Source: Acidobacteria bacterium 13_1_40CM_65_14
GTDB lineage: Bacteria > Acidobacteriota > Vicinamibacteria > Vicinamibacterales > CAVVIG01
DNA: 64,000 bases
Assembly: GCA_001917905.1 (NCBI GenBank)
Contig: MNEX01000136.1
Coordinates: 10,711-74,710, forward strand
Reading direction: 5' to 3'
Shown: one piece after another, positions 1 to 64,000 of the stretch
Numbering within the stretch: the stretch's first letter is position 1
Layout: each line of letters starts with the position of its first letter
Program-made: the position numbers and the translations under genes
Notes under the pieces: generated by a model
The model's input: the letters and a program-made list of their open reading frames with translations, nothing else
Told to the model about the DNA's origin: nothing
The model's database searches: none

Positions 1-212
1 ACGGCCGCGACGATCAAATCCTGCAGCATCTCCACGTCCTCTTTCGAGACGACCTCGGGATCGATCTTCAGCGACTGAATCTGCTTGGCGCCGTTGACGA
101 CGACGGTGACCATGCCGCCGCCGGCGTTGCCTTCGACGCGCAGCTCGGCCATCTGTTTCTGCAGGCGCTCCTGCATCTGCTGCGCCTGCTTCATCATCTG
201 TTGGATGTTCAC
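1..212 (-). CDS. ybaB: Nucleoid-associated protein YbaB/EbfC (3' end cut by window edge)
   Basis: Reverse translation from GTG at 212 gives [55 protein letters not shown]..., a typical YbaB. GTGA overlap with the dnaX stop (209-211). Classic dnaX-ybaB order. Confidence 0.85.
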
Positions 213-1915
213 ATTTCCTCGACGTCGCGGATTTCCGCGGGGAAGACTTCGAGCATCGTCTGGACGCCCGCGTCGGCCATCGCCTGTTCCCGAAGCGCGG
301 ATTTCTTGTCCGCGGATTTCTTGTCCGACGCTTTCTGCGCGGCATCGTCCACCGGGCTCGCCGGCGCCGCCGATCCGGACGGGTCGCTCTGCACGCTCGT
401 CACTGCGATCTTGCGGCCGGACACCTGTTGCGCCGCCGACTCGATCCACGCGCGATTCTGTTCGAACACGTCGCGCAGCGTGCGATGGTTCGGCGAAAAG
501 GTGAACGTGACGCGATCGCCGCCGACCTCAATCTTCTGCGCCTGCGCGACGACGGTGTTGTAGAACACGTTCTTCGATTTGCGGATTTCCGCAAGCAGCG
601 CGTCTTTCAGATTCGCGTCGGTCCGGCTGAAGCCGGGCCCCACAGGCGCAGGTGTCGAGGTTTTCGCGGCTGGCGACGGTGACGCGGCGGACTTCGAGCT
701 CGCTGACGCTGATGTCGCCCGGAGGGCGGGCCTTTCATCCCTCGACGCGCTCGGGATGCCCTGAGCCTGCCGAAGGGCAGGTCCGCCGGTACCGGCGATC
801 AGATCCTCGATCGGGACAAGTTTCCGCAAATAGATCCAACGCAGGAACGCCATCTCGAGGTGATAGCGCGGCTGCGCAGCGGTGCGGATGTCCGCTTCGG
901 CCTTCGTGAGCAAATCGAACGCGCGCAGCAGATCCTCGCGCGAGAAGCGGCCGGCGAGCGTCTTCAGCCGATCGCGCTCGCTCTCGCCGGCGATTTCCGG
1001 ATCGCTGATGCGCGACGGATCGACCGTGAGCACGAGCAGATCGCGGACGACCCGCGACAGCTCCCGGCACACCGCGCGCAGGTCGTAGCCCATTTCGACC
1101 GCGCGTGCCGTCAGCGCAAACGCCGCGGGCGCGTCCTCGTCGGCGACCGCTTCAACCGCATCGAGCAGGAGATCGCGGCCGACCAGGCCGAGCACCGTCG
1201 CGACATCGTCGGCGCGGATCGTCGTGCCGGTGAACGCAATCACCTGATCCAGCTTGCTCTGCGCGTCGCGCATGCTCCCGTCGGCGTCGCGCGCGACGAG
1301 CTGCAGCGAATCGTCGCTGACCTCGATGCCTTCCGCGTCGACGATGCGGCGCAGCTGCTCGGCGATCGCCTTCGTCCCGATCGTGCGAAGCTCGTACACC
1401 TGCGATCGCGACAGCACAGTATCGGGAATCTTGTCGAGCTCCGTCGTCGCCATCATGAAGATGACGTGCGATGGGGGCTCCTCAATCGATTTCAGCAGCG
1501 CGTTGAACGATTGCGGTGAGAGTTGATGGACCTCGTCGATAATGAACACCTTGTAGCGGTTGCGGACCGGACTGATGGCAAGGCCCGAGATGATGACCTC
1601 GCGGATGTTATCGATGCCCGTGTGCGTGGCCGCGTCAATCTCCAGCACGTCCATGTCGCGGCCTTCCGCGATCTCGACGCACGCGTCGCACGTGCCGCAG
1701 GGATCGGCCGTCGGTCCGTTCACGCAGTTCAGCGCGCGCGCCAGGATGCGCGCGGTCGTCGTCTTGCCGATGCCGCGCGGACCGGCGAACACGAACGCCT
1801 GCGCGAGCCGGTTGCTCTTCAGCGCATTGCGCAGCGTGCGCGTGACCGCCTGCTGTCCGACGACGTCGTCGAACTTCTGCGGTCTCCACTTCCGGGCGAT
1901 GACTTGGTACGCCAT
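209..1915 (-). CDS. dnaX: DNA polymerase III subunit gamma/tau
   Basis: 568 aa. [21 protein letters not shown]... [20 protein letters not shown] ... IIDEVHQLS. Clamp-loader AAA+ motifs and the Cys cluster CGTCDAC. Confidence 0.95.
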
Positions 1916-1960
1916 GTCAGGGCTGAGGGCTTAGAGCTGGTGCGACATTACCCGCAAACC

Positions 1961-2052
1961 TCTCCACCGCTGAGGACACGGAGGACAGGAGGTGCAAACC
2001 TGAAGAAAAAAGTACATTGCCTCTGTGTCCCCGTGTCCTCCGTGGTGGCGAG
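1961..2052. repeat. Intergenic hairpin repeat (GAGGACACG-type arms)
   Basis: ctccaccgctgaggacacggaggacaggagg ... cctctgtgtccccgtgtcctccgtggtggcgag inverted arms. Lies between the SRP RNA and the dnaX start. Same element type as 5461, 18978 and 49325. Confidence 0.8.
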
Positions 2053-2086
2053 TTGTAATTCTGCAACGCGCTTTTCGGGCTGATGG

Positions 2087-2218
2087 CTTGCGGATTGAAC
2101 CGCAGTCCGGAAAACCTGCGGCACATTACAGGATCTGCTTAGCGCTGCTGCCTTCCGGCCCTGACGCGGTTCGCAGTCTGGAATTGCACAGGTTCCGGAC
2201 CGCGGTGCAATCCGCAAG
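2087..2218 (-). ncRNA. ffs: Signal recognition particle RNA (small/4.5S type)
   Basis: Minus strand reads ...GCGUCAGGGCCGGAAGGCAGCAGC..AGCAGAU.., the conserved domain IV motif with a GGAA tetraloop. Long closing helix: cttgcggattg..ggtccggaacctg pairs with caggttttccggac..caatccgcaag. Usual position upstream of dnaX. Confidence 0.85.
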
Positions 2219-2229
2219 GGTCAACTTTA

Positions 2230-3060
2230 CTACACAGGCACGCGCGTCGCGAGCAGCAGATACTTCGCGAGCACCTCGCCGACGACGACGGTGAAGAAAT
2301 CGACATAGAGAATGCCGGTCGCCGATTGGGTCGAGCGGATCTTCGCCGTCTCCCACGTGAGATACGACAGCAAAGCCGGCCCTGCAAGTCCGAAGAGCAC
2401 GCGCTGCCAGAAAAAAATCCCGGCGACCGACGTGATGTAGTGGCGAAAGCTCGGTCCGAGGCCAGGCTGCCCTGGAGACGACGTCGCGATCGCGAGAAAC
2501 ACCGCCGCCCCGACGACCGCGACGCGGACGATCATCGACGCGATGTGGACCTTGACGATCGACTGCAGATGCGAGACCTGCATCGACGGCAGGATGAGAT
2601 ACCAGTGGCCGAGCATCATCGCCGTGCACGCGCCGCCGAGGAGCGCGGCGGAGCTGAGAAAGCTCGCGACCGTCAGCACTTGCATCGGCAGCGCGCGATC
2701 GGCCGCCAGCGCGAGCGCCTGAAGAACGACCGCGAGGAGACCGCCGCCCACCGCGATGACGACGAGCGCCGGCCGAACCTTGGCGAGCATGCGTCCGATC
2801 GTCGCCCAATAGAGAACGAGTGCCGCCTCGGCGGCGTCGAGCGTGAGCACGGCGAGTTGTGAGAGTCGTGTGGGTGGCGGATCGCCTGGATTGGCGCCGC
2901 CGTAATAGAACGCCAGCGCAATCGCGATGAGAATCGCGGCGAGCCCCGCGTTGAACCGAAAAAATTTCACGCCCGCGTCGCGCGAGACGAAGACGAGCGT
3001 GAACGCAATGCCGACGCCGAGGTGCGCGAGGAAGAGAAACAGAATCGTGGACAGAGACAT
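2230..3060 (-). CDS. Polytopic inner-membrane protein, function unknown
   Basis: 276 aa, about 8 hydrophobic segments (MSLSTILFLFLAHLGVGIAFTLVFV...). No family recognised. Confidence 0.6.
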   Translation of the reverse strand: MSLSTILFLFLAHLGVGIAFTLVFVSRDAGVKFFRFNAGLAAILIAIALAFYYGGANPGDPPPTRLSQLAVLTLDAAEAALVLYWATIGRMLAKVRPALVVIAVGGGLLAVVLQALALAADRALPMQVLTVASFLSSAALLGGACTAMMLGHWYLILPSMQVSHLQSIVKVHIASMIVRVAVVGAAVFLAIATSSPGQPGLGPSFRHYITSVAGIFFWQRVLFGLAGPALLSYLTWETAKIRSTQSATGILYVDFFTVVVGEVLAKYLLLATRVPV

Positions 3061-3127
3061 CTAGCGCAGATCCTGGATGACGGAATCCATTTCTCCTCCG
3101 TCTGATTTGGGGCTTAGACGGGGCAAC

Positions 3128-3230
3128 GGGGAGAAAGGATGGATGGTCAGGGCGGGATGGGCAGGATGGGCCGGAAAGAACTCGCAGCTTTCCATCCCGC
3201 GCCTATCCCGCCTTTCCTGCCCTTCCTGCC
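3128..3230. repeat. Intergenic hairpin repeat (GGGATGG-type arms)
   Basis: ggcgggatgggcaggatggg ... ccatcccgcgcctatcccgcc. Begins right at the SOD stop. Confidence 0.65.
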
Positions 3231-3832
3231 TATTTACCCAGCCGCTTGTTGATTTCGGTCCAGTTGACGACGTTCCACCACGCGTCGATGTAGTCCGGCC
3301 GGCGATTCTGGTACTTCAAGTAGTAGGCGTGCTCCCACACGTCGACGCCGAAGACGATCTTCTTGTTTTCCATCAGCGGGCTGTCCTGGTTCGCGCTGCT
3401 TTCGACCACGAGCTTGCCGCCCTGATCCAGCACCCACGCCCACCCGCTGCCGAAGCGGCCGACGCCCGCCTTCTTCACTTCGTCCTTGAACTTGTCGAAG
3501 CTCCCGAACGACGAGTTGATCGCGCCCGCGATCGCGCCGGTCGGCGCGCCGCCGGCTTTTGGTCCCATGATCTGCCAGAACATCGTGTGGTTGGCGTGGC
3601 CGCCGCCGTTGTTGCGGACGGCGGTGCGAATGTCCTCTGGCACACTGCTGATGCCGCGCAGCAGATCCTCAATGCTCTTCGACTGCAGCTCGGGATGCTT
3701 CTCGAGTGCGGCGTTCAAGTTGGTGACGTACGCCTGATGATGCTTGCCGTGATGAATCTCCATCGTCCTCGCATCGATGTGCGGCTCGAGTGCATCGAAG
3801 GGATATGGAAGGGGCGGAAGTGAGTGAGCCAT
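3230..3832 (-). CDS. Fe/Mn-family superoxide dismutase
   Basis: 200 aa. [32 protein letters not shown] ... [25 protein letters not shown] Shine-Dalgarno upstream. Confidence 0.95.
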
Positions 3833-3882
3833 CGAACGTCCTCCTTATGCGCGTCGTCGATCGTGAAAGACCGACGATCGTA

Positions 3883-4191
3883 CTATCGTTCGGGCTCCGG
3901 CTTCAATGACGCGAGCGCGCTCGGCGGCACGCGGCCGTGCTCTGACGAGAGGCACAATGTGCACCCGCGATCGGCGAACTGCTGCCACGCTCGGGCTTGC
4001 GCATCGGCGAGCGACGGCAGGTAGTCGGGCGAGGCTCGCGGCCACAGCGGCCGCTCTTCCTTGCAAACCGCGAGTCGGATCCACGAAGCGGAAAGGAAGA
4101 GATATTCGACGTGATCGGGGTCGTGTGGAAGGGAAACGAAGCGGCGCGACGCCATCCACGCGGACGTGCCGAGCAGCACGCCAAGCAGCAC
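3883..4191 (-). CDS. Hypothetical small protein (weak call)
   Basis: 102-aa ORF filling the SOD-nadA gap. G/C-rich third positions. No recognisable family. Confidence 0.3.
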   Translation of the reverse strand: MLLGVLLGTSAWMASRRFVSLPHDPDHVEYLFLSASWIRLAVCKEERPLWPRASPDYLPSLADAQARAWQQFADRGCTLCLSSEHGRVPPSALASLKPEPER

Positions 4192-4211
4192 GCCGCATTA
4201 TGCGGCGGCGG

Positions 4212-5372
4212 CTACTGGATCGACAACATGCGATCGAGCGCGACCTTCGTCCAGTGCTTGCGATCGTCGGGAACGACGATGCGGTTGTGAACCTCGCCGT
4301 CGACGAGGCCTTCGAGGACCCACAGCAGATGATTCGGAGAGACGCGGAACATCGTGGAACAGAGGCAGCCGAACTGATCGAGCGAGTGCACGGTCCGCTC
4401 CGGCTGGACTTCACGCGCGAGCCGGTTGACGAGATGAATCTCAGTCGCAACCGCCCACACCGAACCGGCAGGACTGTCCTTGACGGTCTTGATGATGTAT
4501 TCAGTCGACCCGGCATCGTCGGCCGCCTGCACGACCTCCCACGTCACTTCGGGGTGCACGATGACGCGGACGCCCGGATGCTGCGCGCGGATCGCTTCGA
4601 TTTGCCGCACGGTGAACCGCGTGTGCACCGAGCAGTGGCCCTTCCAGAGAATCATGCGCGCGGGCTTGACCGCGTCCGGTTCGAGGTCGCCCCAGATCTC
4701 GTTCGGATCCCACACCACCATCTGGTCGAGCGGGACGCCGAGCTTGTACGCGGTGTTGCGGCCGAGATGCTGATCCGGAAGAAAGAGAATCCGCTCGCCG
4801 CGCTCCCACGCCCATTTCAGCGTCGCCGCGGCATTCGATGACGTGCAGACGACGCCGCCGTGTTCGCCGACGAACGATTTGATGGCGGCCGCGGAGTTGA
4901 TGTAGGTGACCGGAACCACGCCGCCGATTCCCATCTGCTGCAGATCGTTCCAGCACTGCTCGAGTTGATCCGGATCCGCCATGTCCGACATCGAGCAGCC
5001 GGCCGCGAGATCGGGGAGGATCACCTGCTGATGATCCGCGCTGAGCACGTCGGCGCTTTCCGCCATGAAATGCACGCCGCAGAAGACGATGAAGTCGGCG
5101 TCGGGGTGCTTTGAAACCAGGCGCGCGAGCTTGAAGGAGTCGCCGGTGTAGTCGGCGAACTTGATCACTTCGTCGCGCTGATAGTGATGGCCGAGGATCA
5201 CGAGCCGGCGGCCGAGCTTCGCTTTCGCCGCCGCAATCCGCGCCTCCATCTCCTCGTCAGACAACCCGAGGTATTTCTCGGGGAGCGGCTGGCGCTCGGA
5301 GATGTGCTCCTTCTCGTACGCCGTCAGAAGTGGAATCAGCAAGGTTGTGAAACTTTTCGCAAGGCGCTCCAC
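4212..5372 (-). CDS. nadA: Quinolinate synthase NadA
   Basis: LVILGHHYQRDEVIKFADYTGDSFKLA ... FCGVHFMAESADVL ... CSMSDMA ... CTSSNA ... WKGHCSVH. Start set to the in-frame GTG at 5372, which is uncertain (TTG at 5342 is the alternative). The ORF-track N-terminal extension crosses a repeat. Confidence 0.88.
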   Translation of the reverse strand: MERLAKSFTTLLIPLLTAYEKEHISERQPLPEKYLGLSDEEMEARIAAAKAKLGRRLVILGHHYQRDEVIKFADYTGDSFKLARLVSKHPDADFIVFCGVHFMAESADVLSADHQQVILPDLAAGCSMSDMADPDQLEQCWNDLQQMGIGGVVPVTYINSAAAIKSFVGEHGGVVCTSSNAAATLKWAWERGERILFLPDQHLGRNTAYKLGVPLDQMVVWDPNEIWGDLEPDAVKPARMILWKGHCSVHTRFTVRQIEAIRAQHPGVRVIVHPEVTWEVVQAADDAGSTEYIIKTVKDSPAGSVWAVATEIHLVNRLAREVQPERTVHSLDQFGCLCSTMFRVSPNHLLWVLEGLVDGEVHNRIVVPDDRKHWTKVALDRMLSIQ

Positions 5373-5460
5373 CAGTATAACACCCGGCAGGGCGCCGCTA
5401 TTCCTTAAGGCTGGGCGCCGCCGCGCTCGACCGTTAGGAGCCGCATTGCAGGATTGAACT

Positions 5461-5551
5461 CTCCACCACGAAGGACACGGGGGACGCGGAGGAAAATCCT
5501 GTTTTGAACAGGTTTGAACCTCCTGTCCTCCGTGGCCCCCGTGGTGGCGAG
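5461..5551. repeat. Intergenic hairpin repeat (GAGGACACG-type arms)
   Basis: ctccaccacgaaggacacgggggacgcggagg ... cctcctgtcctccgtggcccccgtggtggcgag. Confidence 0.8.
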
Positions 5552-5568
5552 GTATTTTGAAACGCACT

Positions 5569-6669
5569 CTACAAGGCGTGCTCGACCACTCGATATAACG
5601 TGTCGCGCTCGACGGGTTCGCGCCCCGCCGCGCGGATGAGCCGTTCGATCTCGCGCGTCGACATCGACGTCGGCGTCCGCGACCCGGCCATGTGGTAAAT
5701 CTTCTCTTCCTGCACGGTGCCGTCAAGGTCGTCGGCGCCGAACCACAAGCAGGTCTGCGCCACCTCCACGCCGGTCGCAATCCAGAACGCTTTCACGTGA
5801 TCGATGTTGTCGCACATCAGCCGCGCGACGGCATGGACGCGCAGCGTGTCGGCCGCGCTCGGCGCCGGCAGCTGGCGCATCTGGTTGTTGTCGGGATGGA
5901 ACGCGAGCGGGATGAACGCCTGGAAGCCGCCGGTCTCGTCCTGCAGCGCCCGCGCGCGCAGCATGTGATCGACGCGCTCTTCGCTCGTTTCGATGTGCCC
6001 GTAGAGCATCGTGACGTTGGTGCGCATGCCAAGCCGATGCGCCGTGCGATGGATCTCGAGATAGCGTTCGGTGCCGCACTTGTCGTGCGCGATCTTCCGG
6101 CGCACGCGCTCGGCGAAGATCTCGGCGCCCCCGCCGGGCAGCGAGTCGAGCCCCGCGGCCATCAGCTCGCGCAGCACCTGCTCGTCGGTCATGCCGTAGA
6201 GATCCGCGAAGAACGCGATCTCGACCGCGGTGAAACATTTCAGATGAATGTCCGGCCGGATGCGCTTGAAGCCGCGCAGCATCTCCGTGTAATAGTCGAA
6301 CGGCAGATCCGGATGCAGGCCGTTGACGACGTGGATTTCGGTGAGCGGCTGATGGGCGCGCTGGCGCAGCTTGTCCCACACCTGCTCGAGCGTCATCGTG
6401 TAGGCGTCGGTGTCGCCGGGCTTCAGCCGCGCGAACGAGCAGAACAGACAGCTCGCGACGCACACGTTGGTCGCCTCGAGCCGGATGTTGTAGTTGTAGA
6501 ACGTGCGCGGACCGTGGCGCTTCTCGCGCTCGCGATTCGCCAGCCAACCGACCGCGAGGAGATCCGGTGAATCGAAGAGACGCCGGCCGTCCTCCAGGCC
6601 AAGACGAGCACCACGATCAAGTTTTTCAGCGATGTCTGCGAGGCCGGAGGACCGTAGACGGGACAGCAT
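5569..6669 (-). CDS. Radical-SAM menaquinone (futalosine pathway) enzyme, MqnE/MqnC family
   Basis: 366 aa. NIRLEATNVCVASCLFCSFAR (CxxxCxxC), GGGAEIF, FIPLAFHPDN. I cannot separate MqnE from MqnC by eye; the AFAR context looks more MqnE-like. Confidence 0.8.
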   Translation of the reverse strand: MLSRLRSSGLADIAEKLDRGARLGLEDGRRLFDSPDLLAVGWLANREREKRHGPRTFYNYNIRLEATNVCVASCLFCSFARLKPGDTDAYTMTLEQVWDKLRQRAHQPLTEIHVVNGLHPDLPFDYYTEMLRGFKRIRPDIHLKCFTAVEIAFFADLYGMTDEQVLRELMAAGLDSLPGGGAEIFAERVRRKIAHDKCGTERYLEIHRTAHRLGMRTNVTMLYGHIETSEERVDHMLRARALQDETGGFQAFIPLAFHPDNNQMRQLPAPSAADTLRVHAVARLMCDNIDHVKAFWIATGVEVAQTCLWFGADDLDGTVQEEKIYHMAGSRTPTSMSTREIERLIRAAGREPVERDTLYRVVEHAL

Positions 6670-6740
6670 TTGGTAATCGGGGAATTTGGGTAATCGAGTA
6701 ATTGAATGACCAGATTACCCGATTATCCAATTTCCCAATG
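6670..6740. repeat. Intergenic hairpin repeat (GGTAATC-type arms)
   Basis: ttggtaatcggggaatttgggtaatcgag ... cagattacccgattatccaatttcccaatgg. Confidence 0.6.
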
Positions 6741-6745
6741 GAGCG

Positions 6746-7252
6746 TCAGGAGGATATCCCCCAGACTTGTATTCGCAGCGATCGCGCGCGCGGGCCGTCG
6801 AGCTCCGCCATCAGGATCCGCTGCCACTGGCCGAGCACGACTTCCCCGCCGCTGACCTGCAGCGTGAGGCTGTGGCCGAGCAGCAGCGCGCGCAGATGCG
6901 AATCGGCGTTCATGCGATCGCAGTCCGAGTGGTCCGGGTTGTTATGCATCCATTCGGCGTCGCGCGCCACCATCTGTTCGAGAAAGCGTTTGATGTCGGT
7001 GAGCAGCGCCGTCTGGAATTCGTTGATGAAGAGCGCGCAGGTGGTGTGCATCGACCAGAGGCTCACCAGCCCTTCGCGGATGTTGAACAGCCGGACGAAC
7101 TCCATAATCCGGTTCGTGAGATCGACGAGCTCGATGCGCTGGTCGGTCTGAATCACGATCGTCTCACCGTGAATCGTCAGTCCGCCGGCCGTCGCGGTCG
7201 CCACCTGTTCGACGGGCTTTTCCCGGACGGTGACAGTCGAGCTCTTGCTCAT
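6746..7252 (-). CDS. YjbQ/UPF0047 family protein (secondary thiamine-phosphate synthase-like)
   Basis: LWSMHTTCALFINE ... NADSHLRALLLGHSLTLQV..GEVVLGQWQRI. Start chosen at MSKSS (7252), which has GAGAGG upstream. Confidence 0.8.
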   Translation of the reverse strand: MSKSSTVTVREKPVEQVATATAGGLTIHGETIVIQTDQRIELVDLTNRIMEFVRLFNIREGLVSLWSMHTTCALFINEFQTALLTDIKRFLEQMVARDAEWMHNNPDHSDCDRMNADSHLRALLLGHSLTLQVSGGEVVLGQWQRILMAELDGPRARSLRIQVWGISS

Positions 7253-7369
7253 GCGGTTCCTCTCGGATTGGGAGGTCTGGCGCGCGTCCCAGTTGCGGAC
7301 ACGAACGGACAATGTTACGCAAAAACTCCCGGTCGAGGCAACCCTGCTATACTCCGCGTTCGTACAACT

Positions 7370-7595
7370 TGACGTTCACCCCGGCGGCCACGCGAAGTGG
7401 GTGCGAAGCCCACACGGTCCCGCCACTGTAAGCGGCTAGCGACACGTCAGCAGACGTCACTGGGATGGGACGGTCTAAAGACCGTCCCCTACAACGCGTC
7501 GATATAAGACGCCGGTAGGCGACGGCCTTCAGGCCGTCGCGACTGGGAAGACAGACGTGCCGCGCTGATCCGCGAGTCAGGAAACCTGGCCATCG
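7370..7595 (+). promoter_or_regulatory. Cobalamin (B12) riboswitch
   Basis: GAAGTGGGTGCGAAGCCCACACGGTCCCGCCACTGTAAGCGG core, CACTGGGA...ACTGGGAAG, and B12-box-like GAGTCAGGAAACCTGGCC. Lies directly upstream of a TonB receptor and BtuCDF-type genes. TATACT at 7348 is a possible -10. Confidence 0.75.
7467..7540. repeat. REP-like double hairpin inside the riboswitch variable loop
   Basis: gggacggtctaaagaccgtccc ... gcgacggccttcaggccgtcgc, joined by ctac...gtag. Flanked by cACTGGGA (7458) and gACTGGGA (7541). Confidence 0.6.
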
Positions 7596-7638
7596 GGGGC
7601 GTCCTTTCTTCGGCGCGTGAGACGCCGGGAGGAACCCG

Positions 7639-9891
7639 ATGCGCACGTCCCGCCTCTGGCGGCTGGCTGCGGCCTGCCGTCCATCTCTTCACATCACACT
7701 CGTCACGCTGACACTGCTCGGTCACGCTGTTTCGACAGCCGCCGCCGATCGCGAGGCGTCAGGCACGGTCGTCGATCAATTCGGACAAGCGCTGCCGCGC
7801 GCGTACGTGCGGCTGCTGGATCAGCGCGGCTCGGAAATCACCGCGACGTTCGCCGACCAGACCGGTCGCTTTCGTCTGAACGCGTCGAGCACTGACTGCC
7901 GGATTGAAGCCTCGCTCACCGGCTTCGCGACGGCGAGCGTGCCGTGCGGCGCGCAACCGGCACGCATTGTCCTCGCCGTCGCCCCCGTGCGCGAGACGGT
8001 CGTCGTCAGCGCGACGCGGACCGAGGCGCCCGCCGATCAAGTCGGCGCGAGCGTGACGACCTTCACGGCCGACGATCTCGCGCACCGGCAGGTGCCGCTC
8101 GTCGCCGATCTGCTGCGCGCGTCGCCGGGCGTCATGGTCGTGCGAACCGGATCGCCCGGCGCGGTGACGTCGCTCTTCGTTCGCGGCGGCGAGAGCAACT
8201 ATAACAAGGTGCTGCTCGACGGCATCCCGCTCAACGAGCCGGGCGGCACCTTCAACTTCAGCAATCTGACGACCGACAACCTGGAGCAGATCGAGATCGT
8301 CCGCGGCGCGCACTCGGCGCTCTTCGGGTCGGACGCGATGGCCAGCGTCATCCAGCTCGTGACGAAGCGGCCCGATCGATCCGGCGGCCGGCCGCACGCG
8401 GCGTTGTCGTTCGAGGGCGGCACGTACGATACCTTTCGCGGCAACGCGTCGGTCTCCGGCGCCTCGGGCCGATTCGATTACGTGCTGGGCGCACAGCGGC
8501 TCAACACCGACAATCGTGCGCCGAACAGCCGCTTCGAGAACACGACGCTGTCGGCGAACCTCGGCGTCTCGCTCGGTCACGACGCGATCCTGCGCTTCAT
8601 CGGACGCGGCGAGCGGGAACACGTCGGGACGCCGGGGCAAACCGCATTCGGACGCCCGGATCTCGATGCGTTCTTCGCGCGACGTGACGGCGTCGGTGGA
8701 CTGTCGTTCGACCAGCAGCTCACGGCGTCGTTCCGCCAGCGCGCCGCGTACTCGCTGACCGCGTCGAACCAGCAATCGACGAATCTCCTGCTCGACCCGC
8801 CGTACACGCCGCGCTTCGGCAGCCGCGCGGCACCGTTTCAGTTCTCCGACTTCAGATTCGACAGCCGCACGAACCTCCATCGTCATCACGCCAGCTATCA
8901 GGGGGACTGGCGCGTGACCGGCGATGCCTCGTCTGGTCAGCATCTCCTGAGCGTGCTGGCGGACTGGGACGGCGAGCGCGCGACGCTCGAGAATCGGCTG
9001 ACGCCGACGCGCACCGACGCGGCGCGGAACAACTTCGGATGGTCCGTGCAGCATCAGGCGCTGTGGCGGCGCGTGTTCGCCACCGCCGGCGGCCGCATCG
9101 AGCGCAACGACAGCTTCGGGACCGCGGCGGTGCCGCGTGGATCGATCGTGTTCGTCGCGCGATCGTCGAACGGCGCGGTCGGTGAAACCAAGCTGCGCGC
9201 CAGCGCGGGACTGGGCATCAAGGAGCCGACCGTCCTCGAGTCGTTCAGCCCCTCGCCGTTCTTCCGCGGCAATCCGGATCTCGAACCGGAGCGGTCGCGG
9301 ACGGTTGACGCGGGAATCGAGCAACGCTTCGCGGCCGATCGCGCGAAAGTCGAGCTGACCTGGTTCGACAATCGTTTCGAGAACAAGATTTCGACGCGGA
9401 CGACCAACCCCGCGACATTCGAGGCGCAGTACTTCAATATCGGCTTGTCGCGCGCGCGCGGCGCGGAACTGTCGCTCGACGCTGCGCCGGCGAGGGGACT
9501 GCGCGCCCGCGCCGGCTACACCTTCCTCGCGTCGAAGATTCTCGAGAGCACCGCGCCGAACAACGTCGTGCTGCAGGCGGGCAACTGGTTGTTCAGGCGG
9601 CCGCGGCATTCGGGATTCGTCGGCGCGACGTGGGTCTGGAGCCTGTTGAGCGCCAACGTCGACGGCGTGTTCATCGGCCGCTACGTCGACAGCGACTTCT
9701 CGTCGCTGCAGCCGCCGATCCTCACGAACGACGGCTACACGACGTGGAACGCGCGCGTTGGCTGGAGAGTGTCGCGGCAACTGACAGGTACGGTGTCGAT
9801 CGACAACCTCGCCGACGCGGAGTACATGGAACCGCTCGGGTATCCGGCGCTACGCCGCGCAATCCGTGCGGGCGTCCGCGTCGCGTTCTAA
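7639..9891 (+). CDS. TonB-dependent outer-membrane receptor (BtuB-like)
   Basis: 750 aa. Signal peptide, plug domain (ETVVVSATR... DLLRASPGV.V), C-terminal barrel ending RAGVRVAF. Downstream of the B12 riboswitch. Confidence 0.9.
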   Translation: MRTSRLWRLAAACRPSLHITLVTLTLLGHAVSTAAADREASGTVVDQFGQALPRAYVRLLDQRGSEITATFADQTGRFRLNASSTDCRIEASLTGFATASVPCGAQPARIVLAVAPVRETVVVSATRTEAPADQVGASVTTFTADDLAHRQVPLVADLLRASPGVMVVRTGSPGAVTSLFVRGGESNYNKVLLDGIPLNEPGGTFNFSNLTTDNLEQIEIVRGAHSALFGSDAMASVIQLVTKRPDRSGGRPHAALSFEGGTYDTFRGNASVSGASGRFDYVLGAQRLNTDNRAPNSRFENTTLSANLGVSLGHDAILRFIGRGEREHVGTPGQTAFGRPDLDAFFARRDGVGGLSFDQQLTASFRQRAAYSLTASNQQSTNLLLDPPYTPRFGSRAAPFQFSDFRFDSRTNLHRHHASYQGDWRVTGDASSGQHLLSVLADWDGERATLENRLTPTRTDAARNNFGWSVQHQALWRRVFATAGGRIERNDSFGTAAVPRGSIVFVARSSNGAVGETKLRASAGLGIKEPTVLESFSPSPFFRGNPDLEPERSRTVDAGIEQRFAADRAKVELTWFDNRFENKISTRTTNPATFEAQYFNIGLSRARGAELSLDAAPARGLRARAGYTFLASKILESTAPNNVVLQAGNWLFRRPRHSGFVGATWVWSLLSANVDGVFIGRYVDSDFSSLQPPILTNDGYTTWNARVGWRVSRQLTGTVSIDNLADAEYMEPLGYPALRRAIRAGVRVAF

Positions 9892-9916
9892 TGCTTGTTT
9901 CTCGTCTGCGGCTTGC

Positions 9917-10000
9917 TTGATTCGGCACGCTGATCAAACACAATGGACACAAAGGACACAAAGGAAGGTGTGTTGATTCAGTGCCGCTACGCCGAATCGA
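9917..10000. repeat. Hairpin repeat (GGACACAAA units in the loop)
   Basis: ttgattcggcacgctgatcaaacaca ... tgtgttgattcagtgccgctacgccgaatcga. Lies after the receptor stop. Confidence 0.6.
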
Positions 10001-10692
10001 AAACCGTTTTCGCCGATGACGATGACAACAAACCTCGGGCCGCCGTTTCGTGGAGCGGCGGGAAAGACAGCTGCGCGGCCCTGCAGCGCGCCTGGCCACA
10101 CTTCGACGTCGTTGCCATGGTGACGATGTTCGACGAAGACGCCGCGCGCAGCCGCTCGCACGGATTGCGGCCCGAGGTGCTCGCCGCGCAGGCGGAGCGC
10201 CTCGGTCTAGGTCAGGTGATCGGCCGTTGCACGTGGCCAACCTACAACGACGCGTTCGGTGACGCGCTCGATCGACTGAAAGCCGACGGCATCACGCACG
10301 TCGTCTTCGGCGACATCCTGTTCGACGAGCATCGCCGCTGGGCCGAGGAGATGTGCGCGCCACGTGGACTCGTCGCCGTCGAACCGTTGTTCGGCGGGTC
10401 GACGCGCGAGCTGCTCGTGGATTGGATTCGGTCTGGTGGTGAAGCGGTCATCGTGACGGCGCGCGCGGAATTTCTCGATGCGAGCTGGCTGGGACGTCCG
10501 CTGACGCTGGACATGCTGGCAGAGCTCGAACCGCTCGGCGTCGACCCATGCGGCGAGCGCGGGGAGTATCACACCGTCGTCACCAACAGCCGTTTGTTTC
10601 GTCAGCCGCTCGTGCTCGAGTTCGGTGCACGCGTCGAGCGATCCGGTTGCTGGGCGCTCGACGTCAGCGTCAGCGAGGGCGTGACCGTATGA
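9943..10692 (+). CDS. DUF71 / Dph6-like PP-loop ATP pyrophosphatase, paralog 1
   Basis: AAVSWSGGKDSCAAL (SGGxDS PP-loop) ... VVFGDILFDEHRRW ... DPCGERGEYHT. The true start is probably GTG 9970 or TTG 9973, because the first codons are repeat-derived. Confidence 0.8.
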   Translation: MDTKDTKEGVLIQCRYAESKTVFADDDDNKPRAAVSWSGGKDSCAALQRAWPHFDVVAMVTMFDEDAARSRSHGLRPEVLAAQAERLGLGQVIGRCTWPTYNDAFGDALDRLKADGITHVVFGDILFDEHRRWAEEMCAPRGLVAVEPLFGGSTRELLVDWIRSGGEAVIVTARAEFLDASWLGRPLTLDMLAELEPLGVDPCGERGEYHTVVTNSRLFRQPLVLEFGARVERSGCWALDVSVSEGVTV

Positions 10693-10708
10693 TCAACGGC
10701 CCGCATAG

Positions 10709-10787
10709 CACGAAAGCACGAACCCGCGAAACCACGAAACGAAACCGGATATCTGTTTCGTGTTTTCGTGTTGTCGTCTTTTCGTGG
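10709..10787. repeat. Intergenic hairpin repeat (CACGAAA-type arms)
   Basis: cacgaaagcacgaacccgcgaaaccacgaaacgaaacc ... gtttcgtgttttcgtgttgtcgtcttttcgtgg. Confidence 0.75.
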
Positions 10788-10807
10788 CTGTTCTTGGGTG
10801 TCTTGTC

Positions 10808-11611
10808 GTGACGCCTGGCTCGCACGTCCTGCACGCCGCCGATGTCGCGTTCACCTACGACCGCCGCGGCCGTCTCGTCGTCGACGGCGTGACGCTCGGC
10901 GTTGGGCGCGGCGCGATTGTCGGACTGCTCGGCCCGAACGGATCCGGCAAGACGACGCTGCTGCGACTGCTGTCGGGGACGGTGACGCCGGTCAGCGGAC
11001 GAATCACTATCAACGGTGTGGCCATCGGGACGCTGTCACGGCGCGAGATGGCGCGGCGCATCGCGGTCGTCCCGCAGGAGACGCACTCGGCGTTCGATTT
11101 CAGCGTGCTCGAGATCGTCTTGATGGGACGCTATCCGCACCTCGGCGCGTTCGAGCTCGAGGGCGCAAACGACGTGGCCATCGCGCGCGAGGCGCTGGCG
11201 GCCACCGGCACGGCGGCGCTCGAGTCGCGCCGGTTCGCCACGCTCAGCGGCGGCGAGAAACAGCGCGTCGTCATCGCGAGCGCGCTGGCGCAGTCATCGG
11301 AGATTCTGCTGCTCGACGAGCCGACTGCGTCGCTCGATCTTGGATTCCAGTTCGACATCGCCAGGCTGCTGACGCGTCTCAACCGCGAGCGCGCGGTGAC
11401 GATGGTCGTGTCGACGCACGATTTGAATCTGGCGGCGACGCTCTGCACGGAGCTCGTGCTGTTGAAGTCGGGGCGCGTGCTCGCGCACGGACCGACCGAG
11501 CGCGTCTTGAACGCCGAAAGCGTTCGGGCGCTGTACGGCGTGGACGCAGACGTCGTGCGGCATCCGCGCGCCGGTCACCTCACGGTGGTGCCGCTTGCCC
11601 GCGCCGACTGA
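10808..11611 (+). CDS. ABC transporter ATPase, FecE/BtuD type
   Basis: GLLGPNGSGKTTLL, LSGGEKQRV, LLLDEPTASLD. Start set to the in-frame GTG at 10808, after the repeat. Confidence 0.9.
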   Translation: MTPGSHVLHAADVAFTYDRRGRLVVDGVTLGVGRGAIVGLLGPNGSGKTTLLRLLSGTVTPVSGRITINGVAIGTLSRREMARRIAVVPQETHSAFDFSVLEIVLMGRYPHLGAFELEGANDVAIAREALAATGTAALESRRFATLSGGEKQRVVIASALAQSSEILLLDEPTASLDLGFQFDIARLLTRLNRERAVTMVVSTHDLNLAATLCTELVLLKSGRVLAHGPTERVLNAESVRALYGVDADVVRHPRAGHLTVVPLARAD

Positions 11612-12611
11612 TGTGCGGCGGCGGCTCGTCGTGACGCTTGCCGCGTTCGGCGCGCTGACGATGGTGTGTGGCCTCGTGGCGCCGATCGTCGGCAGCACGC
11701 CGATTTCGCTGTCGCGCGTGTTCAACCGGACGATTCCGTTTGCCGACAACGTCGATGCGCAGGTGTTCTTCGTCGCGCGGCTTCCGCGAGTGATCGCCGC
11801 CGCACTCGTCGGCAGCGGGCTGGCGGTCGCCGGGGTCGTCTTTCAGGCGCTGCTGCGTAATCCACTCGCGTCGCCGGACACGCTCGGCGTGTCCGCCGGT
11901 GCGACACTCGGCGCGATGATCGCCATCACGTTTCACGTCGACGTGGCGGTGATGGGGATCACCGCGGTGCCGCTCGCGAGCTTTCTCGGCTCCGCCGGCG
12001 CGCTCGGAATTGTGTACTTGCTGGCCGCCGCCCGGAGGCGCGGCACCTCGAGCACGGTGCTGCTGCTCGCCGGCGTCGCCTTGTCCGCGTTCCTCGGCGC
12101 GCTGCTGCGCCTCATCCAGATCGTGGCGGACTTCACCGACACGCTGCGCAACGTTCGATGGATGATGGGATCGCTGGACGTCGCGAGCTACGCGCCGATC
12201 GTGGCCGCGCTCGTGCCGATGACATTCGCGTTCGCCGTCGCCGGCTCGCTCCCGCGTGTGCTCGATCTCATCAGCATGGGCGCGGAGGCGGCCGAATCGC
12301 GTGGCGTGGACGTGCGCCGCGCCGAGCGGATTGCGCTGCTCAGCGCGTCGCTGTCGACCGGCGCCGCGGTGTCGCTCGGTGGACCGATTCCCTTCGTCGG
12401 CATCGTCGTGCCGCACATCGTGCGGCTGCTCGTCGGCGCGGATCATCGCGTCGTACTGCCCGCGTCGGCGCTGTTCGGCGCGTCGTTCGTCATCATCTGC
12501 GACTTGGTCGCGCGAACGTTGTTTGGACCGGTGGAGCTTCCCGTTGGCACGGTCACCGCGATTATCGGAGGACCATTCTTTCTATGGCTGCTGTTCAGGC
12601 GACTCGCGTGA
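11595..12611 (+). CDS. ABC transporter permease, FecCD/BtuC type
   Basis: 338 aa, polytopic. RLPRVIAAALVG..LAVAGVVFQALLRNPLASPDTLGVSAGA. Confidence 0.9.
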   Translation: MPAPTDVRRRLVVTLAAFGALTMVCGLVAPIVGSTPISLSRVFNRTIPFADNVDAQVFFVARLPRVIAAALVGSGLAVAGVVFQALLRNPLASPDTLGVSAGATLGAMIAITFHVDVAVMGITAVPLASFLGSAGALGIVYLLAAARRRGTSSTVLLLAGVALSAFLGALLRLIQIVADFTDTLRNVRWMMGSLDVASYAPIVAALVPMTFAFAVAGSLPRVLDLISMGAEAAESRGVDVRRAERIALLSASLSTGAAVSLGGPIPFVGIVVPHIVRLLVGADHRVVLPASALFGASFVIICDLVARTLFGPVELPVGTVTAIIGGPFFLWLLFRRLA

Positions 12612-13537
12612 TCGGCGGTGCGGCGGCACGAAGAACGCAGAGGGCGCAAAGCTCGCAAAGAAACGCCTTTCTGTCACAGCAGAGTGAACCGTGCTTTGCG
12701 GTCTTGGCGGCCTGTGCGTTCTTCTTTCTATCGGCAGGCGCCGTGCACACCCAGGCGCGGCGCGTGGTGTCCATCATTCCCGCGACGACAGAAATGCTGT
12801 TCGCGATGGGTGCGGGTGATCGACTCGTCGCCGTCGGCAGCTACGACCGCTTTCCATCGGAGGTCGAGAAGCTGCCGCGCGTCGGCGCCCTGCTCGATCC
12901 GGCGGTCGAACGGATTATCGCGATGCGTCCGGATCTCGTGATTCTCTACGGCACGCAGAACGAGCTTCGGACGCAGCTCGACCGCGCGCAGATTGCGTAC
13001 TACTCGTACACGCATCGCGGGCTGACCGATATCACCGAGACCATTCGGTCGCTGGGCGCGCGCGTCGGCGTCGCTCCACGCGCAAACGCCCTGGCCGACA
13101 GCATCGAGCGGCAGCTCGCCGACATCAGGTCGCGCGTCGCCACGAGTCCGAGGCCGAAGACGCTGCTCGTGTTCGGACGCGAGCGCGGCACGCTGAGGAA
13201 CATCGACGCGAGCGGCGGCGTGGGATTCCTGCACGACATGCTCGAAACCGCCGGCGGCGCCGACGTCATGGGCGACGTGAAGCAGCAGTCGGTCATCATG
13301 ACGACGGAGCTGGTGCTGGCGCGGGCGCCGGAGGTGATCATCGAGCTCAGGTACGCGCGCGGCGACGACACCAACGCCACTGACCTGCGCGAGTGGAACG
13401 CGCTGCCGTCGGTGCCGGCGGTGAAGAACCACCGCGTATACATGCTGCGCGGTGAAGAATTCGTCGTGCCCGGTCCTCGCGTCGCCGCGGCCACCGAGCG
13501 CTTGGGCCGCCTCCTGCACCCCGAGGCGTTCAAATGA
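12584..13537 (+). CDS. Periplasmic substrate-binding protein, BtuF/FhuD-like
   Basis: RRVVSIIPATTEMLFAMGAGDRLVAVGSYDRFP ... PDLVILYG. The start is uncertain. The signal-peptide-like CFAVLAACAFFFLSAGAVHTQA is encoded by a repeat arm. Confidence 0.8.
   Translation: MAAVQATRVIGGAAARRTQRAQSSQRNAFLSQQSEPCFAVLAACAFFFLSAGAVHTQARRVVSIIPATTEMLFAMGAGDRLVAVGSYDRFPSEVEKLPRVGALLDPAVERIIAMRPDLVILYGTQNELRTQLDRAQIAYYSYTHRGLTDITETIRSLGARVGVAPRANALADSIERQLADIRSRVATSPRPKTLLVFGRERGTLRNIDASGGVGFLHDMLETAGGADVMGDVKQQSVIMTTELVLARAPEVIIELRYARGDDTNATDLREWNALPSVPAVKNHRVYMLRGEEFVVPGPRVAAATERLGRLLHPEAFK
12627..12725. repeat. Hairpin repeat (CGCAGAG/GCAAAG-type arms)
   Basis: gcacgaagaacgcagagggcgcaaagctcgcaaag ... ctttgcggtcttggcggcctgtgcgttcttc. 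Confidence 0.75.
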
Positions 13538-14217
13538 AAACGCTCGTGTCGTGGTCGAGCGGCAAGGACAGTGCGTGGATGGTGCACGTGCTCCGGCAGC
13601 GCGGCGATGTGCAGCTCGCCGGCCTGCTGACGACGATCAACGAATCGGCGCAGCGTGTGGCGATGCACGCGGTGCGCGTCGATCTGCTGCAGGCGCAGGC
13701 AGACGCGCTCGGACTGCCGCTGTGGCAGATCCCGATTCCGTCGCCCTGTCCGAACGACGTCTACGAGCGGGCGATGGCGGCGGCGGTCGCGCGTGCGGTC
13801 GCCGACGGCTTCACGCACATCGCGTTCGGCGATTTGTTTCTCGAGGACATCCGCCGGTATCGCGCAGAGAAGCTGGCGGGAACAGGACTGACGCCGCTGT
13901 TTCCGCTGTTTGACGCCGACACGCCGCGGCTGGCGCGCGAGATGGTGACGGCGGGACTGGGCGCGCGGATCACATGCGTCAACCCGAAGGTCATCGATCG
14001 ATCGTTTGCCGGACGCGAGTTCAACGCGTCGCTGCTCGACGACCTGCCACCGTCAGTCGATCCGTGCGGCGAGCGCGGCGAGTTCCACACGTTCGCCTAC
14101 AAAGGTCCGATGTTCGCGCGCGAGATTCCAATCGACATCGGCATCACCGTCGAGCGCGATGGGTTCGTGTTCACCGATCTGCAATGGCGACATACCCCGA
14201 GCGCATTGTCTGTCTGA
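13534..14217 (+). CDS. DUF71 / Dph6-like PP-loop ATP pyrophosphatase, paralog 2
   Basis: MKTLVSWSSGKDSAWMV ... IAFGDLFLEDIRRY ... DPCGERGEFHTF. ATGA overlap with the upstream gene. Confidence 0.85.
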   Translation: MKTLVSWSSGKDSAWMVHVLRQRGDVQLAGLLTTINESAQRVAMHAVRVDLLQAQADALGLPLWQIPIPSPCPNDVYERAMAAAVARAVADGFTHIAFGDLFLEDIRRYRAEKLAGTGLTPLFPLFDADTPRLAREMVTAGLGARITCVNPKVIDRSFAGREFNASLLDDLPPSVDPCGERGEFHTFAYKGPMFAREIPIDIGITVERDGFVFTDLQWRHTPSALSV

Positions 14218-14984
14218 CGGAAGAGACGACCGAGACGCTCTACCTCCTCGGCCAGGGCGAGCGGATCGTCGGCGTTTCCGGCTACACCGTGCGTCCGCCG
14301 GAGGCGCGACGGAAGCCGAAGGTCTCGGCGTTCATCAACGCGAAGTTCGACAAGATCGAGGCGCTGAAGCCGGACCTCGTGCTCGCGTTCTCCGATCTGC
14401 AGGCGGATTTGTCGGCGGAGCTCGTGCGGCGCGGCATCGCCGTCGTGACCTTCAATCAGCGGACCGTCGCCGAGATCCTGCAGATGATCCGGATGCTCGG
14501 CGGACTCGTCGGCTGTCAGGGCGAAGCGGAGGCGCTCGCCGATCGACTTGCCGCCGGCCTCGATCGCATTCGGGAATCGGCGTCGCACTTTCCCTCGCAG
14601 CCGCGTACGTTCTTCGAGGAATGGGACGATCCGTTGATCTCGGGGATCCGCTGGGTCGAGGAACTGGCGGAGATCGCCGGCGGCGCGCCGATCTTTCCCG
14701 AGCTTGCGCACGCCGGGCTCGCAAAGGATCGCATCGTCGATCCGGCGGAGGTCGCTCGACGCGATCCGCAAATCGTCTTCGCGTCGTGGTGCGGAAAGAA
14801 GATGAAGAAGGCGACGATCGTCGGCCGCGCCGGGTGGGACTCAGTGAGCGCCGTACGCGACGACGAGATTCACGAGATCAAGTCGACCTACATCCTGCAG
14901 CCGGGCCCGGCGAGCCTGACCGTGGGCGTCCAGCAACTTCACGACATGCTCTCGCGGTTCCACCGCGCGCGCTTGCGCCCGTAG
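14184..14984 (+). CDS. Cobalamin-binding / BtuF-like protein without signal peptide
   Basis: MATYPERIVCLTEETTETLYLLGQGERIVGVSGY ... KPDLVLAF (periplasmic-binding-protein type 2 fold signature). No N-terminal hydrophobic leader. Confidence 0.75.
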   Translation: MATYPERIVCLTEETTETLYLLGQGERIVGVSGYTVRPPEARRKPKVSAFINAKFDKIEALKPDLVLAFSDLQADLSAELVRRGIAVVTFNQRTVAEILQMIRMLGGLVGCQGEAEALADRLAAGLDRIRESASHFPSQPRTFFEEWDDPLISGIRWVEELAEIAGGAPIFPELAHAGLAKDRIVDPAEVARRDPQIVFASWCGKKMKKATIVGRAGWDSVSAVRDDEIHEIKSTYILQPGPASLTVGVQQLHDMLSRFHRARLRP

Positions 14985-15796
14985 CCGATTCGCGCCTTCA
15001 CGGTGCGGCCGATCTGCCGCACGGCGGCCGCCGCCGACGGCTGCCACACGAAGACGCTCTTGCACAACGCGCGCTCCTCGCCGATCGAGGCGCCGCGGGC
15101 GCGCGCTTCCATGAGCCGCGCGTAGTAGACGCACCACAGCGTGAAGTACCGATTGTCGACCGCCGCGAGATAGCCGTTGTAGTCGGCGAACGCGCCTTGT
15201 CCCCATTCCATCGGATGGCGCTCGTGCCGAATCTCGCCGCCGCTCGCAATCAGTCCGTCGCCGTGACACATCGCGATCGCGGCGTAGACGACGTCCCAGC
15301 ACGCCTCACCGATGATGTACGGCCGGAAGCGATGCTGGTTCGCGCGCCACCACCGCACGTCGAACGCGAACGCATCGAGGCCCGAGAGCGTCGGCTCGAG
15401 CGCGCGCCCCGTCTCGCGATCGACGTCGAGCCGCGAGAACGCGTACGTTTCTTCACTGCGCTCTTGAATGAGCGTAACGGCCGCCTGCGTCACGATGATG
15501 TCGGCGTTGGTGAGCATGAAGTATTGATGCCCGCCGCGCTCGGCCAGGTCGGCGAGCGCCCGCATCATGTCGGTGGTGATTGGCTTACGCCGGCCGCCGC
15601 AGCCGCTGACGCTGCGCGAGTCGAGGTGAAGATCGCAGACCGTCCGAATCCACGGCCGCCACGGCGGCGTCGGGTCCCACTGCAGATCGACGACTTCGAC
15701 TCCTTCCAGCCTGCCCAGCGCGTCCATGGCCTGCGCCTGACGCCGTTGGCTGTCGCCGTGTGCGGCGTAGAACTGCGTGCCGATGAGGATGCTCAT
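14939..15796 (-). CDS. Hypothetical protein (possibly GT-A-like fold)
   Basis: 285 aa. YFMLTNADIIV ... GLDAFAFDVRWW is reminiscent of glycosyltransferase-2-like proteins. Weak. Confidence 0.5.
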   Translation of the reverse strand: MSILIGTQFYAAHGDSQRRQAQAMDALGRLEGVEVVDLQWDPTPPWRPWIRTVCDLHLDSRSVSGCGGRRKPITTDMMRALADLAERGGHQYFMLTNADIIVTQAAVTLIQERSEETYAFSRLDVDRETGRALEPTLSGLDAFAFDVRWWRANQHRFRPYIIGEACWDVVYAAIAMCHGDGLIASGGEIRHERHPMEWGQGAFADYNGYLAAVDNRYFTLWCVYYARLMEARARGASIGEERALCKSVFVWQPSAAAAVRQIGRTVKARIGYGRKRARWNRESMS

Positions 15797-16293
15797 ACGT
15801 CGTCATCGGGATCGATGGCGATGTACGGCTGCGACGCGCGTTTGACGACAATCGTGAGGCCGAAGGCGACGAGCACCGCCGCCGCCGCGAGGCCGACGTA
15901 GATGCCGCTGCCGACGATCGCGTGGGCGTCCTGGACGGCTGACGCCGGCACGCCGTCGGCAATCGCGACCGCCTGCGCCCACGTCCGCGCGCCCTGCTCG
16001 GCCGATCGCGGCACGATGCGCCACGCGAGAAAAGTGATGCCGAGTGAAAAGAGGCCGATGACCAGCAGCGGGTGCCGCGAGTTCTTCCGCGTGATCATGC
16101 TCAGCGTCGCGAGCACGGCGGCCAGTGCGCCCAGGCCCGCCAGCCACAGCGCCCAGACGTCGGGCACGCCGCGCCGCGAATACTCGCCGATGATGACCCA
16201 GGGCAGGAATGCGCTCGTCGTCAACGCGACGCCCGCGGCAAGCGGAACGAGATAGCCCCGCATGCCGGGACGGAACATGCCTCTAAACCGCAT
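15793..16293 (-). CDS. Small membrane protein, unknown function
   Basis: 166 aa, 4-5 hydrophobic helices. 4-nt overlap with the downstream gene. Confidence 0.55.
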   Translation of the reverse strand: MRFRGMFRPGMRGYLVPLAAGVALTTSAFLPWVIIGEYSRRGVPDVWALWLAGLGALAAVLATLSMITRKNSRHPLLVIGLFSLGITFLAWRIVPRSAEQGARTWAQAVAIADGVPASAVQDAHAIVGSGIYVGLAAAAVLVAFGLTIVVKRASQPYIAIDPDDDV

Positions 16294-16466
16294 TCGCCCG
16301 AGTCTAGCATGCAGAACGAAGCACCCTGAGCTGACGATAGCGCTATCATGAACTTGGGAGCGTTCTGATGCGACGGATCAAGCTGACTGAAGATGTTCGT
16401 GATTTTCGCAGGGTTACCGGCAGCTGTTGAGAGTATGGAAACGGCAACGCTTCAAACGCAGATAGG

Positions 16467-16670
16467 CTATTGCACGTCTTTCCATTCTTCGTACCACGCC
16501 ATCTGGATCGCTTCGAGCTTCGGCTCGTTCGACGTCTTCGGATCGTCGTCGAAGTCGTCGAGCGCGATCACTTTCTCGCGCAGATCGGTGAAGCGGAGGG
16601 TCAGCGGATCGACGCCGGGAAATTTTTCCACGAGTGCAATGCCGATGTCTTCCGCGTCGGTCCACTTCAC
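16467..16670 (-). CDS. iscX: Fe-S assembly protein IscX
   Basis: MKWTDAEDIGIALVEKFPGVDPLTLRFTDL...DDFDDDPKTSNEPKLEAIQMAW closely parallels E. coli IscX/YfhJ. Confidence 0.88.
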   Translation of the reverse strand: MKWTDAEDIGIALVEKFPGVDPLTLRFTDLREKVIALDDFDDDPKTSNEPKLEAIQMAWYEEWKDVQ

Positions 16671-17077
16671 GGCGTGACCTCCTGGGCTTTGCGCTCCTTC
16701 TTGTCCGATTTCCCGAGCTGGATGCCGCCGCCTTCCTGGACGTAGTTCCGCGTGTACATCGGCAGCTCACAGACGACGTCACCTGTGATGACGGCCTGGC
16801 AGCCGAGCCGCGACTGCGGCGTCAGATCCCATGCGGTGTCGAGGCGATCTGCCTCGTCGTCCTGCATCTCGCTGAGGTTCTGCGCGCCCTCGCGGATGAT
16901 GACGTGACAGGTCGTGCACGCGCAGCTGCCGCCGCAGGCGTGCTCGAGCGGGACATGGAGGTTTTTGGCGACGTCGAGAAACGACTCCGGCTTGCCGTGG
17001 TGTGAGTACGGCAGCTGGCCGGTTTCGAACTCGACCGTCGTCGGTTCGCCGTCGATGATGAAAGTGACTTTGGGCAT
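16667..17077 (-). CDS. fdx: ISC-type [2Fe-2S] ferredoxin
   Basis: MPKVTFIIDG ... HACGGSCACTTCHVII ... SRLGCQ. Confidence 0.9.
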   Translation of the reverse strand: MPKVTFIIDGEPTTVEFETGQLPYSHHGKPESFLDVAKNLHVPLEHACGGSCACTTCHVIIREGAQNLSEMQDDEADRLDTAWDLTPQSRLGCQAVITGDVVCELPMYTRNYVQEGGGIQLGKSDKKERKAQEVTP

Positions 17078-17145
17078 ATTCTCTCGCTCGCCCTGAGCGC
17101 TCATCCTTCGACATGCTCAGGATGAGCGTCGAAGGGCTTCGCGCG

Positions 17146-18966
17146 CTACATTTCGTTGACGTTCTTGCCGGACAGCGCTGCGTGGACCGAGCGGTTCATC
17201 ATGACTTCGGCCAGATGCTGTGTCACGTCGTTCAGCGCATGGGTCCACTTCTGAATCGTCTCGCGGTCGTTTGAGTTCAGCACCATCTTCAGCCCGGCGA
17301 GAACCGATTCGATTTTCTGGCGCTCGCCCGGCGCGAGATCCGTCTTGTCGATTTCCGAGAAATCGGGCGAGCGGAGGGACTTCTCGGTCGCGGCCATCAC
17401 GCTCTCGGCCTCGTTGCGCGCCTCGATCAACAGGCGCGCGGCGAAATCGGCCTCGGCGTGCTCGAAGGAGTCGACGAGCATGCGCTCGACTTCCTCGTCG
17501 GTCAGTCCGTACGACGGCTTCACTTCGATCGTCTGCTCGACGTCGGTCCGCTCTTCGCGCGCGGTGACGCTGAGGATGCCGTTCGCGTCGATCTGAAACT
17601 GCACCTGCACGCGCGGCAGGCCGGCCGGCATCGGCGGGATGCCGCGCAGCTTGAAGCGTGCGAGCGATCGATTGTCGGCCACGAGCTCGCGCTCCCCTTG
17701 CAGCACGTGAATGTCGACCGCCGTCTGATTGTCGACCGCCGTCGTGAACATCTCGCTCCCGGTCGCCGGGATCGTCGAGTTGCGCAGGATGATCTTCGAC
17801 ATCACGCCGCCCATCGTCTCGATGCCGAGCGACAGCGGCGTCACGTCGAGCAGCAGCATGTCGCGGTTGCCGGTGATGAGGATGTCGGCCTGCACGGCGG
17901 CGCCGAGCGCGACCACCTCGTCGGGATTCAACTCGCTGTGCGGCGTCTTCCCGAACAGTTCTTCGACCTTGCGGCGCACGAGCGGAATCCGCGTCGAGCC
18001 GCCGACGAGGACCACTTCGTCGATCTGTGACGGCTGAAGTCCGGCGTCGGCGAGCGCCTGGCGGCACGGCTCGAGCGTACGATCGACGATCGGCTTGATG
18101 ATCGCCTCGAATTCGGCGCGCGTGAGACGCTTGCCGTTCAACGTCGTCTCGTCACGCTCGGAGAGATCCACCTTCGCTTGGATGACCGCCTTGCGGATCT
18201 CCTGAACGGCTTCCGAGGTCCGGCTAGAGCCGGACGCGACATCAGAAAGAACACGATCCATCAGCAGGACGTCGATGTCGTCGCCGCCCAGATGCGTGTC
18301 GCCGTTGGTCGACAACACCTGGAACACGCCGTCCTCGACACGGAGAATCGAAATGTCGAACGTCCCGCCGCCGAGGTCGTACACCGCGATGATGCCGGTG
18401 TGCCGTTTGTCGAGGCCGTATGCGAGCGACGCCGCGGTCGGTTCGTTGATGATGCGCAGAACTTCGAGGCCCGCGATCCGTCCCGCGTCGCGCGTGGCCG
18501 TTCTCTGCGCGTCGTTGAAATAGGCCGGGACAGTGATGACAGCGCGATCGACCTCGTTGTCCACCTCGCGGTGTTCCGCGAAGTGCTCCTCCGCGCGGCG
18601 CTTCAGCTCGCGAAGGATGAATGCGGAGATCTCGGGCGGCGTGAACTCCCGATCGCCGAGGCCGATGCGGACGACGCCCCCCGCCTCGCCGCTCACGCCG
18701 AACGGGAAATGTTCGGCTTCGTTCTGCACGTCCTCGCGGCCCTTGCCCATGAATCGCTTCACGGAGTATGCGGTCCGCTGCGCGTCGATCAACAGCCGCC
18801 GCTGGGCCTCGCGTCCGACGTGGACGGCGCCGTTCTCGGCGACCGAGACGACGGACGGCACGAGGCCGTCGCCGCTCTTGTCGCGGATGACGATCGGCAC
18901 GCCGTCCTTCACGTAGGCGACGAGCGAATTCGTGGTACCGAGATCGATGCCGACGACTTTGCTCAT
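17146..18966 (-). CDS. hscA: Fe-S cluster chaperone HscA (Hsp70 family)
   Basis: MSKVVGIDLGTTNSLVA ... VITVPAYFNDAQR ... DLGGGTFD ... LVGGSTRIP. Sits in the isc operon. Confidence 0.95.
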   Translation of the reverse strand: MSKVVGIDLGTTNSLVAYVKDGVPIVIRDKSGDGLVPSVVSVAENGAVHVGREAQRRLLIDAQRTAYSVKRFMGKGREDVQNEAEHFPFGVSGEAGGVVRIGLGDREFTPPEISAFILRELKRRAEEHFAEHREVDNEVDRAVITVPAYFNDAQRTATRDAGRIAGLEVLRIINEPTAASLAYGLDKRHTGIIAVYDLGGGTFDISILRVEDGVFQVLSTNGDTHLGGDDIDVLLMDRVLSDVASGSSRTSEAVQEIRKAVIQAKVDLSERDETTLNGKRLTRAEFEAIIKPIVDRTLEPCRQALADAGLQPSQIDEVVLVGGSTRIPLVRRKVEELFGKTPHSELNPDEVVALGAAVQADILITGNRDMLLLDVTPLSLGIETMGGVMSKIILRNSTIPATGSEMFTTAVDNQTAVDIHVLQGERELVADNRSLARFKLRGIPPMPAGLPRVQVQFQIDANGILSVTAREERTDVEQTIEVKPSYGLTDEEVERMLVDSFEHAEADFAARLLIEARNEAESVMAATEKSLRSPDFSEIDKTDLAPGERQKIESVLAGLKMVLNSNDRETIQKWTHALNDVTQHLAEVMMNRSVHAALSGKNVNEM

Positions 18967-18977
18967 ACGACGAAGCG

Positions 18978-19060
18978 CTCCACCACAGAGGACACGGGGG
19001 ACACGGCGTGGCAAACCTGTTTGGTGAGCAGGTTTGAACCTCCGCGTCCTCCGTGGTAGC
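18978..19060. repeat. Intercistronic hairpin repeat (GAGGACACG-type arms)
   Basis: ctccaccacagaggacacgggggacacgg ... cctccgcgtcctccgtggtagc. Between hscB and hscA. Confidence 0.8.
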
Positions 19061-19066
19061 TAGTTC

Positions 19067-19693
19067 TCACAGCGAGAGCTCCCGTTCAATTCCCGCCAAC
19101 AGATTCGCGATGTAGTTCCGCTCGAGAAATCGCTCGCGGAGCGACTGGAGAATCGCCCGGCGCTCCTCGTCCGGCGCGCCGCGATCGAGGGCGGCGTCCC
19201 ACCGTGTCGAGAGCTCCTGCAACTCCGCTTCGTGATCGGCGCGCTTGGCGTCAATCGGCAGACGGGCGCGTTCGAGGCGACCCTTCAACTGGTCGGCTGG
19301 TGCGCCGCCGGCGCGCATCTCGCGAACCTCGTCGAGCTCTTCGTTCAACGCGAACACTTCCTCGAGCAGCGCAGGCGGGACTTTGTTTACTCCGGGGGCC
19401 CCTGCCCCCCGGTCACGCTTCGCGGGGGCCCCTTCGCCCCGCTCCGCTGCGCCTTCTTCGAGCGTCAACAAATACTCGAGGCGCCGAATCGGGTCGCGAA
19501 GCGTGCGATACGCGTCGTTCAAATACGACGATTGTTCCAGGCTCGCGCGCCGCTCGGCCGCCGGTGCGTTGTAGAAGTAGTCGGGATGAAACTGCCGGCT
19601 GAGCGCGCGATACCGTTGCTCGAGATCGGCCATGTCGAGGTTCAGCTTGCGGGGCAGGCCGAGGAAGCTGAAAAAGTCCGCGCTACGCGCCAA
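19067..19693 (-). CDS. hscB: Co-chaperone HscB (J-domain), with repeat-derived insert
   Basis: FFSFLGLPRKLNLDMADLEQRYRALSRQFHPD (J domain, HPD). Operon position between iscA and hscA. Confidence 0.85.
   Translation of the reverse strand: MARSADFFSFLGLPRKLNLDMADLEQRYRALSRQFHPDYFYNAPAAERRASLEQSSYLNDAYRTLRDPIRRLEYLLTLEEGAAERGEGAPAKRDRGAGAPGVNKVPPALLEEVFALNEELDEVREMRAGGAPADQLKGRLERARLPIDAKRADHEAELQELSTRWDAALDRGAPDEERRAILQSLRERFLERNYIANLLAGIERELSL
19390..19450. repeat. GC-rich palindromic (REP-like) element inside hscB
   Basis: ccgggggcccctgccccccgg ... cgcgggggccccttcgccccgc. Encodes AAERGEGAPAKRDRGAGAPG in frame. Confidence 0.7.
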
Positions 19694-20009
19694 AGGAACT
19701 GCCGCAGCCGCACGTCGACTTGGCGTTCGGGTTGTTGAACACGAACCCCTTGCTGATCATGTTCGTGTCGTAGTCGAGCACCGTGCCGTTGAGATACAGC
19801 AGGCTCTTCTTGTCGACGTAGATCTTCGCGCCGTCGGGCCCCTCGAAGATTTCGTCGCCAAGACGCGGCTGCTTCTCCCACGAGAACGTGTAGCTCAACC
19901 CCGAGCACCCGCCGCCCTTCACGCCGACGCGCAGTCCGCCCTCGTCGATGCCCTGCTTGGCCATCAACGTGCGGATCTTGCGGGCTGCGGTTTCGCTGAT
20001 CTGAATCAT
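19683..20009 (-). CDS. iscA: Fe-S scaffold/carrier IscA (HesB family)
   Basis: LRVGVKGGGCSGLSY ... FNNPNAKSTCGCGSSF. Confidence 0.9.
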   Translation of the reverse strand: MIQISETAARKIRTLMAKQGIDEGGLRVGVKGGGCSGLSYTFSWEKQPRLGDEIFEGPDGAKIYVDKKSLLYLNGTVLDYDTNMISKGFVFNNPNAKSTCGCGSSFGA

Positions 20010-20075
20010 TTTTTACTTTGCGGTGGGGCCCCACCCCCACCGCCTGTCGCCGCTCGCCTTGTCGGCTCGCGGCGG
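20010..20075. repeat. GC-rich palindromic element immediately upstream of the iscA start
   Basis: Gene strand: GCGAGCCGACAAGGCGAGCGGCGACAGGCGGTGGGGGTGGGGCCCCACCGCAAAGTAAAAAATG. Confidence 0.8.
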
Positions 20076-20107
20076 TATATCCCAACGACTTTCTGCTTTC
20101 ACAAACG

Positions 20108-20533
20108 TTATGCAGTGGGTTGCGGCTGCTTCTGTTCAGCCCTGTTCGCGGCCGCCTGCTTTTTCTTGTAGTCGGCGATGGCGGCTTTGATCGCGTCCTC
20201 CGCCAGCACCGAGCAGTGAATCTTGACCGGCGGCAGGCTCAGCTCGGCGACGATCTCGGTGTTCTTGATCGCGAGCGCCTGATCGACGGTCTTGCCCTTG
20301 AGCCATTCGGTCGCCAGGCTCGAGCTCGCAATCGCCGAGCCGCAGCCGAACGTCTTGAACTTCGCATCATCGATGACGCCCGTGTCCGGGTTCACCTTGA
20401 CCTGCAGTTTCATGACGTCGCCGCACTCCGGCGCGCCGACGAGGCCCGTGCCGACGTTGACGTCGTCTTTTGGCAGCGAGCCGACATTGCGCGGGTTCTC
20501 GTAGTGATCGATGACCTTGCTCGAATACGCCAT
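20108..20533 (-). CDS. iscU: Fe-S cluster scaffold IscU
   Basis: MAYSSKVIDHYENPRNVGSL ... GAPECGDVMKL ... FKTFGCGSAIASSS ... LPPVKIHCS. Confidence 0.95.
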   Translation of the reverse strand: MAYSSKVIDHYENPRNVGSLPKDDVNVGTGLVGAPECGDVMKLQVKVNPDTGVIDDAKFKTFGCGSAIASSSLATEWLKGKTVDQALAIKNTEIVAELSLPPVKIHCSVLAEDAIKAAIADYKKKQAAANRAEQKQPQPTA

Positions 20534-20537
20534 GTTC

Positions 20538-21764
20538 TTAATGTCCTTCTGTTTGCCACTGCATCGTGGAGAGGTCGACGCCTTCTTTCGCCAGCTCATA
20601 GAGGGGCGACATTTCCCGCAGCCGCGTCACGACATGCGTCAGTTTGTCCGCGACGTAATCCACTTCCTCTTTCGTCGTCCACCGGCCCAGTCCGAAGCGG
20701 ATGGACGAGTGCGCGAGGTCGTCCCCCGCACCGAGCGCCTTGAGCACGTACGACGGTTCGAGGCTCGCCGACGTGCAGGCCGAACCCGACGAGACCGCGA
20801 CGTCGTTGATCCCCATCAGCAGCGATTCGCCCTCGACGTAGGCGAAGCTGATGTTCAAGTTGTGCGGCAGCCGGTGTTCCACCGAACCGTTGACGTAAAT
20901 CTCGTCGAGGTTCTTGTGAAGCTTGTCGTTGAGGTAATCGCGCAGCTTCCGCAGACGCTCACTCTCGCTCGCCATCTCCTGCCTGCACAGCTCCGCGGCC
21001 TTGCCAAAGCCGACGATGCCGGTGACGTTCAGCGTGCCTGAACGCATGCCGCGCTCGTGGCCGCCGCCATCGATGATCGGGGCGAGCAGCACGCGCGGAT
21101 TTCTGCGCCGGACGTACAGCGCGCCGACGCCCTTCGGTCCGTATATCTTGTGCGCGCTCAGCGAGGCCATGTCGACCTTCAGATCGTTGACGTTGAACGG
21201 CACCTTGCCAACCATCTGAACCGCGTCCGTGTGGAAGAGGATCCCCTTCTCTTTCGCGATCGCGCCAATCTCCGCAATCGGCTGGAGGACGCCGATCTCG
21301 TTGTTGGCCGCCATGATCGTGATGAGGATCGTCTTGTCGCTGATCGCCGCCTTCAGCTCGTCGAGGCTGATCCGGCCGTCCTTCTGCACCGGCAGATAGG
21401 TGACGCGGTAGCCCTCCTTCTCGAGGCGCTTGCACGTGTCGATCACCGCCTTGTGCTCGGTGACGGCCGTGATGATGTGATTGCCCTTCTCGCGATACAT
21501 CTCGGCGACGCCTTTGATCGCGAGGTTGTCCGACTCGGTCGCGCCGCTCGTGAAGACGATTTCCTTGGCGTTCGCGCCGATCAGATCCGCCACCTGCTTG
21601 CGCGCCTTCTCGACGGCTTCTTCCGCTTCCCACCCGAACGGATGATTGCGGCTGGCGGCATTGCCGAAATGCTCGGTGAAGTAGGGAATCATCGCCTCGA
21701 CGACGCGCGGATCGGCCGGCGTGGTCGCGTGATAGTCCATGTAGATCGGGAGCTTGATAGCCAT
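20538..21764 (-). CDS. iscS: Cysteine desulfurase IscS
   Basis: [16 protein letters not shown] ... [10 protein letters not shown] ... [15 protein letters not shown] ... SSGSACTS. Confidence 0.95.
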
Positions 21765-21769
21765 AGCGT

Positions 21770-22231
21770 TCAAATATGCGTGTGAAGCACCGCGGGTTGC
21801 GCGGTCGCCGGCGGCGGGGAATCCGCCGCAAGCTCCGCGATCGTGCATTCTCCGAGCGCGGTCAGAATCCGTTCACGCACGCGCCAGAGCGGGTCGCGTA
21901 CGTTGCATTTCGCGAACTGTTCGCAAAGTCCGTCCTCGGTCGAACAGGCCGTGACGGTCACCGGTCCATCGATCGCTTGAATGACGTCGGCAACCGAAAT
22001 CTGCGACGGAATTCGCGCCAGTTGATACCCGCCACGGGTACCCTGATGCGAAGCGAGCAGTCCGCGCCGAACCAGTCGCTGAAGCACCTTTGCCATGAGC
22101 TCTATCGGAATGTCGTACAGTTCCGCGATTTCCCGGGCTGACGATGACGCCTGGGAGCCCCGGTCGCCTCGCAGCGCCAGGTGTTTCATCGCGATCAAGG
22201 CGTAATCCGCCTTTTTTGACAGCCTCAACAT
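21770..22231 (-). CDS. iscR: Rrf2-family regulator (IscR-like)
   Basis: [19 protein letters not shown] ... [10 protein letters not shown]. Cys residues [14 protein letters not shown]. First gene of the isc operon. Confidence 0.85.
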
Positions 22232-22299
22232 GCCGGTCTTTCACGTATGCGATAGGAAACGTTCCGGCCGCGCGATCCGTACACGGCCTCGTGCTGACC

Positions 22300-22365
22300 C
22301 GGCTTTTTCTTGCTCGCGGGGCCCCGCTCGATCGGCGTCCTCGCGCCTCGCGCGGGCCGCAGGCG
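22300..22365. repeat. GC-rich palindromic element upstream of iscR
   Basis: Gene strand: GCGAGGCGCGAGGACGCCGATCGAGCGGGGCCCCGCGAGCAAGAAAAAGCC. Confidence 0.6.
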
Positions 22366-22413
22366 CATATCCGACCGCTATGGTCTTACTTTAACACACT
22401 GCAGCGGCGCGGT

Positions 22414-23877
22414 TTAGTATTTCGGCTGGGTCGGATCGACCTTGTCTATCCAATCCAGGACGCCGCCCTTCAGGTTCAGAACCTTCTTGAACCCGACCGA
22501 CCTCAGGAAATCCGCAGCTTTCGCGCTCCGCCCGCCCGTCTTGCAGTGCACGACGATCTCATCGTCAGGGTTGAGCTCGTTGACGCGCTTCGGCACGTCT
22601 CCGAGCGGGATGAGCTCGGACCCGGGGATGCGATTGATCTGGTACTCGTTGGGCTCCCGCACGTCGACGATCTTCAGCTTGTCGCCACGGTCGAGCCGTT
22701 GCTTGAGCTCGACCGACGTGATCTCAGTGGCACTGTTCACCGTGATCGGCTCCGGTGCGGCCGGCCTGACGCCGCAGAACTGTTCGTAGTCGATGAGCTG
22801 CGTCACGGTCGGGTGCGTGCCACACACCGGGCAGTCGGGATCCTTGCGCAGCTTCAGTTCGCGGAATCTCATCCGCAGCGCGTCGACGATCAGAAAACGT
22901 CCGATCAGCGGTTCGCCGACGCCGAGAATCAGCTTGATCGTTTCCGTCGCCTGAATCACGCCGATGATGCCCGGCAGCACGCCGAGCACGCCGCCTTCGG
23001 CGCAGCTCGGGACGAGTCCAGGCGGCGGCGGCTCGGGATACAAGCAGCGATAGCACGGACCGTCCTTGGTCGCGAATACCGACGCTTGGCCTTCGAAACG
23101 GAAGATGCTGCCGTAGGCGTTCGGCTTGCCGGTCAGCACGCTCGCGTCGTTGACCAGATAGCGTGTCGGAAAATTGTCCGTGCCGTCGACGATCACGTCG
23201 TACGGCTCGAACAGCTTGAGCGCGTTCTCTGACGAAATCGCGGTCTCGTGCGCGACGACGTCGACGTTCGGATTGAGCGCTTGCAGCCGATCTTTCGCCG
23301 ACGCGAGCTTCGATCGACCGACGTCGGGCGTTCCGTGGAGGATTTGCCGCTGCAAGTTGCTGAAGTCGACGACGTCGAAGTCCACGATGCCGAGCGTGCC
23401 CACGCCGGCGGCGGTGAGATACATGGCGACCGGCGATCCAAGTCCGCCTGCACCGATACACAGCACCTTGGCCGCCTTCAGCTTCCGCTGACCCTCGACG
23501 CCCACCTCCGGCATGATGAGATGCCGCGAGTAGCGTTTGATCTCGTCGTTTGTCAGTTCCGGTAAGGTCCGGCTGACACCGGACACCACATCCGTGACGC
23601 TTGGCGCGCCGCCCGCGACCGACGGGATGATGCTGACCGTGTCGTCCGCGGTCACCGGCGTCTGTTCCTTCTGCAAGTACCGGATGTCTTCGTCGTTGAC
23701 GTACACGTTGACGAAGCTGCGCAGCTTGCCCTGCTCGTTGTAGAGATGCGGCTTGAGACCGGCGTGCCGGCGCGTCAGATCGGCCAGCAGCTCGCCGACG
23801 GTCGCGCCCGACGCGTCAACCGCGTCCTGCTTGTCGGTGTACGGTCTGAGCGGAGTCGGAATGAGAATTTTCACCAT
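22414..23877 (-). CDS. Fusion: ThiS/MoaD/CysO-like ubiquitin-fold domain + MoeB/MoeZ-type E1 adenylyltransferase + rhodanese
   Basis: N-terminal about 90 aa, MVKILIPTPL...VSIIPSVAGG (beta-grasp sulfur carrier ending GG). Then RYSRHLIMPEVGVEGQRKL..VLCIGAGGLGSP, CxxC pairs (CYRC, CPVC), and C-terminal rhodanese VVHCKTGGRS. Confidence 0.85.
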   Translation of the reverse strand: MVKILIPTPLRPYTDKQDAVDASGATVGELLADLTRRHAGLKPHLYNEQGKLRSFVNVYVNDEDIRYLQKEQTPVTADDTVSIIPSVAGGAPSVTDVVSGVSRTLPELTNDEIKRYSRHLIMPEVGVEGQRKLKAAKVLCIGAGGLGSPVAMYLTAAGVGTLGIVDFDVVDFSNLQRQILHGTPDVGRSKLASAKDRLQALNPNVDVVAHETAISSENALKLFEPYDVIVDGTDNFPTRYLVNDASVLTGKPNAYGSIFRFEGQASVFATKDGPCYRCLYPEPPPPGLVPSCAEGGVLGVLPGIIGVIQATETIKLILGVGEPLIGRFLIVDALRMRFRELKLRKDPDCPVCGTHPTVTQLIDYEQFCGVRPAAPEPITVNSATEITSVELKQRLDRGDKLKIVDVREPNEYQINRIPGSELIPLGDVPKRVNELNPDDEIVVHCKTGGRSAKAADFLRSVGFKKVLNLKGGVLDWIDKVDPTQPKY

Positions 23878-24292
23878 GATCGAGACTGCCCTCTTCGAAG
23901 CTCGAACGATCGTTTTTGAGATACCACACCGTCATGTCCGCGGCGGCGCCGTTCATCACCGACACGATGATGTAGGCGAAGGTCGGCCACGCGTGATCGA
24001 GATCGTACTGCGACGGCCGCGATGGATGATCCGGGTGCGAGTGATAGAACCCAAGGAGCTCGCCGCCCATTTCGGTCGCCCGCCGCTCGGCCTGCCGGTA
24101 ATCGGACGGTCGCACCAGAAACCGGCGCCGCGGTCCTTCCTCGGTTGTGTTCGGGAGCGCGACGACCGTCGTCACGATATCGCCTTTGCCGACGAGCGCC
24201 CCGCAGCACTCGTGCGGATACGTCTCCTGACCGTGCGCGCGAATCGCGTGCTCCACGTCGCCTGTGATGATCAATCGCCGATCAGCTGCCAT
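23816..24292 (-). CDS. JAMM/MPN+ metalloprotease (Mec-like)
   Basis: YPHECCGALVG ... GFYHSHPDHPSRPSQYD (ExnHxHx7Sx2D JAMM motif). Confidence 0.85.
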   Translation of the reverse strand: MAADRRLIITGDVEHAIRAHGQETYPHECCGALVGKGDIVTTVVALPNTTEEGPRRRFLVRPSDYRQAERRATEMGGELLGFYHSHPDHPSRPSQYDLDHAWPTFAYIIVSVMNGAAADMTVWYLKNDRSSFEEGSLDHGENSHSDSAQTVHRQAGRG

Positions 24293-25235
24293 GTTGCTCC
24301 GCGGTCCAGAAGCTTTCTGTCAGGTACTTCTCGGCGCCGTCGGGAAACACGGTCACGACGATGCCGCTGTCGAGACGCTTGGCGACATCGAGCGTCGCGG
24401 CAATCGCGGCGCCCGACGAGATCCCCGCAAGCAGACCCTCTTCCCGGGCGAGACGGCGGACCATGCGATACGCGCGCTCGGTGTCGATCCGCAAATCCTC
24501 GTCGGCGAGCGTCGGATCGTAGATGCCCGGGACGATCGCCGACTCCATGTGCTTGAGACCTTCGAGTCCATGGAACGGCGAGTCGGGCTGAAACGAGATC
24601 AGCTTGATCGACGGATTGAACTTCCGCAGCCGGCGTCCGATCCCGATAAACGTGCCGCTCGTTCCCAGGCCGGCGACGAAGTGCGTCATGCGGCCGCTCG
24701 TCTGCTCGATGATTTCCGGTGCGGTCGTATCGTAATGCGCCTGCCAGTTCGCGTCGTTGTTGTACTGATCGGGATAGAAGTAGCGGTCCGGATCCGACGC
24801 GTACAGCCGCCGCGCTTCGCGAATCGCGCCGTCGCTGCCTTCGAGTGGACTCGTGAGCACGAGCTCGGCGCCAAGCGCGCGCAGAATCAGCTTGCGTTCG
24901 GGGCTCGCGTTCTCCGGCACGCACAACTTCACCTTGTAGCCGCGCGCCGCGCCGACCATCGCGTACGCGATGCCGGTGTTCCCCGAGGTCGCATCGAGAA
25001 TCGTGCGGTCAGGCGTCAGCGTGCCCTTCGCCTCGCCGTCGAGGATCATCCGCGCCGCGGCGCGGTCTTTCACCGATCCGCCAGGGTTTTGCCATTCCGC
25101 TTTCGCGTAGATCTCGACGCCGGGCGTCTCCCGCTCGAACTGGTGCAGCCGCACGAGCGGCGTGCGCCCGATCATGTCGAGCACGGACGAGCCGGGCGCT
25201 CGGTCCAGCACGGAAGACGCGTCTGATGAGGACAT
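24282..25235 (-). CDS. cysM: Cysteine synthase, CysM/CysO-dependent type
   Basis: AEWQNPGGSVKDRAA ... DATSGNTGIAYA ... GLGTSGT. PLP beta-replacement family. Confidence 0.9.
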   Translation of the reverse strand: MSSSDASSVLDRAPGSSVLDMIGRTPLVRLHQFERETPGVEIYAKAEWQNPGGSVKDRAAARMILDGEAKGTLTPDRTILDATSGNTGIAYAMVGAARGYKVKLCVPENASPERKLILRALGAELVLTSPLEGSDGAIREARRLYASDPDRYFYPDQYNNDANWQAHYDTTAPEIIEQTSGRMTHFVAGLGTSGTFIGIGRRLRKFNPSIKLISFQPDSPFHGLEGLKHMESAIVPGIYDPTLADEDLRIDTERAYRMVRRLAREEGLLAGISSGAAIAATLDVAKRLDSGIVVTVFPDGAEKYLTESFWTAEQHGS

Positions 25236-25291
25236 GGGATATATACGACCGACTGAGTCGGTGATTGTATCAACTATACTCCGGCCCGTCG

Positions 25292-25906
25292 ATGACCCAC
25301 CTCGGCGGTTGGTTGTTCCGCCACCGCACGATCATTCCGCTTCCGCTCGCGATCGCCGTGCTGCTGCTGCGGATCGGCGAGGCGCCGCCTTCCAAATGGC
25401 TCATCGCAAGCGGGATCGGCCTCACGTTGACGGGCGAAGCGATCCGGTTGTGGGCCGTTCACCACATCGGCGCGATCTCGCGGACGCGAAGCGATCGCCT
25501 CGGCCCGCTCATCGCCGCCGGGCCGTTCGCAGTGGTGCGCAATCCGCTCTATCTGGGGAACATCGCACTGTGGGCAGGGTTTGCGATGGCGGCCCGGCTC
25601 CTCTGGCTGGTGCCGGTCATCGTCGTGCTGCTCGCGGTGGAATATCACGCGATCGTGCGCTGGGAGGAGCAGGTGCTCGAAGCGCGCTACGGTGACGAGT
25701 ATCGTGCGTACGCCGCGCGCGTGCCGCGATGGTGGCCCACGTTCAACCGCGGAGCGCGCAGAACTCGCAGAGAAAACGTGTTCTCTGCGAACTCAGCGAA
25801 CTCCGCGGTTGCTTTCTCCTGGCGCGAGACGCTGTTCAGCGAGCGCGGCACGCTCATCGCCATCGCAGCTGGATTTTTCCTGCTCTGGCTCAAACTTAGA
25901 ACTTAG
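25292..25906 (+). CDS. Isoprenylcysteine carboxyl / phospholipid methyltransferase-family membrane protein
   Basis: GPFAVVRNPLYLGNIALWAGFA ... EEQVLEARYGDEYRAYAARVPRWWP. The C-terminal tail runs through two repeats. ATG at 25292 preferred over TTG at 25265. Confidence 0.75.
   Translation: MTHLGGWLFRHRTIIPLPLAIAVLLLRIGEAPPSKWLIASGIGLTLTGEAIRLWAVHHIGAISRTRSDRLGPLIAAGPFAVVRNPLYLGNIALWAGFAMAARLLWLVPVIVVLLAVEYHAIVRWEEQVLEARYGDEYRAYAARVPRWWPTFNRGARRTRRENVFSANSANSAVAFSWRETLFSERGTLIAIAAGFFLLWLKLRT
25749..25807. repeat. Hairpin repeat (CGCAGAG-type) inside the 3' part of the methyltransferase ORF
   Basis: gcggagcgcgcagaactcgcagagaaaacgtgttctctgcgaactcagcgaactccgc. Confidence 0.7.
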
Positions 25907-25982
25907 AACTTAGAACCTAGAACTTCGAACTCAGAACCCAACCGAGCACAGTTCTAAGTTCTGAGTTTTGAGTTCTTAGTTC
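25893..25982. repeat. Hairpin repeat (AGAACTT-type heptamer arms) between convergent genes
   Basis: acttagaacttagaacttagaacctagaacttcgaactcagaac ... gttctaagttctgagttttgagttcttagttc. Both flanking stop codons lie inside the arms. Confidence 0.85.
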
Positions 25983-26610
25983 CGCGCGGCGGAGTTTCGC
26001 GGAGCGTCTGCCAGAGATACCACGACGCGACCGATCGATACGGACGCCACGCTTCGCCCATTTTCAGGATGCGCTTCGGATCGGGACGCTTGCGGAGCCG
26101 ATAGAGGCGCTGAATCGCATTGACGATGCCGAGGTCGCCCGCCGGCAGGACGTCCGGGCGATGAAGCCGGAACATCAGAAACATTTCGGCCGTCCATCGG
26201 CCGAAGCCTTTGACCGACGTCAGCCGCTCGATGACCAGGTCGTCAGGCAATGCATCGAGCTCGTCGAGATTCAGCCGGCCATCGGCGATGCGCGCGGACA
26301 GATCGCGCAGATACCCGATCTTCTGTCCGCTCAAACCGACTCCGCGTAGCGTCGGGTCATCCAGCCCATCAATCGCCGCCGCGCTCGTGATTTGGTTGTC
26401 CGGAAACAACGCCGCGAACCTTCCGAAGATCGTCGCGGCCGCTTTGGTTGACAGCTGTTGACTGACGATCGCTCCGATGAGCGCGGTGAGATGGTCTTTG
26501 CGCTGGCGCTCCGCCATGCGACACGCCCCGATGCGCTTGATCGCTTCGGCAAGAATCGGATCGCGCCGCATCAAGAGACGCCGCGCGCGCTGGTAATCCG
26601 CCTCTGTCAT
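25954..26610 (-). CDS. DNA-3-methyladenine glycosylase II-like (HhH-GPD, AlkA family)
   Basis: IVSQQLSTKAAATIFGRF ... LTSVKGFGRWTAEMFLMF..RPDVLPAGDLG. Confidence 0.85.
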   Translation of the reverse strand: MTEADYQRARRLLMRRDPILAEAIKRIGACRMAERQRKDHLTALIGAIVSQQLSTKAAATIFGRFAALFPDNQITSAAAIDGLDDPTLRGVGLSGQKIGYLRDLSARIADGRLNLDELDALPDDLVIERLTSVKGFGRWTAEMFLMFRLHRPDVLPAGDLGIVNAIQRLYRLRKRPDPKRILKMGEAWRPYRSVASWYLWQTLRETPPRGTKNSKLRT

Positions 26611-27302
26611 TTCATCGACGCCGTCAAGGTCACGCGTGCGTGGATTTCGATGAGTCCGGGCTCGACCGGCGTCTGCGCCGGGCTCTCGGCCGTGCGGGCC
26701 ATCGTCATCATCGGCCTCGGTGGCATGATGCCGCTATCGCGCGAATCCTCGATGCGCAACACGCGATCGATGGCACGGCCCGCGCCCGATGCCGCGGCTT
26801 CGGCGCGTGCACGGGCGTCGGCGACGGCGAGTCGCAGCGCTTCGCGTTCGACGCTGTCGCGATCCTGCAGATCGAACCGGATGCCGCTGACCGACGTGGC
26901 GCCCGACTGTACGACCGCGTCGAGCATCTCACCGGTCCGCGCGATGTCGTCCACGCGGACTTCGATGCCGTTGCGCGCCACGAACTCGCGCAGCACGCGC
27001 CGGCCCTGCACGAAGTCGAACTCCTGCTGGAGGTCGTAGCCGGTCGTACGGATGGCGTCTTTCGCGATGCGCGCCTGCGTCAGCCGCTGCTGGACCGCGG
27101 TCATCGCCTCCGCGTTCAAGCGCTGCGCGTCACGCGGACTCTTCGAGCGCGTCTCGACGCTCACGGTGACGAACGCGCGGTCGGGCGCACGACGGACCGT
27201 CGCCTCGCCAACCGTCACGACGACCGGACCCTGTGGCTGCGCCGGCTCTTGAGCGGCGACGGCGCAGGCCAGGGCGATCCAAACGACTGCTATGAGCCGC
27301 AT
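26607..27302 (-). CDS. SIMPL/DUF541 periplasmic protein
   Basis: MRLIAVVWIALACAVAAQ signal, then VTVSVETRSKSPRDAQRLNAEAM ... GIRFDL.D......AL..AV.DARARAE. Confidence 0.8.
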   Translation of the reverse strand: MRLIAVVWIALACAVAAQEPAQPQGPVVVTVGEATVRRAPDRAFVTVSVETRSKSPRDAQRLNAEAMTAVQQRLTQARIAKDAIRTTGYDLQQEFDFVQGRRVLREFVARNGIEVRVDDIARTGEMLDAVVQSGATSVSGIRFDLQDRDSVEREALRLAVADARARAEAAASGAGRAIDRVLRIEDSRDSGIMPPRPMMTMARTAESPAQTPVEPGLIEIHARVTLTASMK

Positions 27303-28081
27303 ACGATCCGGAACCCGATGCTGTGCGCGTAGGTGTCCGGCGGAACCTTGTGACGATACGCACATCGAAGCATCGACACGTCGTCGTTCACCCAGGAACC
27401 GCCACGCACGATGCGCATGCTGCCGGTCGCGAGGCCCTGAGGGTCGCGCATCTCGCCGAGCCCATAGTAGTCCGCGCTGTACCAGTCGGACACCCATTCC
27501 CAGACATTGCCCGACATGTCGTAAAGGCCGTATGCATTGGGCGAATAGGTGCCGGTCGGACGCGTGCCGCGCTCCCGTTTGAACGACGGGTCCGTCAGGT
27601 AGTTGCACCGCGACGAATCGATGTCGTCGCCCCACGGATAGCGCTGACCTTCGAGGCCGCCGCGCGCCGCTTTTTCCCATTCCGCTTCGGTCGGCAGGCG
27701 CACGACGCGTCCCAGCGAATCGGACAGCCACCGACAGTAGGCCTGCGCATCGTCGTAGCGCGTGAGCACCACGGGATGACTGCCGTGACCGGCCGGCGGA
27801 TTGCCCTCCTCCCAGACGTACGGCGCCGCGAGCTCGCGGAACATCGAATCGCGGCCGCCGAGCGTCACGAGCGGCAGGCCGCGGATCGACGGCGCCGGAT
27901 AGCCGGTCTCGCGGATGAATCGCGCGTACTCGTCCTGCGTGACCGCGAAGCGGCTGATGAAGAATTCGCTGACGAAGATGCGATGAACGGGACGCTCGTC
28001 CTGTTCGAAGTCCGGCGCGCCCATCAGAAAGTCGCCGGCGGGAATCCGCGCGAGGTTCGGGGTTGTCGCGAGCGTCATCAT
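27290..28081 (-). CDS. Formylglycine-generating-enzyme family protein (SUMF1/FGE-sulfatase domain)
   Basis: IPAGDFLMGAP...ERPVHRIFVSEFFISRFAVT ... RLPTEAEWEKAARGG ... GNVWEWVSDWY ... RIVRGGSW. The start is uncertain (28081 versus 28159). Confidence 0.8.
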   Translation of the reverse strand: MMTLATTPNLARIPAGDFLMGAPDFEQDERPVHRIFVSEFFISRFAVTQDEYARFIRETGYPAPSIRGLPLVTLGGRDSMFRELAAPYVWEEGNPPAGHGSHPVVLTRYDDAQAYCRWLSDSLGRVVRLPTEAEWEKAARGGLEGQRYPWGDDIDSSRCNYLTDPSFKRERGTRPTGTYSPNAYGLYDMSGNVWEWVSDWYSADYYGLGEMRDPQGLATGSMRIVRGGSWVNDDVSMLRCAYRHKVPPDTYAHSIGFRIVCGS

Positions 28082-28157
28082 GCCTTCGGGCGCGGCCGTG
28101 GTGATCGCCCGTCTGTCTGCACTTGTGTCCAAAGCGGTGAGTATATAGTCTGCGCTC

Positions 28158-29342
28158 ATGAAACTCGAACAGTTTGCGATGGAACGCATGCAATCCACCT
28201 ATGAAAACCAGGTGGAGTTCAACCTGTCGGAGAGCGGCGTGCAGCCGCTGCGCCTCGCCGAGCTCGTCGACGATGAGGCTGCACGCAACGCGCTGATGAC
28301 TGAAGCGCTCCGTTATACACAGTCGAACGGCACTGTGCCCTTGAGGTCGGATATCGCCGCGCTGTATTCGGGGGCGGACGCGGATCGCGTGCAGGTCACC
28401 AACGGCGGATCGGAAGCCAACTACATCACGACGTGGCACCTCGTCGAGCCGGGCGATGAAGTCGTGCTGATGGTGCCGAACTACATGCAGACGTGGGGTC
28501 TGGCGCGCGCGTTCGGCGGCATCGTGAGAGAGTGGCCGCTCGTCCCCGCCGAAGCCGCACGCGGCGAAGGCGGGCGCTGGCGGGTCGACATTGATGCGCT
28601 CGCTCGTCTGGTGTCGTCGCGAACGAAGCTGATCATCATCTGCAATCCGAACAACCCGACCGGCGCACGCATCGACGCGGCGGATCTCGACGGCATCGCC
28701 GCGATTGCGTCACGGCACGGCACGTGGATTCTCTCGGACGAGATCTATCGCGGAGCGGAGCTCGACGGCCGCGAGACGCCGTCGATGTGGGGCCGCTCGG
28801 ATCGCGTCATCGTCACGAGCGGTCTGTCGAAAGCGTACGGACTGCCGGGACTCCGGATTGGCTGGATCGTCGGACCGCCCGCGACCGTCGCGTCGCTGTG
28901 GTCGTATCACGATTACACGACCATTTCGCCAGGCGCGCTCAGCGATTTCCTGGCGCGGCGCGCGCTCGCGCCCTCGCACCGCGCCCGCATCCTCGCGCGG
29001 ACGCGGAAGATTCTGAACGAGAACTTTCCCGTCATCGCGCAGTGGCTTGACGCGCACGGCGGCCTCTTCAGCTACGCGCCGCCCGACGCGGGCGCCATCG
29101 TGTACGTCCGCTACCACCATCCCATCAACTCGACGGATCTCGTCACCAGGCTGCGCGAGCAGAAAAGCGTGCTGATCGTCCCGGGCGATCACTTCGGCAT
29201 GGACGGCTATCTGCGAATCGGCTTCGGCGACGATGTCGAGTACCTGCGGAAGGGATTGAATCGGCTGGATGAGCTGTTGACGGAGCTGGTCCGGCTGAGG
29301 CCGGACACCACCGGAACCACGGCGCCAACCGTTGCCCGGTGA
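28158..29342 (+). CDS. Class I/II PLP-dependent aminotransferase
   Basis: 394 aa. NPNNPTG ... SGLSKAYGLPGLRIGW (PLP-lysine motif). Confidence 0.85.
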   Translation: MKLEQFAMERMQSTYENQVEFNLSESGVQPLRLAELVDDEAARNALMTEALRYTQSNGTVPLRSDIAALYSGADADRVQVTNGGSEANYITTWHLVEPGDEVVLMVPNYMQTWGLARAFGGIVREWPLVPAEAARGEGGRWRVDIDALARLVSSRTKLIIICNPNNPTGARIDAADLDGIAAIASRHGTWILSDEIYRGAELDGRETPSMWGRSDRVIVTSGLSKAYGLPGLRIGWIVGPPATVASLWSYHDYTTISPGALSDFLARRALAPSHRARILARTRKILNENFPVIAQWLDAHGGLFSYAPPDAGAIVYVRYHHPINSTDLVTRLREQKSVLIVPGDHFGMDGYLRIGFGDDVEYLRKGLNRLDELLTELVRLRPDTTGTTAPTVAR

Positions 29343-29460
29343 GGTTCGATCTCGTTCTCGTTTACTCGGGAGATCGCGATCGTCCAGCGCGGCGGGAACC
29401 TGACGCAGACGGCCTACGCGCTCGTCTCAGATTTAGTGGCTATTGCTAATCTGGTGGCCC

Positions 29461-29706
29461 CTACCCCCCGGCGTTCGCGCGCCAGTCGGCAATCGCGGTC
29501 ATGAGCGCCGGCTCGTCGAAACCTTTGATCGTGCGATCGCCGAATACCGTGACCGGAATCGTACGGAATCCGCGCGCGATGAGATCGCCGTACGCGCGAT
29601 CGTCCTCGTCGACGTTGTACGCCGTGAACGGCACACCTTCGCGTGAAAGCAACGCTTTCACCTGTTCGCAGCTGCGTCAGGCGCTGCCAGCGTAGACGAT
29701 AATCAT
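29461..29706 (-). CDS. Glutaredoxin-like (NrdH/YruB-type) protein with in-frame TGA at the first active-site Cys: candidate selenoprotein, or nonsense pseudogene
   Basis: ATG 29706 gives MIIVYAGSA-[TGA 29679..29677]-RSCEQVKALLSREGVPFTAYNVDED...TIPVTVFGDRTIKGFD, i.e. a U-x-x-C in place of C-x-x-C. The ORF track reports only the 66-aa part after the TGA. Confidence 0.5.
29643..29661 (-). promoter_or_regulatory. SECIS-like stem-loop downstream of the in-frame UGA
   Basis: mRNA: UGA-CGCAGCUGCGAACAG-GUGAAAGC-GUU-GCUUUCAC. Perfect 8-bp stem, 3-nt loop starting with G, loop 23 nt from the UGA. Confidence 0.4.
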
Positions 29707-29715
29707 CTGTTCATT

Positions 29716-31020
29716 ATGCCGTCACTCGATGGAATCACCGTGCTCGACCTGACGCGCGTGCTGTCGGGCCCGTACTGCGCGATGATGCTCGGCGACATGG
29801 GTGCGCGCGTCATCAAGATCGAACAGCCAGGTAAAGGCGACGACACGCGCGCGTGGGGGCCGCCGTTTCTGCACCCCAGCGCGCACAAACCGCGCGCTGG
29901 GGACCCCGGCTTCCACCCCAGCGCGCACAAACCGCGCGCTGGGGACCCCGGCTTCCACCCCAGCGCGCACAAACCGCGCGCTGGGGACCCCGGCTTGGAA
30001 GGCGAGAGCGCGTACTTCCTCAGCATCAACCGGAACAAGGAAAGCGTCACGCTCGACTTCAAGCATCCCGAGGGCCGCGCGATCCTCGATCGCCTCATCG
30101 CCAAGAGCGACGTCCTGGTCGAAAACTTCCGTCCAGGCACGCTGGCCAAGATGGGACTCGACTACGCGTCGCTGGCGCCGAAGCATCCACGGCTCGTGTA
30201 CGCGTCGGTGTCGGGCTTCGGGCAGACGGGCCCGCGCCGCACGGAGCCGGGCTATGACGCGGTGATCCAGGCGGAAGGCGGGCTGATGAGCATCACCGGC
30301 GCACCGGACGGTCCGCCGTATCGACTCGGCGTCGCGATCGCGGACATCGTGTCGGGCATGTTTGCCGCGTATGGCGTCGTCACGGCGCTCTTTGCACGCG
30401 AGCGCACCGGCCGCGGCCAGATGGTGGACGTCGCGATGCTCGACGCCGTCGCCGCGCTGCTGACGTACCAGGCCGGCAATTACTTCGCGAGCGGCAACGT
30501 GCCCGCGCGGCTCGGCAATCGCCACCCGAGCATCGTGCCGTACGAGACGTTCGCGGCCGAGGACGGCGAGTTCGTGCTCGCGGTCGGCAACGAAGACTTG
30601 TGGCGCCGCTTCTGCGAGGTGGCCGAGCTCGATCTCGGCGAGCGCTTCGCCACGAATCGTCAGCGGGTCACGCAATACGACGGGCTGCGCCCGCTGATTG
30701 CCGACGCGCTTCGGCGTCACACGCGGCAGTACTGGATCGAGCGGCTGACGGCAGCCGGCGTCCCGTGCGGATCGGTCCGCAATCTGCAAGAGGTGTTCGA
30801 CGATCCACAGCTCGGCGCGCGAGCGATGATCGCCGAGCTCGAACATGCGACGATCGGTCCACTGAAAATGCTCGGCGTGCCGGTGAAGCTGTCGGAAACG
30901 CCCGGCGCCGTGCGGACGCCGCCACCACGGCTCGGCCAACACACGGACAGCGTGCTGCAGCACGATCTCGGTTTCGACACCGACGCCATCACGCGGCTGC
31001 GCGCGCAGAAGGTTGTCTAA
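29716..31020 (+). CDS. Family III CoA-transferase (CaiB/BaiF)
   Basis: LDGITVLDLTRVLSGPYCAMMLGDMGARVIKIEQPGKGDDTRAWGPPF ... SAYFLSINRNKES ... VENFRPG ... SGFGQTGP. Confidence 0.9.
   Translation: MPSLDGITVLDLTRVLSGPYCAMMLGDMGARVIKIEQPGKGDDTRAWGPPFLHPSAHKPRAGDPGFHPSAHKPRAGDPGFHPSAHKPRAGDPGLEGESAYFLSINRNKESVTLDFKHPEGRAILDRLIAKSDVLVENFRPGTLAKMGLDYASLAPKHPRLVYASVSGFGQTGPRRTEPGYDAVIQAEGGLMSITGAPDGPPYRLGVAIADIVSGMFAAYGVVTALFARERTGRGQMVDVAMLDAVAALLTYQAGNYFASGNVPARLGNRHPSIVPYETFAAEDGEFVLAVGNEDLWRRFCEVAELDLGERFATNRQRVTQYDGLRPLIADALRRHTRQYWIERLTAAGVPCGSVRNLQEVFDDPQLGARAMIAELEHATIGPLKMLGVPVKLSETPGAVRTPPPRLGQHTDSVLQHDLGFDTDAITRLRAQKVV
29872..29997 (+). repeat. 3 x 42-bp tandem hairpin repeat, in frame within the CoA-transferase
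   Basis: caccccagcgcgcacaaaccgcgcgctggggaccccggcttc x3. Encodes HPSAHKPRAGDPGF x3. Each unit holds an 11-bp perfect stem, ccccagcgcgc/gcgcgctgggg. Confidence 0.95.
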
Positions 31021-31120
31021 GCGGGCGGACGGCATCGAAACGGCACACGCGCGAGCGGCGACAGGCGCCCTGGGCTTCTGGTACCGCGGACTGAGCGGAT
31101 AGACGTCGCGAGCAACCGGC

Positions 31121-31172
31121 GCGAGCCAAAGGCGAGCGCCGACAGGTGGCGGGGGTGGAGCCCCGCCACACC
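31121..31172. repeat. GC-rich palindromic element immediately upstream of a start codon
   Basis: GCGAGCCAAAGGCGAGCGCCGACAGGTGGCGGGGGTGGAGCCCCGCCACACCTAAGAAAACGATG. Near-identical in layout to the iscA copy. Confidence 0.8.
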
Positions 31173-31182
31173 TAAGAAAACG

Positions 31183-31608
31183 ATGGAAACCTCCAACGTC
31201 CGCCAACGACTGCAGCAAACCATCGAGCGCGCCAGGCGCAGCGCGGGCGAGCGGCGCGCGCGCAACGACGAAGCCACGCGCGCCTTCAACGACTTCCTCG
31301 ACCACGTGGCGGTTCCGCTGTTCAAGCAGATCGCCAACGTCCTCAAGATCGAGAACTACCCGTTCACCGTGTTCACGCCGGCGGGCAACGTCCGGTTGAT
31401 GTCCGACAGAAGCGCAGACGACTATATCGAGCTTGCACTGGATACGAGCGACGCAGAGCCGCGCGTGATGGCGCACATCAGCCACAGCCGCGGCCGGCGC
31501 GTCGTCGACGCCGAACAGGTGGTTGGAAGCGGCCGGCCGGAGACGCTCACCGAAGAAGATCTGTTCGCGTTTCTGCTGAAGGAACTGGAACCGTTCGTCG
31601 AGCGGTGA
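31183..31608 (+). CDS. Hypothetical protein
   Basis: 141 aa, coding-like composition. No family recognised. Confidence 0.55.
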   Translation: METSNVRQRLQQTIERARRSAGERRARNDEATRAFNDFLDHVAVPLFKQIANVLKIENYPFTVFTPAGNVRLMSDRSADDYIELALDTSDAEPRVMAHISHSRGRRVVDAEQVVGSGRPETLTEEDLFAFLLKELEPFVER

Positions 31609-31617
31609 CACAACGTC

Positions 31618-31680
31618 AAACGCAGAAACCGCAGAACACGCAGAGAAAGGCTTGCTCTGCGGATTCAGCGAGTTCTGCGT
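31618..31680. repeat. Hairpin repeat (CGCAGAA-type arms)
   Basis: aaacgcagaaaccgcagaacacgcagagaaaggcttgctctgcggattcagcgagttctgcgt. Confidence 0.8.
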
Positions 31681-31698
31681 CGAGCGGTGACACCACGA

Positions 31699-31770
31699 CG
31701 AACGCAAAGGTCGCAAAGGCCGCAAAGCAAGATTTTCTCTGCGGTCTTCGCGGTCTTTGCGTTCTTCGGT
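31699..31770. repeat. Hairpin repeat (CGCAAAG-type arms)
   Basis: cgaacgcaaaggtcgcaaaggccgcaaagcaagattttctctgcggtcttcgcggtctttgcgttc. Confidence 0.8.
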
Positions 31771-31772
31771 TT

Positions 31773-33950
31773 TTAGGCGAGACGCTCCGCAAACGACGTA
31801 TCGAGACCCTGGCGCTTGAGGAGCGCGAGGAAGCCCGGACGATCGCTCGAACGACGGTAGGCTTCGCGGCTGTCGACGGCGCCGCTCTGGACGAAGCCGA
31901 CGAGCGAATCGTTGAGCGGCACCATCCCGTGCCGCCGTCCGCCTTCGATGGCCATCGGCAGCTGCGACGTCTTGCCTTCCGCCAGCACGCTCGCCACCGC
32001 GGGCGTGTTCAGCAGCACCTCGCGCGCCGCCACGCGTCCGCCGCCCATCTTGTGCAAGAGCACCTGCGCGATGACGCCGCGGAGATTGTCAGCCAACGCC
32101 AGCTGCACCTGACGACGGTACTCCGGCGCGTACAGATCGATGATGCGGTCGATCGCGGCCGCGGCCGTGTGCGCCGAAAAGCCGCCGATGACCAGGCGGC
32201 CCGAGGCCGACGCTTCGAGCGCCACGTTCATCAGGGCGCCCGTGCGCAGATCCTCGATGATCAGGACGTCGGGATCCTCGCGCAGCGCCGCCCGCGCGGC
32301 CGCCAGCAGATCGTCGTCGTCGCCGCGCACCTCGCGCTGGCTGATGAACGAGCTGCCGCGATCGTGGACGATGTTGATCTCGCGCTCGATCGTGATCACG
32401 TGATCGCGCCGTGACCGGTTGATCAAGTCGACGTAGGCCGCCATCAGCGTGCGCTTCCCGCTCGACCGGGGACCGGCAACCACCACCAGGCCCTCCGGCT
32501 CGATGGCCAGCGCCTGAATCGCGCGCGGCAGACCGAGCTGATCGACCGACACCGTGCGCATCGGCATGAGGCGAAAGACGCCGCCGGGTCCGCGATGATC
32601 GCGGAAGCTCATGCACCGCACCCGACCGACATCCTCGATGTCGACGATCCATTCCGTCGTCGCGCCCGTCCGCAGCGCTTCGTGGCTGCGCTCCGGCATC
32701 AGCGTCAGCAACAGCGACTCGACGTCGCGCGCCGTCAGCTCCGCTTCGCCGTCAAGCCGCTGCAGCTCGCCGTCGACGCGGACCGACGGCTGGGCGTCCG
32801 ACGAGAGGTACAGTGTCGACGCGCCACGCGCGGCCGACACGCGCAGCAGGCGATCGAGGCCGAATACCGGCGGTTCGACGGTTGGCGACGCGGGCGCATC
32901 GCTCCGGATCGGATTCCGTGAGATCGGCAAGACGACCGCGGGCTGCGGCGGTTCGGCGCGCGGCGGCGGTTGCGCGGGACGCAGCGGCCGTGCGGCTCGC
33001 TCCTGCGCCACCGGCGGGGGCGGGGGGGCGGCCACGGGTGGTGGCGGCGCGGCGGCCATCGGCGGAGGCGGCGCGGCGGGAACGCGCGGCGACTCCTCAC
33101 GCGGCGTGAGCGGCGGTGTGTCGCGAACGAGCGGCTCGACGCGCGGCGGCGCCTCGCGCGGCGTGAGCGGCGGTGTGTCGTGAACAACAGGCGCGACGCG
33201 CGGCGGCGCCTCGTACTCCGGCTCGACGTGCTCCGGTTCCGGCTCGGCGTACTCCGGCTCCTCGGTAGCCGTTCGTTCGTACGCCGGCGAGTCCGCGTCC
33301 ACCGCGACGTCCTCCGACTCGAACGACGTCGTCGTCTCGCTTGGCCAGAGCTGGGTCGCGTCAGGCAACAAGAGGTCGTCGCCGTTGGCCTCGTCGAACT
33401 CTTGGACGGACGCGACCGCCTCTGCTTCATCAACAGCGCGAGCCTGGAGATGTTCGACGGCCTGCGCACGCTTTGTCTCCTCCAGCAATTCCAGCGGCAC
33501 GAGATCGTCATCGTGGTGTGGGAAGGAAGCGACCGTCGGCGGAGCGGCAACACCGGCCGGCTGCGCGGCCTGTGGCGCGGACGGCGCGCCGGGAGGCGGC
33601 GCAAAGAATTCCTCCGGCACGTGATCTTCGTCTGGCACACGTCGCCGGCGAATCTCCACCCAGACGTCGTCTCCACCGCGCGCCGCGACGACCGTGAAGT
33701 GCTCACCCGGAAACTCCGGCATCGCCTGCAGCTCGTACTGCACGGCGCCGAACTCGTCGAGGGCGCTTTGGAACTCCGGGGGCAGCAGCTGATTGACGAT
33801 GCCGTTGACGGCATCGAGCGTCAGACCACGGCTGGCGAGATCGGTCTGTCCCGTGGACCCGACCACGTACGGCTTGTCGCCGGCGTGCATCACCAAGGCC
33901 TCGCCATCCACGTGGATGACCGCCTGGAGCAGAGACGGAACGATACTCAT
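31773..33950 (-). CDS. PilT/PilU-like (type II/IV secretion ATPase fold) protein with degenerate catalytic motifs, duplicated N-domain and Pro-rich linker
   Basis: C-terminal half aligns to PilT (GLVVVAGPRSSGKRT, ITIEREIN, DPDVLIIEDLRT, GFSAHT). The N-terminal 105 aa resemble a second PilT N-domain. The central region is PPP-rich. Start at MSIVPSLL (33950). Confidence 0.75.
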   Translation of the reverse strand: MSIVPSLLQAVIHVDGEALVMHAGDKPYVVGSTGQTDLASRGLTLDAVNGIVNQLLPPEFQSALDEFGAVQYELQAMPEFPGEHFTVVAARGGDDVWVEIRRRRVPDEDHVPEEFFAPPPGAPSAPQAAQPAGVAAPPTVASFPHHDDDLVPLELLEETKRAQAVEHLQARAVDEAEAVASVQEFDEANGDDLLLPDATQLWPSETTTSFESEDVAVDADSPAYERTATEEPEYAEPEPEHVEPEYEAPPRVAPVVHDTPPLTPREAPPRVEPLVRDTPPLTPREESPRVPAAPPPPMAAAPPPPVAAPPPPPVAQERAARPLRPAQPPPRAEPPQPAVVLPISRNPIRSDAPASPTVEPPVFGLDRLLRVSAARGASTLYLSSDAQPSVRVDGELQRLDGEAELTARDVESLLLTLMPERSHEALRTGATTEWIVDIEDVGRVRCMSFRDHRGPGGVFRLMPMRTVSVDQLGLPRAIQALAIEPEGLVVVAGPRSSGKRTLMAAYVDLINRSRRDHVITIEREINIVHDRGSSFISQREVRGDDDDLLAAARAALREDPDVLIIEDLRTGALMNVALEASASGRLVIGGFSAHTAAAAIDRIIDLYAPEYRRQVQLALADNLRGVIAQVLLHKMGGGRVAAREVLLNTPAVASVLAEGKTSQLPMAIEGGRRHGMVPLNDSLVGFVQSGAVDSREAYRRSSDRPGFLALLKRQGLDTSFAERLA

Positions 33951-34060
33951 TTTCTTGACGAGCGCGGGGCCCCAGCCCCGCGCCTGACGCCCTCGAGGCT
34001 TTCTCCAATGCTCGCGGGGCCCCACCCCCGCTCGCCTCGCTCGCGCATTCGCACTCCCTC
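33951..34060. repeat. Two GC-rich palindromic elements upstream of the PilT-like gene
   Basis: gcgcggggccccagccccgcgc and gctcgcggggccccacccccgctcgcctcgctcgc. Confidence 0.7.
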
Positions 34061-34155
34061 ATGCCGCGGGCGCTGCGCTCGGCAGTATCCAGAACAGCAC
34101 GTCAGGTCAGAGTCCACCACTCGTCCCGTTGTTTCGGTACGAATACACGTGAGCA

Positions 34156-34590
34156 TTAGGCACGCCGTGGTGATCCGACCTCATAAATACGCACGAGCTC
34201 GACCAGCTTGTAGCCGCGCGTTTGATAGGGCGGGACAATCCGCTCGGTGCGCAGGTACTGGAGCATGCCTTCGTCGGAATAGTCCGGGCCGCCGATGTCG
34301 GCGACCGTGGTGAGCGCCTGCTCGAGACCCGCGACGTCGAGCGCCTTTTCCGTGACCGTACGCATGGTCGGCAAAAAGCCGAACCGCGTCGAGCGCTCCT
34401 GGCGATCCCTGGTCGCGAACCCCACGAACACCTCGTTGCTGATGAAGTTGTAGTCGGCCTCCGATCGGGTGGCCGGCGCGTCTTCGACACGGACGAACGC
34501 CACGCCGTCGATCTCGCGCAGCCGTTCGATCAAGAGCTGCGTGAACGTCCCCTCGCCCGACCACTTCGACGTGTCAAGTTCTGACGGCAC
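34156..34590 (-). CDS. Hypothetical protein
   Basis: 144 aa. Overlaps the ubiE stop by 17 nt. No family recognised. Confidence 0.5.
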   Translation of the reverse strand: MPSELDTSKWSGEGTFTQLLIERLREIDGVAFVRVEDAPATRSEADYNFISNEVFVGFATRDRQERSTRFGFLPTMRTVTEKALDVAGLEQALTTVADIGGPDYSDEGMLQYLRTERIVPPYQTRGYKLVELVRIYEVGSPRRA

Positions 34591-35317
34591 GATGGATCGC
34601 CATGAGACCGCCGAGCACCGGATAGTACCGCGCGCCGCTCAAGCCCTGCTCTTCGAGCAGTCGGACGACGGCCGCGGCGCCGGGATACTGGCGAATCGAC
34701 GCCGGAATGTACCGGTACGTATCCGGATCGCGATGCAGCATCCATCCGAGTGTCGCGCCGACCGTGTTCAAGTACATCAAGTACACGGCGCGCACGAGAC
34801 CGTTCGACGGCCGATTGAAATCGAGCGACAGCATTTGTCCGCCGGGCTTCAACACCCGATGAATCTCCCGGATGGCCAGCGTGAGGTCCGGCACGTTGCG
34901 CAGTCCATACCCGGTGGTGACGATATCAAATGACGCGTCGGGAAACGGCAGCGCCAGCATGTCGCCGACCACAAAACGTAGCGCGGCCCTTGTAGGGCCG
35001 CGATCGCGGGGCTGAAAGCCCGGCGCTACTTTTGATTGCGCCAGTTCGATCATCCGGTGCGTGACGTCGAGGCCGACCACGTTCGCGCCGCGCGCCGCGA
35101 GGGCAAACGCGATGTCGCCGGTGCCGGTCGCGAGATCGAGCGCTCGCGCGCCGGCCCGAGGCGACGCGAGATCCACGAGCCGCCGCTTCCATCGGCGATC
35201 CTGTCCGTACGACAGCGCCACCGTAATGAAGTCATAGCGGTCCGCGATCGTCGCAAACAGCACGCGCACGTAGCGGCGCTTGCCGTCGGGCGTCGCAATT
35301 GAATCCCGCAAGGGCAT
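34574..35317 (-). CDS. ubiE: Demethylmenaquinone/ubiquinone C-methyltransferase (UbiE/MenG)
   Basis: VRVLFATIADRYDFITVALSYGQDRRWKR ... ALDLATGTGDIA ... YGLRNV. Confidence 0.88.
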   Translation of the reverse strand: MPLRDSIATPDGKRRYVRVLFATIADRYDFITVALSYGQDRRWKRRLVDLASPRAGARALDLATGTGDIAFALAARGANVVGLDVTHRMIELAQSKVAPGFQPRDRGPTRAALRFVVGDMLALPFPDASFDIVTTGYGLRNVPDLTLAIREIHRVLKPGGQMLSLDFNRPSNGLVRAVYLMYLNTVGATLGWMLHRDPDTYRYIPASIRQYPGAAAVVRLLEEQGLSGARYYPVLGGLMAIHRAVRT

Positions 35318-35410
35318 TTTTTACTTTCTCGCGGGCCGCGCCATGCTCCATCGCGCTTGGGGCCCCACCCCCAAGCGCTTTCGCTCGCGCATCCGCGCTC
35401 GCTCAGGCTC
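35318..35410. repeat. GC-rich palindromic element immediately upstream of ubiE
   Basis: Gene strand: ...GCGCTTGGGGGTGGGGCCCCAAGCGC...CGCGAGAAAGTAAAAAATG. Confidence 0.75.
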
Positions 35411-35483
35411 ACGGCTGTCGCTCGCTGACGCCTCGCACGCGTCGCGCGAAGCGCTCGCGTGCTGGCGTGGCCGCAGGCGCTCG

Positions 35484-35489
35484 CATAAT
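35484..35489 (+). promoter_or_regulatory. -10-like hexamer CATAAT, 9 nt before the ATG (possible leaderless transcript)
   Basis: gctcgCATAATatcgtctgaATG. Confidence 0.3.
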
Positions 35490-35498
35490 ATCGTCTGA

Positions 35499-36176
35499 AT
35501 GCTTCCCTCGAGCACCGTCGAGAACTACCTGAAAGCGATCTACCAGGGCCAATCCGCGTTGCCGCGCGACCAGCGGCTCGTGTCGATGGGACAGGTCGCG
35601 ACCGCGCTGGGCGTCACGCCCGGCACCGCGACGACGATGGTGAAGGCGCTGGCCGAGTCGGGGCTGGCGGAGTACGAGCCGTACAGCGGCGTGCGGCTCA
35701 GCGCGGCGGGCGAAAAACTCGCGGGCCTCGTGCTCCGACGTCACCGTCTCGTCGAGCTGTTTCTCGTCAAGGTGATGGGCATGAGCTGGGCGGAAGTCCA
35801 CGACGAGGCGGAGCAACTCGAGCACGTCGTGTCGGAGCGATTAATCGAGCGGATCGACGAGATGCTCGGCCGCCCGACGCACGATCCGCATGGCGATCCG
35901 ATTCCGAACCCTGATGGCGCCATCAATGCGAAAGATCTCGACAGCCTGCTGACGTGTCCGGTCGGCACGCCGCTGAAAGTGACGCGTGTCGCCGACCAGG
36001 ACCCGGCGTTTCTCCGATTCATCGAGAACAACGACCTCAAACCGGGCCAGCGCGTCGAAGTCGAGACGCGCGATCCGGCCGCCGATTCCGTGATGCTGCG
36101 CGGCAAAGACCATCGTCGCATCACGATCGGCGCACGCGCCGCCTCGAAGCTCCTCGTCGAAGTCGAGCCCGCCTGA
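35499..36176 (+). CDS. DtxR/IdeR/MntR-family metal-dependent repressor
   Basis: STVENYLKAIY ... VTPGTATTMVKAL ... RRHRLVELFL ... HDEAEQLEH. C-terminal SH3-like/FeoA domain. Confidence 0.9.
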   Translation: MLPSSTVENYLKAIYQGQSALPRDQRLVSMGQVATALGVTPGTATTMVKALAESGLAEYEPYSGVRLSAAGEKLAGLVLRRHRLVELFLVKVMGMSWAEVHDEAEQLEHVVSERLIERIDEMLGRPTHDPHGDPIPNPDGAINAKDLDSLLTCPVGTPLKVTRVADQDPAFLRFIENNDLKPGQRVEVETRDPAADSVMLRGKDHRRITIGARAASKLLVEVEPA

Positions 36177-36180
36177 CTTG

Positions 36181-36333
36181 TGGCGTGTCTTCCGAATTAC
36201 GAGCGGGCCGCTCCGCTCGCACCCCACCGCGCAGGCGTGCGCGGTGGGGACCCCGCGCTCGCACCCCACCGCGCAGGCGTGCGCGGTGGGGACCCCGCGT
36301 TGTCGCGGCCCGAAAACCGCGATTGAAGGCTTG
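36181..36333 (+). repeat. Composite REP array (conserved ends + 2 x 42-bp hairpin units)
   Basis: tggcgtgtcttccgaat..cgggccgctccgctcgcac + (caccccaccgcgcaggcgtgcgcggtggggaccccgcgctcg)x2 + ttgtcgcggcccgaaaaccgcgattgaaggct. Second copy at 47258-47457, inverted. Confidence 0.9.
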
Positions 36334-36368
36334 TTGTGAATAGTACTTAATCAGCTCGTATGGACGAC

Positions 36369-37550
36369 TCAGAGTGACTTCAGGAAGGCCAGCAGCGTAT
36401 TGCGCTGTTCAGAGGAAAGCGACAGGAAGCGGCTCCGCGCCGACAAAGCCTCGCCACCATGACGGACGATGGCATCCTCAATCGTCGCGGCCGTGCCGTC
36501 GTGCAGGAGCGGGCGGCGCAACCGGAGACCCCACAGCGCCGGCGTCCTGAACTCCTGCGGTCCGGCGGCCTCCTGCCGAATACCGTCGCCGGTCTCAACG
36601 TCGTGCAGGAGCAGATCCGAGAAGAGCGGTACTGTCTTTCGGTGGAAGACAGGGTTCGAGCTCGGACCCGTCTGCAGCGAGGGAACGTGGCACGCGGCGC
36701 AGCCAACGGCGCCGAACACCGTCTCGCCCGCGCGTACGGACTCGTCAATCACGCCGCGCCCGACGGGCGCCAGAAACTTCATGAACGATTCGAAATTGTC
36801 GATGCCGCGGCGCCGAGTTCGAGGGTCAGGGCGATCTTCGGGATCGGGGATCCGGTCGCACAGCTTCATCTGCTCTTTCGAAATCCCGAACGCGAGCTCC
36901 TCGGGGAAGAGATCGTTCGTAATGCCCATTTCATTCCGGTAGGCATCGGCGCCGAACGCGAGCAACGTCGCGTGTTGGGCCTTCCAGCCGAACCTGCCGA
37001 CGCGGCGGTGGCCGGTCGCGATATCGACGATGATGGCAGCGCGTCCGCTCACGCCGTCGCGATCGCGGTCGTCTGCATCGTCGAGCGCGATCAGGACTTC
37101 GTCGGGAATCGCTTCCACCAGACCGGCCCCAAACAACGGGATCGGCACGCGCCGGGAGATGACGTTCGCCTCGGGCGGAATAGTCGGCTGGCACGTGTGG
37201 GTGGGAATCGAGAAGATCTGAAACAGCGAACCTGAGGTGGGCGCCAACTCCACGAACTCGCCTCGTTCGTCGCGACGCGCGGCCCTGACCTCGGCGACCA
37301 CGCCGGCGCCGCCGATGGCCGGCACGCTGTGGCAGACGGCGCAGCTCGAACCGTTGAAGGCCGGACCGAGCCCATCCTCGGCGGTTTCAACTTCTGTGAA
37401 GTCCTTGAGTCCGAGCCTGAATTCCTCGAATTCCGACCCGTTGATGCCCGGCAAGGGATCTCCCGGCAGTGGCCGGCCGTTCTGGCCTGCCACGTCGATC
37501 CACAGCAACGCGACGTACGCGCAGGTTGTCAACGCAATCAGGCGCTTCAC
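36369..37550 (-). CDS. Di-haem c-type oxidoreductase (DUF1111 / putative thiol oxidoreductase-peroxidase family)
   Basis: Signal peptide. Two CxxCH motifs (CAVCHSVP, CAACHVPS). Family-typical FGWK and LLHD motifs. Confidence 0.85.
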   Translation of the reverse strand: MKRLIALTTCAYVALLWIDVAGQNGRPLPGDPLPGINGSEFEEFRLGLKDFTEVETAEDGLGPAFNGSSCAVCHSVPAIGGAGVVAEVRAARRDERGEFVELAPTSGSLFQIFSIPTHTCQPTIPPEANVISRRVPIPLFGAGLVEAIPDEVLIALDDADDRDRDGVSGRAAIIVDIATGHRRVGRFGWKAQHATLLAFGADAYRNEMGITNDLFPEELAFGISKEQMKLCDRIPDPEDRPDPRTRRRGIDNFESFMKFLAPVGRGVIDESVRAGETVFGAVGCAACHVPSLQTGPSSNPVFHRKTVPLFSDLLLHDVETGDGIRQEAAGPQEFRTPALWGLRLRRPLLHDGTAATIEDAIVRHGGEALSARSRFLSLSSEQRNTLLAFLKSL

Positions 37551-37554
37551 CGTT

Positions 37555-37926
37555 TCACTCTCCTACGGTAATCGTCCCGCGCATGAAGGTGTGTCCCGCG
37601 CCGCACATCTTCGAGCATTCGAACGTGTAACGGCCAGGCGTATCGGCGCGGAAAATCAGCGTCGCCTCACCGCGGCCGCGCTTCGGGATGATCGCGTTGA
37701 AGCCGGAGCCGACGATGCGAAACCCATGGTTCGTATCCTCGCTTCGCAACCGGAGCTCGACGATCGTCCCGCGCTTCACTTTGATGTGCGACGGTGTAAA
37801 GGTGAACCGCTCGGCGGTCACTCGAATCACCGTCGGATCCTGAGAAAAGCTGGAAGGCGACACCAACACCACGAGCAGCGCCGCACAGGCGAGCGAGCCG
37901 CCGCGCAACCATGTTGTCCTGGTCAT
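37555..37926 (-). CDS. Secreted cupredoxin-fold protein with CuA-like ligand pattern
   Basis: MTRTTWLRGGSLACAALLVV signal ... TNHGFRI ... YTFECSKMCGAGHTFM (C-x3-C-x3-H-x2-M). ATGA overlap with the upstream porin gene. Confidence 0.75.
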   Translation of the reverse strand: MTRTTWLRGGSLACAALLVVLVSPSSFSQDPTVIRVTAERFTFTPSHIKVKRGTIVELRLRSEDTNHGFRIVGSGFNAIIPKRGRGEATLIFRADTPGRYTFECSKMCGAGHTFMRGTITVGE

Positions 37927-39272
37927 CAGAACCACCAGCCGAGACCGATGTTGAGACTGTCGACGCTCCGAAACAGGGAGCTGCGATTCCGGATGATCGA
38001 GTAGTCGATCTTGAAGACGACGTCGGGATCGGGAAAGTACGAGCCGCCAAACACCCAGGCGGCCCGATCGAACTGCTTCAACGGGAGCACGCCTTCCGGC
38101 ATTTTGAATTGTGTGTCGAAGTTCTCGTAGCGCACGAACGCTGCAACGTCGTGCCGGATCCACGGCAACGGCCGAATCGAGGGCTCGACGTAAAACCCAC
38201 GCATCTGCCGCGCGATGTTCGGACTCACGCCGGCCGTCCGCTGCAAAAAATCGTTCAAGTCGGCCGCGCCATCGATGAAGACCTGCGCGAACTCGCCGCG
38301 CGCCGCAAAACGTCCGGCGCGGTAGCGACCGTCGAATTCGAACAGGCCGACGCGCGAATCGACGCGGCGAAAGTTGAAGCCGGTCTTGCCCCGCCAGAAG
38401 CTCGTTCCGAGGTTCAATCCCGGGACACCGACGTACTCCAGCCGCCCCGTGTGCGCGACGTTGCGGACGTTCGAGGCGAAGCCTTTCTGTGTCGCCTCGT
38501 GCAGCCCCTCCTCGGCGGTAATGCGTGTGGCGTCGAGTGGCGCCATGAGGTACGCGCGGTACTGCCAGCCGGCTCCGACCGTCCCATGAACGCCCACGCC
38601 GGCATCGAACCATGTCGTCGGGATGATGAACGTGTCGACGAACGGCCGCTCGACGCCGTGGAACGACGGCGGTTCGTGCCGCTCGTTGATGATCCCAACG
38701 GGCGCCAGCACCATTCCCGCGCGAAAATTGAGCTCCGGTTTCACCTTGAAGTCCAAGTACGCCTGCTCGAGCTCCACCTCGCCTGACGCCTCGAGACCGC
38801 TCACGAAGGCGTGCTCCAGTTCGAGCTCGCCGACGAAGCGAAGCCTGTCGCTGAAGCTGTGGTTGAACAGGAGCACGAACCGGTGGAAATCGAGCTGGGC
38901 GTCCTCGTGCTCAGGTTTGTTGAGATGAAAATCCATGTACCCAGAAATCGGCCCGGTGCGCGAGACCGTCGAGCTCTCTTCGACCGACGTGGGTGGCCCC
39001 AGCGACGGCGGCATCTGTTGGGCAGGGGCCGGCTCGCGCGGTGCCGGCGGCGGCGCGAGCGGCTTGGTCGCCGCAGCTTCCAATTCGCGGAGCCGCGTTT
39101 CGAGCTCTCGGACACGGCGCTCGAGCTCCTCGATTCGCGTCTGGCCCGGGGAGGCGACAGGACTCTGCGTCGCGGGAGGATCAGGGGTCTGCCCCGACAC
39201 CGGGCCGCCGACCAGCAGCACGATTGAGATTGCGACCAACACCGCAATGCGTCGCCTCATAGCGTTCATCAC
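37926..39272 (-). CDS. Outer-membrane porin-like beta-barrel with N-terminal coiled coil
   Basis: Signal peptide. RIEELERRVRELETRLRELE. Alternating beta-strand pattern. C-terminal ...NIGLGWWF. Confidence 0.7.
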   Translation of the reverse strand: MMNAMRRRIAVLVAISIVLLVGGPVSGQTPDPPATQSPVASPGQTRIEELERRVRELETRLRELEAAATKPLAPPPAPREPAPAQQMPPSLGPPTSVEESSTVSRTGPISGYMDFHLNKPEHEDAQLDFHRFVLLFNHSFSDRLRFVGELELEHAFVSGLEASGEVELEQAYLDFKVKPELNFRAGMVLAPVGIINERHEPPSFHGVERPFVDTFIIPTTWFDAGVGVHGTVGAGWQYRAYLMAPLDATRITAEEGLHEATQKGFASNVRNVAHTGRLEYVGVPGLNLGTSFWRGKTGFNFRRVDSRVGLFEFDGRYRAGRFAARGEFAQVFIDGAADLNDFLQRTAGVSPNIARQMRGFYVEPSIRPLPWIRHDVAAFVRYENFDTQFKMPEGVLPLKQFDRAAWVFGGSYFPDPDVVFKIDYSIIRNRSSLFRSVDSLNIGLGWWF

Positions 39273-39553
39273 TCGTCAAAAGCGTATTTTTGACTACACG
39301 AAAACTACGCGAAAACGCATTCTATATCAGGACGGGGGCTCTTGGAGGCGGGCTTTGCGGCTGAGCGGTTAACGCGCGACGAGTTGGACGTGATCGCGAA
39401 AATCAGGCGTGCGCGCGTTCGAGGACGTCGCTTATTACTTTCCAACGCGCATTCGTGATCCGCGACCGGGCGGCGTCGTCTGCTCGCAGCCCTAAGGGCT
39501 GCGCCACATCACGATCGAGGCAGATGAGCGCGGCGCTATAAGATCGACGCTCA

Positions 39554-40414
39554 ATGATTCGGGCGCTGGCGGCTGCATCGCTGTGCGTGATCCTCGCCGC
39601 GGTTTCGGCGCACGCGCAGGAGACCATCGAGCCGGATCGGCCTGACGTCACCAACGGCACGCACATCGTCGACATCGGTCTTCTCCAGATCGAGATGGGT
39701 GTTCTGTTCACGCGCGCCACACCCGGTCAGCGCGCGTTCGGATCGCCGTTCACGGCACGCGTCGGTCTCACCGATTGGCTCGAAGTGCGGTTCGGCACCG
39801 ATGGTCTGCTGACCCAGACCGACGGCTTCACGCACGTCACCGGCATCGGCAACATGCAGGTCGGCGGTAAGCTGCGCCTGTGGGCTGATCCAGGAGGCGC
39901 GCCGGTGGTGTCCATTCTGCCGACGGTCAACGTGCCAACGGCGAGCGCCGAAAAGGGCCTCGGTTCGGGCTCGGCGGACTACACGCTGGCGATGCTGACC
40001 GGCGCGGACATCGGCCGGCATGGACACGTCGACGTCAATTATGGGATCGGGAGCATCGGCGTCGGCGACGGCAAATCGCACTTCCTCCAACACGTCGTGT
40101 CGGTCTCGGCGAGCGCGGCAGCTTCGGATAACTGGAATCCGTACGTCGAATCGTTTTGGTTTTCGCGTGAGGAGTCGGACGGCGGGGCGGTGACGGCGAT
40201 TGACGCCGGCGCGATCTACCAGATCGGCGCGCGCTACGCGCTCGACGGCGGAGTGCAAGTTGGCGTCAGTGACAACGCGCCCGCCATCGCCGCATTCGGC
40301 GGCGTGTCGGTCATCGTCGGCGAGATTCTTGGCAGCCACGGCGCTCGCGGGCGTCAGAGGCAGATTCAACGACGAGCGGCGCGCAGAGCGCCGCGTTCTT
40401 CGACGAGCAAGTAG
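39554..40414 (+). CDS. Outer-membrane protein, MetA-pathway (phenol degradation)-like transporter family
   Basis: MIRALAAASLCVILAAVSAHAQE signal. IEPDRPDVTNGTHIV... is typical of this family. The basic C-terminal tail overlapping czcA is doubtful. Confidence 0.6.
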   Translation: MIRALAAASLCVILAAVSAHAQETIEPDRPDVTNGTHIVDIGLLQIEMGVLFTRATPGQRAFGSPFTARVGLTDWLEVRFGTDGLLTQTDGFTHVTGIGNMQVGGKLRLWADPGGAPVVSILPTVNVPTASAEKGLGSGSADYTLAMLTGADIGRHGHVDVNYGIGSIGVGDGKSHFLQHVVSVSASAAASDNWNPYVESFWFSREESDGGAVTAIDAGAIYQIGARYALDGGVQVGVSDNAPAIAAFGGVSVIVGEILGSHGARGRQRQIQRRAARRAPRSSTSK

Positions 40415-43400
40415 AGCGTCGGCAGCACCAGCAGCGTCAACAGGGTCGCCGATACGAGTCCACCGATCACGACGACCGCCAGCGGCTTCTGCACTTCCGA
40501 TCCGATGCTGTGCGACAGCGCCATCGGCATCAACCCGAGCATGGCGAGCAGCGCCGTCATCAGCACCGTCCGGAGACGAACCGTGGCGCCCGTCGTCACG
40601 GCGTCGCGCGGCGACAGGCCCTGCGCACGCAGGTCCGCGAAATAGCTGACCATCACGACGCCGTTCAGGACCGCCTGGCCGAAGAGCGCGATGAACCCGA
40701 TGGCCGCCGACACGCTCACGTGGATGCCGGTGAGATAGAGCGCGACGATGCCGCCGATCGAGGCGAGCGGAATGTTGACGAGGATGATCGACGCGTTCTT
40801 CACAGAGCCGAACGCATCGAACAGCAGGATGAAGATCAGGAACACGCTGACCGGCACGATGACGGCGAGCCGCGTCATCGCGCGCTGCTGGTTCTCGAAC
40901 TCGCCGCCGAACGTCGCGTAGTAGCCGGGCGGAAAGGTGATGCCGCGGGCAACCTTGTCGCGCATCTCCGCGACGATCCCCCCCATGTCGCGGCCCCGGA
41001 TGAAGACCCCGATGGCGGAGACGCGCAACCCCGCCTCGCGGCTGATGTTCATGCTGCCGCCGCGCACCGAGATGTCGGCGACATCGGCGAGCGGCACGCG
41101 TGCGCCCGAGGGCGTGTCGACGAGCACGTCCCGAATCGCCGCCATGTTCTTCCGATCTTCTTCGCGCAGCCGGACCGCGACGCCGTAGCGCCGGTCGCTT
41201 TCCCAGATTTCGGTCGCGACTTTTCCGCCGATCGCCGTTTCGATGACGTCCTCGACATCCGCGACGTTGAGGCCGTAGCGGGCCGCGCGGCCGCGATCGA
41301 CCTGAATCTGGAGCTGCGGCACTTCGCCGGCGCGGTCGATGAACGCCCGCGACACGCCGCGCACGCCCGACACGGCGTGGAGCACGTCGTTCGCCTTCTG
41401 CCGGAGCGTCGCCGCGTCGTCGCCGAAGACCTTGATGACGATCTGACCGTCGATCTGCGAGATGCTCTCGAGCACGTTGTCGCGGATCGGCTGCGAGATC
41501 GCGGGCTCGAGGCCCGGAATCTCGTTGATCGCGTCTTCCATTTGCGCCGCGAGCTCCTCACGGGTGATGTTGCGCGTCCACTCCCCCGGCGCCTTCAGGT
41601 CGACGAAGAACTCGCACATGTTGATCGGCTTGGGATCGGTTCCATCTTCCGGCCGTCCCGCCTGGGAGATCACCTGCGTGACTTCTGGAAACCGCCGGAG
41701 CAGGCTCCTGACGCGGCCGACAATGCGTGACGCTTCAGAGACCGACACGCTCGACGGAAGCGTCAGGTTCACCCACAGCGTCCCTTCGTTCAGTTCGGGA
41801 AGGAACTCGGTGCCCAGGCGCGGCACGAGCGCCAGCGCCGCGACCAATCCCGCCACCGCGGCGCCGATGACGAGCGCCGGGCGCCGCAGCGAGCGATCGA
41901 GCGCTCGACGGTAGACGCGCGTGAGGAACTCGACGAGCCGATTGTGCTCGTGCTTCGCGCCATGACCGAGCAGCCAGAAACACAAGAGCGGCACGAGCGT
42001 CAGCGAGAAGATGAGCGACCCGACGAGCGCCGACGTGACCGTGTACGCCATCGGCGCGAAGATCCGTCCCTCGTGCCGCTGCAGCGTGAAGATCGGAATG
42101 TGCGCGACGATGATGATGAGCATCGAGAACAGCGTCGGCCGTCCGACCTGCACCGTCGCATCGAGGATCGCGCCACGCACCGACTCGCGATCGTCGGTGC
42201 GGCCGTGCTCGGCCAGCGTACGGAACACGTTCTCGACGACGATGACCGCGCCGTCGACGATGATCCCGAAGTCCATCGCGCCGAGCGAGAGCAGGTTCGC
42301 GGGAATGCCGCGGATGCGCAGGCCGATGAACGTCGACAGCAGCGCGAGCGGAATGACCGCCGCGACAATGCCGGCCGCGCGGCCGTTTCGCAGAAAGATG
42401 TACAGCACGAGCGTGACGAGCAGCGCGCCTTCGAGCAGATTGCGAAACACGGTCGTCAGCGTCGTCGCGATGAGGCGAGAACGGTCGTAGTACGGCACAA
42501 TCCGGACGCCTTCGGGCAGGACCGACGCGTTGAGATGCTCGACGCGCGATTTCACTTCATCGAGCACCTCCGATGGATTCTCGCCCTTGCGCATCAACAC
42601 GATGCCTTCGACGATCTCGTCCTCGTCGTTGCGGCCGACGAGACCCTGACGAGGCACCGCGCCGATCCGGACGTCGGCGATATCGCGAATCAGCAGTGGC
42701 GTACCTCCGTGTTCGGCGACGACGATCGAGCCGATGTCGTCCGCCGATCGCAGCAGTCCGACGCCGCGAATCAGGTACTGCTGCTCTCCTTGTTCGAGGT
42801 AGTTGCCGCCGGCGTTGGCATTGCCGCGGCCGAGCGCCGTGAACACCTGCTGCAGCCCGACGCCGTACGCGCGCATGCGTGCGAGATCGACGTTCACCTG
42901 GTACTGCTTGATGAAGCCGCCGCGACCGACCACGTCTGCGACGCCCGGCGCCATCTTCAGATTCCGTTCGACCACCCAGTCTTCGATGCCGCGTAGATCG
43001 GTCGGACTCGCGGTGTCGGAGACCAGGCGGTAGCGATACAACTCGCCGACCGGCGTCGACAGCGGCGCGAGCTGCGGCTGAGTGTCCGGCGGAAGGTCCG
43101 CCTGCTGGAGCCGTTCGAGCACACGCTGACGCGCGAAGTAGTCGTCGACCTGATCGTCGAACGTGACCGTCAGGTACGACAGTCCGAATTGGGTGTGCGA
43201 GAACATGCGCACCGAGTGCGGCACGCCAGCCAGCGCGATCTCGAGCGGAATGGTGACCTGCTTTTCGACTTCTTCCGCCGCGTGTCCCGGCACGAGTGTG
43301 ATCACCGTGGCCTGCACGTCGGCGACGTCGGGAAACGCTTCGACCGGCAGCGATCGAAACGCGACGATCCCGCTGGCGATGAAGAGCACCGTGATGAGCG

Positions 43401-43449
43401 CCAGGAAGAGCGGCTGATACAGCGCGAACGACACGAGTCGGCGGACCAT
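40366..43449 (-). CDS. czcA: Heavy-metal efflux RND permease (CzcA/CusA family)
   Basis: MVRRLVSFALYQPLFLALITVLF..VEAFPDVADVQATVIT ... 1027 aa, 12-TM RND pattern. Confidence 0.93.
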   Translation of the reverse strand: MVRRLVSFALYQPLFLALITVLFIASGIVAFRSLPVEAFPDVADVQATVITLVPGHAAEEVEKQVTIPLEIALAGVPHSVRMFSHTQFGLSYLTVTFDDQVDDYFARQRVLERLQQADLPPDTQPQLAPLSTPVGELYRYRLVSDTASPTDLRGIEDWVVERNLKMAPGVADVVGRGGFIKQYQVNVDLARMRAYGVGLQQVFTALGRGNANAGGNYLEQGEQQYLIRGVGLLRSADDIGSIVVAEHGGTPLLIRDIADVRIGAVPRQGLVGRNDEDEIVEGIVLMRKGENPSEVLDEVKSRVEHLNASVLPEGVRIVPYYDRSRLIATTLTTVFRNLLEGALLVTLVLYIFLRNGRAAGIVAAVIPLALLSTFIGLRIRGIPANLLSLGAMDFGIIVDGAVIVVENVFRTLAEHGRTDDRESVRGAILDATVQVGRPTLFSMLIIIVAHIPIFTLQRHEGRIFAPMAYTVTSALVGSLIFSLTLVPLLCFWLLGHGAKHEHNRLVEFLTRVYRRALDRSLRRPALVIGAAVAGLVAALALVPRLGTEFLPELNEGTLWVNLTLPSSVSVSEASRIVGRVRSLLRRFPEVTQVISQAGRPEDGTDPKPINMCEFFVDLKAPGEWTRNITREELAAQMEDAINEIPGLEPAISQPIRDNVLESISQIDGQIVIKVFGDDAATLRQKANDVLHAVSGVRGVSRAFIDRAGEVPQLQIQVDRGRAARYGLNVADVEDVIETAIGGKVATEIWESDRRYGVAVRLREEDRKNMAAIRDVLVDTPSGARVPLADVADISVRGGSMNISREAGLRVSAIGVFIRGRDMGGIVAEMRDKVARGITFPPGYYATFGGEFENQQRAMTRLAVIVPVSVFLIFILLFDAFGSVKNASIILVNIPLASIGGIVALYLTGIHVSVSAAIGFIALFGQAVLNGVVMVSYFADLRAQGLSPRDAVTTGATVRLRTVLMTALLAMLGLMPMALSHSIGSEVQKPLAVVVIGGLVSATLLTLLVLPTLYLLVEERGALRAARR

Positions 43450-44618
43450 CAGCTCGACCGTTGTTGTTCTTCCTGCCGGAGCAGGAGCACGCCGTCCACG
43501 ACCACGCGGTCTCCAGCGCGGAGACCCGACAGCACGCCGCGCTCTGTCCCTCCACCGCTCACCACCTCGATCGGCCGTCGCGCGAATCGTCCCGGGCTGA
43601 CCTCGACGTACACGTACGAGCGGCCCGTCTCCATGAAGATCGCGGCGGTCGGAACCGTCAGCGCGCGCTCGTGCGCGTCGACGTGGAGGTCGATGGCCGC
43701 GAACATCTCGGGCTTGAGCCGTCCCCGGGGATTGTCCACGCTGACGCGGACCTTTGCCGTACGCGTCGCCGGATCGATCGCAGGGCTGATGTAATTGACG
43801 CGGCCCTGAAACCGATCGCCCGGATACGCGGCCGTCGTAATCGACGCCGTCTGCCCGACGGTCACCAGACGGAGATCGCGCTCGAACACATCGCCCACGA
43901 CCCACACCGTGTCGAGATTTCCGACGGTCAGGATCGGTGTGCTGTCGCTCTGCACGAACTGCCCTTCGGTGACCTTCCGCTCGATCACGACGCCGGCGAT
44001 CGGCGACACGATTGGCACGCGGCCCCTGACGGCATCGACGGGGGGGAGGTCGTCGTGTCCGGCCAGTCCGAGCATGCGCAGCGCCTCCTCGGTGCGCGCC
44101 ACCCGCGCGCGCGCCTTCGCGAGATCGTTTTGCGCCTGCTGCAGAGCCATCCTCGATGCGGCTTCATGTTCGAACAGATCCTGCGTCATCGCGGCGTTCT
44201 TCTCAGCGAGCTCGAGGTCCTTGCGGCCCTCGATGTGCTCGCCGACGACCGCGGCCGCTTCCCGGCTGCCGATCGCACACAGCATCTGCCCTTTGCGAGT
44301 GGTGTCGCCGACTTTGACGCGCAGGTCGACGACGCGACCGGCCAGCGGCGCCAGCACGTGCGCGACGCGGTCTTCGTCGAACTGGACCTTGCCCGCGATG
44401 GCCAGCGCGCTGGCCGTGTCGCGCTCGGCGATCGTGTCGACCCTGATCGAGGCGCGCATCTTCGGGTCGAGGGCAATCGTCCCGTCGCCCTCGGTCGGCG
44501 CGGCCACGACCCCTGTGTCGGGCGCGGCGCGTCCCGTCTCGGGATGCCCGCTGCACGAAACAGCGACGAGCGTGGCGGCGAGAACCGCCGCGCGTGCGTG
44601 CGTGTCAATCGTGCTCAC
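43449..44618 (-). CDS. RND efflux periplasmic adaptor (CzcB/CusB-like)
   Basis: GTG start gives VSTIDTHARAAVLAATLVAVSC (lipobox). ...VSPIAGVVIERKV.EGQFV... GTGA overlap with the upstream gene. Confidence 0.85.
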   Translation of the reverse strand: MSTIDTHARAAVLAATLVAVSCSGHPETGRAAPDTGVVAAPTEGDGTIALDPKMRASIRVDTIAERDTASALAIAGKVQFDEDRVAHVLAPLAGRVVDLRVKVGDTTRKGQMLCAIGSREAAAVVGEHIEGRKDLELAEKNAAMTQDLFEHEAASRMALQQAQNDLAKARARVARTEEALRMLGLAGHDDLPPVDAVRGRVPIVSPIAGVVIERKVTEGQFVQSDSTPILTVGNLDTVWVVGDVFERDLRLVTVGQTASITTAAYPGDRFQGRVNYISPAIDPATRTAKVRVSVDNPRGRLKPEMFAAIDLHVDAHERALTVPTAAIFMETGRSYVYVEVSPGRFARRPIEVVSGGGTERGVLSGLRAGDRVVVDGVLLLRQEEQQRSS

Positions 44619-45874
44619 GGCGCCACCTCCGTGCCGATCGCGGCGTTCAACCTCGCCGCCGCGCGACGCAGGCTCGCCTGCGCGTCGACGTAGCTCTGCG
44701 TCGTCTCGTTGAACGCCCGCTGCGCGTCGAGAAACTCGAGCAGCGTCGCGCCGCCGGCTCTGTACGTGTACGCCGAGATGTCGCGGGCGTGCGCCGCAGG
44801 TTTCAGCAGGTCGCGCTCGATGGCCGCGACCAGATCGCGGGTCGTCGTGTACTCGTGAAGCGCGCCGCGGACGTCGGCGGCGATCTGCGCCTTGCGCGCG
44901 GCGATCTGGCGCTCCACCTGCTCGCGCTCGGCGCCGGCGCGCGCGATTTCGCCCTGATTGCGATTCGAGATCGGCAGCGGCGCGCTGACGAAGAACCCGA
45001 GAGAGTTCGAACGGCCGGAGGTCCCCTGCTGGCGCCGGTACTCGGCGCCGACGGCGTAGTCCACGCGGCCGAGCGCTTCCTGTAGACGCAAGTCGGCAAC
45101 CGATCGCGCCTGCGCGAGCTGCAACGCACGCAGGTCGGCCCGCGCGCTCATCGCCATCGATTCGAGCGCGGCGCCATCGGGCACGGCCGTTCCGCCGGCC
45201 GACGCCAGCGAGTCGGCGATCGCGATCGGATCGCCCGGCGGACGTCCGAGCAGCACGCGCAGTTTTGCCGTCGCCGCCGCGAGCTCGAGCTCGGCGCGCA
45301 CGACGGTCGCACGGAACTGCAGCATCGCAACCTCCGAGCGCGTCGCCTCGAAGGATGCAATCGATCCGGCCGTGACACGCGCCCTGTTGACGCGGACGAG
45401 ATCGTCGTAGGTTCGGAGCGTGTCGGCCGCTAGCGCACGCGTCGCTTCGGCTGCCAGGACATCGACGCACGCCAGCGTGACCTCCTGGCGCAACGTTCTC
45501 ACGGCATCCGCGAATTGCGCCTCCGCCGCGGACCGCACAACTGACGCAAGCGCGATCCGCGCGTCGCGCTTGCCGCCGCGCTCGAACGGCACGTCGATCC
45601 GCCAGGCGATTTCCGGCGGACCGCCGTTGTTGGTGTCGTCGAAGCCGGTGCCGAGCAGGTCCAGATGGTCGGCGCTGAAACTGACGACGGGATTCGGGCG
45701 CAGCCGTGCGCCGACCATTTGCGCTTCGGCGACCGTCAACTGGCTGCGCTCGGCGTACAGCGCGAGATTGTGCTGCAGCGCTTCGTCGATCGCCTGCGCG
45801 ATCGTGAGCGGCTGCGCGGCCGCGGGCGCCGCCAGTGCCGACAGCACGACGGCGAACGAGAACACTCGTGGCAT
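44615..45874 (-). CDS. Outer-membrane efflux protein (TolC/CzcC family)
   Basis: MPRVFSFAVVLSALAAPAAAQPLTIAQAIDEALQHNLAL ... Two OEP repeats. Confidence 0.85.
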   Translation of the reverse strand: MPRVFSFAVVLSALAAPAAAQPLTIAQAIDEALQHNLALYAERSQLTVAEAQMVGARLRPNPVVSFSADHLDLLGTGFDDTNNGGPPEIAWRIDVPFERGGKRDARIALASVVRSAAEAQFADAVRTLRQEVTLACVDVLAAEATRALAADTLRTYDDLVRVNRARVTAGSIASFEATRSEVAMLQFRATVVRAELELAAATAKLRVLLGRPPGDPIAIADSLASAGGTAVPDGAALESMAMSARADLRALQLAQARSVADLRLQEALGRVDYAVGAEYRRQQGTSGRSNSLGFFVSAPLPISNRNQGEIARAGAEREQVERQIAARKAQIAADVRGALHEYTTTRDLVAAIERDLLKPAAHARDISAYTYRAGGATLLEFLDAQRAFNETTQSYVDAQASLRRAAARLNAAIGTEVAP

Positions 45875-45895
45875 CGATCCACCTTGTCCGAAGTT

Positions 45896-45931
45896 GGGAC
45901 TTAGAACTTGGAAGTCAGAACTTAGAACGAG
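45896..45931. repeat. Tandem heptamer tract (AGAACTT-type), single arm
   Basis: gggacttagaacttggaagtcagaacttagaacgag. Confidence 0.6.
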
Positions 45932-46461
45932 ACGGCGGGCGGAGCACGAGGGGCGCAACCAGCGTGCGCGAAGGGCGCGCACAACGGAATGTCAGTGGAG
46001 GCGGCAGGTTGAGAGATCGAAACCGGCGGGGCGTGAGTAGATTCATCCGGCAGCTGCAGCGACCGTAAGCCGTTCTGAACGGTTTCATGGTCGCGCGGCT
46101 CGGAGCCGTTCCACGTGTCGGCTGGCGGGTCGCCGTCGAGCGCCGGATGCGGCTTCGGCGCTTGTGACGTGAGCCGGCCATGTCCATCGTTGACCCAGAC
46201 GAGGAACCCGCGATCCGTCGAGGCAAGGACGTCGAGGTCGCCGTCGCGATCGATGTCGGCCGCCACGACGCGCTGCAGCACGACGTGATAGCGAATGGCG
46301 ACGGCTCGCGCGAACGCTGTGACGTCGATCGGCCGATCGACGCGGACGATCGAACCGCTGGGCACCGTCGCCGCGCGTGCCGGCACCGCGACGGACGCGA
46401 CGCAGCCGATCGCGATCGCGAGCGCCGCCCTCAGCGGTCGATGTCGTTCAGAAACACGCAC
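45922..46461 (-). CDS. Secreted protein with one FG-GAP/VCBS-like repeat
   Basis: Signal-like N-terminus. AADIDRDGDLDVLASTDRGFLVWVNDGHG. Confidence 0.5.
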   Translation of the reverse strand: MRVSERHRPLRAALAIAIGCVASVAVPARAATVPSGSIVRVDRPIDVTAFARAVAIRYHVVLQRVVAADIDRDGDLDVLASTDRGFLVWVNDGHGRLTSQAPKPHPALDGDPPADTWNGSEPRDHETVQNGLRSLQLPDESTHAPPVSISQPAASTDIPLCAPFAHAGCAPRAPPAVSF

Positions 46462-46506
46462 GTTCGGGATGATACCGCACTTGGGTCGTTTCGATTTTCC
46501 TTATGC

Positions 46507-46971
46507 CTACATCAGCTTCATCGCACCAAGATCAAGATTGAGATCGTCTGGCGTGAGCCCGAACTTGTCGCCGATCTCGCGAATGGTGCGTTCGAGCTGC
46601 ATCAGCGCCGTGCCGACCGCTTCCACTTCTTTCCGCGTCAGCGTCTTCTGCTCCATGCGCCGGATCGCTTGGCGCTCCATCAGCTTGCGGAGGAACTCGA
46701 CGATGGTCAGCACGAGCTGCGCCACCGACTTCTGCACGTCCTCTGGTTCGGGATTCCATCGCATCGGCGCGGCTCGGCGGCGTGTCGCGCCTTTCATCGA
46801 AGTCCGCTGTTTGCCGACGGCGATGGGGTTGGTCACCTGCATCCGACGCTGAAGCTCGTCGCGCAGCGTGCGGAGCTCCGCCGCCGTCACCGGCACTGCC
46901 GCGACGGCTGTGCGAGATTTGGTGCGCGGCGCCGCGCGCCGGCGCCTTCGTGCGGGCTTCCGTTTGTTCAC
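46507..46971 (-). CDS. gvpK: Gas vesicle protein GvpK
   Basis: SVAQLVLTIVEFLRKLMERQAIRRMEQKTLTRKEVEAVGTALMQLERTI.EIGDKFGLTPDDLNLDLG is the characteristic GvpK core. Confidence 0.85.
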   Translation of the reverse strand: MNKRKPARRRRRAAPRTKSRTAVAAVPVTAAELRTLRDELQRRMQVTNPIAVGKQRTSMKGATRRRAAPMRWNPEPEDVQKSVAQLVLTIVEFLRKLMERQAIRRMEQKTLTRKEVEAVGTALMQLERTIREIGDKFGLTPDDLNLDLGAMKLM

Positions 46972-47225
46972 TTGAGCAGCTGCGAGCCAGGCGGACGATG
47001 GCGCCTCCGGCGCTTCGGCGTGTCCGGATCCCGAGGCATGATGCGATCGGCCGCGCAGAGCAGTGCTGACAGCCGCAAGTAGATCAGATCGATGCCGGCG
47101 ACGCCGAGCGTCACGTCGCCGTCGGCCATCACGCCTTTGTTCAGCAGCTCGTCGATCAGATCGAGCACGGTCGATTCGGGCGTCTCGAGCACGACGTCGG
47201 CGACGCTTCGATCCCGTTTTGCCAT
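46968..47225 (-). CDS. GvpA/J-family small gas vesicle protein (GvpS/M-like)
   Basis: TVLDLIDELLNKGVMADGDVTLGVAGIDLIYLRLSALLCAA. 4-nt overlap with gvpK. Confidence 0.75.
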   Translation of the reverse strand: MAKRDRSVADVVLETPESTVLDLIDELLNKGVMADGDVTLGVAGIDLIYLRLSALLCAADRIMPRDPDTPKRRRRHRPPGSQLLK

Positions 47226-47257
47226 CTAGTGGACCGTATCCGCTGAAGGAGTACTAG

Positions 47258-47457
47258 TCACAACGAGCCTTCGACCGCGATTTTCGGGCCGCGACAACGC
47301 GGGGTCCCCACCGCGGCAGCCGCGTTGGGGTGCCGTCGCGGGGTCCCCACCGCGGCAGCCGCGTTGGGGTGCCGTCGCGGGGTCCCCACCGCGCACGCCT
47401 GCGCGGTGGCGTGCGAGCGGAGCGGCCCGGTAGTCATTCGGAAGAGACACGCCACTA
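47258..47457 (-). repeat. Composite REP array (conserved ends + 3 x 39-bp hairpin units), inverted copy of 36181-36333
   Basis: The reverse complement starts tggcgtgtctcttccgaat..cgggccgctccgctcgcac and ends ggggaccccgcgttgtcgcggcccgaaaatcgcggtcgaaggct. Period 39 (ggggtcccc at 47301/47340/47379). Lies between gvpL and the gvpS-like gene. Confidence 0.9.
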
Positions 47458-48240
47458 GTCCTGCACGAAGGTGTACGGCGGCCACGGCCCGGTGAGCGTC
47501 AGGCCGTAGCCGTGACGAGAGAGCGCGCGCGCCTCGCGCGCCGCGAGCGCGCGAAACGTCTTCGATCGCGATCGCGGCACGAGAAACGCCGCGTCGAGCA
47601 GCGGCGGACCGCCGTGCGCCGGCAGCTCGGTCGCCGCCCGGCGCCGTGCGACGCGCGACTGGGCCGACAGTCGATCGTACAACGCGGCGACCGCTTCGCG
47701 TGCTCGCTCGGCGAGCTCGGTCGACGCGTCACGCTGAGCTTTCTTGCGCGACAAGTACGCGACGCCGGACGCGCCGGCCGCTCTCGTTCGAGCGGGCACG
47801 GCCGCCTCGGCGGCACGTGTACGATCAAGCACCACGCGGACGCCCCACTCGTAATGATTCGCGACGCGCTTCACCAGTGCGTCGATCCGCGATCGATCGG
47901 CGCGGATGTGCTCGAGCGCCCGTTCGTCGCTGTTGAAGATCGTCAATAGCTTCATCGGGAGCACGGCGGTCGCATCGATGAACGATTCGACGACGACTTC
48001 GTGCGCCACCGCCGCGCGCGAGACCCACTCGAGATCCGACAGGCCGCGATGAATCGCCGCCTCGCCGTATCGAGCGAGCGGCACGTCGGCGACGACGAGA
48101 TACCGGCCGCGCTCGAGATCGAGCAGCCGTACGCGTCCGGCGCCGGGCAATCCAGCCGGCACGCGCGACACGGTCGACAGCCGCGGCGCGCGCGGCGCCG
48201 CGACCACGCAATACACGTACGTGCCCGTCCCCTTAGCCAT
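47455..48240 (-). CDS. Gas vesicle protein GvpL/GvpF family (intact)
   Basis: MAKGTGTYVYCVVAAP ... AVLPMKLLTIF ... YEWGVRV ... LLDAAFLV ... LTGPWPPYTFV. Confidence 0.85.
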   Translation of the reverse strand: MAKGTGTYVYCVVAAPRAPRLSTVSRVPAGLPGAGRVRLLDLERGRYLVVADVPLARYGEAAIHRGLSDLEWVSRAAVAHEVVVESFIDATAVLPMKLLTIFNSDERALEHIRADRSRIDALVKRVANHYEWGVRVVLDRTRAAEAAVPARTRAAGASGVAYLSRKKAQRDASTELAERAREAVAALYDRLSAQSRVARRRAATELPAHGGPPLLDAAFLVPRSRSKTFRALAAREARALSRHGYGLTLTGPWPPYTFVQD

Positions 48241-50371
48241 CAGCCTGAGCCCTGTCGAGCGTCCACCATCGCGCCCAGCGATCGAGCGCGCGCACACCGC
48301 GCGGCGGCGGCGCCGACAACGGGGTTTGGATGATAACGCACTCGCGCGACCGCGCGCCGCAGCGCCGGCGCAGCGCCGCGAGCGACCGCCGCTCCGTCGC
48401 CGCGGTGGCACGGCACCGCGTGCAGCGGCCCGGGGCCAGCGTCATCGCGTTGACGATGACGGCGGGCGCGGCGAGCGTCAGACGCCGCAGGCGGGTCAAG
48501 AGACGCTCGGTTTCGAACCGCGGGACTTCGGCTGCGCGCGTGACGACGAGGAAGCGCGTGTGCGACGCGTCGCGGAGGATCGTCTGCAGTTCGCGAATCG
48601 ACTTCGACACGTCGACCAATTCGGCCGCGAGCTGTCCCGGGCGAACGAGCGATTTGTATTTCAGCAGCATGCGCAGCAGCACCTGGACCCACTCGCGCGC
48701 CGCGTCGGGCAGCTCCAGCAGTCGTAAGGCGTGACCGGTCGGCGCGGTGTCGACGATGATGACGTCGTATTCACTGGCGCGTGGGGCCCCACCCCCACGC
48801 GCTGAAGACCTCGCGCTCGAGCGTAGACTCTCGCGCTCGGGTGTGAGAAGCCGGGTCACCTCGAGGATGCCGAAGAGCTCGTCGACACCCGGCGGTGCGA
48901 GATCCATCAACTCGGCCGCGCCGCGCGGGCCGCCGGCGCTCGCGTCGGCGCCGAACGAGTGGGCGATCTCATCGAGCGCGTGCTCGAGATCGACGCGTCG
49001 TGCGGCGAGCGCCCGCGCCGCGTCGAGCTCGCGGATGAACAAGTTCGCTGGGCCGCCGCGGACGGCCTTCGGCGTATCGCCGATGGCCTCCTTTCTCGCA
49101 TCGAGTACATCCGCGATCGAGTGCGCGGGATCAGTCGACAGCAGCAGCATCCGCCGATCCGGATGCGCGCGCGCCAACCGTATCGCCGCCGCCGTCGATA
49201 CCGTCGTCTTCCCGACGCCGCCCTTGCCGCCGACGAAGAGCAGCTTCGCGCCGCGAAGGACGTCAAGCGATTCGGGCGAAACGGTGCGCTCGCCTTTCGG
49301 GGCACTCAGCGCGAACGGAACCCTCTCTTCACCACGGGGGCGACGGAGGACACGGAGGGCCAAACCAGTTTTTTTCTCCGTGTCCTCCGCGTCCTCCGTG
49401 GTGGAGAGTGTCGTACCGATCTTGGCGAGCGCAGCCACGCCTCGCGGCTCGCGCAGACTGGCCGGGATGATGCGCAGCGTTCGCCCGCGACCGAGACGGC
49501 GTGTGATCCGGGCGATGACACGCTGTTCATCGGCGCGCCGGCGATCGCAGATGGGACACGGTCCGGCCGCGGGCAGCACCCGGTTGACGATGATCTCTGC
49601 GGCGTGCATCCCGTTGGTCTCGAGCGCCGCGAGACCGTCTTCACTCTCGGCGAGCGACAGCGCTTCGGGCAGCGTCACCCAGCAGAACGTCGTGCGCTGC
49701 CGATCGCGGAGCGTCTCGCCGGTCTCACGCGCCTGCTCGGCGAGCCGTGCGATCAGTCGATCGGCGGCTTCGGGCCGGCCGACACGCGCGAGCTGCTCGC
49801 GAATCAGCCGATGCTCCGCCTGCAGCGCATCGAGGATGCCGGCGACCACCGCCACGGTCTGCGGTGACGCGAGCAGCCGGAGGGTGTGACCGGTCGGCGC
49901 GGTATCGACGACGATGTGATCGTAGCGACGCGAGTCGGCGAGCCTCGCGATTTCGAGGATGCCGGCGAGCTCGTCGACGCCCGGCAGCGACAAATCCAGG
50001 AGCGTGTCGACGTCGGCGCGATCGAGCCAGGTGCCGTGCTCGAGCGCCTCGCCGAGCGCCGCGCCATGCTCACCAATCCACCGCGCGAAGGCGCGCGGCG
50101 CGTCGAGCTCGACGGCCGTCAACCCGCGCCGGATCGCGCGCGGTGACGCCGCGAGCTGCACGCCCAGCGCGTCGCCGAGGGAATGCGCGGGATCGGTCGA
50201 CACCACGAGCACGCGTGCGCGCTTGCCCCGCCGAAGCGCTGAAAGCGCGCAGGCGGACGCCGCCGCGCACGTCGTCTTCCCCACGCCGCCTTTCCCGCCA
50301 TAGAAGATGAATCTCGGGAAGCTCGAAAAGTTTGAAGTCTGAAGTTTGAAGTCTGAACGGCGAGATCTCAA
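48233..50371 (-). CDS. Tandem (fused double) ArsA/Get3-family ATPase with CxxC in each half
   Basis: Two halves, each with GGKGGVGKTT, STDPAHS and DTAPTGH(T/A)LRLL, plus IVNRVLPAAGPCPICDRRR / IVNAMTLAPGRCTRCRAT. 8-nt overlap with the gvpL start. Confidence 0.85.
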   Translation of the reverse strand: MRSRRSDFKLQTSNFSSFPRFIFYGGKGGVGKTTCAAASACALSALRRGKRARVLVVSTDPAHSLGDALGVQLAASPRAIRRGLTAVELDAPRAFARWIGEHGAALGEALEHGTWLDRADVDTLLDLSLPGVDELAGILEIARLADSRRYDHIVVDTAPTGHTLRLLASPQTVAVVAGILDALQAEHRLIREQLARVGRPEAADRLIARLAEQARETGETLRDRQRTTFCWVTLPEALSLAESEDGLAALETNGMHAAEIIVNRVLPAAGPCPICDRRRADEQRVIARITRRLGRGRTLRIIPASLREPRGVAALAKIGTTLSTTEDAEDTEKKTGLALRVLRRPRGEERVPFALSAPKGERTVSPESLDVLRGAKLLFVGGKGGVGKTTVSTAAAIRLARAHPDRRMLLLSTDPAHSIADVLDARKEAIGDTPKAVRGGPANLFIRELDAARALAARRVDLEHALDEIAHSFGADASAGGPRGAAELMDLAPPGVDELFGILEVTRLLTPERESLRSSARSSARGGGAPRASEYDVIIVDTAPTGHALRLLELPDAAREWVQVLLRMLLKYKSLVRPGQLAAELVDVSKSIRELQTILRDASHTRFLVVTRAAEVPRFETERLLTRLRRLTLAAPAVIVNAMTLAPGRCTRCRATAATERRSLAALRRRCGARSRECVIIQTPLSAPPPRGVRALDRWARWWTLDRAQADG
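48775..48840. repeat. GC-rich palindromic element in frame inside the ArsA-like gene
   Basis: gcgcgtggggccccacccccacgcgc..ctcgcgctcgagcg..ctcgcgctcgg. Encodes ESLRSSARSSARGGGAPRAS just before YDVIIVDTAPTGH. Confidence 0.75.
49325..49409. repeat. GAGGACACG-type hairpin repeat forming the inter-half linker of the ArsA-like ORF
   Basis: ctcttcaccacgggggcgacggaggacacggaggg...ctccgtgtcctccgcgtcctccgtggtggagag. Translated as LSTTEDAEDTEKKTGLALRVLRRPRGEE. Confidence 0.85.
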
Positions 50372-50420
50372 GGCCGGAAATCTTCAGGCTTCATACTTCA
50401 GACTTCAGACTTCATACTTG
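50327..50420. repeat. Hairpin repeat (TGAAGTC heptamer arms) between gvpG and the ArsA-like gene
   Basis: aaaagtttgaagtctgaagtttgaagtctgaa ... ttcatacttcagacttcagacttcatacttgaa. Covers the ArsA-like ATG (50371). Confidence 0.85.
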
Positions 50421-50422
50421 AA

Positions 50423-50713
50423 TCAGCCTTCAGACTTCCAACTTTCGACCTCGACGCCGGAGATCTTGTCCTTGGAGGACATCGTGATGGCGCCCTGCTG
50501 CTGACCCTTGATCTCGCGGATGCGCGCGAGCACGTCCTTTTCGATCTGCGCGAACTCCTCATCGGAGATCTCGCCGAGCTCCAGCCGCATCTGCGCTTCG
50601 AGCAGCTGCTCGCGCAGCGCCGTGTCGTCGTTCATCTCCGCCTCCGCGGCGGCGACGACCTTGTCGAGGACGAAACGCAGGCTGCCAATCAAGAGCGTGT
50701 CGAGGATGAACAT
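50423..50713 (-). CDS. gvpG: Gas vesicle protein GvpG
   Basis: MFILDTLLIGSLRFVLDKVVAAAEAEMNDDTALREQLLEAQMRLELGEISDEEFAQIEKDVLARI. Confidence 0.8.
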   Translation of the reverse strand: MFILDTLLIGSLRFVLDKVVAAAEAEMNDDTALREQLLEAQMRLELGEISDEEFAQIEKDVLARIREIKGQQQGAITMSSKDKISGVEVESWKSEG

Positions 50714-50726
50714 GACAGGAACATGA

Positions 50727-50810
50727 GATTGCAGAGTTCAGAGTTCAGATTTCAGATTGGATTTCAGATTCAATCTGCAATCTGCAATCTGCAATCTGAA
50801 ATCTGAAATG
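50727..50810. repeat. Hairpin repeat (CAGATTT / CAATCTG heptamer arms) between gvpF and gvpG
   Basis: gattgcagagttcagagttcagatttcagattggatttcagatt caatctgcaatctgcaatctgcaatctgaaatctgaaatg. Confidence 0.85.
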
Positions 50811-51744
50811 TCACGCTCGCTCGAGCTTCAGCCGGATGTTCACGAAGTTGTACGGCGGCCACGGCCCCGTGTACTTGAACGTCAGCTTGTCGAGGCGGCC
50901 GGCGATCGATTTCACCTTCACGTCGAACGCCGTTTCCTGACGCGACCGACACTTCCTTGAGCTGCTCGAGGATGTCGGCGACGTAGCGCTCGGACCGGGC
51001 CTGCAGCGCCGAATCGATCAGGCGGCCGTACTGCATGCGCGCGAAGTAGGTCGGACCCTTCTGGCCGGAGATCTCCTTCTTCAGCCGGCTGATGTCCTCG
51101 TCCTCGTGCTCGACCTCGCGAATCGCCTGATCGCGATCCCAGAGCACCTTCAAACCGAACTCGAGCTTGTTCTGCATCTTGTCCAGCACGTCGCCGAACG
51201 CTACGGCCGCCGATCGCAGCAGCTCGACGATGTCTTCACGCGTCTTGAAAATCGTGCCGAACGACATCGGGATGACGGTGTGCTCGCGCATCACGGTTTC
51301 GTTCACGCGCTCGTGCGCGAGCACGTTTTCACGCGTCGAGTCGAGGACCTCGAGTGGCGCATCAGAGACGACGGCGGCGAGGCTCTTGTAGTGCACCGTG
51401 TACACCTCGGAAGGATCGGCCCCGATGCCAACCGGGCCGAAGCGCAGCGCATCGGGCGCTTCGATGATGCAGTACACGTATTTGCCGCGGCTCGCGCCCG
51501 TGGCCGCATCGGTCGACGGCGACACGCGGCCGCCGTGCAGGACTTTCTCTGACGCGCGGCGCTCGATCCGCCTCGCTTCGCGCGGCGCCGCCTTCGCCGC
51601 GCGCACGGCCCCGTTCGGCCTCGCCGGCCGGGCGACCGGCGCCGCGGATTTCTTTCGGCCCGCCTTCACGCCCGTTTTCACGCCCGCCCCGACGGCACCG
51701 CGCCCTCGCTCGCCCTTCGGCGCGCTACCCGATGCTTTTCGCAT
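50811..51744 (-). pseudogene. GvpF/GvpL-family gene with frame disruption near 50935-50950
   Basis: The N-terminal and middle parts (GKYVYCIIEAPD...VIPMSFGTIF...LEFGLKVLW...DILEQLKEVSVA) are in one frame. The family C-terminus RQETAFDVKVKSIAGRLDKLTFKYTGPWPPYNFVNIRLKLERA* (stop 50811-50813) is in another. The start is ATG 51744 or GTG 51525. Confidence 0.75.
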
Positions 51745-52192
51745 ATTTGCCGCTCCTGCGGACTTTTCTGTCAGCCGATCCCTGCGCGTCCAGAATCTTC
51801 CTGATCTCCTTCACGAGATCTTCCGGCAGGCACGGCTTCGTGACGAAGGCGTCGCATCCCGCCTTCTTCGCGCCCTCGGAGATCCCGGCCAGCGCGTGGC
51901 CGGTCAGGGCGACGACGGGAATCGGCGCGGTTCGCTTGTCGGCTTTGAGGCGACGCGTCGCCTCCCACCCGTCCATCACCGGCAGGGACAAGTCCATCAG
52001 GATGATGTCGGGCGAGGTCTCCACCGCGCGTTGCAGCGCCTCCATACCGTTCTCGGCTTCGACGACCTCGAAGCCCGAGAACTCGAGGTACTCCGCGTAC
52101 ATCTCGCGGGCGTCGGGGTAATCGTCCACGAGCAGCACGCGCGGGCGATCGCCCTTCTTGGTGTCGGTGTTCGAATCCGTCTTAGTATTCAT
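51725..52192 (-). CDS. Stand-alone response-regulator receiver (CheY-like)
   Basis: [17 protein letters not shown] ... [14 protein letters not shown] ... PVVALTGHA ... DAFVTKP. No output domain. ATGA overlap with the kinase stop. Confidence 0.9.
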
Positions 52193-54474
52193 CTCCGTCC
52201 CTTGGTCGGCAGCGTCAGCGTGAAGGTCGATCCGTGGCCCATCTGACTCTGCACAGAAATGCGGCCATCGAGCATCTGCGCCAGGCGCCGGCAAATCGAC
52301 AAGCCGAGGCCCGTGCCGCCGTAGGCGCGCGTCGGAGAGTTGTCGAGCTGACGGAAGTCCTCGAAGATTTTTTCCTGGTCGGAAGGTGCGATGCCGATGC
52401 CGGTATCGGTCACCGACAGCTGCACGATCCGATCCCGTTTGTCGGCATGCGCGCTGATGGTCACGGCGCCGTGATGCGTGAACTTCAGCGCGTTGCTCAG
52501 CAGGTTCAGGAGAATCTGCTTCACCTTCTGGCGATCGGTGAAGAGCGATGGCAGATCCCGTGCCACGTTGAGCGTCACCGACAGCTTCGACCGGACGATG
52601 ATCGGCTCGAGCTCCGCTTTCACTTCGCCGACGAGCTCAGGGATGCGGAATTTCGAGACCTGCAGCGGCATGCGGCCGGCCTCAATGCGCGAGATGTCGA
52701 GAATCTCGTTGATGATCGTGAGCAGATGGCGGCCGTTCGACTCGATGCGCCCGAGCTGCCGTTTGACCGGCGCTTCGATGGGCCCCCCCACACCCTGCAG
52801 CAGCATCGACGTGTAGCCGAGCATCGCATTGAGCGGCGTCCGGAACTCGTGCGACATGTTCGCGAGGAACTGCGACTTCAACGCCGACGCCTGTTCCAGT
52901 TCGATCGCCTGGCGCCGGAGCAGCTCGTTCTGCTGCGCGATGTCGGCGGTGGCCAACTGAATCTTGCGCTCGAGCTCGTCGGACGCCTGCTTCAGCTGCT
53001 CGTACAGCTTCGCCTTCTCGATCGCCTCGCGCCGGTCGTGCAGAATGGTGACGACGGCGGTCAACTCGCCATGCTCGGAGAGGATCTTGCCGGCGATCGC
53101 TTCGACCGGCATCGGCTCGCCCGTCTTGGCATCCACCAAGCCGATCTCGCCGACGCGCCGCTGGTCGGCGCTCACGAGCATGCCGGCGATAAACGACGAG
53201 AAGTGCGCGTCGTTGGACTGGACCCACCGCTGCTCGATGGAGCTCGCTCCTTTCGGGATCGTGAACAGCCGCTCCGCCGGCTCGTTCATCAGCGAGGTCG
53301 CCCCGCCGGCGTCCGTCACGACGATCGGGTCGGCGACCGAGTCGATGATCAGGTTCAGGCGATCGCTCTCGGCGCGCGCCTGCACCTCGGCGACGCGCAT
53401 CTTGCGGTAGTTCTCTTCGATTTCCTCGCTCGCGCGGCGCAGGTCGGTCACGTTGCGCAGAATGGACACGACGCCGCTGCCCTGCCGCGGATCCTCGGTG
53501 ACGGTGCTGAGGAGCTCGAACACCAAATCGGATCCGTCGATCGGATTCACGAGCAGCAGCTCGCGGCGGGCGGCGCCGGTTTCCTCAATCGCCTTGCTCG
53601 ACAGCGCCGACGACAACAGCATGTTGTTCATCCGGACGGCGCTGCGGCGGCCTTCGCTCTCTTCTTCGGTCGCGGTGAACAGCGTCAGCGCGCGGCTGTT
53701 CGCGATGAGCAGCCGGCCTTCGGTGTCGGTCAGCAGAATCGGATCGCTGACGGCGTTGATGATGCTGTAGAGCAGCGAACGCTCCCGTCCCTGTTTGCGA
53801 TCGCCTTCGGTCAGCGCGTCCTGACGAAGAATCTGATCGAGCTTCTGGCCGAAGATCGACGTGAACCAGTGCAGCTCGGAGGGCAGCGGCGCGCTGCCGC
53901 CGAGCAGCAGCAGGCCGAACGGCTCGTCGGAAAAGCCGCTGACGCCGAGCGGCACGACGTGGAACGCCGCGTCCTCGAACGGCGTCGACGGCCGGCGTTT
54001 GCGGTCCGCGGCGGCATGCGGCTCGGGAAAGAAGATTTGCTTGCGGTCGTTCAGCGCCGTGACGAGTGGATTGTTCCAGTCCTCGAGCGAGATGCTGAAC
54101 GACGGGGCCGCCGAACCGGCGAGGCCGTAGGCGCCGACCACGAAGAGCGACGCTTCACCCGAGAGCCGGACCAGACAGATTGATTGCGTGATGCCGATCA
54201 CCTCGCCCAGCCATTGCAGCGCGATCTGCGCCGAGTCCGCGATTTCGGCCCGGCCGACGAAGCCCTCGAGGAGACGGACGCGTGCCGCGAGCTGGTCCGC
54301 TTCTTCGCCCGCGTCTTCGACGGCGACGCGAACGCGCGGAACGCCGGTGTAAGGGGCGGAGCCGTTACGCTTTGTCGCTGGCCTGCGTGCGGCGCCGACT
54401 GCTACCAGCGCGGCCCTTGGACCGAGTCTGGAGCTGAGCCCGGAGGGCGGCGTTTTCAGCAATGACTTCCTCAT
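52189..54474 (-). CDS. Cytoplasmic sensor histidine kinase (GAF-like + PAS + HisKA + HATPase_c)
   Basis: [19 protein letters not shown] (H-box), [43 protein letters not shown]. No TM segment. The only in-frame start upstream of the sensor domain is ATG 54474. Confidence 0.88.
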
Positions 54475-54703
54475 ACCCCTTGCCCTCGATCGCGGGCTTC
54501 GACACTGGAGTGATCTGGCCGACCGCTTCCGAATACTTCAAGTACGTCTCGATCGACGCGACGACGACGCGCGCTTCGACGGTGATCAGGTCGATACCGA
54601 CCAGCGAAACGCGAACCCATGCGTCGATGACGATCCCCTTGTCGAGTACTCGATCGAGGACGTCGATGAGACTTGCGCCGCCTGCGGCTCGTTCAACGGG
54701 CAT
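54365..54703 (-). CDS. gvpA: Major gas vesicle structural protein GvpA (with C-terminal extension)
   Basis: [52 protein letters not shown] is a near-canonical GvpA core. AAGGAG Shine-Dalgarno. Confidence 0.92.
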
Positions 54704-54739
54704 CGGACACTCCTTGCGTCGCGACTGCGTGCGGTCTTG

Positions 54740-55072
54740 CTACCTCATGGCCGGAGCCGAACGCTTCCGCGTCAATGACGCAAGTTGCCGTTCGAGCGCT
54801 CGTACTTGCTTCTTCAACTCTTCGTTCTGGGCCGACAACATCTGCTTGCCGGGTGAAAAATGGTGATCGAACTTCCACCAATCGAGGCCGATCTGCTCCG
54901 CCTTGTCGATCGAGCAGATCAGCAGCCGAATCCGGATCGTCAGCAGCTCGACTTCGGCGAGCGAGACCTTGATGTCGCCCGCCACCACGAGGCCCTTGTC
55001 GAGAATGCGGTCGAGAACATCGACCAGACCCGTGGATCGTCCATGCCCCCCTTCAGTCAGTGACGTCGGCAT
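54740..55072 (-). CDS. gvpJ: Gas vesicle protein GvpJ-like (GvpA/J family)
   Basis: GLVDVLDRILDKGLVVAGDIKVSLAEVELLTIRIRLLICSIDKAEQIGLDWW. Confidence 0.85.
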   Translation of the reverse strand: MPTSLTEGGHGRSTGLVDVLDRILDKGLVVAGDIKVSLAEVELLTIRIRLLICSIDKAEQIGLDWWKFDHHFSPGKQMLSAQNEELKKQVRALERQLASLTRKRSAPAMR

Positions 55073-55081
55073 AGGTTCGGT

Positions 55082-55087
55082 ATTCTA
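55082..55087 (-). promoter_or_regulatory. -10-like hexamer TAGAAT, 9 nt before the gvpJ ATG
   Basis: Gene strand: gttgcgTAGAATaccgaacctATG. Confidence 0.3.
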
Positions 55088-55142
55088 CGCAACTTTTTCG
55101 GACGCTCGCTTGGCTTGACGGGGGCGAGGACTGGCTTATCTC

Positions 55143-55158
55143 AGCAATGGTCGTACCA
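55143..55158 (-). promoter_or_regulatory. Sigma-54-type -24/-12 promoter candidate upstream of the gvp cluster
   Basis: Gene strand: TGGTACGACCATTGCT versus consensus TGGCACG-N4-TTGCW. One mismatch, correct spacing, about 70 nt upstream of the gvpJ ATG. Confidence 0.35.
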
Positions 55159-55243
55159 CAAATGTTACGGAACAAATTCGCGCCGGCCATCAGATGCCCG
55201 CATCAAAGCCCGACGGTAGCGCGAGGCTCATCGTACTGATTCC

Positions 55244-55951
55244 TTACAGCTCGATGAGTTGGGCGGGCTCATCGATGACGTAGTCGCCGGGCCGCAGTTC
55301 TTCGAGCGGAAATCCCTCGAAGCCAAATCCATAACGCGCAACACAAATGGACGAGGACGCGCGTCGCGCTGTCTGCCAATCGATGATCGAATCGCCGACG
55401 AGCAGAGTGTCGCCCTGTGCAGTTCCGGCGCGCGAGACGAGATGGTGAAGGCCGGTGGGATCGGGTTTGCGCGGAAACGGTCCATCGCCGCCGACGATCG
55501 CGTCCTCGTCGAAGAACCGCGCGAGATCGAGACCCGCGAGAATGCGCCGTGTCGACGCGAGCGGTTTGTTGGTCAGCACCGCCAGCGGCGCGCGAGAGGC
55601 GAGCGCCTCGAGGACGTCGGGAATGCCGTGGTACGCGCGCGTGTGATTCAGCAGCCCGCGGCCATAGATCGCGAGAAACCGTTCAAGCGCATCGGGCGGC
55701 CGCTCGATTCCGCTCGCCGCGAACGCGCGCGCGACGAGCGTCGCGGCGCCGGCGCCCACCATGCGACCGATGCGATCTTCGGCCAGCGGCTCCGCGCCGC
55801 AGTCACGCAGCAGCAGATTCGCGGCGTCGGCGATGTCCTTGCGCGAATCGATGAGTGTGCCGTCGAGGTCGAACACGATGAGGCGAAAGGAACCCGTCAC
55901 GACGGTAGTGTCCCGACTCCGAAGTTCGCTGACATTTTCCGGGCGGGGCAT
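55244..55951 (-). CDS. HAD-superfamily phosphatase (phosphoglycolate phosphatase-like)
   Basis: LIVFDLDGTLIDS ... LTNKP ... LLVGDSIIDWQTA. Confidence 0.85.
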   Translation of the reverse strand: MPRPENVSELRSRDTTVVTGSFRLIVFDLDGTLIDSRKDIADAANLLLRDCGAEPLAEDRIGRMVGAGAATLVARAFAASGIERPPDALERFLAIYGRGLLNHTRAYHGIPDVLEALASRAPLAVLTNKPLASTRRILAGLDLARFFDEDAIVGGDGPFPRKPDPTGLHHLVSRAGTAQGDTLLVGDSIIDWQTARRASSSICVARYGFGFEGFPLEELRPGDYVIDEPAQLIEL

Positions 55952-56068
55952 CCCGGCGGGCTGCGTTGCTCGTCGCTCACATATTCCCGATATGCTCGCT
56001 CCTCGCGCCTTGCCGGCCGGGCGCCGCGCCCGGAAAATTTGTCACCGAACTTCGAAGTCGGGACACTA

Positions 56069-56123
56069 GAACGCAAAGCCCGCGAAGACCGCAGAGAGAA
56101 TTCTCTTTGCGTCCTTTGCGACC
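56069..56123. repeat. Hairpin repeat (CGCAAAG/CGCAGAG-type arms)
   Basis: gaacgcaaagcccgcgaagaccgcagagagaattctctttgcgtcctttgcgacc. Confidence 0.75.
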
Positions 56124-56130
56124 TGTGGGT

Positions 56131-56538
56131 TCAATCGTTGGTCCGGTATTCGGCGAAGGATGTCGGTGTTTCCCAGACGGTCACGCGGACGACAGGCAAT
56201 CCGTGCTCCGCCGCCTTGTCGAAGATCAGCCGCGCAATGCGCTCGACCGTCGGGTTGCTGTCGACGATGTAAATGGGCTCGCCCAGCGTCTGCAGCGGCG
56301 CGACGAGCGGATCGTCCTGGCGCAGGATCATCTTGTGGTCGAGCTCGCGGTCGATCCACCCCTTGACCACGCGCTTGATATCGCTGAAATCGCAGACCAT
56401 GTTGCGGTTGTCGAGCGTCCCGGTCCGCACTTCGATCTCGGCCACCGCGTTGTGGCCGTGGGGATGCTTGCAGATGCCGTCGTAGTCGAGCAGCCGGTGG
56501 CCGTAGCAGAAATCTATCCGTTTCGTGACGGAGTACAT
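56131..56538 (-). CDS. queD: 6-carboxy-5,6,7,8-tetrahydropterin synthase QueD
   Basis: MYSVTKRIDFCYGHRL...CKHPHGHN ... WETPTSFAEY. Confidence 0.9.
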   Translation of the reverse strand: MYSVTKRIDFCYGHRLLDYDGICKHPHGHNAVAEIEVRTGTLDNRNMVCDFSDIKRVVKGWIDRELDHKMILRQDDPLVAPLQTLGEPIYIVDSNPTVERIARLIFDKAAEHGLPVVRVTVWETPTSFAEYRTND

Positions 56539-56605
56539 TTTTTCTTTCTCGCGTGGGGCCCACCCCCACGCGCCGCCACGCCTCGCCTTCGGCTCGGCGC
56601 GCTGG
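56539..56605. repeat. GC-rich palindromic element immediately upstream of queD
   Basis: Gene strand: GCCGAGCCGAAGGCGAGGCGTGGCGGCGCGTGGGGGTGGGCCCCACGCGAGAAAGAAAAAATG. Confidence 0.8.
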
Positions 56606-56659
56606 TCAGCAGCGACTTTCCGCTCAGTCAACTTCTGCCGGACGCGGCCGATTGTGTCA

Positions 56660-56665
56660 TAGAAT
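56660..56665 (+). promoter_or_regulatory. -10-like hexamer TAGAAT, 9 nt before the queC ATG
   Basis: tgtgtcaTAGAATcgccgtcacATG. Confidence 0.3.
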
Positions 56666-56674
56666 CGCCGTCAC

Positions 56675-57349
56675 ATGAGCGTGACGGCGGTGCTGTTGTC
56701 GGGCGGATTGGACAGCGCGGTCCTCGCCGCGGAAGAAGCGGCGCGTGCTGAGATTCAACCGATCTACGTGAGCGTCGGGCTGGCCTGGGAAGACGCCGAG
56801 CGCGCGATGCTGTCGCGACTGCTCGCCGCGGATCGGTTTCGCGCGCGCGTGCGGCCGCTCGTCGCGCTGACCGTGGACATGCGCGATGTGTATGCGGCGA
56901 CGCACTGGGCCGTGCAGGGGACGCCGCCCGCGTATCACACGCCCGACGAGGACGTGTACCTTCCCGGCCGCAACGTCATCCTGCTCGGCAAGGCGGGGGT
57001 CTTCTGCGCCGCCGTGCGGATCGATCGCCTCGCGCTCGGCACGCTCGGTCACAATCCGTTTCCTGATGCGACACCAGCGTTCCGATCCGCGATGGCGGAG
57101 GCGTTGTCGCTCGGCCTCGCGCACGCGCTGGCCATCGACGCGCCGTTTGCGGACATGAGCAAAGGTGACGTCGTTCGCCGCGGCGCCGCGCTCGGCGTGC
57201 CGTTCGAGCTGACGCTCTCCTGCATGAGCCCCGTCGATCTCACCCACTGCGGAACGTGCAGCAAATGCCGCGAGCGACACGACGCATTCGTCGAGGCGGG
57301 CCTCGCCGATCCCACCGGGTACGCAGATGAACGGTACGTCCACGCGTAA
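56675..57349 (+). CDS. queC: 7-cyano-7-deazaguanine synthase QueC(-like)
   Basis: AVLLSGGLDSAV (PP-loop) ... LPGRN ... C-terminal CMSP...CGTCSKCRER zinc-Cys cluster. Divergent from queD. Confidence 0.8.
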   Translation: MSVTAVLLSGGLDSAVLAAEEAARAEIQPIYVSVGLAWEDAERAMLSRLLAADRFRARVRPLVALTVDMRDVYAATHWAVQGTPPAYHTPDEDVYLPGRNVILLGKAGVFCAAVRIDRLALGTLGHNPFPDATPAFRSAMAEALSLGLAHALAIDAPFADMSKGDVVRRGAALGVPFELTLSCMSPVDLTHCGTCSKCRERHDAFVEAGLADPTGYADERYVHA

Positions 57350-58193
57350 CCGGTTGGCGCTGTCGGCCGCGATCGGCCTGCTCGCTGCCGCCGCGGCGGC
57401 GCAGTCGTCTGCGACCGTCGACGAGATCGTCGCGCGCGTCGGCGCGCGCGTCGACGAATACTTTCACCGTGCCGAGAGCATCGTGTGCCTCGAGCGCGTC
57501 ATGGTGCAGCCGATTCGCAGCGACCTGACGCCGGAAGGATTCGCGCGGGTGCTCGAATACGATCTGCGCGTCACCTGGGAACGATCCGCCGGCGGCGAGA
57601 CGCCTGAAGCCAAGGTGCTGCGGCAGCTCAGAAAGATCAACGGCCGCGACGCGCGTGCCGGGGCGGAACCCAAGTGTATGGACCCCAAGGCGGTGTCGCC
57701 GGAACCGCTCGCGTTCCTGCTGCCGTCCAAGCGCGACGACTACGTCTTCGCGCTGTCTGGCGCGGGCCGCGACCGCAACCGCGCCGCGCTGATCCTCACC
57801 TACAAGGCGCGAGCGTTCGGCAAAGCCGAAGTGACGCACAAAGACGACTGCACCAACATCGAGCTGCCAGGCTGGATGAAGGGGCGCATCTGGGCGGACC
57901 CGGCCACGCACGACGTGCTGCGGCTCGAAGAAACGCTCGCGAGGCGCTTCGATTTCCGGACGCCGATCGAACACGCGCGCTTCGGAGGCGACGACACGGC
58001 GGTTCTGGAGCGGGCTGACACGTCGATTCGCTATCGGCCCGTGACGTTCACGGATCCCGAAGAAACGGTGCTGCTGCCTGAATCGATCGAGTCGCTGACG
58101 CTCGTGCGCGGCGGCGGACGAATCGGGAATCGAACGGTCCAGACCTTTTCCGGATACAAACGCTTCGTGACCGCCGGCCGCCTCGTGAAATAG
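57327..58193 (+). CDS. Secreted hypothetical protein
   Basis: Signal-like LALSAAIGLLAAAAAAQS. No family recognised. Confidence 0.5.
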   Translation: MNGTSTRNRLALSAAIGLLAAAAAAQSSATVDEIVARVGARVDEYFHRAESIVCLERVMVQPIRSDLTPEGFARVLEYDLRVTWERSAGGETPEAKVLRQLRKINGRDARAGAEPKCMDPKAVSPEPLAFLLPSKRDDYVFALSGAGRDRNRAALILTYKARAFGKAEVTHKDDCTNIELPGWMKGRIWADPATHDVLRLEETLARRFDFRTPIEHARFGGDDTAVLERADTSIRYRPVTFTDPEETVLLPESIESLTLVRGGGRIGNRTVQTFSGYKRFVTAGRLVK

Positions 58194-58303
58194 GGCGCCT
58201 GCGGCCACGCTGAGCCGCGGCCATGCGATGCCGCGGCGAAGCGTCAGCGTCAGTTCGCGCCGGGGGTACAGGGGCCCGGCGCCAGTGCAATGAAGGAGGT
58301 CCG

Positions 58304-59662
58304 ATGTCCCGCGTCGTCCCGCGTCGAGTGATCCTGTTCATCGCCGGAGCGCTCGCCGCCGCGGCGGCGTCGCTCTCGGCGATCACGCCGCCGTCGGTCA
58401 AGTTCACCGACACCAAACTGAAGAACGGCCTGCGACTCATCGTCGCCGAGGATCACGTCGCGCCGGTCATTTCCGTCGCCGTGGTCTACAACGTCGGGTC
58501 GCGCGACGAACGCGCGGGCCGCACCGGGTTCGCGCATCTCTTCGAGCACATGATGTTCAAGGGATCGGAGAACGTCGGACCGGGCGAGCACTTCTACACG
58601 GTTTTCGCCAACGGCGGGACGATGAACGGCACGACGAGCAAGGAGCGCACGCTGTACTTCGAGACCATGCCCGCCAATCAGCTCGAGGCGGCGCTGTTCC
58701 TCGAGGCCGATCGCATGCGGTCGCTGGCGATCGTCAAGGAGAACCTCGACAACCAGCGGAAGGCGGTGCAGGAAGAGCGGCGTGAGAGATTGGACAACCA
58801 GCCGTACGGCCGCACGAACGAAGCGATCGACGAGCTCGCGTTCGACAATCCCGCCTACAAACACTCGGTGATCGGATCGATGGACGACCTGACCGCCGCC
58901 TCCGCGCAGGACGTCGCGTCGTTCTTCCAGACGTACTACGCGCCGAATAACGCGATCATGGCGGTGACCGGAGACGCCACGGTGGCGAAGGTCCACGAGC
59001 TCGCCCGCAAGTATTTCGAGTCGATTCCCGCGCAGCCCGCACCGCCACCGGTCGACATCATTCAGCCGCCGCAGAACGGCGAGCGGCGGCTGGCGCTCGA
59101 GGATGCACTCGCGCGGCTGCCGCGGCTCGACGTCAGTTATCGCATTCCGTCCAGCCTGTCGGCGGACGACTATCCAGTCGAAGTGCTGACACAGATTCTG
59201 TCCGGTGGACACAGCTCGCGGTTCTACGAGACCATCGTGCGGCAGAAGCAGCTCGCCGTGTCGGCCAGCGCGTTCGCTCCGGACAGCCGCGGTCCGCGCC
59301 TCCTGCGCATCGTCGCGACTCCGACGCCGGGCAAATCGATCGACGATCTCGAGGCCGCGGTGTACGCCGAGATCGAGCGCGTGAAGACCGGAACGATCGA
59401 GCCCTGGGAGATCGAGAAAGCCCGCAACACCGCGCAACGTCAATTCGTCGGGCGCCTCGGTCAATCGTTGTCGCGCGCGATCGATCTTGCGGAGTACGCC
59501 GTCGCCTACAACGACCCCGGGCTCATTAACACCTGGTACGACAAGCTCGCGAAGGTGACGGCGGCCGACGTGCAGCGCGTGGCCAGGCAGTACCTGACGC
59601 CAGATAATCGCAGCGTCATCATCACGCGTCCCAAGGCCGGACCGGGAAGAGGAGGGCTGTGA
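58304..59662 (+). CDS. M16-family zinc peptidase (insulinase/pitrilysin type, active subunit)
   Basis: GAAGGAGG SD + ATG. Signal peptide. GFAHLFEHMMFKGS (HxxEH). Confidence 0.9.
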   Translation: MSRVVPRRVILFIAGALAAAAASLSAITPPSVKFTDTKLKNGLRLIVAEDHVAPVISVAVVYNVGSRDERAGRTGFAHLFEHMMFKGSENVGPGEHFYTVFANGGTMNGTTSKERTLYFETMPANQLEAALFLEADRMRSLAIVKENLDNQRKAVQEERRERLDNQPYGRTNEAIDELAFDNPAYKHSVIGSMDDLTAASAQDVASFFQTYYAPNNAIMAVTGDATVAKVHELARKYFESIPAQPAPPPVDIIQPPQNGERRLALEDALARLPRLDVSYRIPSSLSADDYPVEVLTQILSGGHSSRFYETIVRQKQLAVSASAFAPDSRGPRLLRIVATPTPGKSIDDLEAAVYAEIERVKTGTIEPWEIEKARNTAQRQFVGRLGQSLSRAIDLAEYAVAYNDPGLINTWYDKLAKVTAADVQRVARQYLTPDNRSVIITRPKAGPGRGGL

Positions 59663-61185
59663 TGGGTACGCGGGCCGACGTCGTCGCGCTGAATCAACTA
59701 TCTTCTTTCCTTCGCGTGCTTTGTGTCCTCTGTGTCCTTTGTGTTCCGTCAGCCCTGGCGTCAGGCATTACCGCCGCCGTGCAGGACCAGCCGTCGCCGA
59801 CGAAGGGCGTCGTCAAGAAGGGCAAGGTCCCGGTCTCGAACGAGATTCTGAAAATCAGGCTGCCCAAGCCAGTGGAAGCCGATCTGCCGAACGGCCTCCA
59901 CCTCATGGTCCTCGAGGATCATCGGCTGCCGCAGGTCTCGTTTCAGATCTTCATTCCGGGTGCCGGCGGCTATTATGACCCGGCCGATCAACCCGGCTTG
60001 GCCTCGTTCGTGGCGGCGCTGATGCGCGAAGGCACCGTGTCGCGTCGCTCCGAACAGATTTCGCAGCAGCTCGAAGTGATGGCCGCGAACTTGACGCTCA
60101 CGGCGGGAGCCTCGAGCGTCGAGGCGACGATCGCCGGCTCGAGCCTCAGCGATCAAATCGATCGGCTGCTCGACGTGACGGCCGACGTGCTGCTCCACCC
60201 ATCGTTTCCCGAAGAGGAGCTCGCGCGGTACAAACAGCGCACGCGCGCGCAGCTGATGCAGCAGCGTGCGAATCCCAATTTCCTCGCGGCCGAGATGTAC
60301 AGCCGCGTGGTGTACGGCGCGCATCCAGCCTCGCGGTTGTCGTCGTCGGTCGCCGCGCTGGATCGCGCGACACGAGACGGGCTGACGTCCTTTCACCGCG
60401 CGCACTACGTACCGGATCACGCCGCCATGGCGGTGGCGGGCGACATTTCAGTGGCGGAGGCGCGCAAGCTCGTCGAGGCCAAGTTCAGTGCCTGGACGAA
60501 AACCGGCGCCGCTGCGCCGGCCGTCTCCGATCCGTCGGCGCTCGCCGGCTCGAAGATCCACTTCATTGGGCGGCCGAATTCCGTGCAGACGACATTGATC
60601 GTCGGCACCCAAGCGATCGCGCGGACCAATCCGGATTACGACGCGCTGCAGGTGATGAATCGAGTGATCGGCGGCGGGCCGACCGGCCGGTTGTTCATCC
60701 ACTTGCGCGAGGAGAAGGGCTACACCTACGGGGCGGGCAGCGCGCTGAACGCGGCCATGTTCCGCGGCGACTGGTCCGCGTCGACCAGCGTGCGCACCGA
60801 AGTGACCGAGCCGGCACTCAACGATCTGCTCGCGGAAATCGGTCAGCTTCGCGATCAGCCGGTGTCGGATCAGGAGCTTGCCGACGCCACACGCGCGATG
60901 GTTGCGTCCTTCGCGTTGTCGCTCGAGTCGCCGGCGCAGTTGCTGAACTATCACGTCACGCGGTGGCGGTACAAGCTGCCGGCGGATTACTGGGACAAGT
61001 ATCCGGACCGGATCTCGGCGGTGACGACGGCGCAGATCCAGGCGGCCGCGCGAAGGTACCTGCTGGCCGAGCGGATGCAGATTGTCGCGGTCGGCGACCC
61101 CGCGAAAGTCGCCGACACGCTCAAGAAGCTCGGTGAAGTGGAGATTTACGATGCCAACGGAAAACGCATCTCGTCGTCGTTCTGA
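59659..61185 (+). CDS. M16-family peptidase, second (HxxEH-less) subunit
   Basis: 508 aa. M16 fold pattern (NGLHLMVLEDHRLPQVSFQIF...) without HxxEH. Overlaps the stop of the upstream M16 gene. Confidence 0.85.
   Translation: MMGTRADVVALNQLSSFLRVLCVLCVLCVPSALASGITAAVQDQPSPTKGVVKKGKVPVSNEILKIRLPKPVEADLPNGLHLMVLEDHRLPQVSFQIFIPGAGGYYDPADQPGLASFVAALMREGTVSRRSEQISQQLEVMAANLTLTAGASSVEATIAGSSLSDQIDRLLDVTADVLLHPSFPEEELARYKQRTRAQLMQQRANPNFLAAEMYSRVVYGAHPASRLSSSVAALDRATRDGLTSFHRAHYVPDHAAMAVAGDISVAEARKLVEAKFSAWTKTGAAAPAVSDPSALAGSKIHFIGRPNSVQTTLIVGTQAIARTNPDYDALQVMNRVIGGGPTGRLFIHLREEKGYTYGAGSALNAAMFRGDWSASTSVRTEVTEPALNDLLAEIGQLRDQPVSDQELADATRAMVASFALSLESPAQLLNYHVTRWRYKLPADYWDKYPDRISAVTTAQIQAAARRYLLAERMQIVAVGDPAKVADTLKKLGEVEIYDANGKRISSSF
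59708..59747. repeat. Tandem 9-nt tract (GGACACAAA-type, single arm) inside the M16B signal peptide
   Basis: ccttcgcgtgctttgtgtcctctgtgtcctttgtgttcc, encoding LRVLCVLCVLCV. Confidence 0.7.
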
Positions 61186-61195
61186 AGACAACAGG

Positions 61196-61259
61196 CAACG
61201 CAGAGACCGCAGAACCCGCAGAGAAAACCAGCTCTGCGTGTTCGGCGTGTTCTGCGTTG
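61196..61259. repeat. Hairpin repeat (CGCAGA-type arms) between convergent genes
   Basis: caacgcagagaccgcagaacccgcagagaaaaccagctctgcgtgttcggcgtgttctgcgttg. Confidence 0.8.
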
Positions 61260-61270
61260 TACGTTCGTGA

Positions 61271-62167
61271 TCAGAAGCGCCGGAGCGTGATCGAGCCGTC
61301 ACCCGTGCGGACGCGCACGTTCGGGCCACCGGAACCGAGCCGGCCGCGGACATTGTTCCGGCTAATTTTTCCGCTGACGTTCGACAGCGTGATGTCGTTC
61401 ATGCGGATGCCGCCATCGCCGGTGTGCGCGTCGAGCTCGCCGTTGAAGCCGTCGGGCAATTCCAGCGTCACCGATCCGTCGCCGGTCACGATGTCCCAAT
61501 CGGACTCCGGCGCGCTGCCCGCGTCGGCGTGAATCGTCACGTTGCCGTCGCCAGACCGCGCGCGGACGCTCGTCATCTTTCCGCTTGCGGTCACGCTGCC
61601 GTCGCCCGTGTCCACGTCGAGTGCGCCGTTGACGCCCTCCAGTTTGATGGGGCCGTCGCCGGTATGCGCTCGCACGTCTCCGGCGAGGTTCCGGCCTCGA
61701 ATGCTGCCATCGCCCGTCCGCAGCTCGAGGCGGCCGGAGATGCGGTCCACGTCAATTGAGCCGTCGCCGCTCCTGGCCGCGATGTTCGCGGTCGCCGGCA
61801 CGGAGACGATGAGCTTCGCCGATCGCGAGTAGTTGAAGTGGATGCCGAAGCCACTCGTCTTCTGCGTCTTGACGTCGACGGTCACCTGATTGCCCTTCTG
61901 GTCCGCGTGAATCTCGATCGTCGCGGCCGCTTCCTTCGAGGTCGCGCGCTTCTCGATGATCACCTCGACCTCGGGCTTGTCCCACGCACGAATCTCAATC
62001 GCGCCGTCGAAGGTCGACAACACGACGTCCGGCGTCCCGCTGGTCGAGAAGCGCTTTTCCTCGCGCTCGACGTACTTGTTGAAGTCGGCGCCGTCCAGGT
62101 TGATGCAGCCAGGGCCGACGAGCAGCAGCACGAAGGAGCCAACGACGAACGTTGAGCGCAAAGCCAT
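61271..62167 (-). CDS. DUF4097-type beta-helical repeat protein (putative adhesin-like), lipoprotein-like leader
   Basis: Repeated (T/S)GDGS(I/V) every ~20 aa: SGDGSIDV, TGDGSIRG, TGDGPIKL, TGDGSVTA, SGDGNVTI, TGDGSVTL, TGDGGIRM, TGDGSITL. Confidence 0.75.
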   Translation of the reverse strand: MALRSTFVVGSFVLLLVGPGCINLDGADFNKYVEREEKRFSTSGTPDVVLSTFDGAIEIRAWDKPEVEVIIEKRATSKEAAATIEIHADQKGNQVTVDVKTQKTSGFGIHFNYSRSAKLIVSVPATANIAARSGDGSIDVDRISGRLELRTGDGSIRGRNLAGDVRAHTGDGPIKLEGVNGALDVDTGDGSVTASGKMTSVRARSGDGNVTIHADAGSAPESDWDIVTGDGSVTLELPDGFNGELDAHTGDGGIRMNDITLSNVSGKISRNNVRGRLGSGGPNVRVRTGDGSITLRRF

Positions 62168-62209
62168 GACGACAGCCTCCCGCCGCTTAGACGGCCATTC
62201 CGAACCGCG

Positions 62210-62259
62210 AGTTCTCAGTTCAACGTTCTCAGTTCAAAGCGCTTAGTTCTCAGTTCTCG
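62210..62259. repeat. Tandem GTTCTCAGTTC tract
   Basis: gagttctcagttcaacgttctcagttcaaagcgcttagttctcagttctcg. Overlaps the nagA stop. Confidence 0.65.
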
Positions 62260-63442
62260 TGTACACGAGCTGCCCGCCGATGTACGTTTGGACGACTGAA
62301 AACATCGCGTCCAGGATGACCAGATCGGCGGCTGCCTCGGGCGCGAGCACGCCGTGACCGACGAGCCCGAGCTCGCGCGCCGGCGTCGTCGCGCAGAGCG
62401 TCACGGCGTCGATGAGCGAGAGACCGATCCGCCCCACCAGCGTCTGAAACGCGCCCTCCATCGTCAGCGTGCTGCCGGCGAGCGTCCCGTCGTCGAGCAT
62501 CGCGGCCGAGGAGCCGGCGGTGATCGTCTGGCCGCCGAGCCGTGCGCGCGACCCGACCGGTAGACCGGAGACCGCCGTCCCGTCCGTAATGGCCAACACA
62601 CGCGCGGGGTGCTTGGCGGCGATGGCGGTGCGCACCATGGCCGGATGCACGTGATAGGCGTCGCAGATGATTTCCGCCGCAATCTCGTCGCTCTGCAGGA
62701 CGGCGCCCGCGAGCCCCGGCGCCCGATGACCAAGCGGCGGCATGCGATTGAAGAGATGCGTGGCATGCTTCGCGCCCGCGCCGATCGCTTCGAGCGCCTG
62801 ATCGTAGGTGGCCGCCGAGTGCCCGAGCGAGACTCGCGAAATTCGCGCCGCGAGCCATCGAATCAGTTCGAGTCCGCCGTCCAGCTCCGGCGCGACGGTG
62901 ACGATGCCGACGTCGGGTGCGGCGCGCTCGATCTCGCGAAGGATGTCGACCGCGGTGAACTCGCCGTCTGGACGCGAATCCTCAGTCGGCGCGCGCAGGC
63001 AGCGCGGCGGCTGCGCGCCCGCGTATGCCGGATTGATGAAGTTGCTCTCGAGATGCGCCGGCAGCACGCGCGCACCACGCGGCTCGGGATTCTGGCGCGC
63101 GCGCCGCACCTGATCGAGCACGCGACGCAGAGCCTCCGGTGCGCACGCGACGGTCGTCGGACAGAACGCCGAGACGCCGTAGCGCGGGAGCTCGGCGGCG
63201 ATCTTCGCGATCGAGTCCCCGCCGGGCCGATCGTCGAGCGTGTCGATGCCGTCGACGCCGTGGACGTGCACGTCGATGAACCCCGGCACGATGTAGTGGT
63301 CGTGGAACGCGAAGTGCGAGTGCGATCCGACCGACGGCGCATCGGGCCGAATCTCGGCGATGCGCCCGTTTTCGACGACGAGCGTCCCGGGTGAGAGGAT
63401 GCGGTCGGGCAGCACCAGCGCGGCGCCCGACAGGACGATCAC
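62243..63442 (-). CDS. nagA: N-acetylglucosamine-6-phosphate deacetylase NagA
   Basis: GTG start gives VIVLSGAALVLPDRIL...PGFIDVHVHG ... LGHSAATY ... THLFNRMPPLGHR ... DAYHVHP. Confidence 0.88.
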   Translation of the reverse strand: MIVLSGAALVLPDRILSPGTLVVENGRIAEIRPDAPSVGSHSHFAFHDHYIVPGFIDVHVHGVDGIDTLDDRPGGDSIAKIAAELPRYGVSAFCPTTVACAPEALRRVLDQVRRARQNPEPRGARVLPAHLESNFINPAYAGAQPPRCLRAPTEDSRPDGEFTAVDILREIERAAPDVGIVTVAPELDGGLELIRWLAARISRVSLGHSAATYDQALEAIGAGAKHATHLFNRMPPLGHRAPGLAGAVLQSDEIAAEIICDAYHVHPAMVRTAIAAKHPARVLAITDGTAVSGLPVGSRARLGGQTITAGSSAAMLDDGTLAGSTLTMEGAFQTLVGRIGLSLIDAVTLCATTPARELGLVGHGVLAPEAAADLVILDAMFSVVQTYIGGQLVYTRTEN

Positions 63443-64000
63443 TGGAGCGCCGCGGCGGCGAGACGCGCCGCACCGATGGCAGGCGCTTCGTCGCCGAGCG
63501 CCGCCGGGACGATCGCGAGCGCGTCCATCATCGCGCGCGGCAGCCGGCGCGCGATTTCCGCGCGCAGCAGCTCGAGCAGCAGATCGCCGGCGGACGCCAT
63601 GATGCCGCCGAGCACGAGCATGTCGGGATCGGCGACGACCACGAGATTGGCCGCCGCCATGCCGAGGTACTTCGCCGTATCGCGCACAACCGAAATCGAC
63701 ACGCCGTCGCGCTGGCGCGCGGCGTCGAGCACGTGGTCGATGGTGATGCGCGAGAGATCGTCCTCGACGATCTCCTGGATGCGCGACCGATCGCCCGACT
63801 TGATGCGCCAGATCAGGCGGCGCACGATGCCGGCGGCGGCGACTTCGGCCTCGAGGCAGCCCATCTTGCGATAGTCCTCGCGCTCGACCGGGTTGAGCGC
63901 GAGCCACGCCACCGACCCCGCGCGTCGGCGCGTCCCGGTCATCGGCGCGCCGCCCCGAATGATGCCGCCCGTCGTGTGTTCCCCGACTGCGAAGTAGACA
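63439..64000 (-). CDS. ROK-family sugar kinase/regulator (5' end outside window)
   Basis: ...LVLGGIMASAGDLLLELLRAEI...PAALGDEAPAIGAA, a typical ROK C-terminus. The frame stays open to the window edge. GTGA overlap with nagA. Confidence 0.75.
   Translation of the reverse strand, partial: VYFAVGEHTTGGIIRGGAPMTGTRRRAGSVAWLALNPVEREDYRKMGCLEAEVAAAGIVRRLIWRIKSGDRSRIQEIVEDDLSRITIDHVLDAARQRDGVSISVVRDTAKYLGMAAANLVVVADPDMLVLGGIMASAGDLLLELLRAEIARRLPRAMMDALAIVPAALGDEAPAIGAARLAAAALQ

Follow-up and report, generated by a model that had tools for sequence, protein, structure and literature searches.

Two known systems come closest to the elements described here: in Xanthomonas, inverted pairs of GGGAATC heptamers, and in Rickettsia, palindromes that code for protein. 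In Xanthomonas and Nostoc, GGGAATC and GGGGA(C/T)T repeats form tandem heptamer arrays of 2-26 units that are 89-93% intergenic, lie at a mean distance of 28 nt from the upstream ORF and are found mostly between co-oriented or convergent genes and rarely between divergent ones; each genome has 70-75 sites at which convergent pairs could fold into stem-loops, and close species differ in the length and sequence of these repeats (Rehm et al. 2015, PMC4692102). Rickettsia RPEs are families of dispersed palindromes inserted in frame, at structurally tolerant positions, in unrelated housekeeping genes, and no element-encoded enzyme is known for them (Ogata et al. 2000, 2002, summarized in PMC10969869).

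REPs and REPIN-BIMEs, mobilized by RAYTs (Y1 HUH transposases) whose gene is usually bordered by the repeats, are abundant extragenic palindromes at gene 3′ ends whose doublets form long hairpins; there are several families per genome, they are devoid of target-site duplications and they can stabilize the upstream mRNA (PMC3333891, PMC3733652). The TAACTGA repeats of Beggiatoaceae are mainly intergenic tandem heptamers that close relatives lack at the corresponding spacer; arrays are mostly direct (a single indirect set out of 170 in the 'Maribeggiatoa' genome) and typically located just upstream of start codons (PMC4679880). These repeats and the STRR repeats of cyanobacteria resemble the present elements as tandem intergenic heptamers but form mostly direct arrays of one predominant unit. 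The STRR heptamers were reportedly described by Mazel et al. in 1990 as short, tandem and intergenic. Eukaryotic Foldback transposons have long inverted arms of short tandem subrepeats and little or no internal sequence; they are kilobase-scale and have target-site duplications, and their likeness to the elements found here is architectural only. Our literature search found no description of the latter in Acidobacteriota.

The elements of the window (the whole 64-kb stretch of soil acidobacterial DNA analyzed) consist, like the Xanthomonas-type pairs, of two convergent short-unit arrays within ~50 nt of an ORF end and are rare between divergent genes. However, the Xanthomonas type is dominated by a single G-rich unit, read as G-quadruplex-forming, whereas here many units, mostly without G-tracts, occur side by side, there are families of 9-nt units whose termini and loops are defined, and some copies are genic and in frame. 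These last behave like RPEs, being found in a PEMT gene (compared across 80 loci), in the signal peptide of a binding protein and in an ArsA-like linker (28 codons). RPEs are about 150 bp long, lack tandem 7-9 nt units and occur in Rickettsia; the present elements thus differ from them in length, architecture and taxon.

Detection and stability of the elements

The preliminary description reported about 20 hairpins with arms made of tandem 7-9 nt units. This observation is largely real: hairpin calls based on inverted-repeat tables, TRF tables and RNA folds identified strong single hairpins with arms of 2-6 tandem copies at 16 of the 20 loci, whereas the four others are tandem arrays without hairpin (Table 1). 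Element length ranges from 55 to 125 nt. RNA-folding z of the 16 hairpins is between -3.5 and -8.7, none of 200 dinucleotide shuffles folding equally well, compared to -1.6 to +1.2 for the four arrays.

Table 1. Tandem-unit elements of the window, with their RNA-folding z relative to dinucleotide shuffles and their genetic context
Element	Locus	Coordinates	Strand	Type and unit	z	Context
E1	1960	1960..2052	.	family A hairpin, unit GAGGACACG, termini CTCTCCACC...GGTGGCGAG	-6.1	49 nt downstream of SRP RNA gene, 44 nt upstream of dnaX start
E2	3128	3128..3233	.	hairpin, 9-nt unit GGGCAGGAT/GGGATGG	-3.6	overlaps sodA stop codon (3230-3232) by only 2-4 nt
E3	5461	5459..5551	.	family A hairpin	-7.8	17 nt past stop of CofH-like gene, upstream of nadA; site empty in relative L001
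E4	6670	6668..6736	.	hairpin, units GGTAATCG/GGGAATTT	-5.7	occupies YjbQ-CofH spacer; additional unpaired 5′ unit abuts CofH start codon
half element	9917	9938..9965	+	tandem ACACAAAGG array, family A variant, without real hairpin	-1.6	at or just upstream of N-terminus of Diphthami_syn_2 (PF01902)-family gene
E6	10709	10709..10786	.	hairpin, 8-nt unit CACGAAAC	-5.3	between stop of PF01902-family gene (10692) and ABC ATPase start (about 10808)
E7	12627	12630..12724	+	family B hairpin, CGCAGAG plus 2 nt, 3 units per arm	-5.8	FecCD/periplasmic binding protein junction; 3′ arm is hydrophobic core of signal peptide; entire element in frame with GTG at 12606, which overlaps FecCD TGA
E8	18978	18978..19060	.	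family A hairpin	-5.6	isc operon, between hscB (stop 19067-19069) and hscA (start 18966)
E9	25749	25744..25811	+	family B hairpin	-8.7	in frame inside PEMT gene (25292..25906), between conserved PRWxP and FSWRxTLFSERGT
E10	25893	25893..25982	.	heptamer AGAACTT hairpin	-8.0	convergent PEMT/HhH-GPD junction; holds stop codons and last codons of both genes
E11a	31618	31619..31680	.	family B hairpin	-6.0	10 nt past stop of ORF 31183..31608
E11b	31699	31696..31768	.	family B hairpin	-6.6	4 nt from stop of convergent T2SSE-domain gene (31773..34025)
half element	45896	45899..45928	.	ACTTAGA heptamer array, without hairpin	+0.1	upstream of likely true start of OEP gene
E12	49325	49325..49408	-	family A hairpin, 84 nt (28 codons)	-7.9	in-frame linker between two ArsA-type halves, ORF 48233..50371
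E13	50327	50328..50452	.	heptamer TGAAGTC hairpin	-7.4	outer units are last 6 residues and stop of GvpG; holds only available start (TTG 50371) and about first 13 codons of ArsA-like gene
E14	50727	50726..50813	.	heptamer CAGATTT/CAATCTG hairpin	-4.6	one arm is last 14 residues and stop of GvpF/L (50770..51744)
E15	56069	56069..56132	.	family B hairpin	-3.5	overlaps stop of PTPS gene (56131..56631) by only 2-4 nt; directly adjoins separate 163-nt palindrome (55906-56068)
half element	59708	59708..59750	+	pyrimidine arm of family A type, CTTTGTGTC repeated, without hairpin	+0.4	VLCVLCVLCV, hydrophobic core of M16 peptidase signal peptide
E17	61196	61196..61259	.	family B hairpin	-7.1	between convergent genes, 10 nt past M16 peptidase stop and 11 nt before DUF4097 stop
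half element	62210	62210..62258	-	AGTTCTC heptamer array, without hairpin	+1.2	last residues TRTEN and stop of amidohydrolase gene

A strict detector (TRF array of period 6-12 with a reverse-complement partner within 110 nt) revealed 11-12 elements per 64-kb window, compared to a mean of 0.2 and a maximum of 2 in 30 first-order Markov simulations. A sliding RNALfold scan at -30 kcal/mol flagged 348 regions and was uninformative because the sequence is 65% GC; most elements were missed by a gapless inverted-repeat scan, and noise also limited an einverted-style scan and a filter on arm periodicity. The same elements are present in the independent assemblies L004, L086 and L087, and unit number is unchanged between strains at 99.7-99.9% identity. 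Since these strains carry identical elements, the latter are neither assembly artefacts nor hypervariable contingency loci.

Families of repeat units

The statement that the unit differs from one locus to another was exaggerated. Several unit types do coexist (at least eight in 64 kb) but three families recur: family A (GAGGACACG/ACACAAAGG) at six window loci, family B (CGCAGAG plus 2 nt) at six and family C (AGAACTT) at three. Family A copies from four unlinked window loci and from other genomes have in common their 11-nt termini (CTCTCCACCAC...GTGGTGGAGAG) as well as an asymmetric motif in the loop, C(A/T)GGTTTG(A/G)NCCTCC, which occurs in both orientations. Doubled A or B units number 10 in the window and 20 in 427 kb of Vicinamibacteria-like loci, but none was found in 1.3 Mb from other phyla; judging from these loci, the unit families with conserved termini and loop motifs are specific to Vicinamibacteria. 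Copies within a genome diverge by roughly 20-30%, so that nothing points to a recent burst.

Family B has a conserved, paired 7-nt core whereas the 2-nt spacers are variable and often unpaired, which generates regularly interrupted stems. Such a pattern would be consistent with arrayed duplex-DNA sites bound by a nucleoid-associated protein, by a regulator or by a protein of the iteron type, the functional unit being the 7-nt core (e.g. CGCAGAG at 9-bp spacing, in inverted blocks) and the hairpin being incidental. We consider this most improbable, given the many unrelated cores within a single genome, the copies located in coding sequences, their absence from promoter-bearing divergent spacers, the lack of a candidate binding protein and a 9-bp spacing that is off the helical repeat.

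The G-tract unit of the Xanthomonas type (GGGNATC, G-quadruplex, about four units preferred) is not that of families A, B and C; G-runs are found only in E2 and in relative L005 (GGGATTC), and neither in these three families nor in the other heptamers. REPs carry a GTAG or CGTC tag ending a 20-40 nt palindrome and have a single imperfect palindrome per arm, whereas here the arms are tandem units, no tag was seen (family A begins with CTCTCCACC and family B with (G/C)AAC(G/C)GC) and no RAYT was found among about 40 window ORFs. MITEs have terminal inverted repeats bordered by target-site duplications, and their termini are shared with an autonomous insertion sequence; here the inverted repeat spans the element from end to end, but family A and B copies lack flanking direct duplications both in the window and at the PEMT site, and the flanks of family A show neither target-site duplication nor conserved target. 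The CAAC...GTTG ends of family B do not fit the RYYYAAC...GTTRRRY of integron attC sites, which lie 3′ of promoterless cassettes arrayed beside intI, and the elements sit in core housekeeping operons rather than in cassettes. No sequence is shared with RPEs, and no element matches Rfam 15 at gathering thresholds, the only hits in the window being the SRP RNA (2102-2200) and a cobalamin riboswitch (7394-7584).

Location relative to genes and putative roles in RNA

The preliminary description placed all the hairpins between genes, close to stop codons. This is true for many of them, 13 intergenic copies starting or ending at most 18 nt from a stop codon, but at least three copies are in frame inside genes (E9 in a loop of PEMT, E7 in the signal peptide of the binding protein and E12 in the ArsA-like linker), the 59708 array is coding, and E10, E13, E14 and the 62210 array contain stop or C-terminal codons of adjoining genes. 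E13 also supplies a start codon. Closeness to stops is expected anyway, because the spacers were near zero length before insertion. Period-9 elements block 0.58 frames per strand, compared to 1.64 expected, and nine of the 26 heptamer elements leave none of the six frames open. The 9-nt-unit families, which keep the frame and are almost devoid of stops, can be read through in frame, whereas many heptamer arrays have a stop in every frame and are placed at gene ends, where they provide new stops. In the public annotations seen here, ORFs are extended through elements.

The absence of a clear U-tract was confirmed (no arm is followed by more than 5 T in 9 nt, on either strand), and the elements are indeed not classic intrinsic terminators: their stems are stable but lack the required run (about 6 or more U in 8-9 nt). 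Nor are they restricted to the ends of transcription units, since E8 (isc operon), E6 and E7 (btu-like operon) are intra-operonic and E9 and E12 are in coding sequences. The elements could nevertheless act in cis on RNA as U-tract-independent, often bidirectional terminators, exonuclease barriers or processing sites whose stem stability is selected. Besides the very high stability of the hairpins and their proximity to stops, this reading accounts for several features. All the convergent junctions examined carry a palindrome, three of them a tandem-unit element and two REP-like palindromes, and no copy lies in a clear divergent promoter spacer. The purine-richer arm is 5′ in 16 of the 16 window hairpins, on both strands (22 vs 3 elsewhere), and this 5′-purine/3′-pyrimidine polarity matches that of bidirectional terminators. 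Furthermore, the analogous repeats of Xanthomonas are mostly transcribed (PMC4692102).

However, the sense strand shows neither an excess of G·U pairs (26 vs 29 for the antisense strand in the window, 20 vs 33 in relatives and 46 vs 62 overall) nor additional stability, sense and antisense folding energies being equal (mean difference of 0.2 kcal/mol in relatives). With no asymmetry in G·U pairs or energy, selection on the sense RNA was rejected. In addition, several copies are in frame in coding sequences or separate genes whose translation is coupled, positions at which termination would do harm, and the same junctions are vacant in close relatives. Overall, an RNA-level function as the basis of these elements is unlikely. 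The structure-selected role initially suggested (3′-end protection, decay barrier or attenuation) is unsupported, given the lack of strand bias, the in-frame copies and the empty orthologous junctions. Co-variation of the arms, also put forward, is observed between families; within one orthologous family, compensatory changes affect only one of 11 pairs among 14 PEMT-site copies, which is not informative.

Orthologous sites in related genomes

In relatives, the orthologous junction often has no element and the genes overlap, or else it is occupied by another family. The hscB-hscA junction is filled in the window and in L002 (ACAAAGG variant), whereas L001, in which the two genes overlap by 4 nt, L003 and L005 have no element there. 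At the FecCD-binding protein junction, family B in the window is replaced by a hairpin of CACGAAAG in L005, and by an ATGA overlap without hairpin in L001 and L003. The YjbQ-CofH junction of L001 carries a hairpin of GATCGGGA units, the PF01902-family and ABC ATPase genes abut in L003, and the PEMT and HhH genes abut in most relatives, subsets of which carry differing heptamer hairpins.

The in-frame PEMT site was compared in 80 metagenome loci, in which the flanks PRWxP and FSWRxTLFSERGT are conserved. It harbors units of family B, of family A, AAGTCTC or CAGATTT, or remnants left by deletion, whereas a basal clade has a 15-17 aa linker without hairpin; families A and B alternate between sister lineages. 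The family B hairpin is still foldable across lineages at 65-100% protein identity and therefore needs maintenance or repeated renewal. With at least four element families, remnants and empty alleles at a single in-frame position, this site is a natural experiment that could be used to study the movement of repeats and their tolerance by proteins.

The hairpins could instead be purely local products, a small palindrome or array growing by replication slippage and one arm being copied onto the other by template switching (quasipalindrome correction or fold-back priming), without any movement between loci. The unpaired half arrays (four in the window; 56 unpaired vs 24 paired arrays in 296 kb), the strand symmetry of the pairing and the related units of orthologous hairpins (GGTAATC vs GATCGGGA; AGAACTT, AGAACGT and AAAACGT) are consistent with such a process. 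So is L002, where a perfect 4x TTTGTGTCC array makes up one arm and older unit variants are retained in the other. Moreover, the general over-representation of heptanucleotide repeats in bacteria has been attributed to slippage (work cited in PMC4679880 and PMC4692102). As a complete explanation it is nonetheless improbable: it leaves unexplained the identical 11-nt termini and asymmetric loop at unlinked loci and in different genomes as well as the replacement of family B by family A between sister lineages, and unit number is not polymorphic between nearly identical strains. The hairpin-generating mutational process evoked in the preliminary description could act at the DNA level, but its purely local version is insufficient alone.

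Origin and spread of the elements

The reading that we favor, and to which we would give about an even chance, is that these elements form a superfamily of dispersed palindromes comparable to REPINs, MITEs or RPEs, reshaped inside by slippage and with only incidental effects on RNA. Each copy would be a foldback with arms of 2-6 tandem units, and new copies would derive from existing genomic copies. Such copying between loci is suggested by families that recur, with identical 11-nt ends and a common loop motif, both at unlinked loci and beyond this genome, by the empty orthologous sites and by the replacement of one family by another at one site. Copies would persist only where a compact genome tolerates them, i.e. 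at junctions and in loops, linkers, signal peptides and C-termini. The inserted arrays would then be reshaped by slippage of units inside an arm, since in L002 one arm has been homogenized independently of the other. Arm complementarity would be a strand-symmetric property of DNA rather than one selected in the sense transcript, and effects on mRNA 3′ ends would be secondary and site-specific, most plausibly at convergent junctions.

Several observations do not fit easily with selfish palindromes. At least eight unit types in 64 kb is many for enzyme-specific families, and this counts against such elements, as does the palindrome carried by every convergent junction examined; the purine-5′ arm polarity is unexplained by them. 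The divergence between copies, the lack of target-site duplications and the continued foldability of the PEMT hairpin also speak against them. A Pfam scan of about 40 ORFs in 64 kb of a draft metagenome-assembled genome found no transposase or RAYT-like gene, and neither the window nor the relatives' loci examined showed an insertion sequence.

More tentatively, it is conceivable, if rather doubtful, that the elements belong to an unrecognized, phylum-spanning class of tandem-unit foldbacks whose copying depends on structure, for example by template switching from hairpin to hairpin or by a new route of single-stranded-DNA transposition. Its 9-nt families would routinely enter genes in frame and be recruited as linkers, signal peptides, C-termini, stops and starts, and the class would also explain the intergenic heptanucleotide excess long noted in Xanthomonas, cyanobacteria, Bacteroidota and others.

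If dispersal of selfish palindromes is confirmed, roughly a quarter of the gene junctions of an abundant soil lineage would hold such elements, which would rewrite gene ends, provide signal peptides and linkers, and mislead gene callers. It would also tie the excess of gene-adjacent, often inverted 7-nt tandem repeats in bacteria to the biology of mobile DNA. The different behavior of 7-nt and 9-nt units with regard to stop codons, the arm polarity and the replacement of families are all testable predictions.

Other palindromic sequences are present in the window. The inverted repeat at 2087-2218, beside E1, is the ffs gene (SRP RNA) and not an element, and ordinary REP-like GGGG...CCCC palindromes are located at 29872-29996, 36214-36299 and 47298-47393.

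Reality and composition of the elements

The window has a G+C content of 65%. Its HscA matches that of the soil MAG 'Acidobacteria bacterium 13_1_40CM_65_14' at 100% identity, and its next relatives by HscA are Vicinamibacterales. Pfam and Rfam searches revealed an ordinary housekeeping gene content: dnaX, sodA, nadA, the isc operon, a PEMT-family methyltransferase gene, HhH-GPD, an RND efflux system, a gvp cluster, M16 peptidases and queuosine genes, together with two Rfam features (see table). No transposase was detected by Pfam among about 40 ORFs of the window. E1, a copy of family A, is located 49 nt beyond the 3′ end of the SRP RNA gene.

Inverted-repeat and TRF scans recovered the 20 loci that the preliminary description had presented as hairpins, and single long hairpins were obtained on folding. 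Sixteen of these loci are strong hairpins (z-scores of −3.5 to −8.7 against dinucleotide shuffles, none of 200 shuffles folding equally well), whereas the four others (9917, 45896, 59708 and 62210) are only tandem arrays (z-scores of −1.6 to +1.2 in the same test). A strict detector, requiring a TRF array of period 6-12 and a reverse-complement partner at most 110 nt away, found 11-12 elements in the window compared to a mean of 0.2 in 30 first-order Markov simulations. The elements are stable within the species: they are base-for-base identical in three independent assemblies (L004, L086 and L087; 99.7-99.9% identity), which rules out both assembly artefacts and hypervariable loci.

Coordinates of the families and other features (window positions unless a locus is named)
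Feature	Position	Strand	Remark
SRP RNA gene	2102-2200	minus	Rfam; upstream of dnaX
Cobalamin riboswitch	7394-7584	+	Rfam; ahead of TonB-receptor/btu-like operon
Family A	1960 (E1), 5459, 18978, 49325 (E12)
Family A, half arrays	9938, 59708
Family B	12630 (E7), 25744 (E9), 31619, 31696, 56069 (E15), 61196		3 units per arm
Family C (AGAACTT)	25893 (E10), 45899, 62210
E13	50328-50452
E14	50726-50813
REP-like palindromes	29872-29996, 36214-36299, 47298-47393
Chitinophaga solisilvae L075 hairpins	1819-1939, 3238-3342, 7462-7582, 8209-8329, 21593-21715

The units do differ between loci, as initially noted, and several types occur at a single locus (TGAAGTC, CAGATTT, CACGAAAC, GGGCAGGAT and GGTAATCG). 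However, this variation is not arbitrary: three families, A, B and C, recur across loci. The consensus of family A is AACTCTCCACCAC-(GAGGACACG)n ... (CGTGTCCTC)n-GTGGTGGCGAG, and its loop carries a motif, C(A/T)GGTTTG(A/G)NCCTCC, that is asymmetric and is seen in both orientations. The family B unit consists of a 7-nt core, CGC(A/G)(G/A)AG, and a variable 2-nt spacer; since the cores pair and the spacers are often unpaired, its stems are regularly interrupted. A CRCRRAG theme is common to families A and B. With a G+C of 36-63%, the elements are richer in AT than the genome. Their 5′ arm is the purine-richer one in all 16 hairpins of the window, and purine-first elements also prevail at other loci (22 versus 3 pyrimidine-first); by symmetry, this polarity is true of both strands. 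Stop codons are nearly missing from period-9 elements (0.58 frames blocked per strand compared to 1.64 expected), a result whose effective sample is small because it comes mainly from two families, and all six frames are blocked in 9 of the 26 heptamer elements.

Placement relative to genes

All elements had been described as intergenic, which proved incorrect for E9, E12, E7 and the array at 59708, located in coding sequences. E9 lies in-frame within the PEMT gene (25292..25906), flanked by conserved protein segments. E12, probably an insertion, spans exactly 28 codons and is located in the linker that joins the two ArsA-type halves of a single ORF. E7 is situated in the interval from a GTG overlapping the FecCD stop (GTGA) to the mature periplasmic binding protein (BP), whose signal peptide has its hydrophobic core encoded by the pyrimidine arm of the element; a different signal peptide owes its VLCVLCVLCV stretch to the array at 59708. 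Other elements contribute gene ends: at E10, both convergent genes have their stops and last codons inside the element, GvpG takes its last six residues and its stop from E13, which also holds the only possible start and about 13 first codons of the next gene, and E14 encodes the last 14 residues of the GvpF/L protein, while the TRTEN-stop of an amidohydrolase comes from the array at 62210. The proximity to stop codons that had been attributed to all elements holds for the remaining copies (4-18 nt from the stop), and it would be expected anyway since the same genes abut or overlap in relatives. No element of the window is located in a clear divergent promoter spacer, but the counts are too low to test this firmly. 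Public gene calls read through the elements with 9-nt units (L004 15430-16383 and 3015-3629, and the corresponding window ORFs). For example, the annotated binding protein has 317 aa in L004 and the window compared to 284-286 aa in relatives, in which convergent genes are also called with an overlap of about 70 nt.

Orthologous sites and origin of the elements

Comparison of the isc and btu regions of five relatives (HscA identity of 87-100%) showed sites that are variably filled or empty. The window and L002 both have the hscB-hscA hairpin, but the units of L002 are now ACAAAGG, one arm being a perfect 4x array and the other carrying older variants; these genes overlap by 4 nt in L001 and are separated by short spacers in L003 and L005. 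The YjbQ-CofH junction carries GGTAATC-type units in the window versus GATCGGGA in L001, and the FecCD-BP junction carries family B in the window, CACGAAAG in L005 and an ATGA overlap in L001 and L003. L005 also has GGGATTC and AAAAGTY hairpins at further isc junctions.

The in-frame PEMT site was compared in 80 metagenome contigs. A basal clade has a linker of 15-17 residues without hairpin; elsewhere, the site carries family B, family A (L001, L112, L122), AAGTCTC (L118), CAGATTT (L123, L131) or deletion remnants, and the reading frame is kept in all lineages with elements or remnants. When the flanking protein is placed on a rough NJ tree, sequences bearing A and B are intermixed (for example, L001, with family A, is sister to L097, which is B-like). 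The convergent PEMT and HhH genes adjoin directly in most relatives, but subsets have AGAACTT, AACTGAG, GAAGTCT, AAAACGT, GGTTCTN or GGCTCAA hairpins, these heptamer elements taking the place of the last codons. One contig otherwise 99-100% identical to the window (L106, 440-560) lacks 54 nt (18 codons; window 25700-25753), including conserved PEMT residues and the outer portion of the 5′ arm of E9, with short direct repeats at the edges; this contig may represent either a genuine deletion allele or an error of assembly.

Position, stability and polarity would fit RNA-level terminators or stabilisers. The initial report that no clear U-tract is present was confirmed. Selection on pairing in mRNA should produce an excess of G·U pairs on the sense strand; none was observed (sense versus antisense, 26 versus 29 in the window and 20 versus 33 in relatives) and sense and antisense folding energies are equal. 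Pairing is strand-symmetric. The arm co-variation initially put forward holds between families, but among 14 orthologous family B copies just one of 11 pairs shows a compensatory change. Given that copies occur in coding sequences and inside operons, that the elements are not conserved and that a strand signature is missing, an RNA-level role appears unlikely. Purely local slippage and template switching would account for the half arrays (tandem arrays without hairpin) and for unit turnover, but not for the shared termini and loops, and is similarly doubtful. Protein-binding arrays on duplex DNA are a very improbable explanation.

The best-supported reading, to which we give about an even chance, takes the elements to form a superfamily of dispersed palindromic repeats. 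These repeats would be copied from locus to locus, copies would last only at permissive spots of a very compact genome, and unit slippage would rework them internally. Under this reading, one family was probably replaced by another at the same site.

Taxonomic spread and relation to known repeats

In a broad panel of 80 HscA loci from GTDB species, the detector also found similar tandem-unit hairpins in other Acidobacteriota (L007, L009, L025), in Binatia (L020), in a Treponema (L064) and in several Bacteroidota, including five in 22 kb of Chitinophaga solisilvae; about 150 kb of Nitrospirota loci yielded none. Families A and B proper are restricted to Vicinamibacteria-like sequences. The Chitinophaga hairpins (105-123 nt) are near-perfect, their outer arms consisting of heptamers and their inner stems being specific to each family; in Hymenobacter (L085, 16958-17092), (GGCTTAG)6 and a partial complement lie on either side of a canonical terminator (GC hairpin and T-tract). 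The architecture therefore reaches Bacteroidota.

The closest published description concerns the GGGAATC heptamers of Xanthomonas, found at 70-75 sites per genome as convergent pairs able to form stem-loops, near the upstream ORF and rarely between divergent genes, with an unresolved function (PMC4692102). In-frame placement resembles that of Rickettsia palindromic elements (PMC10969869). Assignment to REP/REPIN, MITE, attC or intrinsic terminators was rejected because defining features of each do not match. New here are the many unit families found side by side with defined termini and loops, the differences in stop-codon content and location between 9-nt and 7-nt elements, the fact that different families have repeatedly occupied a single coding site, and the lineage of the host.

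Other repeats of the window

The window also carries an unrelated, REP-like palindromic repeat of 39-42 nt (hairpin CCCCA(C/G)CGCG...CGCG(C/G)TGGGG). Three perfect copies are in-frame in a CoA-transferase III gene (29716..31020), adding HPSAHKPRAGDPGF x3 between conserved motifs, and the remaining arrays are placed where convergent genes meet. A 163-nt palindrome without tandem units (55906-56068; outer arms 93% complementary) directly adjoins E15 and overlaps the 5′ end of a HAD hydrolase ORF. Dense GC-rich tandem repeats with periods of 18, 24, 57 and 21 nt (32945-33261), within a 750-aa T2SSE-domain ORF (31773..34025), are probably a low-complexity coding region. Lastly, a 30-nt unit (CGGGGGCCCCTGCCCCCCGCTCCGCTGCG) is present twice within hscB (19393-19452).

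Follow-up and report, generated by a model that had tools for sequence, protein, structure and literature searches.

The locus described here raises the question of what two paralogous PP-loop ATPases of the DUF71 family and a BtuF-like binding protein that lacks a signal peptide are doing among transport genes under a cobalamin riboswitch. It lies in the window, by which we mean the whole 64,000-nt stretch that was analysed, taken from a soil acidobacterium (Acidobacteria bacterium 13_1_40CM_65_14; Acidobacteriota; Vicinamibacteria; Vicinamibacterales; CAVVIG01 in GTDB; assembly GCA_001917905.1, contig MNEX01000136.1, positions 10,711-74,710, forward strand). Seven co-directional genes lie 3′ of the riboswitch, encoding in order a TonB-dependent receptor, DUF71-1, a BtuD-like ATPase, a BtuC-like permease, a signal-bearing BtuF-like protein, DUF71-2 and the signal-less BtuF-like protein, for which we use the name BtuF_cyt (Table 1). 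Every element of this order, riboswitch included, was found as the preliminary description had given it, as were the tight junctions it had pointed out: neighbouring genes share an ATGA at 13534/13537 and 34 nt at 14184/14217. We place the end of the operon at 14984, because the next gene is convergent.

Table 1. Features of the riboswitch operon and of the gene that follows it, in window coordinates
Feature	Position	Strand	Evidence or remarks
Cobalamin riboswitch aptamer RF00174	7394..7584	+	59.4 bits vs gathering score 31.5
TonB-dependent outer-membrane receptor	7639..9891	+	Pfam Plug, TonB_dep_Rec_b-barrel, N-terminal CarboxypepD_reg
DUF71-1, PP-loop ATP pyrophosphatase, DUF71-B12 type	9943..10692	+	PF01902, E 1.9e-36, 126.1 bits
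Intergenic hairpin	10709..10786	.	arms of 32 nt (78% complementary) made of 8-nt periodic repeats; lies between the genes for DUF71-1 and the ATPase
BtuD-like ABC ATPase	10808..11611	+	PF00005 at 2.2e-32; alternative starts 10760, 10784
BtuC-like FecCD permease	11595..12611	+	PF01032 at 2.3e-89
BtuF-like substrate-binding protein, periplasmic	12584..13537	+	PF01497 at 1.5e-27
DUF71-2, PP-loop ATP pyrophosphatase, DUF71-B12 type	13534..14217	+	PF01902, E 8.8e-25, 88.0 bits
BtuF_cyt, Peripla_BP_2	14184..14984	+	PF01497 at 6.2e-37
Next gene 3′ of the operon	14939-15796	-	convergent

The riboswitch aligned to the RF00174 covariance model through its core, including the B12 box, and carries 79 inserted nucleotides in its variable P6 region; 55 nt separate its end from the receptor gene, and a riboswitch sits at the equivalent position in six orthologous operons (L001, L004, L011, L012, L031 and L086). 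The receptor, which we presume to be a corrinoid receptor, had the TonB-B12 receptor as its best NCBIfam model at 209 bits, far below the cutoff of 599.7; the best NCBIfam model for the permease was BtuC, with a score under the cutoff, and the ATPase matched models of corrinoid, heme and F420-0 type ATPases. Elements resembling the intergenic hairpin occur at 9930-9981 and 12634-12720, and the first 20-30 codons of DUF71-1, whose PP-loop core begins near 10036, derive from a repeat element; these codons are missing from orthologues, and in the orthologous operon of L001 the repeat and hairpin elements are absent and the junctions are tight. The best explanation, to which we give about even weight, is an operon for corrinoid acquisition, repressed by B12, that combines uptake machinery (the TonB-dependent receptor, the periplasmic BtuF-like protein and the BtuCD-like importer) with a module for processing in the cytoplasm. 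We count against it that the operon holds no glutaminase or other ammonia-donor gene, and that a scan of the larger ORFs elsewhere in the 64-kb window showed no cob/cbi genes, cbiZ and cbiB among them, and no B12-dependent enzymes. The arrangement is not the peculiarity of this window that it had been taken for, as the full seven-gene layout recurs in L001, L004-L006, L008-L010, L016 and L093, with partial versions in many more loci (all viewed as 10-kb flanks), and is a conserved operon type in many Vicinamibacterales-like Acidobacteriota.

A B12-linked subgroup of the DUF71/COG2102 family, DUF71-B12, was defined by de Crecy-Lagard et al. (2012, Biol Direct 7:32; PMC3541065), with 75 of its 102 members adjoining btuCDF-type genes and a signature, ENGE[F/Y]H, in which His replaces Glu188 of Dph6. 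The B12 link of this subgroup is already-known comparative genomics, and the preliminary description was essentially right about it; the amidation-type step that it attached to the prediction was not what the 2012 paper proposed, which was a CbiZ-like role, either as a pseudo-B12 amidohydrolase or in an alternative salvage route (PMC3541065). Its remark that biochemical proof is lacking agrees with our search, in which no biochemical follow-up on DUF71-B12 was found in the searchable literature, and the function of the subgroup is still only predicted.

Both window paralogs, which share 35% identity (E 1e-34), score above the Pfam gathering score of 23.2 for PF01902 (Diphthami_syn_2). Aligned with the Dph6 protein PF0828 (3RJZ), both keep the PP-loop and the equivalents of PF0828 His48 and Thr189, and GEGGEFET of PF0828 corresponds to GERGEYHT in DUF71-1 and GERGEFHT in DUF71-2, with His in place of Dph6 Glu188 (ERGEYH and ERGEFH, respectively). 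Of the two motifs that had been claimed for both paralogs, DPCGERGE(Y/F)HT stands in each, as DPCGERGEYHT in DUF71-1 and DPCGERGEFHT in DUF71-2, whereas SGGKDS is found only in DUF71-1; DUF71-2 carries SSGKDS, a variant common to 67/80 of its orthologues. The signature His is kept in 80/80 DUF71-2 and 8/9 DUF71-1 orthologues, and ExGEFH[TS] in 80/80 of the DUF71-2 orthologues examined, with R, N or K at position 2 of the signature among orthologues. Both genes share a cobalamin-riboswitch operon with genes of btuCDF type, and the same clustering is seen at many orthologous loci. Judged by the His signature, the ATP-site residues and this context, both paralogs belong to the DUF71-B12 subgroup. 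The window differs from the published subgroup in its motifs (ERGE versus ENGE, and SSGKDS versus SGGKDS in DUF71-2), in having two co-operonic paralog lineages, and in a dedicated signal-less BtuF-like partner that comes in two classes and in fused forms. Orthologues of DUF71-1 occur in L001, L004-L006, L008-L011, L016, L017, L025, L086 and L093, and relatives of DUF71-2 number at least 584 in species-representative genomes.

Dph6 (PF0828 and PH1257; PDB 3RJZ and 2D13) is of the same fold family; among relatives, only these two have solved structures (E 1e-14 to 4e-9), and the chemistry of the window enzymes is probably adenylate-forming as well. Identity with Dph6 diphthine-ammonia ligase was nevertheless rejected: the EGGE/DxE188 motif is absent, with His at the Glu188 position, the Dph6 NCBIfam equivalog TIGR03679 scores 79.0 bits against DUF71-1 and 62.6 bits against DUF71-2, under its cutoff of 197.3, and the genes stand in a B12-uptake context. 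To our knowledge, diphthamide is absent from bacteria.

The two BtuF-like proteins of the operon share 28% identity. The product of 12584-13537 has the appearance of a genuine, if divergent, periplasmic BtuF: within a long ORF from 12158 its realistic start is 12584 or 12608, a hydrophobic segment CFAVLAACAFFFLSAGAV precedes the domain, and nearly all of its orthologues have a clear signal (KD10 >2.4). It keeps both docking glutamates of E. coli BtuF, E72 and E202, as does every periplasmic paralog aligned, and scores 88.4 bits against the NCBIfam BtuF equivalog NF002894, short of the cutoff of 234. In contrast, BtuF_cyt starts MATYPERIVCLTEE, at the domain start itself, with the domain running from residue 5. 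The in-frame region upstream of this start is Arg-rich and non-hydrophobic, and because orthologues have in-frame stops 4-16 codons upstream of the domain, a signal peptide could not be accommodated, which bears out its absence as claimed from the sequence. Close homologues of ∼260-275 aa number in the thousands.

BtuF_cyt has the two-lobe Peripla_BP_2 fold with backbone helix known from the BtuF of BtuCD-F (E. coli 1N4A, V. cholerae 5YSC). Its AF2 model (pLDDT 90.7, pTM 0.88) has V. cholerae BtuF as best structural match (E 9e-20, TM 0.77-0.80), with E. coli BtuF at E 1.7e-16, and in both sequence and structure its nearest relatives are BtuF proteins, then heme-binding proteins, though with 52.7 bits it does not reach the cutoff of 234 for NF002894. 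We take the B12-contact residues of E. coli BtuF, whose sequence was checked against the PDB before alignment, to be Y50, W66, W85, F162, F168, W196, D242 and R246. In the N-lobe, BtuF_cyt keeps the aromatic character of Y50, W66 and W85 (Y, F and F), whereas the C-lobe positions are unconserved (E, gap, D, T and Q), which we count against the best explanation; BtuF_cyt has conserved motifs of its own, CLTEETTETLYLLG, FEEWDDPLISGIRWVEEL and SWCGK. From these comparisons we infer that BtuF_cyt would bind a corrinoid. It could do so as a second periplasmic protein, exported non-classically, that offers BtuCD an alternative for substrate binding with another corrinoid specificity, a reading consistent with its class-III binding-protein fold nearest BtuF, with acidic residues at or next to both BtuC-docking positions (D/E/P at 72, and an acidic residue at 202 or one after; in class 2 BtuF-like proteins these positions are unconserved), and with the place of its gene directly 3′ of the btuDCF set, in L003 even without DUF71. 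Yet the strict E72 and E202 belong to the true periplasmic paralog and not to BtuF_cyt, an N-terminal extension is absent and the upstream stops of the orthologues leave no place for one, and BtuF_cyt is found in operons and pairs without btuCD and fused to the ATP-dependent cytoplasmic enzymes DUF71-2 and PPK1, so that we regard export as very improbable.

Signal-less BtuF-like genes adjoin DUF71-2 orthologues in several phyla. Of 80 species loci, 24 have such a gene no more than ∼120 bp from the DUF71-2 orthologue, and these divide between two divergent BtuF-like classes (14 class 1 and 10 class 2). Some riboswitch operons without btuCD have the order TBDR-DUF6580-BtuF-like-DUF71, and pairs of DUF71-2 and a BtuF-like gene occur without nearby transporter genes in L042, L064, L047, L059, L071 and L079. 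Class-1 fusions of DUF71-2 to BtuF_cyt were found on JGI contigs (P0241, P0243 and P0244): P0241/L086 is the one longer contig, with intact neighbours; the contig of P0244/L087 carries too little for a judgement, and an internal start codon is missing from the fusion junction of P0244. The class-2 fusion P0470/P0511 was found on four contigs. Fusions of both classes occur on contigs of good quality, of which there are at least three; in all they amount to a handful of contigs, and several apparent ones were rejected as frameshift artefacts; we count both points against the best explanation. Because a PP-loop ATPase requires cytoplasmic ATP, the fused BtuF-like partner must be cytoplasmic, and this recurring, sometimes fused, neighbourhood lends support to the hand-off of corrinoid in the cytoplasm that the preliminary description had suggested. 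We found no mention of a signal-less BtuF-like partner in the searchable literature, nor in PMC3541065, where a term search gave a single hit for BtuF and none for ‘signal’.

The coupling of BtuF_cyt to DUF71 is facultative. BtuF_cyt has only btuDCF beside it in L003 and stands alone in L092, DUF71 being absent from both loci, and in P0464 it forms a fusion with polyphosphate kinase (PPK1), while DUF71-2 has no BtuF-like neighbour at 44/80 loci, many of them amid housekeeping genes. In the AF2 model of the fusion the domains are confident, but pTM is 0.59 and the linker is disordered, and no defined interdomain interface was predicted. These observations count against the best explanation and would suit independent functions. 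In that case BtuF_cyt would serve in the cytoplasm as a general buffer or chaperone for corrinoids, keeping B12 in store or passing it on to enzymes that depend on it or to the riboswitch pool; the DUF71 enzymes would act on their own, and the genes would be neighbours only through shared B12 regulation. We judge such independence unlikely, as DUF71-2 is fused to BtuF-like proteins of both divergent classes, the two are paired at loci without transporter genes, and the overlap of the gene pairs suggests translational coupling.

Our preferred reading, which we consider likely at the level of the module, couples a binding protein in the cytoplasm to the ATP-dependent modification of corrinoids. 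After import, BtuF_cyt would capture the corrinoid in the cytoplasm and present it to DUF71-2, which probably acts as a heteromer with DUF71-1 where both are present; such cooperation is suggested by a single tandem fusion elsewhere (P0397), whose N half is closest to DUF71-1 and whose C half is closest to DUF71-2. The PP-loop enzyme would adenylate a corrinoid side-chain carboxyl (or carbonyl) group with release of PPi, and the His of the signature may serve to orient the corrin, perhaps via cobalt. In the outcome we prefer, ammonia would attack the adenylated side chain, so that corrinoids taken up from soil in a deamidated or incompletely amidated state would be re-amidated to usable cobamide precursors, with DUF71-1 and DUF71-2 covering different side chains or substrates. 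This specific amidation chemistry we put forward only tentatively; the ligase direction is drawn by analogy from established PP-loop chemistry and from Dph6, the only characterised relative, which is an ATP-dependent carboxylate-ammonia ligase (PMC3541065).

Another chemistry, which we think improbable, is a remodelling in line with the CbiZ-like role proposed in 2012, in which DUF71-B12 enzymes would use ATP to activate the amide linking the f-side chain to the aminopropanol/nucleotide loop and BtuF_cyt would be the substrate carrier; cobinamide, or cobamides with unwanted lower ligands, would then yield cobyric acid or a direct transamidation product. Within the PP-loop superfamily QueC provides a precedent for amide-oxygen adenylation, and the change of Glu188 to His suggests chemistry unlike that of Dph6. 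Among the bacterial genomes analysed in 2012, which also encode CbiB, DUF71-B12 is strictly anticorrelated with bacterial CbiZ, and 18/102 members adjoin cbiB (PMC3541065); we count this anticorrelation against amidation, as it points to nucleotide-loop remodelling instead. CbiZ, an adenosylcobinamide/pseudo-B12 amidohydrolase with genes beside btuFCD, is likewise a cytoplasmic corrinoid-processing enzyme encoded with corrinoid importers, but its protein family is unrelated to DUF71 and it is ATP-independent; the window and the loci examined showed none. Hydrolysis of an amide does not require ATP, yet the DUF71 paralogs have kept every ATP-site residue, and no cbiB, cobS, cobT or cobU was found in the window or the neighbourhoods examined. 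In other genomes BtuF_cyt travels with DUF71-2 and is sometimes fused to it, which provides a concrete handle for testing the function of DUF71-B12.

Riboswitch and domain searches of the window returned the gene order of the preliminary description (riboswitch, TonB receptor, DUF71-1, BtuD, BtuC, BtuF, DUF71-2, BtuF-like) together with its junctions, namely an ATGA overlap between the periplasmic BtuF-like gene and DUF71-2 (13534/13537) and a 34-nt overlap between DUF71-2 and the last gene (14184/14217), whose BtuF-like product, BtuF_cyt, lacks a signal peptide. The two PF01902 PP-loop paralogs, DUF71-1 and DUF71-2, are 35% identical and the two BtuF-like proteins 28%. All seven genes 3′ of the riboswitch point in the same direction, no convincing intrinsic terminator was found inside the seven-gene unit, and we place the operon end at 14984 because the next gene is convergent. 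The covariance-model alignment shows an intact riboswitch core and an insertion of 79 nt in the variable region, and homology shows the operon to be under what is predicted as B12-responsive regulation. The G+C content of the window is 65.6%. Imperfect hairpin-type elements with 8-9-nt periodic repeats at three gene junctions (ACACAAAGG x3; CACGAAAG../..TTTCGTG, 32-nt arms; GCGCAAAG.., 27-nt arms) resemble small mobile or REP-like elements, and appear to add 5′ codons to DUF71-1 and, in the periplasmic BtuF-like gene, to the signal region; the orthologous operon of locus L001 has tight junctions in their place.

Features of the window and of loci from other genomes (L numbers); P numbers are proteins from other collections
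Sequence	Feature	Position	Strand	Remarks
Window	SRP RNA gene	2102-2200	-	unrelated to the finding
Window	Cobalamin riboswitch	7394-7584	+	59.4 bits, gathering score 31.5
Window	TonB-dependent receptor	7639-9891	+	
Window	Repeat element	9930-9981		
Window	DUF71-1	9943-10692	+	PF01902, 1.9e-36
Window	Repeat element	10709-10786		
Window	ABC ATPase	10760/10808-11611	+	
Window	FecCD permease	11595-12611	+	
Window	Peripla_BP_2 protein (periplasmic BtuF-like)	12584/12608-13537	+	
Window	Repeat element	12634-12720		
Window	DUF71-2	13534-14217	+	PF01902, 8.8e-25
Window	Second Peripla_BP_2 protein (BtuF_cyt)	14184-14984	+	6.2e-37
Window	Convergent gene	14939-15796	-	no significant Pfam/NCBIfam match; 46-nt overlap with BtuF_cyt 3′ end
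Window	Convergent gene	15793-16293	-	no significant Pfam/NCBIfam match
Window	ArsA-like double ATPase gene	48233-51744	-	GvpL/GvpF gas-vesicle-family gene ~400 bp off, same strand; unrelated to the finding
L003	Syntenic operon	7344-10786		
L026	DUF6580 (PF20221) membrane protein	4644-5165		
L068	DUF6580 membrane protein	9366-9968		
L043, L065	DUF6580 membrane protein			
L026	Class-2 BtuF-like gene	5162-6028		
L043	Class-2 BtuF-like gene	9036-9998		
L047	Class-2 BtuF-like gene	10666-11616		
L059	Class-2 BtuF-like gene	5927-6868		
L071	Class-2 BtuF-like gene	10687-11622		
L079	Class-2 BtuF-like gene	4335-5282		
L026	ASRT-family gene (PF07100)	6695-7096		directly 3′ of DUF71-2
L037	ASRT-family gene	6357-6791		~1.5 kb 3′ of DUF71-2
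L088	P0397, tandem DUF71::DUF71	52-1428		
L089	P0470/P0511, class-2 fusion	1644-3485		
L090	P0464, fusion to polyphosphate kinase 1	8001-10985		

Proteins with 99% or full identity to those of the operon carry annotations from ‘Acidobacteria bacterium 13_1_40CM’ soil MAGs. The close relatives among species-representative genomes come from Vicinamibacterales and other Acidobacteriota, and at least 584 species have a DUF71-2 relative. Loci L001 and L093 hold the seven-gene layout at the same chromosomal position, with futalosine-pathway/YjbQ genes on one side and the isc operon on the other, and the layout was found again in L004-L006, L008-L010 and L016. Elsewhere DUF71-1 is missing (L007, L012, L013, L015, L091), or BtuF_cyt (L011, L017, L025), or both (L031, L032, L035, L055, L070, L077). 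A riboswitch lies 5′ of the operon in L001, L004, L011, L012, L031 and L086. At the syntenic locus L003, btuD, btuC, the periplasmic btuF and a signal-less BtuF-like gene are present, and a receptor, DUF71 and any riboswitch match at the gathering threshold are absent. Recurring across these loci, the arrangement in the window is therefore a conserved operon type and not a one-off.

That bacterial DUF71 proteins are linked to B12 was already known from comparative genomics: the DUF71-B12 subgroup was predicted in 2012 to be a B12-salvage enzyme family, and 75 of its 102 members adjoin btuCDF-type genes (PMC3541065). Where PF0828, a Dph6-type (diphthine-ammonia ligase) protein, has GEGGEFET, the window paralogs instead have GERGEFHT or GERGEYHT, and this His for Glu188 is the exact signature published for DUF71-B12 (PMC3541065). 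It is kept in 80/80 DUF71-2 orthologues and 8/9 DUF71-1 orthologues. Both paralogs fail the NCBIfam Dph6 equivalog cutoff (79 and 63 bits vs 197), and their only solved relatives are the Dph6-type PF0828 and PH1257 (E 1e-14 to 4e-9). Aligned to PF0828, both keep the PP-loop and the equivalents of His48 and Thr189; the SGGKDS motif earlier assigned to both stands for DUF71-1, while DUF71-2 has SSGKDS, common to 67 of its 80 orthologues. We rejected the possibility that either paralog is a duplicate in decay, as the two lineages are each orthologously conserved between genomes with their motifs intact. DUF71-1 never occurs without DUF71-2 in the retrieved loci, a set biased by having been picked via DUF71-2. 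A single intact tandem DUF71::DUF71 protein (P0397), on a short contig from an unrelated lower-GC organism, matches DUF71-1 best in its N-terminal half (99.8 vs 61 bits) and DUF71-2 best in its C-terminal half (154 vs 110 bits), which hints that the two types may act together. Other DUF71 fusions (P0385, P0453, P0458, P0465, P0481) carry 4′-phosphopantetheinyl transferase, GNAT acetyltransferase, DUF2284 or dual-specificity phosphatase domains, and suggest that the family may have further functions beyond Dph6 and B12.

The lack of a signal peptide in the 14184-14984 product is borne out by its orthologues, in which only 4-16 codons separate the domain from an in-frame stop 5′ of it (L001, L004, L005, L008, L012, L013, L015, L016, L042), leaving no room for one. 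The orthologues begin M-x-x-YP-xRIVCLTEETTETLYLLG, and metagenomic homologues number in the thousands (82-99% identity), nearly all of 260-285 aa; the upstream paralog has a clear hydrophobic signal in nearly all its orthologues. The AF2 model of BtuF_cyt (pLDDT 90.7, pTM 0.88) has a class-III binding-protein fold, and matches V. cholerae BtuF best (E 9e-20, TM 0.77-0.80), with heme-binding proteins and E. coli BtuF ranking after it, the order that a sequence search gives as well. BtuF_cyt has Y, F and F at the aromatic N-lobe positions of E. coli BtuF, whose sequence was verified against the PDB, and the C-lobe contacts are not conserved. Both BtuC-docking glutamates are strictly kept in the periplasmic paralogs but not in the signal-less family. 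Corrinoid binding by BtuF_cyt is a plausible prediction.

We counted BtuF-like genes in 80 species-representative loci retrieved through DUF71-2. A signal-less BtuF-like gene lies within ~120 bp of the DUF71-2 orthologue in 24 loci, only a signal-bearing BtuF is found beside it in 12, and 44 have no BtuF-like gene there. The signal-less genes fall into class 1, to which BtuF_cyt belongs (14 loci), and a divergent class 2 (10 loci); in the Hyphomicrobiaceae loci L042 and L064, class-1 pairs stand without transporter genes. In reverse sampling from BtuF_cyt, DUF71-2 was present in three of five contexts (L001, L091, L093) and absent from L003 and L092. The ‘orphan’ DUF71-2 orthologues of Acidobacteriaceae, with uvrB-, gltX-, cytochrome oxidase- and rpe-like neighbours by inspection, are uninformative, these neighbours being housekeeping genes.

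A search in which a fused ORF served as query returned DUF71-2::BtuF_cyt fusions on JGI contigs (P0241, P0243, P0244). The operon neighbours of P0241 are all intact (L086), and the P0244 junction reads RDFTPDPYPRRIVCLTEE, without a possible internal start. A DUF71-2-like::class-2 BtuF-like fusion of 613-618 aa (P0470 with P0511) occurs on four contigs; it adjoins an ankyrin/LRR protein and, judging by composition, could be a eukaryotic protein, perhaps that of a B12-auxotrophic alga. P0464, also on four contigs, is a complete polyphosphate kinase 1 with a BtuF_cyt-like domain fused at its N terminus, and B12 genes are absent from its surroundings. Fusion to these ATP-dependent cytoplasmic enzymes argues independently for a cytoplasmic location of BtuF_cyt. 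The AF2 model of P0241 has confident domains (pLDDT 87), a disordered linker and a pTM of only 0.59; it gives no confident BtuF-DUF71 interdomain geometry, and so no support either way.

When fusions were counted in a representative library of 1.8 billion proteins, most apparent ones proved to be frameshift artefacts, and P0242, P0362, P0384, P0426 and P0459 (possibly P0245) were rejected as such, given error-prone long-read assemblies, out-of-frame Arg-rich stretches and fragmented neighbouring genes. The L020 fusion was downgraded to ‘possible’ because, with a gene overlap of 34 nt as in the window, a 1-nt indel could fake a fusion. As L084, L085 and the artefact proteins illustrate, long-read metagenome assemblies hold many frameshifted genes that produce false domain fusions, especially at overlapping neighbours, and Rosetta-stone evidence from them needs a sequence-level check.

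The class-2 proteins are signal-less Peripla_BP_2 proteins of ~315 aa, ~26% identical to BtuF_cyt and encoded beside DUF71-2, whose conserved Cys-containing motifs (HECD, CDVCA, CCGF/PCGF) suggest a metal or redox site. Class 2 occurs in another type of riboswitch-controlled operon, which runs riboswitch (88-110 bits), receptor, DUF6580 membrane protein, signal-less BtuF-like gene, DUF71-2 (e.g. L026, L037, L065, L075), with variants lacking the receptor (L043) or the BtuF-like gene (L068). In these operons, which are without btuCD, DUF6580 (~170-200 aa) follows a riboswitch-controlled TonB receptor and precedes the BtuF-like/DUF71-2 pair, a position that makes it a candidate for a new corrinoid transporter of the inner membrane; a PDB sequence search gave no match, and NCBIfam has no name for it. 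The genes 3′ of these operons (ASRT, TPP enzyme, enolase-superfamily protein, PEP carboxylase) include none recognisably B12-related. The ASRT (Anabaena sensory rhodopsin transducer) gene is followed by a TPP enzyme gene in L026 and an enolase-superfamily gene in both L026 and L037, a stretch that is probably a separate operon.

The gene set couples a cytoplasmic BtuF-fold protein genomically with a DUF71-B12 enzyme. In the mechanism that we propose, BtuF_cyt would bind imported corrinoid and present it to DUF71-2, and to DUF71-1 where present, and the PP-loop enzyme would adenylate a side-chain carboxyl or carbonyl group. We favour amidation as the next step, by which deamidated or incomplete corrinoids would be repaired or matured, because all of the ATP site is conserved and the one characterised relative, Dph6, is a carboxylate-ammonia ligase. 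A nucleotide-loop remodelling (CbiZ-like) role of DUF71-B12 is a live alternative, in keeping with the published anticorrelation of DUF71-B12 with CbiZ (PMC3541065). The window offers no cob/cbi genes by which to tell this role from amidation; neither these nor B12-dependent enzymes were found among the large ORFs scanned in its 64 kb. A more far-reaching reading is speculative and we hold it to be rather unlikely: a binding-protein fold would have been co-opted as a dedicated carrier of corrinoids in the cytoplasm, feeding a heteromeric PP-loop adenylating pair that repairs (re-amidates) or remodels damaged or incomplete corrinoids after import by BtuCD-F or a putative DUF6580 transporter. 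Corrinoid quality control of this kind would have gone unrecognised so far; it would be widespread among the Acidobacteriota of soils and occur also in Planctomycetota, Myxococcota and Proteobacteria.

In the searchable literature, with subscription journals partly covered, we provisionally found no biochemical follow-up on DUF71 and corrinoids beyond the 2012 paper and its citations, nor any account of DUF6580 or of BtuF-like partners in the cytoplasm. The main value of the conserved, sometimes fused cytoplasmic partner is as an experimental handle on DUF71-B12 through which a question of function becomes testable: the enzyme is expected to act on the ligand that the partner binds, and the pair is open to co-expression and assay. 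Corrinoids are scavenged by most soil bacteria, and Acidobacteriota are abundant; should the module act in the repair or remodelling of scavenged corrinoids, the modelling of soil B12 cross-feeding would change.

Follow-up and report, generated by a model that had tools for sequence, protein, structure and literature searches.

Mosaic hairpin repeats of an apparently undescribed family in soil Acidobacteria, with one copy directly ahead of iscA

Among the small repeats described in bacteria, both Correia (CREE/NEMIS) and ERIC are MITEs in the strict sense, bounded by terminal inverted repeats and showing a TA duplication, and the Rickettsia palindromic elements (RPE), ~100-150 bp long and from a lineage that is AT-rich and obligately intracellular, lengthen surface loops by 20-50 residues. 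ERIC RNA undergoes orientation-dependent cleavage by RNase E and Correia RNA is cleaved by RNase III, while REP/BIME attenuate or stabilise transcripts (summarised in PMC3049150). Correia elements can also create promoters, and BOX of Streptococcus pneumoniae (boxA-boxB(n)-boxC) is reported to stimulate or inhibit downstream genes according to module and orientation (PMC3049150). The GTAG/CGTC-tagged REPs of Enterobacteria and Pseudomonas are reported near the 3' ends of genes (PMC3733652), and the small repeats of the pneumococcus are over-represented between convergent genes, SPRITE most strongly (PMC3049150).

The GC-rich element that precedes iscA in the 64-kb window (the whole stretch of DNA analysed here) belongs to an abundant family of small, mobile hairpin repeats found in soil Acidobacteria (Vicinamibacterales). 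The family is apparently undescribed and comprises mosaic palindromic repeats of 60-110 nt, similar to REP, BIME and BOX and specific to the Acidobacteriota order Vicinamibacterales. Three parts make up a full copy of ~100 nt: the hairpin HP1, whose tandem G·A pair hardly varies; the hairpin HP2, in which a covarying lower stem of 4-6 bp is followed by GGGG, a GUGGGG loop and CCCC; and an A-rich, C-poor tail of 10-13 nt that runs up to the ATG. As in the mosaics of BIME or BOX type, a few modules occur in variable number and combination, namely an optional 5' motif (G)UAGCGCCUGCGGCC, at least one GC stem with tandem G·A (CGAG/CGAG), HP2 and the tail; the 5' motif GCGCCTGCGGCC with 1-3 tandem-G·A stems is also found among them. 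HP2 falls into two classes, perfect-stem or GCGAGC-flanked, and its length of 22-26 nt lies within the range of REPs (GC-rich imperfect palindromes of 20-40 nt in many interspersed copies). Short TGGGGCCCC-GCGAGC-tail modules are tandemly repeated in some copies, and a longer subfamily begins with (G)TAGCGCCTGCGGCC directly at upstream stop codons.

Several of these traits are shared with known systems. Like REP/BIME, the element is a short GC-rich imperfect palindrome of high copy number, mainly intergenic and predicted to be co-transcribed, joined with other motifs into mosaics, at times supplying a TAG stop codon at its 5' end and occasionally lying in frame in genes. Nevertheless, it has no consistent GTAG/CGTC tag, since only 5 of the 58 copies with a perfect stem have GTAG ahead of it (other common 4-mers there are GTTC, GCGA and GCAG), it lies near the downstream start and not the upstream 3' end, without enrichment in convergent spacers, and it forms strongly oriented singletons instead of inverted dimers, in which the A-rich tail is conserved and the stems contain tandem G·A. 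Genuine GTAG REPs, of different sequence, coexist in the same loci. With BOX it shares the modular build, the variable number of internal modules, the predicted stable RNA folds and, probably, the transcription within mRNAs, but the sequence is unrelated, the host is of high GC content and the terminal inverted repeats related to an IS element that characterize BOX are missing. Correia and ERIC elements are likewise small repeats placed beside or within operons; they are, however, symmetric enough for both orientations and carry no A-rich tail adjoining a start codon. RPE resemble the element as palindromic repeats tolerated in frame in protein-coding genes, although they are longer, whereas most copies of the element are intergenic and adjoin a start codon. 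The only Rfam model touching HP2 is Acido-1 (RF01686), an Acidobacteria-specific structured RNA, whose match covers the model's 3' hairpin only and scores 11.1 bits against a gathering score of 50 (E=7.2), so that the element is not a member. The Rfam 15 gathering scan of the window returned SRP RNA and a cobalamin riboswitch and assigned the element to no family, two permissive Rfam scans gave Acido-1 below threshold and otherwise noise, and our literature search found no description of the element, its 'palindromic repeat' matches appearing to concern CRISPR. Integron attC and CRISPR readings were dropped, since the flanking genes are core operons, copies lie inside ORFs and there is no array structure.

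In the window, the motif GGGGGTGGRGCCCC (at most 2 mismatches) gave 10 matches against 0.67 expected, a count reached in 0 of 100 shuffles, and a covariance model built from 10 full copies recovered the same copy set. The window holds 10 element loci, and the element recurs about once per 6-8 kb. All copies named in the first-pass annotation (at iscA, a hypothetical gene, queD, ubiE, a PilT-like gene, iscR, hscB and an ArsA-like gene) do exist, and Pfam confirms the identities of the window genes. The iscA copy (20010-20107, - strand; 82.8 bits, E=3.7e-28) is full-length and fills the whole iscU-iscA spacer; its 20010-20075 portion is as first described, the - strand reading ...GCGAGCCGACAAGGCGAGCGGCGACAGGCGGTGGGGGTGGGGCCCCACCGCAAAGTAAAAAATG. 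Within it, a conserved segment lies 5' of HP1 (20049-20073; GCCGCGAGCC-GACAA-GGCGAGCGGC, with tandem G·A), an ..ACAG linker joins HP1 to HP2 (20020-20043; GCGGU-GGGG-GUGGGG-CCCC-ACCGC in the RNAalifold structure), and the A-rich tail AAAGUAAAAA (20010-20019) leads into the iscA ATG at 20009-20007. Also full-length is the copy ahead of the hypothetical gene at 31183-31608 (31085-31182, + strand; 78 bits), with HP1 at 31117-31141, HP2 at 31146-31169 (GUGGC-GGGG-GUGGAG-CCCC-GCCAC) and the tail at 31170-31182; it is kept in 9 of 10 near-identical strains, the copy of L006 being broken by another repeat. The third full-length copy precedes queD (Pfam PTPS) in a divergent spacer of 136 nt (56539-56640, - strand; 63.1 bits) and consists of HP1 (56578-56600), HP2 with a 5-nt GUGGG loop (56550-56572) and the tail AGAAAGAAAAA (56539-56549).

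The remaining copies are composite, short or degenerate. That of ubiE (35318-35480, - strand; 29.3 bits) is composite and contains, besides the 5' motif GCGCCUGCGGCC (35469-35480) and HP2 (35353-35378), several GCGAGC/G·A stems and an extra short segment before the tail GAGAAAGUAAAAA (35318-35330). Two modules (24.5 and 19.1 bits) precede the T2SSE ATPase (PilT-like) gene at 33951-34035 on the - strand: HP2a (34010-34035), which belongs to the GCGAGC-GGGGGUGGGGCCCC-GCGAGC type and has tandem G·A in its stem, and HP2b (33962-33983, loop CUGGGG), followed by the tail UCGUCAAGAAA (33951-33961) and the ATG at 33950. The ArsA-like copy (48770-48844, - strand; 31.3 bits) lies in frame in the second half of the gene for an ArsA-family ATPase, where it encodes ..TPERESLRSSARSSARGGGAPRASE.. 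just ahead of YDVIIVDTAPTGH; its HP2 is at 48777-48802. A degenerate copy with two GGGGCCCC cores sits in frame in the HscB linker (19392-19435, - strand; ..EGAPAKRDRGAGAPGVN..), with a marginal covariance-model match (E=0.14), and the match is likewise marginal (E=0.21) for the iscR copy (22303-22366, - strand), a short variant with GGGGCCCC whose distance to the ATG is about 70 nt and that combines the 5' motif GCGCCUGCGGCC, GCGAGG stems, GAGC-GGGGCCCC-GCGAGC and the tail AAGAAAAAG. Additional to the copies named earlier is a degenerate member of the longer subfamily ahead of an M16 peptidase gene (58194-58303, + strand; E=0.04), which constitutes the entire spacer from the stop codon (58191-58193) to the M16 ATG (58304) and runs as GGCGCCUGCGGCC.., a G·A stem, GCGCC-GGGG-GUACAGG-GGCCC-GGCGC and the tail CAGUGCAAUGAAGGAGGUCCG.

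The claim of a fixed distance to the ATG held in part: the foot of the hairpin lies 10-13 nt from the ATG at iscA, the hypothetical gene, queD and the T2SSE gene, but 35 nt away at ubiE, which has an extra module, 21 nt at the M16 gene, which has a GGAGG, and about 70 nt at iscR. The uniform orientation was borne out, as every copy in the window is sense to its host or downstream gene, the two copies on the + strand going with + genes, and the covariance-model search of the window found no antisense copy. A replication-strand explanation was discarded for this window, where both orientations occur within one monotonic stretch of cumulative GC skew, each tracking the local gene direction.

RNAalifold recovered both HP1 and HP2, with compensatory changes at 7 pairs. 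For HP2 alone, in 87 distinct copies, the number of double-change cells is 144 where shuffles give 57.5, and none of 500 shuffles came as high; for the whole covariance model 92.8% of the structure cells are paired across 114 copies, with slid controls at 38-55%, and there are 247 double changes against 83 (again 0 of 500 as high). Even the orthologous iscA copies keep HP2 pairing with differing stems (GCGGU, GUGGC, GCGCU and GUGGU). The tandem G·A of HP1 is near-invariant (G 80/82 and A 78/82; G 83/83 and A 74/83), and G·U exceeds A·C by 48 to 21 (p=0.0016) in the model-fitted alignment of both hairpins, an alignment that leans towards the model; in the raw HP2 flanks, at positions 1-5, the two are even (20 vs 22). 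The G·A pair and the G·U excess indicate that the folded strand is the sense strand. Folding energy was set aside as a strand test, because the sense strand is more stable by 3.5 kcal/mol and random windows, when oriented to their G-rich strand, show a difference of 3.1 kcal/mol; the hairpins amount to about -44 kcal/mol per 87 nt compared with -33 in random windows. Of the two alternative folds first proposed for the palindrome, steric reasons allow a hairpin only for that with the 6-nt GUGGGG loop; the GGGGCCCC palindrome alone leaves no loop.

Matching stretches, at least 118 in species-representative genomes, come almost all from MAGs of Vicinamibacterales or Acidobacteriota, and the covariance model gave 115 matches at E<=1e-3 in 0.79 Mb of Vicinamibacterales MAGs. 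The strand bias extends beyond the window: between tandem gene pairs in ~80 Vicinamibacterales MAGs, 54 regions carry the element in sense and 11 in antisense orientation (p=6e-8; ~17% of these copies antisense), a ratio stable at stricter gene-score cut-offs, the genes having been called with a home-made codon-score caller whose start codons are imprecise. The position bias extends as well, copies clustering 10-29 nt upstream of start codons, with a long-ORF ATG at that distance downstream of 61 of 166 cores (~37%). Many sense copies are nonetheless remote from start codons. A downstream start within 40 nt was found for 28 of 74 sense copies (38%) and for none of 14 antisense copies, and only 8% of sense copies have an upstream stop within 40 nt. 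Co-directional genes flank the majority of copies (66 of 86 regions), and 12 regions are divergent spacers with copies ahead of first genes, as at queD, a spread over spacer types that equals the background (chi-square p=0.75). Inside genes 17 copies are sense and 3 antisense; ORF integrity was rejected as the source of this bias, since it predicts antisense (expected sense fraction 0.41, p=9e-5). Classical GTAG REPs at the same loci show a sense bias of 8:0 in independent loci and of 23:3 when iscA orthologues are included, so the bias may be general to hairpin repeats here and not tied to the tail of the element.

The tail departs strongly from the 65% GC of the genome, with 50-80% A and 0-6% C at its positions 5-10 and a T content of 5-20%. 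A-rich leaders as a clade-wide feature of genes were excluded, leaders without the element having ~20% A; the A-rich tail is part of the element and atypical of the leaders of other genes. The predicted unpaired probability between -12 and +6 is 0.58 with the element and 0.43 for other genes (p=1.4e-6), and it drops to 0.43 when the element is flipped in silico (p=5e-4). Use of an SD has been reported for only 41% of Vicinamibacteria genes (PMC10783764). Promoter and terminator scans covered 19000-36000, with the queD, ArsA and M16 copies lying outside that span. No intrinsic terminator (GC-rich hairpin plus U-tract) was called at the copies there, where the tail is A-rich, and the sigma-70 consensus scan (-35 and -10 hexamers, the latter with A2 and T6) gave no promoter-like site within them. 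The -10-like hexamers TAACCA, TGACCA and GAATCA have no final T, unlike the clear TAnnnT boxes found in the window.

Comparison of orthologous sites bears on mobility. In many relatives the iscU-iscA junction is empty, with a TAATG or TGATG stop/start overlap, in others it is filled by the element or by at least seven other repeat families, and on the iscA tree the element occurs patchily. The element is thus a repeat that moves or has been inserted repeatedly. A MITE would have terminal inverted repeats and a target-site duplication; here, no duplication is seen when filled iscU-iscA junctions are compared with empty ones, and the two ends are unlike each other, one carrying the A-rich tail and the other a (G)TAG motif or a GC-rich 5' segment. 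A crude RAYT/Y1 regular expression (HUH...Y..NP) had no match in six-frame translations of ~1.3 Mb of fragmentary genomes, and the gene between two inverted copies in L085 looks, by eye from its N-terminus, like a secreted protein and not a transposase. Copies within one genome have diverged to roughly 70-75% identity, as estimated by eye from the alignment. As for RPE, in-frame insertions missing from homologues were found in ArsA and HscB: the ArsA segment has 54 aa here and 31 aa in 95 of 117 homologous segments, a loop gain of 23 aa where the protein's own first half has only ADSRR at the equivalent point, and the HscB linker has 38 aa here and 26 aa in 40 of 58 orthologues, a gain of 12 aa. 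A similar HscB insert (DRGAGAPGVN) occurs in L191, and further in-frame copies in L013, L046, L078, L090 and L112.

With moderate confidence, we favour the view that the element is a co-transcribed mosaic repeat of REP/BIME/BOX type whose hairpins would be self-contained and whose leader would be open and without a canonical SD, a function that we infer from its structure and placement. Since copies are mostly sense and many end, via the tail, at a start codon, the element probably acts as a portable mRNA hairpin and ribosome landing pad and not as a gene-specific switch. The element would be transcribed together with its neighbouring genes, and its hairpins would fold by themselves on the sense RNA, insulating the inserted sequence and probably also blocking exonucleases or marking a processing boundary, as with REP, ERIC and Correia. 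The unstructured A-rich tail, with at most a weak GAG core instead of a full SD, would then serve as an open ribosome landing site for the downstream gene. Such a module may fit very tight operon junctions, for instance by replacing the TAATG overlap of iscU-iscA, without silencing the downstream gene, and copies adjoining a start codon in the opposite orientation would be selected against. Covariation, the sense-strand fold, strand bias, start proximity, the tail and the predicted open start region together make plausible the first-pass suggestion of a constraint at the RNA level with initiation without a canonical SD.

The contrast that had been drawn with neutral 'REP scatter' could not be sustained, as the element is itself a REP/BIME-like interspersed mosaic, variable at orthologous sites, inserted in frame in genes and placed ahead of unrelated genes, and the strand bias is no distinguishing mark, since GTAG REPs in the same genomes are similarly sense-biased. 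A rival reading is a purely selfish REP/MITE-like repeat without host function, whose sense bias and start proximity would come from the insertion mechanism, for example a single-strand (HUH-type or other) transposase placing the hairpin strand into the transcription-exposed non-template strand, or RNA-mediated copying with a preference for stop/start junctions. We consider this somewhat unlikely. It would account for orthologous junctions that vary in presence and absence as hot spots common to many repeat families, for hairpins that are asymmetric and strand-specific like the substrates of single-strand transposases, for the bias shared by GTAG REPs, and for a sense bias inside ORFs, out of reach of selection on translation initiation and against what ORF integrity predicts. 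However, the crude motif search of ~1.3 Mb found no Y1/RAYT-like gene, the GTAG tag beside the hairpin is inconsistent, and antisense copies never lie beside a start codon, which fits selection better than a strict mechanism. Moreover, diverged copies, the orthologous iscA site included, still pair through compensatory changes, which implies long residence under structural selection and not recent bursts. A further proposal, which we regard as clearly unlikely, is a mobile 'translation-initiation cassette', a propagating RNA-structured module with its own ribosome-loading leader without a canonical SD, oriented by transcription-linked copying. The register of this leader to the start codon would be fixed, as a T(G/A)A stop followed by a short spacer and the ATG, and the cassette would time and again have taken the place of native leaders and of translationally coupled stop/start overlaps in Vicinamibacterales. 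The near-exclusive sense orientation, persisting inside ORFs where reading-frame constraints predict the opposite, would stem from transcription-linked, possibly RNA-templated copying and not from selection alone.

Copies ahead of first genes in divergent spacers, and a position near the downstream start where REPs lie near the upstream stop, speak against an intercistronic element of mRNA processing or stability. In such an element the upstream cistron would be shielded by hairpins that stop 3'->5' exonucleases, operon transcripts would be split at an RNase E-type cleavage site in the adjacent single-stranded A-rich stretch, and the nearness of the tail to the ATG would be secondary. Cleavage in the tail would also strip the downstream gene of its leader. 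This reading appears quite improbable, even though it agrees with the majority of copies lying between co-directional genes, with strong conserved hairpins beside an unstructured A-rich segment and with the precedents of REP/BIME, ERIC and Correia (PMC3049150). A portable promoter with 5'UTR, also raised in the first-pass annotation, would place the activity in the conserved segment 5' of HP1, with TTGACT-17 nt-TGACCA before queD and TTGTGA-17 nt-GATATA before iscA as candidates. The queD copy leaves only ~35 nt of its divergent spacer outside the element and the 5' segment is conserved among full copies of different genomes, but the scan of 19000-36000 gave no canonical sigma-70 site at the copies there, the -10-like hexamers have no conserved final T, many copies are short modules without the 5' segment, and copies occur within operons and ORFs; we therefore judge a promoter very improbable. 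A dedicated cis-regulatory RNA co-regulating a regulon, whether as a riboswitch or as a leader to which an sRNA or protein binds, is extremely improbable despite a conserved, covarying structure on the sense strand just ahead of start codons: the downstream genes (iscA, queD, ubiE, hypothetical genes and those for the T2SSE ATPase and the M16 peptidase) are functionally unrelated, the element is missing at the iscA orthologues of close relatives, copies lie inside ORFs, Rfam gave no match, and the element has no conserved internal loop or junction of the kind that forms a ligand pocket.

Vicinamibacterales are among the most abundant soil bacteria and almost unstudied molecularly. An element standing ahead of about one gene in ten, with its two conserved hairpins and a leader free of a canonical SD, would shape operon expression, mRNA stability and the annotation of gene starts throughout the order. 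It offers a natural test of how small repeats enter tightly coupled stop/start junctions while the downstream gene survives, and an experimentally accessible case of transcription-oriented repeat insertion, including in-frame insertion in the housekeeping proteins HscB and ArsA. Masking or annotation of the repeats in MAGs is a practical use of the covariance model. In several assemblies, the ORF-like nature of the element has led to a T2SSE ATPase gene with 25 surplus codons.

The GC-rich oriented repeat described in the first-pass annotation is present in the window far above expectation. Its conserved core, GGGGGTGGRGCCCC, was matched ten times with up to two mismatches, against 0.67 expected, and none of 100 shuffles gave as many. 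A hairpin scan of the window returned seven copies with GGGG, a loop of 5-7 nt and CCCC on a 3-6 bp extension, and a search for the bare GGGGCCCC palindrome combined with a covariance-model search with filters off placed the element at ten loci. Full copies were found for iscA (20010-20107, - strand), a hypothetical gene (31085-31182, +) and queD (56539-56640, -). Further copies are those of ubiE (35318-35480, -), the T2SSE ATPase gene (33951-34035, -, two modules) and iscR (22303-22366, -, a short variant), and two are in frame, one with the ArsA-like gene (48770-48844, -) and a degenerate one with hscB (19392-19435, -). A degenerate copy upstream of the M16 peptidase gene (58194-58303, +) was absent from the earlier list, of which Pfam confirmed every gene name. 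Every window copy lies in the sense direction of its host or downstream gene, both + copies pairing with + genes. On the - strand, the iscA copy reads iscU stop, cgtttgtgaaagcagaaagtcgttgggatatacc, GCCGCGAGCC-gacaa-GGCGAGCGGC, gacag, GCGGT-GGGG-gtgggg-CCCC-ACCGC, aaagtaaaaa and the iscA ATG.

The three full copies can be aligned with full copies from other genomes over roughly 100 nt, and RNAalifold on ten full copies predicted two hairpins, HP1 and HP2. HP1 consists of a 6-bp stem, a symmetric internal loop 5'-GA-3'/5'-GA-3' (tandem G·A), 2 bp and a small, often GNRA-like loop, and HP2 of a variable lower stem of 4-6 bp, four invariant G-C pairs and a GUGGGG loop. HP2 is followed by a tail of 10-13 nt with the consensus A-N-T-(G/A)-A-R-A-A-A-(A/T)-G, in which positions 5-10 hold 50-80% A and 0-6% C in a genome of 65% GC. 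TGA or TAA is frequent at a set tail position, with a preference for the frame of the next ATG (38 cases vs 17 and 6 in the two other registers). Leaders of genes without the element have about 20% A and the A-rich tail is likewise missing from empty iscU-iscA sites, which indicates that the tail arrives with the element. In a second HP2 class, counted at 65 copies by a stem classifier, GCGAGC flanks the core at either end and forms a stem with HP1-like tandem G·A; of 138 unique cores in a raw positional tally, 45 had A·G/G·A at positions 3-4 of the HP2 stem. Longer copies open with (G)TAGCGCCTGCGGCC, often precisely on the upstream stop codon, and have stems of up to 15 'pairs' carrying two tandem G·A motifs, and short TGGGGCCCC-GCGAGC-tail modules can come next in tandem. 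The family is, therefore, a mosaic.

The folded structure is under constraint. Among 87 distinct HP2 sequences selected with no pairing requirement, 83.7% of cells pair, the exceptions being mostly of the G·A class; double-change cells numbered 144 vs 57.5 for shuffled data, none of 500 shuffles giving as many, and pairing fell to 26-57% in slid controls. In 114 model-aligned copies, an alignment that itself leans towards the model, 92.8% of cells were paired, with 247 double changes vs 83 (0 of 500 as high) and covariation in both hairpins. In the copies at the iscU-iscA junction, HP2 stays paired with differing lower stems (GCGGU/ACCGC, GUGGC/GCCAC, GCGCU/AGCGC, GUGGU/ACCAC). Since the HP1 tandem G·A is near-invariant and G·U exceeds A·C (48 vs 21, p=0.0016), it is the purine-rich strand, sense to the mRNA, that folds; comparing the two strands by folding energy was uninformative.

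A pattern scan with one genome per species gave at least 118 matching stretches, and almost all of the matches listed belong to MAGs with the label Vicinamibacterales, Vicinamibacteria, Acidobacteria gp6 or Acidobacteriota. Soil metagenomes and MAG GCA_036738555.1 supply near-identical strains of the window. Across the matching loci and the window (0.79 Mb), the covariance model found 115 copies at E<=1e-3. No Rfam family was matched, the best being Acido-1 (11.1 bits vs a threshold of 50), and the element is described nowhere in the literature searched. It is not an intrinsic terminator, the tail being A-rich, nor a canonical sigma-70 promoter, and scans of 19000-36000 called neither a terminator nor such a promoter at the copies there. 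The tag is inconsistent among copies, unlike a classical GTAG REP, and a strict MITE is rejected by the lack of terminal inverted repeats and of target duplication at the iscA junction; a crude search saw no RAYT gene. The observation is genuine and wider in reach than the first-pass annotation could see. The element fits best among the interspersed mosaic hairpin repeats of the REP/BIME/BOX type, as a new variant specific to its order, and it is unusual in its leader-like tail adjoining start codons, its tandem G·A stems and its insertion into ORFs, which is practically sense-only (17:3).

Orthologous sites have gained and lost this abundant, modular and strand-asymmetric repeat. The iscU-iscA junction was compared over eighty metagenome loci encoding IscA of 88-98% identity. 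In the empty state, stop and start overlap as TAATG or TGATG or lie 5-10 nt apart. The element is held by the window, by loci L130/131, L132, L172/186, L178 and L203 and, as a variant, by L192, with eight covariance-model matches, and elsewhere the junction is occupied by at least seven unrelated repeat families, classical GTAG REPs included. In the iscA tree, the loci with the element form several groups that alternate with empty sites or sites holding other inserts. Rather than a gene-specific leader, the element is a repeat that is mobile or has been inserted recurrently. Within genes, the ArsA-like protein has TPERESLRSSARSSARGGGAPRASE in its second half and ADSRR at the matching place of the first half; its segment from PG(V/I/L)DE to DTAPTGH spans 54 aa in the window; of 117 homologous segments, 95 have 31 aa. 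The HscB linker has 38 aa, and 26 aa in 40 of 58 orthologues; a similar insert, DRGAGAPGVN, also occurs in a distant lineage (L191), with shorter related inserts in L165 and L207. Comparable in-frame peptides (..ERESLRSSAR..GGGAPRA.., ..GVGPRAIKN..) exist in unrelated proteins of other MAGs.

The strand bias and closeness to start codons noted in the first-pass annotation both held when orientation and distance were tabulated for all 166 cores of the window and 118 other loci (L011-L128), with gene calls from a codon-score caller trained on the window and hence approximate starts. Copies are mostly sense to transcription: between tandem genes 74 were sense and 14 antisense, or 54 vs 11 per spacer (p=6e-8), and the ratio stayed at about 4-5 to 1 under stricter gene-score cut-offs. 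The 3' tail frequently adjoins a start codon, an ATG opening an ORF of at least 60 codons lying 10-29 nt downstream in 61 of the 166 cores. Within 40 nt of the downstream start were 28 of the 74 sense copies and none of the 14 antisense ones, five of which have the upstream stop no more than 24 nt away. REPs (PMC3733652) and pneumococcal repeats (PMC3049150) favour 3' ends and convergent spacers, whereas the element has no such preference, its split among tandem, divergent and convergent spacers matching the background (p=0.75). Replication direction was rejected as the cause of the bias in the window, because both orientations occur within one monotonic stretch of cumulative GC skew, each matching the local gene.

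The function at the RNA level proposed in the first-pass annotation, in preference to neutral REP scatter, is plausible and unproven. The element would be transcribed as part of mRNAs, where local folding of HP1 and HP2 would keep the inserted ~100 nt from disturbing adjacent sequence; the hairpins are probably exonuclease blocks or processing boundaries, by analogy with REP, ERIC and Correia elements, for which such action was shown (PMC3049150). The predicted unpaired probability from -12 to +6 is 0.58 with the element vs 0.43 in other genes (p=1.4e-6), and returns to 0.43 when the element is flipped in silico (p=5e-4). On this modelling, the C-free A-rich tail may hold the start region open and offer ribosomes a place to land that has a weak GAG core at most and no full SD, which would suit a class (Vicinamibacteria) with SD use reported for only 41% of genes (PMC10783764). 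An open landing site would explain how a translationally coupled TAATG junction can be replaced with no loss of iscA expression, and the absence of antisense copies beside start codons. Nevertheless, insertion linked to transcription, or an RNA-level rule general to the hairpin repeats of these genomes, is a serious rival or added cause of the sense bias, because the bias is equally strong inside ORFs, where the tail cannot serve as a ribosome site, and is shared by classical GTAG REPs of the same loci. Inside ORFs, 17 copies were sense and three antisense vs an expected sense fraction of 0.41 (p=9e-5); the antisense orientation leaves 2.49 of 3 frames open and the sense 1.70, so that ORF integrity predicts the opposite bias. 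The GTAG REPs in tandem pairs carry GTAG on the sense strand at 8:0 independent loci (23:3 with iscA orthologues), and a transcription-oriented bias may thus be general for hairpin repeats of Vicinamibacterales.

Other repeats share these sites. In loci L129-L208, orthologous to window 19000-20600, insertions concentrate at the iscU-iscA junction and in the HscB J-domain linker, hot spots that hold seven or more unrelated families of small repeats across lineages, among them GAGGATTTGAGGAT hairpins, GCTGACAGCTGA, ATGGCTGATGGCT, CACGAAAACACGAAA hairpins, CCCGAATCCCGAAT and two GTAG REP types; many relatives instead retain the TAATG/TGATG overlap. In one near-identical strain (L006:1020-1305, orthologous to window 31021-31182), a MITE-like hairpin repeat (..AACGCACAGATCGCAAAGCGCGCAAAG.., about 120 nt), flanked on both sides by CAAAG, lies within the HP1 loop; its window relatives are at 12619-12735, 25731-25775, 31596-31778, 56068-56146 and 61188-61265. 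The T2SSE ATPase gene (31773-34025, -) is called in several assemblies as 750 aa from GTG 34025, read through the element, showing that these repeats inflate ORF calls; the start fitting the tail is ATG 33950 (725 aa), as called in L006.

Small repeats are unusually plentiful in the window. At 29872-29997, another palindromic unit, 42 nt long (CACCCCAGCGCGCACAAACCGCGCGCTGGGGACCCCGGCTTC), is present three times in tandem and in frame in a family III CoA-transferase gene (29716-31020), adding about three 14-aa units (HPSAHKPRAGDPGF/L) between the conserved GPPF and SAYFLSINRNK; the called length of 341-448 aa among near-identical strains suggests copy-number variation. Two classical GTAG REPs (7467-7492, -; 7515-7540, +; GTAG, 8-bp stem, TTNA loop) lie head-to-head within an Rfam-called cobalamin riboswitch (7394-7584), in whose variable part the pair appears to be tolerated. 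Two inverted copies of about 185 nt (36185-36369 and 47228-47448), 84-90% complementary and 11 kb apart, are composed of CGCGGTGGGGACCCCGCGCTCGCACCCCACCGCGCAGGCGTGCGCGGTGG-like units, and the spacer at about 36177-36368 differs in length among strains L001, L002, L003 and L006. More short-period families, often as inverted pairs, are interspersed at gene boundaries (GGACACGGAGGACA.., AACTTAGAACTTAGAAC.., GGACACAAAGGACACAAAG), at 1957-2054, 5456-5553, 18973-19010 and 49322-49409, at 25879-25944, 45891-45928 and 50328-50365, and at 9929-9963 and 59719-59753. Finally, several genes (e.g., 28158, 35499, 54740-55072 (-), 56675, 25292 and 29716) have a clear TAnnnT box 7-12 nt upstream of the ATG and no SD, which suggests that leaderless or very-short-leader mRNAs are common in this organism.
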